DNA of 26,107 nucleotides from Acidimicrobiia bacterium (GTDB lineage: Bacteria > Actinomycetota > Acidimicrobiia > Spongiisociales > UBA5794), in the NCBI GenBank assembly GCA_036447125.1, contig JAZFUH010000056.1, forward strand, positions 1 to 26,107, in the 5' to 3' direction. The position numbers and the translations under genes are program-made. This document shows positions 1 to 26,107 of this stretch, piece after piece (positions within the stretch are counted from its first letter, which is position 1; every line of letters begins with the position of its first letter). The notes under the pieces were generated by a model. That model did not search any database. It worked only from the letters and a program-made list of their open reading frames with translations, and was not told the DNA's origin.

Positions 1-664
1 CCGAAGCGCCCATCTCCGCTTCAATCCGACCCGAAACCATGATGAGTTGCCGCTCGGCGACGGCCGTCGCAACCGCGAGGTTCTGCTCGACGAGTAGAAC
101 GGCGTGTCCCTCTGCGACCAACGTGTGACAGGTCTCGATCAGTTGATCAAGTATCGCCGGTGCAAGGCCCTCGGAGGGTTCGTCCATTATGACCAAAGGG
201 GCGTTCAACAACAGAGCCCGTCCGATTGCGAGCATCTGCTGTTCGCCACCGGAGAGGGCGGCACCAGAAATCTTGCGCCGCTCCGTAAGTCGCGGGAACA
301 ACTCGTACACCGCTTCCTTGGTCCAGCGTTGTCCCTGTGTCCCTTTGGCCAGCATCTCTAGGTGCTCGTCAACGGACAGCGATCGAAAAAGCCGTCTGCC
401 TTGGGGCACGTATCCGATGCCGAGCGCTGCGACCTTGTGCGGTTTCCTCCCAACGAGCTCTTCGCCACTGAGCTTGATAGACCCCCCCATTGCGGGAACG
501 AGCCCCATGATGGTCTCGCACAAAGTGGTCTTGCCCATGCCGTTGCGTCCAAGGACCGCGACTGCTTCGAGACCCATTGAGAAGTTGATATCGAAGAGCA
601 CCTTCGCCGTTCCGTAACCCGAAACTAGGTCTTTCACCACAAGAATGGGGGTGGCGTCACTCAT
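1..664 (-). CDS. livF: Branched-chain amino acid-type ABC transporter ATP-binding subunit (LivF-like), C-terminus beyond the left edge
   Basis: Not in the ORF track because it runs off the edge. Manual translation from ATG at 664: MSDATPILVVKDLVSGYGTAKVLFDI...GRNGMGKTT (Walker A)...GYVPQGRRLF...LLVEQNLAVA. Start overlaps the last codons of livG. Confidence 0.93.
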   Translation of the reverse strand, partial: MSDATPILVVKDLVSGYGTAKVLFDINFSMGLEAVAVLGRNGMGKTTLCETIMGLVPAMGGSIKLSGEELVGRKPHKVAALGIGYVPQGRRLFRSLSVDEHLEMLAKGTQGQRWTKEAVYELFPRLTERRKISGAALSGGEQQMLAIGRALLLNAPLVIMDEPSEGLAPAILDQLIETCHTLVAEGHAVLLVEQNLAVATAVAERQLIMVSGRIEAEMGAS

Positions 665-1424
665 GGCTGCCGATCCTTCCCAGGTAGATATCGTGGACCA
701 ATTGGTTGGCCCGTACCTCCGTTGGGGTTCCTTCGGCGACAATCTGTCCATCGTGCATCACGATCACTCGATCCGCGACGGTCAGCGCCACCTCCATGTC
801 GTGTTCGATGATGATCAGTGTGATTGAATCTTCGAGGTTCAGCAGCATTTCGGTGAGGCGCTGCCGCTCCCCACGCGACAGCCCAGAAGCCGGTTCGTCG
901 AGCAGGAGCAGCGATGGGTCGACCGACATGGCCATGCCCACTTCGAGTTGGCGCTGTTCGCCGTGCGACAAAGAGTCCACCTTCTGGCTGAGTTTCTCAC
1001 CGAGCCAGACTCGTTCAGCCGCTTCACGGGCGCGCAGCCTGAGGCCGACATCCCGCTTGGTGTTGAAGAGGCGCAAATGGCCCCCTTCTTTGCCGACAAT
1101 TGCCACGTAGAGGTTGTCTTCCACCGTCATCCCAGCGAACAAACTTGTCCGTTGGTAGGTGCGTGCCACACCCAGACGCGGACGCATTCTGGCAGGTGCA
1201 GTACTTACATCGCGACCATCGATCATCACCAACCCCACTGTCGGCGCAAAGTCGCCGGCGATGATGTTGAAAAGTGTGGTCTTCCCTGCACCGTTCGGCC
1301 CAAGGATTGCAAGGCGTTCGCCTTGCGCGACATCGAAATCGATGCCGCGCAAGGCATGTACGCCTCCGAAGGCCATTTCAATCCCACTGAGTTGCAGGAT
1401 CTGAGCTGTGTCTGTTGTAGCCAC
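657..1424 (-). CDS. livG: Branched-chain amino acid-type ABC transporter ATP-binding subunit (LivG-like)
   Basis: GPNGAGKTT Walker A, LSHGEQRQLE signature variant, LLLLDEPASG Walker B, IIIEHDM H-loop; GTG start with GAGG upstream. Confidence 0.95.
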   Translation of the reverse strand: MATTDTAQILQLSGIEMAFGGVHALRGIDFDVAQGERLAILGPNGAGKTTLFNIIAGDFAPTVGLVMIDGRDVSTAPARMRPRLGVARTYQRTSLFAGMTVEDNLYVAIVGKEGGHLRLFNTKRDVGLRLRAREAAERVWLGEKLSQKVDSLSHGEQRQLEVGMAMSVDPSLLLLDEPASGLSRGERQRLTEMLLNLEDSITLIIIEHDMEVALTVADRVIVMHDGQIVAEGTPTEVRANQLVHDIYLGRIGSHE

Positions 1425-1462
1425 GCCTCTGGCCTTCCTCGTTACTCGTTTACGTTTCTCGA

Positions 1463-2908
1463 TCAGCCCTGTGGAACGCCATCAACCACCGAAATGGAAT
1501 TGCCAACCCACGCCAGGTCTCTCGTATCACAACCAGGAACGGTTCGGCTCGGCATGCTGCCCTGAGCGAAGGTCCCACCGAATGTCTGGTCAACTGTCGG
1601 GATGACAGCCACCGTGGACAGACCAAGGGTGCCATCGTCCAGAGTTACGAACTGACGAACGTACTGATCCTGAATCGCCTGACGGTTGTCATCGAGCGTC
1701 GTCGAGCCATAGGGACCCGCAAGTACGAGGCTGCCCAACGCACTCTGCAGTGCGGCCTGATCGTCGGAAATGTTACCGCCAACGGCTTCCAGACCCTCGA
1801 TCAGCGCCTTCGCTGCGAGGTAGTAGTTGACAAGGAAGCCCGAATGCGCCTGAGGCCCAGCCTCGCCGAATGGCGGAATGGTGTCATAGTGCTTATCGAT
1901 GATCGCAGTGTGTGCTTCGACACTATCGAGCTTCAGATCTCCAGCCGTGCCGAAGCCACCAATGTAGGCGCCTTCCATCGACGGATCCATGCTTCCCGCT
2001 GCAAACTCCCAGAAGAGATTGCCCATGTGTTGGGTAGGCGTAACGGGACCCTTGGCGTCTTCAAACGCCTTGAGTGCAGGCAACGTACCCGAACCACCGA
2101 CTACCCAGAAGTAGCCGTCAACTTCGTCTGGATCCGGCAGCTGGCCAGCGAACGACGAGTAGTCGGTCGTGTTGAGCGGCGGGAACACCCGTGAGATGAC
2201 CTCTCCACCAGCTGCGCAGAACTCTGCGATGAATCCGGCGCCTGAGGTCCAAGCGAAGCTGTAGTCATCCATGATGACCGCGGCGGTCTTCCACCCCAAA
2301 TCGTTGAACGCGACGTCTCCGGTTCCTGCATTCCATTGAGCTCCGTCCGAGTTATACCGGAAGAAGTTCGGCGCCTGCACCTCGAGCGTGGTGTCCATCG
2401 CTCCAGCAGAACCGTTGATGAACGTCTGTGATGGATGGTCCTTTGCATAGTTGGCTACCGCGATCGACTCATCACCGGACAGTGGTCCAATCATGATGTC
2501 ACCATCGAGTTGCTCCATAAGGCGACGCGTCTCTTTGATTGCTGTATCGGCAGTGTCATCACCACATCCGATACCAACCAACTCAACGGGCACTCCCGCT
2601 ATAGAAGCACCTGTGAAGCCTTCGGTGGGGTCATCCGGATTCGTGATGGTGGCACCGGCGTACTCGGCAAAGGCCGCACCGACGCCAGCCATGTCTTGGC
2701 CGTGGAAGTCCCCGAAGGCGCCCGCACACTCCGACAGCACAGCCAGCTTGATGACCTCGGTACCTCCACTGGTCGTAGCTGTGGTAGCCGATCCTCCAAC
2801 GGTGGTTGTGGTGTCTGAGCTATCGCTGCAAGCCGCGGCAAACAGAGCCATGACTGCGACCAACACAAGCAACCTCACCGCTCTCAGACGGTGTTTTGCA
2901 ATATTCAC
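1463..2908 (-). CDS. ABC transporter substrate-binding lipoprotein, LIV/periplasmic binding protein type 1 family
   Basis: Basic N-terminus, hydrophobic core and lipobox LFAAAC; Ser/Thr-rich linker; LivJ-type motifs IGPLSGDESIAVA and DDYSFAW; AGGAG SD before GTG at 2908; lies between permeases and ATPases. Confidence 0.92.
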   Translation of the reverse strand: MNIAKHRLRAVRLLVLVAVMALFAAACSDSSDTTTTVGGSATTATTSGGTEVIKLAVLSECAGAFGDFHGQDMAGVGAAFAEYAGATITNPDDPTEGFTGASIAGVPVELVGIGCGDDTADTAIKETRRLMEQLDGDIMIGPLSGDESIAVANYAKDHPSQTFINGSAGAMDTTLEVQAPNFFRYNSDGAQWNAGTGDVAFNDLGWKTAAVIMDDYSFAWTSGAGFIAEFCAAGGEVISRVFPPLNTTDYSSFAGQLPDPDEVDGYFWVVGGSGTLPALKAFEDAKGPVTPTQHMGNLFWEFAAGSMDPSMEGAYIGGFGTAGDLKLDSVEAHTAIIDKHYDTIPPFGEAGPQAHSGFLVNYYLAAKALIEGLEAVGGNISDDQAALQSALGSLVLAGPYGSTTLDDNRQAIQDQYVRQFVTLDDGTLGLSTVAVIPTVDQTFGGTFAQGSMPSRTVPGCDTRDLAWVGNSISVVDGVPQG

Positions 2909-2942
2909 TGTTTCTCCTCTCGCACATATGCTCCCGTGAGCC

Positions 2943-4031
2943 TTACATCATTTCCGAGGATCCACTCCCTGAGTCGTATCCTGGATCTCGTGAGGTATGC
3001 ATCCTTGCGGGTGTCAAGGAGCGGGTTATTCGTTGACCAATTCCGATGAGACCGTCTGGGGACAGCAACACGATGAAAAGAAAGATGAAACCGATGATCG
3101 TGTTGAACCGAGCCTCGCCGAGCCCGATCTGATTCAGCCCAGGCACATCGCGCACATAGTTGTTCGCTACCACAAACACGATGGCACCAACCCAAGCACC
3201 ATCCAGCCGGTTGATGCCACCAATAACGGCGATGATGAGAAGACCCAGTATCGCACCGATCCCGATGGATGCGGGATCGATCTGGCGGTTCCACCAGATA
3301 AAGAGAACCCCGGCGATCGATGCAACGAACCCAGCCAGTGTGAACGCCAGCGTGCGGTGGATCCACAGGTTGTACCCAAGCGAGCTCATCCTGACATGGT
3401 CGTCTCGAATCCCTTGGAGGGCCAGACCGAACGGCGTCCTTGTGATATAGCGAAGAACGAGGTAGACGACGACGCTGATGACAGCTGCGACGTAGTACAG
3501 CCGTTCGGGGAATTGCCCTGGCGTACCGATGAACGGGGGCGATCGCACTTGGTTGACGCCACCGAAACCCGAGAACGTCGTGACCTGACCGAAAAAGTAG
3601 AAGCCGATCACACCGAAGGTGAGCGTGATCATGAGAAAGTAGAGACCAGTCGATCGACTGGCAACGGCACCGAGGACGAACGCCAGAACGGTGGTAATCC
3701 CCACCCCGAGGATCACACCTATCCACGGATCCAACCCGAGGTTGAGGCCCTTGCTGCCACCGGTCGTCACCGCGTTTCCAATCACGAATCCTGTGACACC
3801 GAACATCAACGTCTGCGCCAGTGAGACCATCCCGCCGTACGCCGCAAGAAAGATCAAGCTTGCGGCCACAACCCCGAGGAGCAGAGCCTGAGTGAGAACG
3901 AAGCTGACAAAGAAGTCCGATGTAAAAGCCGGTGCGACAACCAGCCCCACAATGGCGGCCACTTGGACCACCCGCTCGGCCGTGAAGACTCTGCGAGATC
4001 CGAGTTCGGGGGCGGCTCGTGCGGCAGTCAC
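2943..4031 (-). CDS. livM: Branched-chain amino acid-type ABC transporter permease (LivM-like)
   Basis: Motifs GGMVSLAQ, GLYFLMITLTFG, FGLALQGIRDD...RMSSLGYN, IAVIGGINRLDG. Start placed at GTG 4031, which overlaps the livH stop (GTGA); the ORF-track extension to 4241 overlaps livH and is unlikely. Confidence 0.92.
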   Translation of the reverse strand: MTAARAAPELGSRRVFTAERVVQVAAIVGLVVAPAFTSDFFVSFVLTQALLLGVVAASLIFLAAYGGMVSLAQTLMFGVTGFVIGNAVTTGGSKGLNLGLDPWIGVILGVGITTVLAFVLGAVASRSTGLYFLMITLTFGVIGFYFFGQVTTFSGFGGVNQVRSPPFIGTPGQFPERLYYVAAVISVVVYLVLRYITRTPFGLALQGIRDDHVRMSSLGYNLWIHRTLAFTLAGFVASIAGVLFIWWNRQIDPASIGIGAILGLLIIAVIGGINRLDGAWVGAIVFVVANNYVRDVPGLNQIGLGEARFNTIIGFIFLFIVLLSPDGLIGIGQRITRSLTPARMHTSRDPGYDSGSGSSEMM

Positions 4032-5095
4032 TCTGGCTCTCCAAACAAACCGTAAGGCCGCCATGCCAACACCGCTCCAAGCAGGACGAAGGTGAAAATA
4101 ATCGAGTAGTTCGTGAACCCTGCTGGAAGATACGCCGGTGCAAACGCGGTAACAGTGCCAAGGAGCAAGGAACCTGCGAGGGCACCGGTGAGCGAACCCA
4201 ACCCGCCCACGATCACAACGATGATCGAGTTGAGGAGCCATTGGCCATCAACTCCCGCTGCCAACCCTGCAAACGACCCGCCCATCACCCCACCCATGCC
4301 AGCGAGGGCCGACCCAACGAGGAAGGCGAGTCCAAATACCCACTGTACGTTGATGCCAAGGGCTTGGACCATGGATGTGTCGTCGACACCGGCGCGAATG
4401 ATCATCCCCGTCCTGGTCTTCTGAAGCCAGCCCCACAGTGCAATCCCAACGACAATGGCGAATCCGAGCATGAAGAGGCGGGTTACAGAGTAGCGAATCC
4501 CAAACACCACGACAGCGTTGTCGATCAGGCCCGGCCATTGAATGTCAACGCCGATTCCGCCAAACCAAGCCACCATCAAGTCGGCGAGGATCACCGAGAT
4601 CGCAATAGTGATCAGCGTCTCGCGCATGTCCTGCCCCTGGAACTTGCGAAGAAACAACTGCTGCATGATCAAGCCCAAGACGCCAGTAATCATCGCCGCA
4701 AGCAAGAGCGGCAACACCCAATCAATCACCCCGACATCGGACCCAAGGATGTTTCGTGTCTTGCCAACCATCGTCTTCTGAAACTCAAGGGCAAGGTACC
4801 CGCCGAGCAAGAAGAACGAGCCGTGGGCGAGATTCACAACCCGCATCAGCCCAAAGATGAGGGTGAACCCGGAGGCGACGATGAAATAGAGACCGGCGAT
4901 CGTGAGCGAATTGAGAACGACCACGACAAAATCTGCCGGTTCGGACAGCAGCGGCTCGGCCGGGGTACCGTTGGCGAAGACGAGAACCCACGCGGCGAGA
5001 CTCGCCGCGACGCTCCATCCTGCCACGAGCGCAGTCCATTGCACCGTCGAGCGCTGACTCGACTTCTTCATCTTGCGCGCGGTTGTTGCTGTCAA
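4028..5095 (-). CDS. livH: Branched-chain amino acid-type ABC transporter permease (LivH-like)
   Basis: Motifs SGFTLIFGLMRVVNLAHG, GMIIRAGVDD...LGINV, VVIVGGLGSLTG, RPYGLFG. Start uncertain: TTG 5095 (GGAGGAG upstream) or ATG 5071. Confidence 0.9.
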   Translation of the reverse strand: MTATTARKMKKSSQRSTVQWTALVAGWSVAASLAAWVLVFANGTPAEPLLSEPADFVVVVLNSLTIAGLYFIVASGFTLIFGLMRVVNLAHGSFFLLGGYLALEFQKTMVGKTRNILGSDVGVIDWVLPLLLAAMITGVLGLIMQQLFLRKFQGQDMRETLITIAISVILADLMVAWFGGIGVDIQWPGLIDNAVVVFGIRYSVTRLFMLGFAIVVGIALWGWLQKTRTGMIIRAGVDDTSMVQALGINVQWVFGLAFLVGSALAGMGGVMGGSFAGLAAGVDGQWLLNSIIVVIVGGLGSLTGALAGSLLLGTVTAFAPAYLPAGFTNYSIIFTFVLLGAVLAWRPYGLFGEPE

Positions 5096-5150
5096 AATCT
5101 GAGACCGTCTCCTCCAGGCTTTAGACCGTACTCTGCTGGCCTGTCGCAAG

Positions 5151-5762
5151 CTAGCCGATGCCGGCGACCACCGAATCTACATCGGTGACCGTCGCCACGT
5201 TTTGCAGTGCATAGTTGATCGAGGCGTTTTGCCAATCGGCGCTCATTGTGGAGCACGCGTCCTCTGGCACGACCATGTAGTAGCCCTTGTCCGCCCCAGT
5301 GCGGGCAGTGTGCTCGATCGACATGTTGGTCCAAGCGCCACTGACGATGATCGTGTCACGTCCGGTGCCGGCGAGGATGTTTTCGAGATTGGTCCCTTGC
5401 CATGCACTCATTCGCGTCTTCTCGACGACGAAGTCGCCTTCATGCGATTCAAGGCCATCGGCTGGGGCCGCGCCCCATGTGCCCCTCACCAAGGCACCAT
5501 CGGCAACACCTTCGAAGAGCGGTGCGTTCAGTTTCAGTCCAGGGGCGCCAGCCTCAACGATGTACCACACGTGGATGACGGGCACGCCTTTGGATCGGCA
5601 TGCTGCGGCCAGTCGCTGCACGTTTGCAACCACGTTCTGTTCACGTGCGTGATCTGGAGCGCCCGACTCAGCGAACGCGCCCCCATCGGTAATGACGTCA
5701 TTTTGTAGGTCTTGCACAATCAGTGCGCAGCGATTGGCATCAAGTGTGAGTTCGTCGGTCAT
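5151..5762 (-). CDS. Isochorismatase/cysteine hydrolase family protein, Ser variant
   Basis: LIVQDLQND (catalytic Asp), VVEKTRMSAW (catalytic Lys), SGAWTNMSIEHTARTGADKGY (Ser where the family usually has Cys), EDACS; AAGGGAG SD. Confidence 0.92.
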   Translation of the reverse strand: MTDELTLDANRCALIVQDLQNDVITDGGAFAESGAPDHAREQNVVANVQRLAAACRSKGVPVIHVWYIVEAGAPGLKLNAPLFEGVADGALVRGTWGAAPADGLESHEGDFVVEKTRMSAWQGTNLENILAGTGRDTIIVSGAWTNMSIEHTARTGADKGYYMVVPEDACSTMSADWQNASINYALQNVATVTDVDSVVAGIG

Positions 5763-5813
5763 CTGGTTTCTACACTCCCTTGTCGGATGTCGGATGTCCT
5801 TTGGCCGGTGCTC

Positions 5814-6728
5814 TCAGCCCATGTACAACTCGCGATGGGGACCCACCTTCGTTCGAATCGTGTAGAGCGAAGACGTGCTCGGCATATACAACGTGTGCCA
5901 GTCGTCTCCACCCCATGTGAGGTTGCCCACGTTCTGGGGCACCTTCACCGCGCCGATGTGCGTGCCACCGGTGTCGAACACCCACACGCCACCGGGACCC
6001 GTGACCCAGATGTTCCCGCGTTCATCGCACTTCATTCCGTCTGGGATCCCCTCTTCGATCACGCCGGAACCGATGTTGTCAGCGAACCGCCGACCATTTG
6101 CGATACTGCCGTCAGCGTTCACGTCGTAGACATCGATGAGAGCGTTCGGTGTGTCGTTGATGTAGAGAAGTGACTCGTCAGGTGAGAAGCAGAGGCCGTT
6201 CGGCTGTTCGTACTTATCACGATCGACGATCAGCTGAGAGTCGCCACCCCCCGGGGGAACTCGAAAAACTCCCTGCCAACCAAGGTCGCGCTCACGTTCG
6301 AATCCGAACACAGGCATGCGGCCATACCACGGGTCCGAAAAGTAGATCGATCCATCTCGGCGCACACACACATCGTTGGGACTATTGAGTTCCTTGCCCT
6401 CAAAGTGCGAAGCGATCGTCTCGATGGTCCCGTCCGGGCGTTCGCGAACGAGCGATGAAGTCACATGTTCACACACGATCAGGTTCAGGTCACCGTCATA
6501 GGTCATCCCGTTGCACTTGTTCGACGGGTTTCGCATCTCGGTGACGGTGCCATCCGGCGAGTACTTCCGCCGCACATCGCCAGGCATGTCCGAGAACAGG
6601 AGGTAGCCGTCGGTCGGATGCCAGATGGGGCCCTCAGTAAAGGTGAACCCCTTCGCCACTTCCACCAGTTGCTCATCGGCGTCGATCAGATTCCACATTG
6701 CGTCTGAACGCGCGTCCACATCACCCAC
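5814..6728 (-). CDS. SMP-30/gluconolactonase/LRE family six-bladed beta-propeller (lactonase-like)
   Basis: FTFTEGPIWHP, LNSPND, PNGLCFSPDE, PDGMKCDERGN motifs. Start placed at GTG 6728 (AGGAG SD 5 nt upstream); the ORF-track extension to 7400 overlaps the opposite-strand FAD subunit gene. Confidence 0.93.
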   Translation of the reverse strand: MGDVDARSDAMWNLIDADEQLVEVAKGFTFTEGPIWHPTDGYLLFSDMPGDVRRKYSPDGTVTEMRNPSNKCNGMTYDGDLNLIVCEHVTSSLVRERPDGTIETIASHFEGKELNSPNDVCVRRDGSIYFSDPWYGRMPVFGFERERDLGWQGVFRVPPGGGDSQLIVDRDKYEQPNGLCFSPDESLLYINDTPNALIDVYDVNADGSIANGRRFADNIGSGVIEEGIPDGMKCDERGNIWVTGPGGVWVFDTGGTHIGAVKVPQNVGNLTWGGDDWHTLYMPSTSSLYTIRTKVGPHRELYMG

Positions 6729-6878
6729 GGGCTCTCCTATCTGTCGTCCGCCCTTTGTCGCGGCAACGCTAGCAGCAGCACATTGAGCCTGCTGAAGCCT
6801 ACCGACCGCACAATCAAGGATTCCTACCGTGTGTGGTAGGGTCCGAAAGCGCAGGAGGTCCAGGGCACCGGAGGTTTG
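6729..6878. promoter_or_regulatory. Divergent promoter region with repeated CCTACC boxes
   Basis: 150 bp gap between divergent operons. CCTACC at 6798-6803 and 6823-6828, inverted GGTAGG at 6835-6840, CAGCAG-N10-CTGCTG at 6773-6794, GGAGG SD before ATG 6879. Confidence 0.55.
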
Positions 6879-7658
6879 ATGAGCGCTGACGTAATGATCC
6901 CATACACGACTGAGGCCGCTATCGAGACGTACGGCGATGGAGCCGATATCACGGTGATCGCAGGCGGCACGATCGTGATGCAACTCTTGAATTATCGACG
7001 GATGGCACCGGAAAGGGCGATGCTGTTGAGCAAGGCTGGCATGTCGTATGTCAACCGGGAAGGCCCGACGTACACCATCGGGGCCATGACTCCCCTGTCG
7101 GACCTCATCGGGCTGGCGGCACCGCTCGGCCCATGTGCAGCCAATGTAGCTGATCACGAGATTCAGTACCAGGCGACGATCGGAGGCAACCTGTGTGCCC
7201 CGACACCTCCTGAACACCCGAGCGGGGATCTTCAGGGCCCGCTCATCGCCCTTCGTGCGACAGTCAGGTCGACAGGGAAGGGAGGCATCCGGAGGGACGG
7301 TGTCGAGGACTTCCTGGCCAACAAGGCTGGCAGGCTCGTGCTCGACATCTCGTTCGATGCACCGCAAGCGGGAGCGTTTCGGGCGCTCAACCGTCCACAC
7401 ACCAGGCAGTTCACGGCCCTTGCGGTCTCGGGTGTCAGATCCGGTGACAAGATCAGCCTCGCCGCAACAGGCGCAGGGCCGACCGGTATCCGGCTTGCGT
7501 CCGCGGAGGCCTTGGCTGCCGACCCGGCGGCTGCAGCGGAGGCGGCACTCAACGATGTCGCCATGCGAGACGATTCACTGGCGTCTGCGTGGTACCGGGA
7601 GCGTACGTTCCCCACCCTCGTGTCCGCGGTACTCATAGAGATCCAGGAGGGTTCATGA
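6879..7658 (+). CDS. Molybdenum hydroxylase FAD-binding subunit (CoxM/NdhF family)
   Basis: VIAGGT and ATIGGNL FAD-binding motifs, DSLASAWYR C-terminal motif; GGAGG SD; first gene of a coupled four-gene set. Confidence 0.92.
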   Translation: MSADVMIPYTTEAAIETYGDGADITVIAGGTIVMQLLNYRRMAPERAMLLSKAGMSYVNREGPTYTIGAMTPLSDLIGLAAPLGPCAANVADHEIQYQATIGGNLCAPTPPEHPSGDLQGPLIALRATVRSTGKGGIRRDGVEDFLANKAGRLVLDISFDAPQAGAFRALNRPHTRQFTALAVSGVRSGDKISLAATGAGPTGIRLASAEALAADPAAAAEAALNDVAMRDDSLASAWYRERTFPTLVSAVLIEIQEGS

Positions 7659-8170
7659 ATATCCGATTGAACGGCGGCACTGTTGACATCAAGAGTCCGC
7701 CTCTCACGTCGCTCCTTACTGTGCTGCGCGAAGAACTCAATGTCACGAGTCCGAAGCGAGGTTGCGACCAGGGCGGCTGCGGCGCCTGCACCGTTCTCGT
7801 CGATGGCACACCCCAGAGGACGTGCTTGACCCCGGTTGCCGCCGTCGACGGGGCAGAAATCACGACCATTGAAGGACTGGGAGACTCCGAGAACCTCACA
7901 GCCGTCCAGCAATCGTTCCTACACCACGGCGCAGCCCAGTGCGGATTCTGCACCCCGTCGATGATCATCGCCGCCACGGCGTATCTCGACGGTGATGGCA
8001 GTGCCGAACCGGAAGCGATCCAGGAGGCGCTCAAGGGCCACCTCTGCCGCTGCACCGGGTACCAGAAGATCATCAGCGCCGTATCGGCTGCCGCCACGAA
8101 ATCCGAGTTCGACCTGACATCGATGACGGCGAGTCCCAATACCGTGATCTTGCCTGGAGGTGACACATGA
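7655..8170 (+). CDS. Molybdenum hydroxylase [2Fe-2S] subunit (CoxS/NdhS family)
   Basis: GCDQGGCGACTVLVDG...C and QCGFCTP...LCRCTGY cysteine motifs; ATG 7655 overlaps the upstream stop (ATGA) with GGAGG SD. Confidence 0.96.
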   Translation: MNIRLNGGTVDIKSPPLTSLLTVLREELNVTSPKRGCDQGGCGACTVLVDGTPQRTCLTPVAAVDGAEITTIEGLGDSENLTAVQQSFLHHGAAQCGFCTPSMIIAATAYLDGDGSAEPEAIQEALKGHLCRCTGYQKIISAVSAAATKSEFDLTSMTASPNTVILPGGDT

Positions 8171-9534
8171 AGGCTGTGGGAGCTCGGATGCCCCGCTACG
8201 ACGGGGTCGGCCATGTGACGGGACAGACGCAGTACGTCGACGACGTGCGAGTGCACGGGATGCTCTCGGCGAAGGCCCTGAGGTCAACCGTCCACCATGC
8301 TGCCATCACGAACATTGACACATCAAAGGCAGAGGCGATGCCAGGTGTGAAGGCCGTCATCACCTCGAAGGACGTCCCCCTCCTTGAGTACGGACACCTC
8401 TCAGGACTCGGCATCCCCGCGGACGAGCCGTTGCTCGCCAAGGACGATGTCCGCTACCTCGGCCAGCCAATCGCACTGGTGGCAGCAGAGGACGAGGACA
8501 CGGCTCAGGCTGCCGTCAACGCCATCGAGATCGAGTTCGAGGAGCGGCCCGCTCTGTGGGATGTCCGGAAGGCGTTCGATGCAGATGCCCCTCGGAGTCA
8601 TCACTGGGGCAACTGGTATACGCACTTCGAGGACGAGATGGACCGAAGGCAGATCAGGAAGGGGAACATCGAGCAGGCATTCGAGGACGCAGATCGCCTC
8701 GTCTCTGGCGTCTACCGAACTTCAGCGATCGAACATGTCCCGCTGGAGCCACAGGTGTCGCTCGTGACGCCGGAACCGGACGGCAGGCTCACGATCTACT
8801 CGTGCACGCAGGCTCTGTACTTCTCGCTCGCTGTTGTAGCAGCGCATCTCGAGATCCCGATGAACAGGATCAAGATCGTGGGTGGAACCGTCGGCGGTGG
8901 ATTCGGAGGAAAGGTCGACACGGCCACCGAGACCATCACGGCACTCGCTGCAATGAAGGCGAACCGCCCCGTCAAGTGGCGGTGGACGAGGGAAGAGGAG
9001 TTCCTCGTGTCATCTACGCGTGCGCCGTGGCACATGGAGATCATCGATGCGGTGACCAACGATGGTTGGATCTTGGGCCGTAAGATGCTGACGCTCCATG
9101 ACTCGGGCGCATATGCGCGGTTCAGCCCGTACGGGCTGACGAAGCACAGCTTCCACCACACGGGGGCGTACACGATCCCGAACCTGCACTTCGACGGCTA
9201 CGTCGTGTTCACCAACCGGACACCGTCGACGGCGATGCGCGGCTTTGGCGTGACTTCGATTTCGTTCGCTGTCGAAACGCACATGAACCGGATTGCAGAC
9301 ATCCTTGGGATCGACCCGTACGAGATCCGGCTCAAGAACGCGAACCGGATCAACGACACATCACCCAACCGGATCCGCTACACGGATCCGAGCACGGTGG
9401 ATGTCATCCATGCAATGTCGAACGCGACCGGAGTCGAACTCGCACCTGCGTACGCGGGCGCGACGAGGCAACCAAGGGAGGGCGACATGCTCCCTGACCA
9501 CCTGGTTTCACAGCTCAAGACGGAGGGACACTGA
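8167..9534 (+). CDS. Molybdenum hydroxylase molybdopterin-binding subunit, N-terminal half (NdhL-like)
   Basis: HVTGQTQYVDD, EHVPLEP, VGGGFGGKVD, AMRGFG, RLKNA motifs; 455 aa covering only the first half of an XDH-type large subunit. Confidence 0.93.
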   Translation: MKAVGARMPRYDGVGHVTGQTQYVDDVRVHGMLSAKALRSTVHHAAITNIDTSKAEAMPGVKAVITSKDVPLLEYGHLSGLGIPADEPLLAKDDVRYLGQPIALVAAEDEDTAQAAVNAIEIEFEERPALWDVRKAFDADAPRSHHWGNWYTHFEDEMDRRQIRKGNIEQAFEDADRLVSGVYRTSAIEHVPLEPQVSLVTPEPDGRLTIYSCTQALYFSLAVVAAHLEIPMNRIKIVGGTVGGGFGGKVDTATETITALAAMKANRPVKWRWTREEEFLVSSTRAPWHMEIIDAVTNDGWILGRKMLTLHDSGAYARFSPYGLTKHSFHHTGAYTIPNLHFDGYVVFTNRTPSTAMRGFGVTSISFAVETHMNRIADILGIDPYEIRLKNANRINDTSPNRIRYTDPSTVDVIHAMSNATGVELAPAYAGATRQPREGDMLPDHLVSQLKTEGH

Positions 9535-10622
9535 TGGCGAAGCATCGAGGGTACGGGATCTCGTCGATCGAGTACCCGACCGGCATGAACCAGAACGGGG
9601 ACCCCTCCCAGGCATGGATCAAGATCAAGCCTGACGGGCGCGTCGATGTGTTTTCCGGAACGGCAGACATCGGCAACGGCGCCAAAACGATCCAGTCCCA
9701 GATCGTCGCCGAGGCGATCGGCGTACCATACGACTGGGTGACGTTCGACAACTCGAACACGGACTCTTCGCCGCTCTGCACGGGGACATTCGCCTCACGG
9801 GCAACGTTTGTCGCAGGCAACGCGGTCCTCAAGGCTGCACTCGACGTTCGCCAGAAGATCCTCGAGATCGCAGGCAAGGAGATGGAAGTGTCCCCAAAGG
9901 ACCTCGACATCGTTGATGGCGAGGTCAGGGTCAAGGGGGCTCCCGACAAGAACCTCAGCGTCGCCGACGTAGCAGGGGCAGCGACCTGGACGTACGGCGA
10001 GTTGTTGACCGGAACTGGTGCGCAGCTCAACGAATTCGCTGATATTGTCAACGCCGAGACCGGAGAGGTGTCCGGCCCCCCACATGCGGCGATCTCGTAT
10101 GCGGCATGTGCCGCAGAGGTCGAGGTCGACGATGTGACGGGTAACGTGCAGGTGCTGCGCTTGATCCAGGTATACGACGTCGGACGGGCGATCAACCCGT
10201 CGCTCGTTGAGGGCCAGATCGAGGGAGGGGCCCTCATGGGGCTCGGACTGGGCGTGCTCGAGAACTCATACCCGTATTACCCGTCGGTCAAGCACCGCGG
10301 CGCGTCGATCGGGTCGTACTACATGCCGAGCTCTGAGGACATGCCAGAGTACGAAACGATCATCATCGAGAACCCGAGCGCCGACGGACCGTACGGCGCC
10401 AAGGGAATCGGCGAGATGGCCAACAACGGCCAACCTGGTGCGATCGCAACCGCCGTGCACGACGCAATAGGTGTCTGGGTGACGGAGTTGCCGATCACCC
10501 CGGAACTCGTGCTGCGGGCGCTCGAAGCAAAAGCAGAACCAAGGATCGAGGGGAAACTTGTAGCGTTCGATGACGAGCTGTCGGTCAACGCCGTCGCGAC
10601 CGGTATCACGTGGAACCCGTAG
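9534..10622 (+). CDS. Molybdenum hydroxylase molybdopterin-binding subunit, C-terminal half (NdhM-like)
   Basis: Begins MAKHRGYGIS; DIGNG, GTFASRAT, DVGRAINP...GQIEGG, GAKGIGE (catalytic Glu); TGATG coupling and GGAGGG SD. Confidence 0.93.
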   Translation: MAKHRGYGISSIEYPTGMNQNGDPSQAWIKIKPDGRVDVFSGTADIGNGAKTIQSQIVAEAIGVPYDWVTFDNSNTDSSPLCTGTFASRATFVAGNAVLKAALDVRQKILEIAGKEMEVSPKDLDIVDGEVRVKGAPDKNLSVADVAGAATWTYGELLTGTGAQLNEFADIVNAETGEVSGPPHAAISYAACAAEVEVDDVTGNVQVLRLIQVYDVGRAINPSLVEGQIEGGALMGLGLGVLENSYPYYPSVKHRGASIGSYYMPSSEDMPEYETIIIENPSADGPYGAKGIGEMANNGQPGAIATAVHDAIGVWVTELPITPELVLRALEAKAEPRIEGKLVAFDDELSVNAVATGITWNP

Positions 10623-10647
10623 CCCAGACAATGGCGGGGCGTTGATC

Positions 10648-11355
10648 GTGAACCGCACCGCACTGGTGACAGGAGGGGCGAGCGGCATCGGGCTTGCAGT
10701 CGCTCATCGGCTGACGGCTGATGGGTTGAACGTTGCCATCGCCGACATCAACGAACAGACGCTCGCGGCTGCAGCGGACAGCTTCACATCGGCACATTGG
10801 CTCGACGTAGCCGACAGCGGTGCGGTCGAGGCCCTCATCGAGGACATCGGGCCTGTCGACGTCCTCGTGAACAGTGCAGGCATCGTCGGCCCCAACATGC
10901 CCGTGTGGGACGTTGACGACGATGCCTGGGCGCTGACCATGGCGGTCAACCTCACCGGCACGTTCAACACCATGAGGGCGGTCCTCCCCTCGATGCGCGA
11001 GCGCGGATGGGGACGGATCGTCAACATCGCGTCGATCGCCGGCAAGGAGGGCAACCCGAACCTCGCTGCCTATTCGGCAAGCAAGGCGGCCGTGATTGGC
11101 CTGACGAAGTCGGTTGGCAAGGAAACTGCGACGGACGGTGTGATTGTGAACGCGGTGGCCCCTGCTGTGATCAGCACGCCGATGAACGACGACACCGAGC
11201 CTGAAACGGTGGACTACATGGTGTCGAAGATCCCGATGGGTCGCCTCGGCCTGCCCGAAGAGGTTGCAGCACTCGTCTCATGGCTGTCTTCGGACGAGGT
11301 CACCTTCTCGACCGGCCACACCTACGACATCTCAGGCGGCAGGGCTACATACTGA
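10648..11355 (+). CDS. SDR family NAD(P)-dependent oxidoreductase, similar to 2-keto-3-deoxy-L-rhamnonate 4-dehydrogenase (LRA5 type)
   Basis: TGGASGIG, VNSAG, YSASK catalytic motif, GKEGNPN...SKIPMGRLG...SGGRATY as recalled for the Sphingomonas LRA5 subfamily. Start GTG 10648 (TTG 10642 possible). Confidence 0.9.
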   Translation: MNRTALVTGGASGIGLAVAHRLTADGLNVAIADINEQTLAAAADSFTSAHWLDVADSGAVEALIEDIGPVDVLVNSAGIVGPNMPVWDVDDDAWALTMAVNLTGTFNTMRAVLPSMRERGWGRIVNIASIAGKEGNPNLAAYSASKAAVIGLTKSVGKETATDGVIVNAVAPAVISTPMNDDTEPETVDYMVSKIPMGRLGLPEEVAALVSWLSSDEVTFSTGHTYDISGGRATY

Positions 11356-11412
11356 CGAGAGCGCCGTGAACGACCTGAACGCGACCAACACCTCGAACAG
11401 GAAAGCAGCACC

Positions 11413-12255
11413 ATGAAACTCGCACGAGCCCGCGTGGGCACCGCAACCATCCCCGTCCTCGTGACCGACGACGGACTGCTCGATCTCTCGGGACACGTCG
11501 GAGACATCGATCGATCGTTCCTGTCGTCCGGGGGACTCGACCTTGTCAGGGGACTTGACCGCGCGTCGCTCCCGGTCGTCGAATCCGACGGCTACGCCTC
11601 CTGCATCGCCAGGCCGGGGACGGTGATGTGCATCGGCCTGAACTACGCCGACCACGCCGAGGAGTCCGGCCTCCCCGTGCCTGACGAGCCCATCCTCTTC
11701 CAGAAGGCGACGAACACGGTGGTCGGGCCGAACGATCCCGTGATCATCCCGAGGAACTCGGTCAAGACGGACTGGGAGGTCGAACTCGGCGTCGTGGTCG
11801 GGGCCACGGCCCGCTACCTCGATGACGAGGCAGCTGGGTGGGCCGCCATCGCGGGGTACACCGTCTCCCACGATGTCTCGGAGCGGGAGTTCCAACTCGA
11901 ACACGGCGGTCAGTGGACCAAGGGGAAGTCCTGTGAGAACTTCAACCCCGTTGGACCGTGGCTCGTCACCACAGACGAGGTTGGTAACCCCATGAACCTC
12001 GCGATGCGGACGACCGTCAACGGCGAGATCATGCAGAACGGCACCTCCGCGACGATGATCTTCAGTCCGGGCTACGTCGTGTGGTACATCAGTCAGTTCA
12101 TGGTCCTCGAACCGGGGGATCTCATCAATACCGGAACGCCTCCTGGTGTAGGGATGGGGATGAACCCGCCCCGGTACCTCGCCGCCGGCGACACTGTCGA
12201 AATCTCGATTGAAGGTCTCGGCACGCAGAGGCAGGTTTGCCTGGACGCCAGCTGA
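11413..12255 (+). CDS. Fumarylacetoacetate hydrolase family protein, similar to 2,4-diketo-3-deoxy sugar-acid hydrolase (LRA6 type)
   Basis: CIGLNYADHAEE, DWEVELGVVVG, HDVSER, QWTKGK, LINTGTPPGVG motifs. Confidence 0.92.
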   Translation: MKLARARVGTATIPVLVTDDGLLDLSGHVGDIDRSFLSSGGLDLVRGLDRASLPVVESDGYASCIARPGTVMCIGLNYADHAEESGLPVPDEPILFQKATNTVVGPNDPVIIPRNSVKTDWEVELGVVVGATARYLDDEAAGWAAIAGYTVSHDVSEREFQLEHGGQWTKGKSCENFNPVGPWLVTTDEVGNPMNLAMRTTVNGEIMQNGTSATMIFSPGYVVWYISQFMVLEPGDLINTGTPPGVGMGMNPPRYLAAGDTVEISIEGLGTQRQVCLDAS

Positions 12256-12498
12256 GCCCTCTGCTCGGATCGTTCAGCATCCCGCGCGAGCCTGCTCTCA
12301 GAGACGCTGCGTGAGGCGTACGGGACAACCTGGCACCTATCTTGACGCATGCCCGTCGCCCGGTCGCAAGAAGGTGCCTCAATGGCCTTCGCGATCAGTG
12401 TGGTTTTCGTCGCGCTGGTGGCGACGCCGTCCGGAGCCTGGGCGCAGCCAAGTAGAGAGGTGGTCGCACCACCGACGGTGAACGCCCTCGTTCTCGAC

Positions 12499-13043
12499 TC
12501 AGGCGTCCTTCACAAGACGCCAGTCACCATCCGTCTGGTAGACGCGTTCGTGGACCTCGGATTCGACGATCGCTCGCAGGATAGGTTGCTGCCGTGCTGC
12601 GTCCTCCGCTGTGCGAACCTGCATCGGCCATGCTGTCACCTCGCCTGGGAGTCCAGCGTGCAGTCGTGTGATGTGGCCGTGGATCCAGTGCGACGGGTAC
12701 ACCGCGTCGCTAGTGACGGGTTGGAGCGGCCCACCGGTGTGTACGTTGATCGCTGCTTCGAGCTTGTTCCAAGTCAGCGTCCACTTGCCGTTGATCCCGC
12801 CATCGGCGTCCCTCACCGGTTCCTCGGTCTCCACCGTGCCGTGACCGTCGAGCAGCCACTCGTTCATGTCGTCGAGTACTTCGATCGCGAGGGTGTCAGG
12901 AGCCGGAAAGCCTTGAGGAAGACCTCCTCGCGTGCCTCCCTGCTCTTCGCTTCCTCGTAGTAGTCGTGTTCGAGGTCCGCGAGATGACGCATCGTGTCTT
13001 CAACCCGCGAACGCCAGAACTCTCTGTCGGTCGCTACCACCAT
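12499..13043 (-). pseudogene. Conserved hypothetical protein split by a 1-bp frameshift (pseudogene or sequencing error)
   Basis: Track ORFs 12864-13058 and 12499-12867 join into one 181 aa frame if one C is added to the CCC run (forward GGG 12891-12893): ...FRLLTP|LAIEVLDDMNEWLL... ATG 13043 has a GGAGG SD 8 nt upstream. Confidence 0.65.
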
Positions 13044-13196
13044 GGGATGGTCCTCCATTCGGTCTGCCGCGGGTGCTACCGGCGGTCCCCAACGTGTTCA
13101 TCAGCAACAGAAATCGCAGACGTGATGCGGTAATGTCATCCGATCGGATCACACAGCACCCCCTCGAACGCGATCAGGGACCGCTTCATCGCAGCG

Positions 13197-13661
13197 GTGG
13201 TGGCTTCCGGATGCACGGTCACAGCCTCGGCCGACGGCAACTTGGCCGCGCTCGGAATCAGGGAGGGGGCCGTGGCCAGTTCGCTGGCACTCGACCGGTA
13301 CCCCGATCTAGCTGACATTGCGAGACGGCCCGCAGCCTCGCCGCTTACGACCTTCACGGAGGGAGTCGTCGCAGGCGAACTCGGGATCGCGGAGACCGGA
13401 TCCGTCCTCGTCGTCGAGAACGAGATCGAGGACCGACTCGTTTCTATGATGTCCGAACACCTCACAGTGCTGGTGAGGGCCGAAACCATCGCTGAGCACC
13501 TCGATGCCGCGGAGACATGGTTCACCGAGACGAACGACATGCCCTCGTATGCCGTGCTGTTGACGGGCCCATCGCGTACGGCGGACATCGAACGATCGCT
13601 GACCATTGGCGTGCAGGGCCCGTCGACAACCAGGGTCGTCATCGTCGGAGAGCAGCCGTGA
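13197..13661 (+). CDS. lutC: LUD-domain lactate utilization protein (LutC/LldG family); true start uncertain, probably further upstream
   Basis: GIAETGSVLV, LLTGPSRTADIERSLTIGVQGP motifs. The frame stays open and LutC-like (AIRDRFIAAVVASG) back to a TAA at 13131-13133. Confidence 0.88.
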   Translation: MVASGCTVTASADGNLAALGIREGAVASSLALDRYPDLADIARRPAASPLTTFTEGVVAGELGIAETGSVLVVENEIEDRLVSMMSEHLTVLVRAETIAEHLDAAETWFTETNDMPSYAVLLTGPSRTADIERSLTIGVQGPSTTRVVIVGEQP

Positions 13662-15769
13662 GCACGGGCGGGACAGCCGCCACACAAGGATCCGGGCAGG
13701 ACCAGATCTCAGCCTCTCTCCTCGAATTCCAAAGGGCATGGCGTGGCGATCGGGGAACGAGGATCGCAGAGCTTGACGAGGTGGGGGGCTTCGAGCATCT
13801 GCGCCACGGGCTCTCTGATGCCAAGAAGCAGGTCAGAGCACGCTGGAGCGAATACATCGACGCGTTCACCGCCAATGCAGAGGCTGCGGGATCGACGGTG
13901 GTGATGGCGTCGAACGCCGAGGAGGCGAATCAGTACATCGTCGACCTGTGCCTCGACAAGGGCGCAGACCTCGTCGTCAAGGGAAAGTCGATGGCGACGG
14001 AGGAGATCGGGCTCAACGATGCGCTCGAGCGCGCTGGCATCGTCGCCCTCGAGACTGACCTCGGCGAATGGCTGGTCCAGCTGGCGAACGACCAGCCGTC
14101 CCATCTCGTGATGCCGGCAATCCATATGCGGCGCCAAGAGGTCGCAGCACTGCTTGAGAGGGAGCTGGGGAGACCGTTCGACCCAGACGACATCAAGGCT
14201 ATGGTCAGGGCTGCCCGCACCGAGATGAGGGCAGATTTCTCAAGGGCGAAGGTTGGCTTGACGGGAGCGAACGTGCTGATCGCAGAGCGCGGGACCGTGA
14301 TGATCGTCTGCAACGAGGGGAACAACCGGATGTCGGTTGCGCTCCCGGACACCCACATCGTGGTCGCCGGAATCGAGAAGCTCGTCAGGTCGTTCGGTGA
14401 CGCCATGAACGTCGTCAGGCTGCTTCCCAGATCCGCAACCGGGCAGGTCATCACCACGTACACGAACTTCATCACCGGACCGCGGCCAGGGCAGGAACAG
14501 CACATCGTACTGATCGACAACGGACGCAGCGCCATGGCCGAACGGAAGGAGTTCGCTGATGCGTTGGCCTGCATAAGGTGTGGAGCGTGCGCCAACGTAT
14601 GCCCCTCCTTCCAGGCAGCAGGAGGTCATCGGTTCGGTCACATCTACACGGGCCCGATCGGCATCGTCGTCACCCCCTTCCACCACGGCCTTGAAGCCGC
14701 GGCTGGGCCCCAGGAGCTGTGCGTCTCGTGCGGCGCATGCACGACCGTGTGCCCTGCCGATATCCCGCTCGCACAACAGATCCTGCGAGTCAGGGCCGAC
14801 GTCAGGGAGCAGACACCGGGTGGCTTCGTGCGGAGGACCCTGCTCCGGATGTTCTCTAGGCGGTGGATCGTGGCAGTAGGGATCAGGTTCGCAGCGATTC
14901 TCACCAGCCCGTTCAGGAAGGGGCAGACGCTGCGGCTTCCGATGAGGACACGGCAGACGACTTGGAGATCTCTCCCCGCCATACCCGTGACGCCCGCTCG
15001 CTCGCGTCTGGCAGCGAGTCAGACCCATGCCCCCGACAGACCGACGGTAGGTGTCCTCTTGCAGTGTGTGAGCGACAGGGTTGCACCGGACATCGCTGTG
15101 TCGGCGGTCCACGTCCTCGAAGCAGCCGGGTACAACGTGGAGATTCCGAAGAGCCAGCATTGTTGTGGGCTGCCTGCGTACGACAGTGGGGAGTGGGAGA
15201 TCGCCAGACGGATGGCAAGGGATACCCTGAGGACGTTCCAACGGTTCGACACTATCGTCACACCGGCGCCGTCGTGTGTCGTCGCGATGGCGCACGAGTA
15301 CGCGACGCTCCTCAAAGACGACGAGACTTGGCTTCCCATCGCCCTCGAGGTCGGCCCCAAGGTTCACGACCTCGTGTCCTTCCTCGCAGACCAGGAATCG
15401 CTCGTTGGGGGAACGGTCGATGACCATGAGCCGGTCACGGTCCATCGGTTCTGCCAGTCAGGGAACGTGCTTGGGCACACCGACGAGATCGACCGGGTGC
15501 TCGCAGCAGCGGGCATCGAGGTTATCCAGCAAGCGGAGCCTGACGTGTGCTGTGGCTTTGGCGGGTCGGCCTCGGTCACGGCGCCGGATGTCTCATCGGT
15601 CATCGCGGCGCGCAAGCTCGATTCCCTCCAGGCGGCAGGTGTCTCGACGATCGTTGCAGACAACCCAGGATGCATCCTCCATCTGAGGGGCGTGATCGAT
15701 GCAGCCGGCGTCGAGATGGATGTCGTCCACCCTGGCGAGATTCTCGCCAGACGAGGTGATCGATCATGA
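13658..15769 (+). CDS. L-lactate dehydrogenase Fe-S subunit: LutB/LldF (LUD + 2x[4Fe-4S]) fused to LutA/LldE (CCG domains)
   Basis: KGKSMATEEIGLN, ETDLGEWLVQLAN..PSHLVMPAIH, CIRCGACANVCP, CVSCGACTTVCP, then CCGLPA and CCGFGG...NPGCILH in one 703 aa frame. GTG 13658 overlaps the lutC stop (GTGA). Confidence 0.92.
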   Translation: MSTGGTAATQGSGQDQISASLLEFQRAWRGDRGTRIAELDEVGGFEHLRHGLSDAKKQVRARWSEYIDAFTANAEAAGSTVVMASNAEEANQYIVDLCLDKGADLVVKGKSMATEEIGLNDALERAGIVALETDLGEWLVQLANDQPSHLVMPAIHMRRQEVAALLERELGRPFDPDDIKAMVRAARTEMRADFSRAKVGLTGANVLIAERGTVMIVCNEGNNRMSVALPDTHIVVAGIEKLVRSFGDAMNVVRLLPRSATGQVITTYTNFITGPRPGQEQHIVLIDNGRSAMAERKEFADALACIRCGACANVCPSFQAAGGHRFGHIYTGPIGIVVTPFHHGLEAAAGPQELCVSCGACTTVCPADIPLAQQILRVRADVREQTPGGFVRRTLLRMFSRRWIVAVGIRFAAILTSPFRKGQTLRLPMRTRQTTWRSLPAIPVTPARSRLAASQTHAPDRPTVGVLLQCVSDRVAPDIAVSAVHVLEAAGYNVEIPKSQHCCGLPAYDSGEWEIARRMARDTLRTFQRFDTIVTPAPSCVVAMAHEYATLLKDDETWLPIALEVGPKVHDLVSFLADQESLVGGTVDDHEPVTVHRFCQSGNVLGHTDEIDRVLAAAGIEVIQQAEPDVCCGFGGSASVTAPDVSSVIAARKLDSLQAAGVSTIVADNPGCILHLRGVIDAAGVEMDVVHPGEILARRGDRS

Positions 15770-15864
15770 TCGGCAGTACGAAACCGCAGACCCCACAGGT
15801 CGAATAGGATGCTCACCAAGTCGATGACCGGTACGGATCGACGCTGAGGCAAGGAGCCGGACCA

Positions 15865-17070
15865 TTGGAAGACCACCTAAACGTCGCCCTCCTCGGCACG
15901 AAGTTCATGGGCAGGGCGCACGCGAACGCTTGGCTGAACGTCGGGAAGTTCTTCGACACAGTCCCCTTGCCCACCATGCACACCGTGGTAGGCAGGAACG
16001 AGGCTGAGCTGGCAGCGTTCGCACGGAAGTGGGGGTGGGCCAAGAGCACAACCGATTGGCTCGCCGCCGTGCAGGACGCGGACGTCGACCTCGTTGACAT
16101 CGCAACACCGAACCACGTCCACGCCGATCAGGCGATCGCAGCGCTCGAAGCAGGGAAACACGTCGTCTGCGAGAAGCCTCTCGCGGGAACACTCGCGGAT
16201 GCCGAAGCGATGGCGGAGGCTGCCGTCGCGGCCGCTGGCCAGACCTTCGTCTGGTACAACTACCGCAGGGTTCCGGCCGTCGCCCTCGCACATCAGATCG
16301 TGCGGTCCGGCGCACTCGGAAGGATCTACCACGTCAGGGCTGCGTACCTCCAGAGCTGGGGAGGCCCGGACACGCCCCTCGTGTGGCGGTTCCAAGCCGA
16401 TATCGCCGGTTCCGGGGCCCACGGCGACCTCCAGGCGCACATCATCGACGCCATCCGATTCATTACCGGTGAGGAAATCGCGACGATCGAGGGAGCCATC
16501 GAACACACGTTCATCGAGGAGCGGACCCTTCTGGAAGGGGCAGGTGGGAGCGAGATCTCCGGCTCGGGGGCAGGCGGCTCTGAGGCGAAGGGCAAGAGCA
16601 CTGTGGATGACGCCGTCATGTTCATCGGGCGGATGACCGGCGGCGCACTCGCCTCGTTCGAGGCGACCAGGCTTGCGACCGGGTACCACAACGCGAACCG
16701 GTTCGAGATCCACGGGGAACACGGCGCGGTCCGCTTCAACTTCGAGCGAATGAACGAACTCGACTACTACGACGCTAGAGACGATGGCGCCCACGCTGGT
16801 TGGCGGGTGATCGACGCGACCAGAGGCGACGACGGCCATCCCTACGCCGACGCCTGGTGGCCAGCGAGCCACGGCCTCGGGTACGAGCACACATTCGTGA
16901 ACCAGGCCGCGGACATCGTCGCGATGATCGGAGGGAGGGCCCCTGTGGTCCCGATGCCTGACTTCGCAGACGCCCTCCGCACCCAGCAGGTTCTCGACGC
17001 AGCCATCGTGTCCGCACGCGAACGGGTGCCAGTGGACATCGACTATGACGACTCAGGAGACACAGCATGA
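15865..17070 (+). CDS. Gfo/Idh/MocA family NAD(P)-dependent sugar/cyclitol oxidoreductase (levoglucosan dehydrogenase-like clade)
   Basis: [36 protein letters not shown]...[32 protein letters not shown]; AAGGAG SD before TTG. Confidence 0.93.
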
Positions 17071-18311
17071 CCGAACCGAAGCCATTCGAGCCAACGAACA
17101 TGCCGATCGGCGTGCTGACCGCGGCGCTTCAGGAACTGACACCGCGCGAACTGCGCGATCCGGATCCAGACCTGGCTATCGAAGATTGGCTGTCGTTCGC
17201 AGCCGACCTCGGGGCGGACGAGATCGAACTCTCCGCTGCACTCCATCCGTCGCTCGCAGATGTTCCGCCTGAGGCCATGCTCGATCCCGTCGCGAACACA
17301 CTCGACCTGAGGGAGCCGTTCAACGAAGCGCGGGCCAAACGGGTTCTCGACGCCGTCGACGCGACTGGCGTCGAGATCGCAGACGTCGCCTATTTCGACG
17401 ACCTCCTCCACGAGGATCCAGCCATCAGGGCGAGCAAACAAGAGTTCATGATCGGTGTCATGGACGCTGCTGTGCTGCTCGGCGCGCCTGCCGTGTGCGG
17501 CTTCGTCGGGCGCGACCAGTCCAAGTCGCTTGAGGAGAACCTCATCGAGTTCGAGGAAGGCTTCCTCCCGCTCCTACAGGCTGCAAAGGATCGGGGCCTG
17601 CAGTACCGGGTGGAGCAGTGCCCCATGCCAGGTTGGAACCCGAGCGATAACTTCATCAACAACATCGGGTACGTGCCTGGCATGTGGATCGCTCTGTACA
17701 AGATTGCTGAGCGCCGCGGACTCGGCGACCAGTTCCGCATCCACTATGACCCCTCCCACTCGATCCTCATGGGCCAGGACACGCGATCGATGTTCCAATA
17801 CCTGAAGGACGAGGGGTTCCCATTTCTGATCGGCGGCATGCACGTCAAAGGACAGGTCATCGACTCGAAGGGTATCTCGGGCTGGGGCTACGGAGGCCAG
17901 ACGGTCGGCCGTGGCGATTGGGTCGATGGCAAGGTCTCGGACAACCCGGCGGATCTGGCGAACGCATGGCTGGTCCAGACGAGTATCTCGGAGCACGAAC
18001 TCCCGGGCACGGCGAAGCACGATCCGTTGGCGTACCTGCAGAACCGCTCGGTCGACTGGCTCGACCACCAGCTCGCAGCCCGCGAGCTGCTCGAAGCCGA
18101 CTTCTCGAAGATGCCGCTGATCGTCGAACACGAGTACCCAAGCGCACGCGTACAGGACAAGGATCTCTTGGCACCGATTCTTCAGGGTTCGATCGCGTTC
18201 ACGAGACACATCGACGAGGCCGCCGCAGCAATGTACGCACTACAGAACGAGGTCCTCGCATCGCAGAACATCCCCGTCCAGGGGGTCGGTAGGGAGGCCT
18301 ACCGCAGCTGA
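17067..18311 (+). CDS. Sugar phosphate isomerase/epimerase (AP-endonuclease-2/xylose isomerase-like TIM barrel), long 414 aa form
   Basis: [19 protein letters not shown] and IVEHE metal-binding-type motifs; ATGA coupling to the Gfo/Idh/MocA gene. Confidence 0.85.
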
Positions 18312-18363
18312 ACAGCGGGAGTACGAGCATCGGCGTGCGCGGACGCGCCAGGAAGGGACAGAT

Positions 18364-19569
18364 ATGAGCGCGGTCTACGTGATCGGGACGGGTGACACCA
18401 AGTCGGAGGAACTCAAGTACATCAAGTCTGTAATCGAGGCGAGAGGCGTCGAAGCTGTATTCGTCGATGTCGGTACGTCCAACCACGAGTCGACGGCCGA
18501 CGTCATACCAGACGAAGTTGCGGCGTATCACCCCAATGGGCCAGACGCCGTTCGATCGGACGACCGGGGTAAAGCGATCGGAGCGATGGCTGTGGCCCTT
18601 GAGGCCTACGTCAAGGCCAACGAGGACGATGTCGCAGGCATCATCGGCGCAGGCGGCTCTGGCGGGACCTCGCTCGTCACACCTGCGATGCGGGCGCTCC
18701 CCGTGGGTGTCCCCAAGGTGATGGTCTCGACGGTCGCGTCGGCCAATGTCGCACCATACGTGGGGCCAGCGGACATTGCCATGATCTACTCAGTCACCGA
18801 TGTCGCCGGCCTCAACCGGATCACCCGTCAGGTGCTCGGGAACGCTGCAAACGCCATCGCAGGGATGGCGGCGAATCCGATCCCGCCCTCCGACTCGGAC
18901 CTTCCCGCCGTCGGGTTGACGATGTTCGGCGTCACGACGCTGCTCGTGACGGGCCTGGCAGAGCGGCTCAGTGATACCTACGACCCGCTGGTCTTCCACG
19001 CGACAGGCACGGGCGGGAAGTCGATGGAGAAACTCACCGATTCCGGGATGCTGCGTGCCGTCCTCGACATGACCACCACAGAGATCGCAGACCACCTGGT
19101 CGGCGGCGTGTTCCCTTCCGGTCCCGACCGAATGGACGTCATCGCCCGGACGAAAATCCCGTACGTGGGCTCCGTTGGTGCGGTCGACATGGTGAATTTC
19201 GGAGCGATCGAGACGGTGCCGCCACAGTTCGCTGATCGGAACCTTCTCGTCCACAACCCGCAGGTCACGCTCATGAGGACCACGGTCGAGGAGAATGTCG
19301 CCGTCGGCGAGTTCATTGCACGGAAGCTGAACGCGTGCAACGGGCCGGTGCGCTTCCTGCTGCCGGAGGGCGGCGTGAGCCTCATCGATGCCGAAGGCCA
19401 ACCATTCCACGATCCCGAAGCCGATGAAGCACTCTTCGCCGCCATCGAAGCGAATGTGGACCAGACGGCCGACCGCGTAGTGATGCGGGTGCCAGCGAAC
19501 ATCAACGACGAGACATTCATCGATGCCGTCATGGCCTGTTTCGATGACGTGATGAAGGGAGCAAACTGA
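18364..19569 (+). CDS. Tm-1-like ATP-binding domain protein (UPF0261)
   Basis: N-terminal [81 protein letters not shown]. Confidence 0.93.
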
Positions 19570-20414
19570 TGCGGATACCCCGTGCAGAGATCATGGGTCG
19601 ATTCCACGACATGATAAAGAGGAAGGAACCGATCGTCGGCGGTGGGGCAGGAACGGGGCTCTCTGCGAAGTGGGAGGAGGCAGGGGGGATCGACCTCATC
19701 GTCATCTACAACTCGGGCCGCTACCGGATGGCAGGCAGGGGTTCGTTGGCGGGACTGCTCGCGTATGGCAACGCCAACGAGATCGTCGTTGATATGGCCT
19801 CCGAGGTGCTCCCGGTCGTCAAGCACACACCGGTCCTTGCCGGCGTCAACGGGACCGACCCCTTCTACCAGCCAGAGGTGCTCCTCCCAGAGTTGACAAG
19901 GATCGGCTTCTCCGGCGTCCAGAACTTTCCAACTGTGGGGTTGATAGACGGAGTGTTCCGACAGAACCTCGAGGAGACAGGCATGGGATACGGTCTTGAG
20001 GTCGAGATGATCGGGGTCGCAGCCAACCTGGACATGCTGACCACGCCGTACGCGTTCAGCGAGGAGGATGCCATTGCGATGACCGAGGCCGGAGCCGACA
20101 TCATCGTGTGCCACATGGGGCTGACAACCGGAGGCAGTATCGGCGCTGAGACAGCCGCGAACCTCGATGACTGCGTCGAGAAGATCGACGCATGGTCGGC
20201 CGCGGCACGGTCGGTGAGGGATGATGTCATAGTGCTGTGCCATGGTGGCCCGATCGCGATGCCAGCCGACGCCTCGTACGTTCTCAACCGGTCCAAGAAA
20301 ATCGACGGCTTCTATGGTGCGTCGAGCATGGAACGAATACCGACCGAGCAGGCGCTCAAATCACAGACAGAGGCCTTCAAGGCCATCGCGTTCTCAGGAG
20401 GGACGGAATCATGA
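19569..20414 (+). CDS. Phosphoenolpyruvate-hydrolase-like TIM barrel (PF09370, C-terminal domain of plant Tm-1)
   Basis: [83 protein letters not shown]; TGATG coupling. Confidence 0.93.
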
Positions 20415-20815
20415 CATTCATGCCATCAAGCGGAGTGGAGACGACCGAGTTCGAGTGGGGTTCGATCGGGTGGCTGGCGCGACCCGACAACGTGCCGGAA
20501 TGCACCGGCATGTGCGCCCTCGACGTCCGCCTCAACCCCGGTCAGGCCCACGACTTCCACACCCATCCGGATCAGGAAGAGATGATCATAATCAAGAGCG
20601 GTTCGGTCGAGCAGTGGATCGACGGCAAGAAGATGCGCCTCAACGCTGGCGACGCATGCTTCATTCCGAAGAACATCGTTCATGCGAGTTTCGTCGACGA
20701 AGATGCAGACGAACCTGCACTGATCCTCGTCGTGCTGTCGCCGAGCCACGGTGACGAGGGGTACTACGCCCACGATATGTCAACCGAGGAGCCGTGGGCG
20801 TCGATACGTTCGTAG
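20411..20815 (+). CDS. Cupin domain metalloprotein
   Basis: [11 protein letters not shown] and [12 protein letters not shown] cupin motifs 1 and 2; ATG 20411 overlaps the TIM-barrel stop (ATGA) with GGAGG SD. Confidence 0.92.
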
Positions 20816-20866
20816 GACATCAACCCACCGACCAGGATCTTCACATCCAGAACGGGAGGGCACCGC

Positions 20867-20974
20867 ATGCGGGTCGACCAGCACCGGGTGCCGCCCAACC
20901 CGCTTCTGGGGCGCCTTTCCGGCCGAATTTCCCCTACGATGCAGATCTCCGCTGGGTCCGAACGAGGACGCTAG
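20867..20974 (+). CDS. Possible 35 aa small protein or gene remnant (MRVDQHRVPPNPLLGRLSGRISPTMQISAGSERGR)
   Basis: GGGAGG SD just upstream of ATG 20867; fills the gap between cupin and EthD; no recognisable homology. Confidence 0.25.
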   Translation: MRVDQHRVPPNPLLGRLSGRISPTMQISAGSERGR

Positions 20975-20996
20975 CCTGAACAAGAAACGGAGCCCC

Positions 20997-21302
20997 ATGC
21001 TCAAGCTCATCTCCCTCCTCAAACGTGCGGATGGGATCTCCAAGGACGAGTTCCGCACTTGGGTCACGGAGGACCACGCCCCCTTTGCAAAGGCCCTGCC
21101 CGGCCTGCGGAGGTACGTCGTGAACGTGACCGTCGACGACGACGAGTTTCCGTACGACGCCGTCAACGAGATGTGGTTCGACAGCGAGGAAGCACGGGCT
21201 GCGGCCTTTGCGAGCGACGCAGGAGCGGCCGCAGGAGGCGACGCCGCCGCACATGCGTCCGACCGCGTACATCTCAAGATGACCGAGTACGTCCAGTTCT
21301 AG
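20997..21302 (+). CDS. EthD family dimeric alpha/beta-barrel protein
   Basis: MLKLISLLKRADGISKDEF...HAPFAKALPGLRRYVVN...YDAVNEMWFDS; GGAG SD before ATG 20997. Confidence 0.88.
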   Translation: MLKLISLLKRADGISKDEFRTWVTEDHAPFAKALPGLRRYVVNVTVDDDEFPYDAVNEMWFDSEEARAAAFASDAGAAAGGDAAAHASDRVHLKMTEYVQF

Positions 21303-22142
21303 ATGACGAGCATCGCCGACCTCGCGGACGGCCTTGCCGCTGAGCGGTACGTCGCCGATCGAGGCCTCCTCACGGCGATTCGGCTAGCGCTCAAGCTCGG
21401 CCGTCCTCTGTTGCTCGAAGGGGAGCCAGGGGTCGGCAAGACGGATCTGGCGCGTGCGCTTGCGGGCGTGGTCGGCAGGGAACTCATCCGGCTCCAGTGT
21501 TACGAGGGCCTTGACTCTGTCCACGCCCTCTACGAGTGGAACTACCCAAAGCAGCTCCTCGCCGCCCGTGCGGGAGACTCCGTACCATCGCATATATACG
21601 GCGATGAGTTCCTCCTTGAGCGGCCGCTACTGCAGACGCTGCGCTCCGAGGACGGCGCGGTGCTCCTAATCGACGAGATCGACCGCTCCGACGAACCATT
21701 CGAGGCGTTCCTGTTGGAGTTCCTCAGCGAGTTTCAGGTGACGATTCCCGAGCGCGGGACGATCGAGGCAACCGTAACGCCGATCGTCGTCCTGACCTCG
21801 AACCGGACGAGGGAACTCCACGACGCCCTGAAGCGTCGGTGCCTTTATCACTGGATCGACCTTCCTGGCGCGGAACGCGAGCGCGAAATCTTGCAGCTCC
21901 AGGTGCCAGGGATCGGCAAGGATGCTGCCGCTCACGTAGTCGCAGCGGTCAGGAACATCAGGGACAGGAAGCTGATCAAGCCACCGGGCCTCGCCGAGTC
22001 GATCGAGTGGGCAAGGGGCGCCATGGTCCTCGAGTCCGATGGGGAAGCGTGGCCCGCAGCTCTGAGGCGGTCCCTGGGACTCCTCCTCAAGGAGCGAGAG
22101 GACATTCTCTCGATCGAGGATCTCACCCTCGACGCCGTCTGA
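21303..22142 (+). CDS. coxD: MoxR-family AAA+ ATPase (CoxD-like)
   Basis: LLLEGEPGVGKT Walker A, LIRLQCYEGLD...ALYEWNY, LLIDEIDRSD Walker B, LTSNRTRELHDALKRRC. Confidence 0.92.
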   Translation: MTSIADLADGLAAERYVADRGLLTAIRLALKLGRPLLLEGEPGVGKTDLARALAGVVGRELIRLQCYEGLDSVHALYEWNYPKQLLAARAGDSVPSHIYGDEFLLERPLLQTLRSEDGAVLLIDEIDRSDEPFEAFLLEFLSEFQVTIPERGTIEATVTPIVVLTSNRTRELHDALKRRCLYHWIDLPGAEREREILQLQVPGIGKDAAAHVVAAVRNIRDRKLIKPPGLAESIEWARGAMVLESDGEAWPAALRRSLGLLLKEREDILSIEDLTLDAV

Positions 22143-22143
22143 C

Positions 22144-23319
22144 ATGGGGGAACAGGCAGAGGCGCATCTCCATCTGCTGATCCGGTCCCTGCGGGCGGTG
22201 GGTCTATCGATCCCACCCCAGAAGGCGCTCGACTTCCTCCTTGGCCTCACCGCCACTCACCTCACCGATGTCGACGACATCTACTGGGTGGGCCGCGTGA
22301 CCCTCGTGTCGAACGCCGAGGACATCCACCGATTCGATGAAGTCTTTCGACTCTGGTGCTCCGACACCATCACGCTGATCGACGAGTCGGCGATCGTCGA
22401 CGAGGAGAGCGAGGCGACAACCCTGATGGCGGGGTTCAAGGACGACTCGCCCGAGCTCGCGTTCGACGATGGCACGGGCAAGGATGCCAGTGGACACGAG
22501 CTGCTCGGGCGGCGCCTGTTCGGGAGGACACCACGCTCGGTACGCAAGCAATGTTCGGCGATCTCGGATGCCGCTCGGGTTGCCGTTCCTCAGATCAGGA
22601 TACGTCGGCTACGCCGTTCACACCGAGGACACGAACTCGACCTGCGACGGACCCTTGCCACGGCCCTTGGCAGCGACGGTGAGATCATAGACCTGTGTTT
22701 CCGGACCGCGCCGAAACGCCCCCGTCGCATGCTGATCCTGATCGATGTCTCGGGATCGCTCAAGGCGAACAGCGCCGACTACATACGGTTCGCCCACGCG
22801 GTTGTTCGGGGCACGGACCGCTGTGAGGTATTCACCTTCGGTACGAGGCTCACACAGGTGACGCCAGCGCTGCGTAACGATGATGTCGACGACTCCCTGG
22901 AGGCGCTTGCGGATCTGGTCCTCGATTTCGACGGCGGGACGAAGATCGGCCAAGCACTCGACACCCTGCTGTCGTCGAGCAGGTGGCGAACGCTCGCATC
23001 TGGGGCAGAGGTCATCGTCCTGTCTGACGGACTCGAGACAGGGTCACCCGATCTCATCCGGTCGACGGTCGAACGCCTGTCAAGAGTGGCGCATCGACTG
23101 ATCTGGCTCACCCCGCTGGCCTCGTCGGAGGAATTTGCGCCCGCCACACGGGCGATGGTGGCGATCGAGCCGTTCCTCGACCGCATTGGCTCCAGCGGAT
23201 CGCTCGCCGAGCTCCATGCGGAACTGGTCAACGTCGCCCATCTCGAGCACCGTCCGAGACGAAGGGCGAGCGCCCAGACTTCGTATCGGCTGCCCGATCC
23301 AGAGGCCGTCACCCCATGA
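22144..23319 (+). CDS. coxE: VWA domain protein (CoxE-like)
   Basis: LDLRRTL, LIDVSGSL (MIDAS), EVFTFGTRLT, DFDGGTKIG, VLSDGLETG, LIWLTPL; directly follows the CoxD-like gene. Confidence 0.9.
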   Translation: MGEQAEAHLHLLIRSLRAVGLSIPPQKALDFLLGLTATHLTDVDDIYWVGRVTLVSNAEDIHRFDEVFRLWCSDTITLIDESAIVDEESEATTLMAGFKDDSPELAFDDGTGKDASGHELLGRRLFGRTPRSVRKQCSAISDAARVAVPQIRIRRLRRSHRGHELDLRRTLATALGSDGEIIDLCFRTAPKRPRRMLILIDVSGSLKANSADYIRFAHAVVRGTDRCEVFTFGTRLTQVTPALRNDDVDDSLEALADLVLDFDGGTKIGQALDTLLSSSRWRTLASGAEVIVLSDGLETGSPDLIRSTVERLSRVAHRLIWLTPLASSEEFAPATRAMVAIEPFLDRIGSSGSLAELHAELVNVAHLEHRPRRRASAQTSYRLPDPEAVTP

Positions 23320-24224
23320 CCTCGCTGAAGGCGCTCCCCGTCATCGATTGCCACCACCACATATGGCGCCTCGACGATCTGCCGTGGCTGTCCGGCGAGA
23401 TCGTCCCGAGGATCTTCGGCCCGTACGAGCCGATCCAGAGGGACTACCTGATCGACGAGTACCGGGCTGAGGCACAGGCCGCCGGCGTCGGTAGGAGCGT
23501 CTACGTTCAGGTGAACTGGCCTGCGGACGGCGCGGTCGACGAGGTGCGATGGGTCAATCAGGTGGCGATGGCGACCGGATGGCCGCACGCGATCATCGGA
23601 TCGGCCGACATGTACGACCCAAGGTGTGGTGAGGTATTCGAGGAGCAGGCACGGCTCTCCTCACTCGTGCGAGGCACCAGGTTGCAGTTGCATTGGCACG
23701 AGCGCGAGCTGTATCGGTTCGCGTCGGCGCCGGACAGGATGAACGACCCCATCTTCCGGCAGAACCTCGGGTTACTCCCTGGTCTGGGTTGGCTGTTTGA
23801 GCTCCAGGTGTTCCCGTCCCAGATGGCCGAGGCCGCCCGCATGGTCGGCGACCACCCTGACACGACGTTCGTGCTGGTTCACGCCGGCATGCTCGAGAGC
23901 ACGGAGCCGGAGGCTGTGGATCGGTGGGAGAAGGGCATGGCGGCCCTCGCCGACCACGACAATGTCGTGGTCAAACTGACAGGCCTCGGCACGTTCGTCA
24001 GGCAGGTCGATTCGGGCCTCATCGGGATGATCACCGAGCGCTGTCTCGAGTTGTTCGGGCCGGACCGGTGCATGTGGGGAAGCAACTTCCCCGTCGAGAA
24101 GCTATGGACGGGATATGGGGCACTGCTCGACACCTATCGATCGTGTCTGTCCGCGTATTCCACTGACACGCAAGCAGCGGTCTTCGGGGGCACAGCGGCA
24201 CGAGTGTATGGTCTCGCTGATTGA
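23316..24224 (+). CDS. Amidohydrolase_2 family protein (COG3618-like, sugar-lactonase related), Asn variant
   Basis: IDCHHHIW metal motif, SVYVQ, VLVHAGM, VKLTG, CMWGSNFP (family usually GSDWP); ATGA coupling to coxE. Confidence 0.9.
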   Translation: MTSLKALPVIDCHHHIWRLDDLPWLSGEIVPRIFGPYEPIQRDYLIDEYRAEAQAAGVGRSVYVQVNWPADGAVDEVRWVNQVAMATGWPHAIIGSADMYDPRCGEVFEEQARLSSLVRGTRLQLHWHERELYRFASAPDRMNDPIFRQNLGLLPGLGWLFELQVFPSQMAEAARMVGDHPDTTFVLVHAGMLESTEPEAVDRWEKGMAALADHDNVVVKLTGLGTFVRQVDSGLIGMITERCLELFGPDRCMWGSNFPVEKLWTGYGALLDTYRSCLSAYSTDTQAAVFGGTAARVYGLAD

Positions 24225-24301
24225 CGGGCTGCATTCCATCCGTCCAGAGCATCGGCAGTCGCCTCGTAGCCGATCTGACTCCCGAGAACGACTCACCCAA
24301 C

Positions 24302-24321
24302 CGAACCGAAGCTTCGGTTCG
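24302..24321. terminator. Perfect 20 bp palindrome, likely hairpin terminator of the rightward operon
   Basis: CGAACCGAAGCTTCGGTTCG equals its own reverse complement; 77 bp after the last operon stop; only a short T run (GGTTTCC) follows. Confidence 0.5.
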
Positions 24322-25450
24322 CTGGTTTCCACGAACACGACGAACGGCTCAGCGACCGGTACCTCGAAGGAGATCGTACGTCCACCCGCCGATCTGCTGA
24401 AGATTGAACACTCGGTCTGGGTTACCGGCAAAGACTGAGCCCAAGGATTCGAGTCAAGCTCGAACACAGAGATCTCGCACCGGGACAGCGGGCCAGGTGT
24501 TACCGGCTCAGGGTTGTCGTCCATGACCGTCAGCTGCAGTCCATCAACTCGACCACAGCTGGGAGGTCCCACCCGCCGGTGCTAACCAGACGCATCACAG
24601 ATGATCACCACCATGCATATCCGGTTGGGTGTGTTGCTATGCGACGATGTAGATGGTGTTACACACCCTGGTCCGATGGTGGGATCACCGAGTCGAGCTG
24701 CTCATGCCAGCTCTATCTGGCGTCCACTGCACGATTCGGTGGCGTGAGTCACCCCTTGCCCTTCGCCGAGTAGAGAGGGATAATCGAATCCACATGAAGT
24801 CTGGGTGGGAGCCTGACCCAATATCCGGCTGACGCACCTTCGGACAGATAGTTCCCACATATGACAGGTGCTCTGCCAAATCTTCGTCACGATGCCACCA
24901 CCTCGTTGAATTCACCATTGACTTTGTCCCAGGTGAGAGCGTCACCTGAGACACGTTCAACAATGGCGGAGAAATCGGCGCACCGAAAGATCCTCACCGA
25001 CTGGGCGTCTCGATTCCTACCTGTAGCGGCAGTCGGCTGCGGCGGTGTGGCTTGCGGAATGGCGGCTTTGGGTATCTCTGGTGTCGTCATGCACGCAGAT
25101 GGTCCCGACGATCATCATCCGCGCAATCATCTGTCTACCAAACCGGGACAACTCCAAAACCAACAACACAGAGGGACTCCCGGACGCCGCCAGATGGGTG
25201 ACACGCACAAAGGCGGTTGCGTGTTCGCAACTCCGACAACCCGTGGTGCGCCTGAACTCTGTCGCGTGACGACACCAGTTACCACGAGCTATTCGTCGAG
25301 TTACCACAGGGTCGGAGTGGGAAGCTCCGCATTGAGGACGCACCGGTTATGCGCTAGCGGGATCAATGCGGAAGCCCGATGTGGTGGCCGGGGGTACAAG
25401 ATTCTCAAGAACGCGTCGCGGATTTGGTGCCTGTCGGGCATCCTATAGAT

Positions 25451-25912
25451 GTGACGACGCTCGCAAAGGCTGAAATCTATGAGAAGTACGCTGATCAGTT
25501 GATCCGTTTCGCCACCGGGCTTGTGGGGCCGAGCGATAGCCGAGATGTCGTGTCGGCTGCCGTGGTGAGTGCGATGTGGTCGCCGGGTTGGGATTCGGTG
25601 AGTCATGAGCGTGCGTACCTGCACAAGGCAGTACTCAACGAGGCTCGCCGAACCCTCCGCGACAGGGAGCGCCGACGCGTGGCTGAGCTTCAAGCGGCTG
25701 GAGGCTTACAGATCGATCGGCTTCCTGAGATTCGCCCCGACGTGCTTGAGGCCGTCTCGCGTCTTTCCGTGTCTCAGCGGGCGGTGGTGTTCCTTGCCTA
25801 TTGGGAGGATATGCGACCTGCTGAGATCGCCCGCTTCCTTTCTCTGAGCGACGGCACCGTGCACCGTCAACTCGCCAGAGCCGAGACACGGCTGAGGAGG
25901 ATTCTTCAATGA
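25451..25912 (+). CDS. ECF (sigma-70 group 4) RNA polymerase sigma factor
   Basis: Region 2 (YEKYADQLIRFATGLVG..DSRDVVS...RAYLHKAVLN) and region 4 (LSVSQRAVVFLAYWEDMRPAEIARFLSLSDGTVHRQLARA). Start GTG 25451 is a best guess. Confidence 0.92.
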   Translation: MTTLAKAEIYEKYADQLIRFATGLVGPSDSRDVVSAAVVSAMWSPGWDSVSHERAYLHKAVLNEARRTLRDRERRRVAELQAAGGLQIDRLPEIRPDVLEAVSRLSVSQRAVVFLAYWEDMRPAEIARFLSLSDGTVHRQLARAETRLRRILQ

Positions 25913-26107
25913 CAGGTGGACGTGATTCGCGTATCAGGGGTTTGATCGTGGAACTTGCAGAGTCGAGTCCTGAGGCTCCAACCTTTGCTGAGATCGAAGA
26001 GTCCGCAGCGGAACCTGTCGGTGAGGGGCAGGTCCGTCCATTGCGTGACATCAGGCCAGATGCCGAGGCCGACCGCGGTTGGCTGGTGGCGCTGATGGCT
26101 GGGGTGG
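25909..26107 (+). CDS. Probable membrane protein/anti-sigma partner, truncated by the right edge
   Basis: ATGA coupling to the sigma gene; MTGGRDSRIRGLIVELAESSPEAPTFAEIE...RGWLVALMAGV, with a hydrophobic segment starting at the edge. Confidence 0.7.
   Translation, partial: MTGGRDSRIRGLIVELAESSPEAPTFAEIEESAAEPVGEGQVRPLRDIRPDAEADRGWLVALMAGV

What the first reader, a model, noticed from the sequence alone, without database searches (positions are those of the whole stretch)
1..24224. Complete, apparently uncharacterised catabolic system joining a split Mo-hydroxylase, its chaperones, split Tm-1 homologues and two non-canonical hydrolases
Seen: two divergent, tightly packed transcription units with many 1-4 nt start/stop overlaps. 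They encode uptake (LIV-type ABC), a four-subunit Mo hydroxylase, CoxD/CoxE-like maturation factors, two lactonase-fold enzymes, a Ser-type isochorismatase, a cupin, EthD and the UPF0261/PF09370 pair. Established: none of these matches a characterised pathway as a set, and bacterial UPF0261/PF09370 proteins have no assigned reaction that I know of. Inference: this is one dedicated pathway for an unknown small molecule (N-heterocycle, furan/pyrone or modified sugar acid), oxidised by the Mo enzyme, ring-opened and funnelled to pyruvate/lactate. I recall a similar gene set in alphaproteobacterial genomes, unverified.
Basis: partly seen in the sequence, partly recalled or inferred. Interest (0 to 1): 0.72.

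Follow-up and report, generated by a model that had tools for sequence, protein, structure and literature searches.

The report
Mosaic molybdenum-hydroxylase and kinase-pair catabolic island
A marine actinobacterial contig carries a rearranged copy of an uncharacterised nutrient-breakdown gene set (importer, Tm-1-like kinase pair, split molybdenum hydroxylase, unusual ring-opening hydrolases) that also occurs in culturable alphaproteobacteria, so its unknown substrate and the chemistry of the Tm-1 protein family can now be tested.

Summary
The locus is not complete: the contig cuts the last ABC gene, and other assemblies continue with an extended SDR, an RraA-like aldolase and LarA or diol-dehydratase genes. 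It is also not just two units, because two conserved reverse-strand ORFs split the plus strand.

Comparative genomics shows a mosaic.
- **Mo core:** LIV-type ABC importer, SGL lactonase, Ser-type isochorismatase, NdhFSLM-like split Mo hydroxylase, CoxD/CoxE, Asn-type Amidohydro_2, SDR, FAH and UPF0261/PF09370. It recurs in other Acidimicrobiia and as a single gene string on Yoonia and Shinella plasmids. There SGL is fused to the isochorismatase, and in Yoonia LivF to UPF0261.
- **Sugar-type module:** GFO, a 414-aa TIM barrel, UPF0261, PF09370 and a cupin. It recurs without the Mo enzyme, and a GFO/cupin/UPF0261/PF09370 form without the TIM barrel lies in Rhizobium.
- **Lineage-specific:** LutC/LdhH, EthD and the small ORFs.

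"One pathway" therefore holds for the core, not for all 24 kb. UPF0261 now has a reported activity (MarK aryl kinase), and the 3hpd cluster shows a kinase-dependent Mo hydroxylation. The substrate remains unknown. The scan had already flagged the alphaproteobacterial version on other DNA.

The parts
1..664 (-). LivF-type ABC ATPase. Its 3' end (about 23 codons) is cut off by the contig end.
   Evidence: PF00005. The full 244-aa gene is seen on other assemblies of the same locus.
657..1376 (-). LivG-type ABC ATPase
   Evidence: PF00005 and PF12399. Gene call of 239 aa.
1463..2908 (-). LIV-type solute-binding protein (Peripla_BP_6)
   Evidence: In the tree it falls in a 100/100 clade with binding proteins linked to the Mo hydroxylase, and that clade is nested within those linked to GFO/TIM. 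It is the only such binding protein found in this genome.
2943..5095 (-). LivM-like (2943-4064) and LivH-like (4028-5095) permeases
   Evidence: PF02653. Gene calls.
5151..5762 (-). Isochorismatase-family hydrolase with Ser in place of the nucleophilic Cys
   Evidence: PF00857. GAWTNMSIE aligns with GFLTNCCVE of 3KL2. The motif is invariant in 11 orthologues and in Shinella and Yoonia.
5814..6728 (-). SMP-30/gluconolactonase-fold (SGL) lactonase-like enzyme
   Evidence: PF08450. PDB relatives 3E5Z and 3DR2. It is fused to the isochorismatase domain in Yoonia and Shinella.
6879..10622 (+). Four-gene Mo hydroxylase: FAD subunit 6879-7658, 2Fe-2S subunit 7655-8170, MoL 8167-9534, MoM 9534-10622
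   Evidence: The best PDB hits are NdhL and NdhM of 3HRD, with the same split point. The motifs GGGFGGKVD, AMRGFG and KGIGE are conserved.
10648..12255 (+). Classical SDR (10648-11355) and FAH-family hydrolase (11413-12255)
   Evidence: FAH scores 318 bits against the diketo-deoxy-L-rhamnonate hydrolase model, whose cutoff is 500. Orthologues lie next to MoM in G262, G238, L131 and Yoonia.
12499..13043 (-). Two small ORFs of unknown function (122 aa and 59 aa, 4-nt overlap)
   Evidence: Gene calls. The 122-aa ORF is 73-79% conserved next to FAH in G262, L131 and L132. It matches no family.
13197..15769 (+). LutC-like LUD protein (13197-13661) and LdhH-like LutB-LutA fusion (13658-15769)
   Evidence: LdhH scores 664 bits, below the cutoff of 800. 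Neither gene was found in the related loci.
15865..18311 (+). GFO/IDH/MocA dehydrogenase (15865-17070) and a 414-aa xylose-isomerase-like TIM barrel (17067-18311)
   Evidence: GFO is nearest to 4H3V, levoglucosan DH 6A3F and scyllo-inositol DH 5YA8. The TIM model resembles ketose 3-epimerases and UlaE. The pair is conserved in about 50 of the 80 loci.
18364..20815 (+). UPF0261 (18364-19569), PF09370 TIM barrel (19569-20414) and a cupin (20411-20815)
   Evidence: UPF0261 scores 315 bits to Tm-1 and 208 bits to MarK 9MPY. PF09370 scores 421 bits to 2P10. The cupin is orthologous to the cupin in GFO/TIM-linked loci, not to the cupin that follows MoM elsewhere.
20997..21302 (+). EthD-family protein
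   Evidence: PF07110 and TIGR02118.
21303..24224 (+). CoxD-like MoxR AAA (21303-22142), CoxE-like VWA (22144-23319) and Amidohydro_2 with GSNFP (23316-24224)
   Evidence: The same CoxD-CoxE-Amidohydro_2 order directly follows MoM in Yoonia, Shinella, Sinorhizobium and Nonomuraea. The Asn is conserved in five orthologues.

Best explanation
The window is a rearranged, truncated actinobacterial (marine Acidimicrobiia) version of an uncharacterised catabolic system that is conserved across phyla. Here it is interleaved with a second conserved module and a few lineage-specific genes.

Shown by family assignment and conserved synteny:
- The Mo core is a LIV-type ABC importer, an SGL lactonase-fold enzyme plus a Ser-type isochorismatase-like hydrolase (one fused protein in alphaproteobacteria), an NdhFSLM-type split Mo hydroxylase with CoxD/CoxE maturation factors, an Amidohydro_2 that has Asn in the GSNFP motif, where I recall the family's catalytic Asp to lie, an SDR, an FAH hydrolase, and the Tm-1-like UPF0261/PF09370 pair.
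- A separate sugar/cyclitol-type module (GFO dehydrogenase, 414-aa keto-sugar-epimerase-like TIM barrel, UPF0261, PF09370, cupin) occurs widely without the Mo enzyme and has been spliced into the core here.

Inferred mechanism:
1. An acidic ring compound bearing a hydroxyl group (a pyridinol, pyrone or sugar-derived enol) is imported.
2. UPF0261/PF09370 phosphorylates its hydroxyl group with ATP. The precedents are the MarK aryl kinase and the kinase-dependent 3-hydroxypyridine hydroxylation in the 3hpd cluster.
3. The Mo enzyme hydroxylates the ring using water, so no oxygenase is needed.
4. The three hydrolase folds open the ring.
5. The SDR oxidises the product to a 2,4-diketo acid, and FAH cleaves it to pyruvate plus a short hydroxy acid.
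6. In this lineage that acid is lactate, oxidised on the spot by LutC/LdhH.

My odds are about 0.75 that the core genes act on one substrate, about 0.4 that the substrate is a hydroxylated N/O-heteroaromatic acid, and lower for each individual step.
For: Gene families.

Real synteny: the same gene order appears in independent assemblies.

Core co-occurrence:
- G262 and G238 keep FAH-SDR-MoM-MoL-FeS-FAD divergent from SGL-isochorismatase-ABC-extended SDR-RraA, and G238 adds UPF0261/PF09370.
- G301 holds the Mo genes, SGL, isochorismatase, ABC, GFO, TIM, UPF0261 and PF09370 within 23 kb in a different order.
- Metagenomic loci seeded with MoM carry CoxD (20 loci), SGL (13) and isochorismatase (8) (contexts).
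- The Yoonia plasmid string has orthologues of 17 window genes, with LivF::UPF0261 and SGL::isochorismatase fused.
- Shinella has the same core, and its fusion is confirmed by Pfam.
- CoxD-CoxE-Amidohydro_2 follows MoM in four cultured genera.

Shared active-site signatures across phyla.

Shared transporter lineage. No second such binding protein is found in this genome.

Rarity argues against chance adjacency: the MoM orthologue is in 2 and the TIM orthologue in 3 of 300 class genomes, with no overlap.

Precedents: MarK kinase, and HpdA needing orf9/orf10 kinase-like genes.

FAH is nearest to the diketo-deoxyrhamnonate hydrolase model, and LdhH to the L-lactate dehydrogenase model.
Against: - No substrate, product or expression data exist for any member.
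- UPF0261/PF09370 at 72-78% identity sits on 212 plasmid records, against 5 for MoM homologues and 2 for the Ser-isochorismatase. The pair is therefore a general module, not specific to the Mo enzyme.
- G262 has the Mo genes, SGL, isochorismatase and ABC, but no UPF0261/PF09370 was found within about 40 kb.
- G262, G238 and G301 lack an Amidohydro_2 orthologue.
- Shinella lacks the SDR and FAH.
- The neighbours of the GFO/TIM module are sugar-acid enzymes: enolase-type and ILVD/EDD dehydratases and an FGGY kinase. FAH is also nearest to a sugar-acid enzyme, which fits a sugar route at least as well.
- MarK works without a PF09370 partner, and the window's UPF0261 is closer to plant Tm-1 than to MarK.
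- The 3hpd kinase belongs to a different protein family.
Confidence: 0.5

Rival explanations
1. Oxidative, non-phosphorylative route for a deoxy-sugar, anhydro-sugar or sugar acid. GFO and the TIM barrel oxidise and epimerise the sugar. The Mo enzyme acts as a lactol or aldehyde dehydrogenase, as archaeal glyceraldehyde oxidoreductase does. SGL and Amidohydro_2 are sugar lactonases. The SDR and FAH are the 2-keto-3-deoxy-acid 4-dehydrogenase and the diketo hydrolase, giving pyruvate plus lactate. LarA and LutC/LdhH then handle the lactate.
For: - GFO is nearest to levoglucosan and scyllo-inositol/L-glucose dehydrogenases.
- The TIM fold resembles ketose epimerases.
- FAH scores 318 bits to the diketo-deoxy-L-rhamnonate hydrolase model.
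- Amidohydro_2's only PDB relative is L-fucono-1,5-lactonase, and SGL's relatives are gluconolactonases.
- The Mo subunits also match the glyceraldehyde dehydrogenase models.
- Loci with the GFO module carry sugar-acid dehydratases, FAH and an FGGY kinase.
- In Rhizobium the UPF0261/PF09370 pair sits with GFO, a cupin and a carbohydrate ABC system.
- LarA and its cofactor genes, and an RraA-like aldolase, continue the operon.
Against: - The window has no sugar-acid dehydratase.
- The importer is LIV-type, not a sugar type.
- The closest solved Mo enzyme is nicotinate dehydrogenase.
- The alphaproteobacterial core has no GFO, TIM or dehydratase at all.
- Every equivalog cutoff is missed.
- The role of a Ser-type isochorismatase in a sugar route is unclear.
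Confidence: 0.25
2. One reading: all genes from 1 to 24224 form one complete, dedicated pathway for a single molecule.
For: The genes are tightly packed with translational coupling. The Mo maturation genes CoxD/CoxE lie downstream of GFO-TIM-UPF0261-PF09370-cupin-EthD on the same strand. G301 also joins GFO/TIM to the Mo genes. Only one importer is present.
Against: - The contig is truncated and the operon continues beyond it.
- LutC/LdhH and s59 were not found in related loci. EthD and s122 were found in few.
- GFO/TIM occur without the Mo enzyme in 4 of 5 genomes tested and in 3 class genomes. The Mo core occurs without GFO/TIM in G262, G238, Yoonia and Shinella.
Confidence: 0.1
3. Chance juxtaposition: a genomic island of unrelated accessory operons that share no pathway.
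For: Both modules are rare and patchy in the class, about 1% each. Strains differ at the left flank, with Lar genes in some and diol dehydratase in others. GC content steps from 0.58 to 0.63 across the window. Neighbours vary between loci.
Against: The same set recurs in different orders in two phyla, with two gene fusions linking members. Given 1% frequencies, two genomes holding both modules side by side is unlikely by chance.
Confidence: 0.08

Closest known systems
Alphaproteobacterial gene train of importer, UPF0261/PF09370, flotillin, SRPBCC, split Mo hydroxylase and hydrolases. It is undescribed in the papers searched; this scan flagged it as e1-4210804 and e1-5234663. Examples checked here: Yoonia sp. 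SS1-5 plasmid NZ_CP151764.1 and Shinella zoogloeoides Teo12 plasmid NZ_CP131131.1.
   Same: Orthologues of LivH/M/G/F, UPF0261 (52-54%), PF09370 (68-70%), FeS, MoL, MoM (41-44%), CoxD (54-59%), CoxE, Amidohydro_2 (46%), SGL (51-58%) and Ser-isochorismatase (60-71%) are present in both, and an FAD-subunit homologue (30%) was detected in Yoonia. Yoonia also has the SDR and FAH. The GAWTNMS, GSN(F/Y)P, GGGFGGKVD and AMRGFG signatures are shared.
   Different: The window has no flotillin and no SRPBCC proteins. Its genes are unfused and split into divergent units. It has a solute-binding protein, and it adds GFO, TIM, cupin, LutC/LdhH and EthD. Beyond the contig end lie an extended SDR, RraA and LarA.
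Eubacterium barkeri nicotinate dehydrogenase NdhFSLM (PDB 3HRD)
   Same: It has the same F-S-L-M four-gene layout, with the Mo subunit split at the same point. It is the best solved relative of both halves, at 229 and 192 bits over nearly full length.
   Different: The relationship is distant. None of the nicotinate-fermentation neighbours, which I recall as a reductase, enamidase and B12 mutase, is present. Substrate and selenium dependence are unknown.
3hpd cluster of Ensifer adhaerens HP1 (HpdA1-4 plus orf9/orf10; bioRxiv 10.1101/2020.01.08.898148)
   Same: A Mo hydroxylase for a hydroxylated N-heterocycle works only together with genes for a hydroxyl-phosphorylating, kinase-like system. 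An ABC transporter is in the cluster.
   Different: The kinase there is of the PEP-synthase/dikinase type, not UPF0261. The Mo subunit is unsplit and comes with an SRPBCC subunit. The downstream maleamate pathway (HpdBCDE) is absent here.
MarK (Saro_1862, PDB 9MPY), multiple aromatic kinase of Novosphingobium aromaticivorans (PMC12624787), and tomato Tm-1
   Same: Both have the two UPF0261 domains and the ATP-contacting Lys of the GT-x-DTK motif. Tm-1 fuses UPF0261 to the PF09370 barrel, the same pairing seen here.
   Different: The match to MarK is only 208 bits, against 315 bits to Tm-1. MarK acts as a homodimer without a barrel partner and feeds a carboxylase that is absent here. Tm-1's known role is antiviral.
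Non-phosphorylative L-rhamnose/L-fucose route: 2-keto-3-deoxy-acid 4-dehydrogenase plus 2,4-diketo-3-deoxy-acid hydrolase (e.g. PMC11199699)
   Same: An adjacent SDR and FAH pair. FAH's best family match is the diketo-deoxy-L-rhamnonate hydrolase model. The products would be pyruvate and lactate, and a lactate dehydrogenase lies next door.
   Different: FAH scores 318 bits, below the 500-bit cutoff. The window has no aldonate dehydratase and no sugar 1-dehydrogenase of the usual type.
Levoglucosan pathway LgdA/LgdB1/LgdB2/LgdC (PMC7676230)
   Same: A GFO-family dehydrogenase is paired with a xylose-isomerase-like TIM barrel that acts on the keto-sugar product.
   Different: GFO scores 328 bits against a cutoff of 650. 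The 414-aa TIM barrel has no detectable sequence relative in the PDB.

Membership tests
Xanthine-dehydrogenase-family Mo hydroxylase, NdhFSLM split type | Separate FAD (FAD_binding_5), 2x[2Fe-2S] (Fer2 + Fer2_2), hammerhead + MoCoBD_1 and MoCoBD_2 polypeptides | tested here: met
   Gene calls of 259, 171, 455 and 362 aa.
Xanthine-dehydrogenase-family Mo hydroxylase, NdhFSLM split type | Large subunit split at the NdhL/NdhM boundary | tested here: met
   MoL residues 4-396 align with 3HRD_A 8-389 of 425. MoM residues 3-333 align with 3HRD_B 2-328 of 330. The junction is a 1-nt overlap.
Xanthine-dehydrogenase-family Mo hydroxylase, NdhFSLM split type | Catalytic Glu in the K-G-x-G-E loop | tested here: met
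   KGIGE at MoM residue 290, conserved in orthologues and in the alphaproteobacterial homologues. That this Glu is the catalytic base is from my own knowledge of the family.
Xanthine-dehydrogenase-family Mo hydroxylase, NdhFSLM split type | Nicotinate as substrate; selenium-dependent Mo site | not testable with these tools
   This needs an enzyme assay. The pocket motif GGGFGGKVD has Val where I recall xanthine oxidase having Glu.
UPF0261 / MarK-type ATP-dependent kinase | N- and C-terminal UPF0261 domains and the ATP-contacting Lys (Tm-1 K20 / MarK K16) | tested here: met
   PF06792 and PF23189. GTGDTK aligns with GTADTK of Tm-1. The Lys is invariant in 10 orthologues.
UPF0261 / MarK-type ATP-dependent kinase | Aryl-binding residues of MarK (His219, His304, His348) and kinase activity | not tested
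   No residue-level alignment to 9MPY was made, and activity needs an assay.
Isochorismatase-like cysteine hydrolases (nicotinamidase, RutB, NicF type) | Asp-Lys-Cys catalytic triad | tested here: not met
   Asp (QDLQND) and Lys (EK) are kept, but the Cys position is Ser in every orthologue. It belongs to the fold family, not to the Cys-hydrolase mechanism class.
Amidohydro_2 (cog3618 lactonases, LigI, ACMSD-type decarboxylases) | N-terminal HxH and the conserved Asp of the last strand (G-S-D-x-P type motif, recalled from memory) | tested here: inconclusive
   PF04909 matches over its full length. HHH is present at the N-terminus. The motif reads GSNFP, GTNFP or GSNYP in five orthologues. The equivalence of Asn to the family Asp rests on a recalled motif, not on a structural alignment.
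L-lactate dehydrogenase LdhH/LutABC type | LUD domain + 4Fe-4S dicluster + CCG domains, with a LutC-like partner | tested here: met
   However, the NCBIfam LdhH score is 664, below the equivalog cutoff of 800, so the substrate (lactate or another 2-hydroxy acid) is not settled.
2,4-didehydro-3-deoxy-L-rhamnonate hydrolase (FAH family) | Score above the curated equivalog cutoff | tested here: not met
   318 bits against a cutoff of 500. This is fold and sub-family likeness only.
Levoglucosan dehydrogenase (GFO/IDH/MocA) | Score above the curated equivalog cutoff | tested here: not met
   328 bits against a cutoff of 650, and 297 bits to 6A3F.
CoxD/CoxE maturation pair | MoxR-type AAA ATPase followed by a VWA_CoxE protein, next to Mo hydroxylase genes | tested here: met
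   Orthologues at 52-64% sit beside MoM homologues in many loci. In the window they lie about 10 kb from MoM.

The most novel reading that the evidence does not exclude
The UPF0261/PF09370 (split Tm-1) pair is an ATP-dependent enol/phenol kinase that primes a hydroxylated ring compound for hydroxylation by a split Mo hydroxylase, using water rather than oxygen, followed by purely hydrolytic ring opening. In lineages that add GFO and the TIM barrel, that ring compound is made in the cell from an imported sugar-like acid. This would define a widespread oxygenase-free pathway for ring breakdown and give the first physiological reaction for the Tm-1 family shared by bacteria, archaea and plants.
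Probability: 0.22. Interest if true: 0.8.

Novelty: new variant of a known kind. Interest (0 to 1): 0.58.

Why it matters
- **An orphan family gets an experimental handle.** UPF0261/PF09370 (the two halves of tomato Tm-1) is very widespread and highly conserved. Identity between this marine actinobacterium and rhizobial plasmids is 72-78%, on 212 plasmid records. Only one biochemical activity has been reported for it so far.
- **A coherent gene set is now defined.** This locus and its relatives tie the pair to an importer, a nicotinate-dehydrogenase-like Mo hydroxylase and two conserved hydrolases with unusual residues at expected catalytic positions. Gene fusions show which partners work together.
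- **Culturable carriers exist.** The same core sits in Shinella zoogloeoides Teo12 and Yoonia sp. SS1-5, so the substrate can be found with ordinary genetics and ligand screening.
- **Possible new carbon route.** If the kinase-assisted, oxygenase-free route is right, it would be an undescribed way of mineralising ring compounds in soils and marine sediments.

Tried and rejected
- **Complex prediction, UPF0261 + PF09370:** no verdict, so it is not used as evidence either way.
- **AF2 model of the 122-aa ORF:** pLDDT 37.7, unusable. Its Atlas hits (phage portal proteins, score 0.90, few shared features) are at chance level.
- **Rfam scan of the whole window:** no match.
- **Promoter and terminator scans:** not above the shuffled controls.
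- **Sequencing runs:** no RNA holder is listed. The DNA holders are marine and sediment metagenomes.
- **Literature, no match to the gene set:** PF09370/PF06792, and the combination Mo + isochorismatase + gluconolactonase + cupin, each returned 0 papers.
- **Literature, irrelevant hits:** XylA2 and MadB/MadC papers were off-topic. An ascorbate-catabolism idea gave no usable gene-level match and was dropped.
- **TIM barrel:** no sequence relative in the PDB and none on plasmids.
- **Cupin as a link between modules:** rejected. The window's cupin is only 20% identical to the cupin that follows MoM in Gaiella-like loci.
- **Plus-strand ORFs 12349-12960 and 12932-13315:** rejected as genes. They match no family, have a wrong-frame composition, and are overlapped by the conserved minus-strand ORFs.
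- **N-terminal 224 residues of the 528-aa SGL ORF:** rejected. They overlap the FAD gene.
- **Look-up of ABC_G with the long GTG start:** failed because the real start is the ATG at 1376.

Full report
**Source and gene map**

The window is the whole of contig C56 of a 1.63-Mb, 68%-complete MAG. Its closest relatives by a conserved protein are Acidimicrobiia/Ilumatobacteraceae MAGs. The DNA is held by marine and sediment metagenomes. I built the gene map from Pfam and NCBIfam scans and checked it against independent gene calls on other assemblies of the same locus.

- **Minus strand:** SGL lactonase-fold protein (5814-6728), isochorismatase (5151-5762), LivH/LivM permeases, a Peripla_BP_6 binding protein, LivG, and LivF, which is cut by the contig end.
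- **Plus strand:** FAD, 2Fe-2S, MoL and MoM subunits (6879-10622), SDR and FAH.
- **Minus strand again:** two small ORFs (12499-13043).
- **Plus strand again:** LutC-like, LdhH-like, GFO, a 414-aa TIM barrel, UPF0261, PF09370, cupin, EthD, CoxD-like, CoxE-like and Amidohydro_2, ending at 24224.
- An ECF sigma factor lies further right.

Nine junctions overlap by 1 or 4 nt. The arrangement is not an assembly artefact, because the same order is found on contigs from several runs and in another GenBank assembly.

Those contigs also show that the minus-strand operon continues past base 1. It goes on with an extended SDR (315 aa) and an RraA-like protein, followed either by LarA, a 97-aa ORF, LarE and LarB, or by a second isochorismatase and a B12 diol dehydratase.

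**Corrections to the observation**

- The 528-aa SGL ORF is really 304 aa. Its upstream part overlaps the FAD-subunit gene on the other strand.
- Two long plus-strand ORFs at 12349-13315 are not genes.
- The plus strand is interrupted by two conserved reverse ORFs.
- The cluster is truncated, so "complete" does not hold.

**Does the set co-occur elsewhere?**

*Seeding with the TIM barrel.* This gave 80 loci. About 27 Actinomycetota loci share one co-directional operon: LivH-LivM-SBP-LivG-LivF-GFO-TIM-(XylA2_C-like gene)-UPF0261-PF09370-cupin. None had the Mo hydroxylase within 10 kb.

*Seeding with MoM.* The split subunit has over 1400 relatives at E<1e-60, many of them 75-94% identical. Its recurring neighbours are:
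- the FAD, FeS and MoL genes, always;
- CoxD/CoxE/XdhC;
- SGL;
- the isochorismatase;
- the LIV-type ABC system;
- an SDR;
- a different small cupin;
- a B12 diol dehydratase.

*Sampling the class.* Among 300 sampled genomes, the MoM orthologue is in 2 (G262, G238) and the TIM orthologue in 3 (G198, G276, G014), with no overlap. The same-genus genome G170 has neither.

G262 and G238 keep FAH-SDR-MoM-MoL-FeS-FAD divergent from SGL-isochorismatase-ABC-extended SDR-RraA. G238 adds UPF0261/PF09370 beside FAH, and LarA-LarE-LarB-LarC-CoxG after RraA. G262 adds a PAS-GAF histidine kinase with a LuxR regulator, and the 122-aa ORF.

The Mo core and the GFO module can therefore each exist alone. Four of five genomes carrying the GFO module lack the MoM orthologue, and G262 and G238 lack the TIM barrel.

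**They are nevertheless linked**

- The fifth genome, G301, holds FAH, extended SDR, SDR, MoM, MoL, FeS, FAD, SGL, isochorismatase, RraA, ABC, GFO, TIM, UPF0261 and PF09370 on one 33-kb contig, in an order different from the window.
- The window's binding protein sits in a 100/100 clade of Mo-linked binding proteins, and that clade is nested inside the GFO-linked ones. It is the only such protein found in this genome.
- On the Yoonia sp. SS1-5 plasmid, a single co-directional string encodes an AraC regulator, LivH, LivM, LivG, a LivF::UPF0261 fusion, PF09370, a flotillin, two SRPBCC proteins, FAD, FeS, MoL, MoM, CoxD, CoxE, Amidohydro_2, an MBL-fold lactonase, an SGL::isochorismatase fusion, SDR, FAH and a second SDR.
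- Shinella zoogloeoides Teo12 has the same string up to the SGL::isochorismatase fusion, and Pfam confirms both domains in one 521-aa ORF.
- Sinorhizobium sp. BG8 and Nonomuraea gerenzanensis keep FAD-FeS-MoL-MoM-CoxD-CoxE-Amidohydro_2.
- The order CoxD-CoxE-Amidohydro_2 matches the window. Here the trio has been moved about 10 kb away from MoM by the inserted genes.

**Conserved signatures**

- The Ser that replaces the nucleophilic Cys of isochorismatase-like hydrolases (GAWTNMS[IV]E) is invariant in 11 actinobacterial orthologues and in Shinella and Yoonia. The Asp and Lys of the triad are kept.
- The Amidohydro_2 motif reads GSNFP, GTNFP or GSNYP in all five orthologues. From memory, the family normally has an Asp there.
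- The Mo pocket motifs GGGFGGKVD, AMRGFG and KG(I/P)GE are shared between the actinobacterial and alphaproteobacterial enzymes.

These features argue that the orthologues do the same chemistry across phyla.

**What the parts resemble**

| Part | Nearest known relative |
|---|---|
| MoL, MoM | E. barkeri nicotinate dehydrogenase NdhL/NdhM, same split point |
| UPF0261 | Tomato Tm-1 (315 bits); MarK (208 bits); ATP-contacting Lys kept |
| PF09370 | Mll9387, PDB 2P10 (421 bits) |
| GFO | 4H3V, levoglucosan DH, scyllo-inositol/L-glucose DH |
| TIM barrel | No PDB sequence relative; AF2 model (pLDDT 77) resembles ketose 3-epimerases, UlaE, xylose isomerase |
| SGL | Gluconolactonases 3E5Z and 3DR2 |
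| Amidohydro_2 | L-fucono-1,5-lactonase, distant (66 bits) |
| FAH | Diketo-deoxy-L-rhamnonate hydrolase model, 318 bits (cutoff 500) |
| LdhH-like | L-lactate dehydrogenase model, 664 bits (cutoff 800) |

**Literature**

MarK of Novosphingobium aromaticivorans is an ATP-dependent kinase for the phenolic hydroxyl of acetovanillone and related aromatics, and it functionally replaces the AcvAB/HpeHI dikinases (PMC12624787).

In the 3hpd cluster of Ensifer adhaerens, the Mo hydroxylase HpdA converts 3-hydroxypyridine only when two adjacent dikinase-like genes are present. The authors compare those genes with phenol- and cresol-phosphorylating enzymes. This is a direct precedent for pairing a hydroxyl kinase with a Mo hydroxylase.

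The picolinate pathway joins a Mo dehydrogenase with a decarboxylase (PicC) and a maleamate amidohydrolase (PicF). From my own knowledge these belong to the Amidohydro_2 and isochorismatase families. That pathway also needs oxygenases, which are absent here.

I found no paper describing the present gene set. The library does not cover subscription journals.

**Interpretation**

The best-supported reading is a mosaic.
- A Mo core conserved across phyla imports a ring compound, probably phosphorylates it, hydroxylates it and opens it by hydrolysis.
- In this lineage a sugar/cyclitol-type module (GFO, TIM, cupin, together with the UPF0261/PF09370 pair) has been spliced in.
- Lineage-specific genes for the end products have been added (LutC/LdhH in the window, LarA beyond the contig end).

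The core contains no oxygenase, which fits a route independent of oxygen in sediment organisms.

The main rival is a sugar-acid route in which the Mo enzyme oxidises a lactol or aldehyde. It is favoured by the neighbours of the GFO module (enolase-type and ILVD/EDD dehydratases and an FGGY kinase), by the Rhizobium pRL9 context of the pair (GFO, cupin and a carbohydrate ABC system), and by the nearest matches of FAH and the lactonases.

Against any exclusive tie between the pair and the Mo enzyme, PF09370 homologues at 72-78% identity lie on 212 plasmid records. MoM homologues lie on 5 and the Ser-isochorismatase on 2.

**Relation to earlier scan notes**

The alphaproteobacterial gene train had already been flagged on other DNA (e1-4210804, e1-5234663), as had LivF::UPF0261 fusions. 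I verified the train independently on two plasmids. I also add three points: the actinobacterial locus is a rearranged relative of it; a distinct GFO/TIM module is joined to it in at least two genomes; and the two unusual hydrolase motifs are conserved across phyla.

Noticed in passing
window 17067-18311; L002-L081: The 414-aa xylose-isomerase-like TIM barrel is 70-81% identical across Actinomycetota, Acidobacteriota, Myxococcota and others, with at least 574 relatives. It has no sequence relative in the PDB and no NCBIfam model. Outside Actinomycetota it often stands with only a GFO that is 42-44% identical to the window's GFO.
   Followed up: partly
beyond window base 1 (contigs); L122:629-7297: The minus-strand operon continues with an extended SDR, an RraA-like aldolase and a LarA homologue together with the nickel-pincer cofactor genes (LarE, LarB, and in G238 LarC and CoxG). 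Near-identical strains carry a second isochorismatase and a B12 diol dehydratase there instead.
   Followed up: partly
L217:3343-5505 and 18823-20418; L219:18924-20489: Two gene fusions occur in alphaproteobacteria. LivF::UPF0261 in Yoonia is annotated as an 'ABC transporter permease'. SGL::isochorismatase is a 521-531 aa protein in Yoonia and Shinella. Neither train contains a detectable solute-binding protein gene.
   Followed up: partly
window 12499-13043: Two translationally coupled small ORFs (122 and 59 aa) lie on the opposite strand. The 122-aa ORF is 73-79% conserved and always sits next to FAH in G262, L131 and L132. It has no family, no usable model, several conserved His and Trp residues and a conserved HGH motif.
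   Followed up: partly
L128, L129, L130, L134, L139, L150 and others; L119:14641-16956: A B12-dependent diol/glycerol dehydratase with fused large and medium subunits, 66-74% identical to the G262 copy used as query, recurs near the split Mo hydroxylase in 14 metagenomic loci. It is often accompanied by a 4-OT tautomerase, a glyoxalase-fold protein, an SDR, FAH and an aldehyde dehydrogenase.
   Followed up: no
L214:11250-12584; L215:11337-12677: Most loci with the GFO module carry a 444-446 aa XylA2_C (PF27526) gene between the TIM barrel and UPF0261/PF09370. It is missing from the window and from G301.
   Followed up: no
L119:3419-5832; L214:1050-3367: A PAS(-GAF)-HisKA_3 histidine kinase with a LuxR-type response regulator sits at the head of both a Mo-core locus (G262) and a GFO-module locus. 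It is a candidate shared regulator. The window has no regulator inside the cluster.
   Followed up: no
window 24225-26107: A 1.15-kb stretch after Amidohydro_2 has no recognisable gene. It is followed by an ECF sigma factor (25379-25912) and a 46-aa ORF at the contig end.
   Followed up: no
L228 (Rhizobium johnstonii 3841 pRL9, 206243-225058): In this model rhizobium the UPF0261/PF09370 pair (PF09370 73% identical) is divergent from a GntR regulator, a carbohydrate ABC system, a GFO oxidoreductase and a cupin. This gives a genetically tractable place to test the GFO-linked context of the pair.
   Followed up: no
window 1-26107: GC content rises from about 0.58-0.59 over the ABC/hydrolase genes (1-6000) to 0.62-0.64 over the plus-strand genes, and drops again after 24000.
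   Followed up: no
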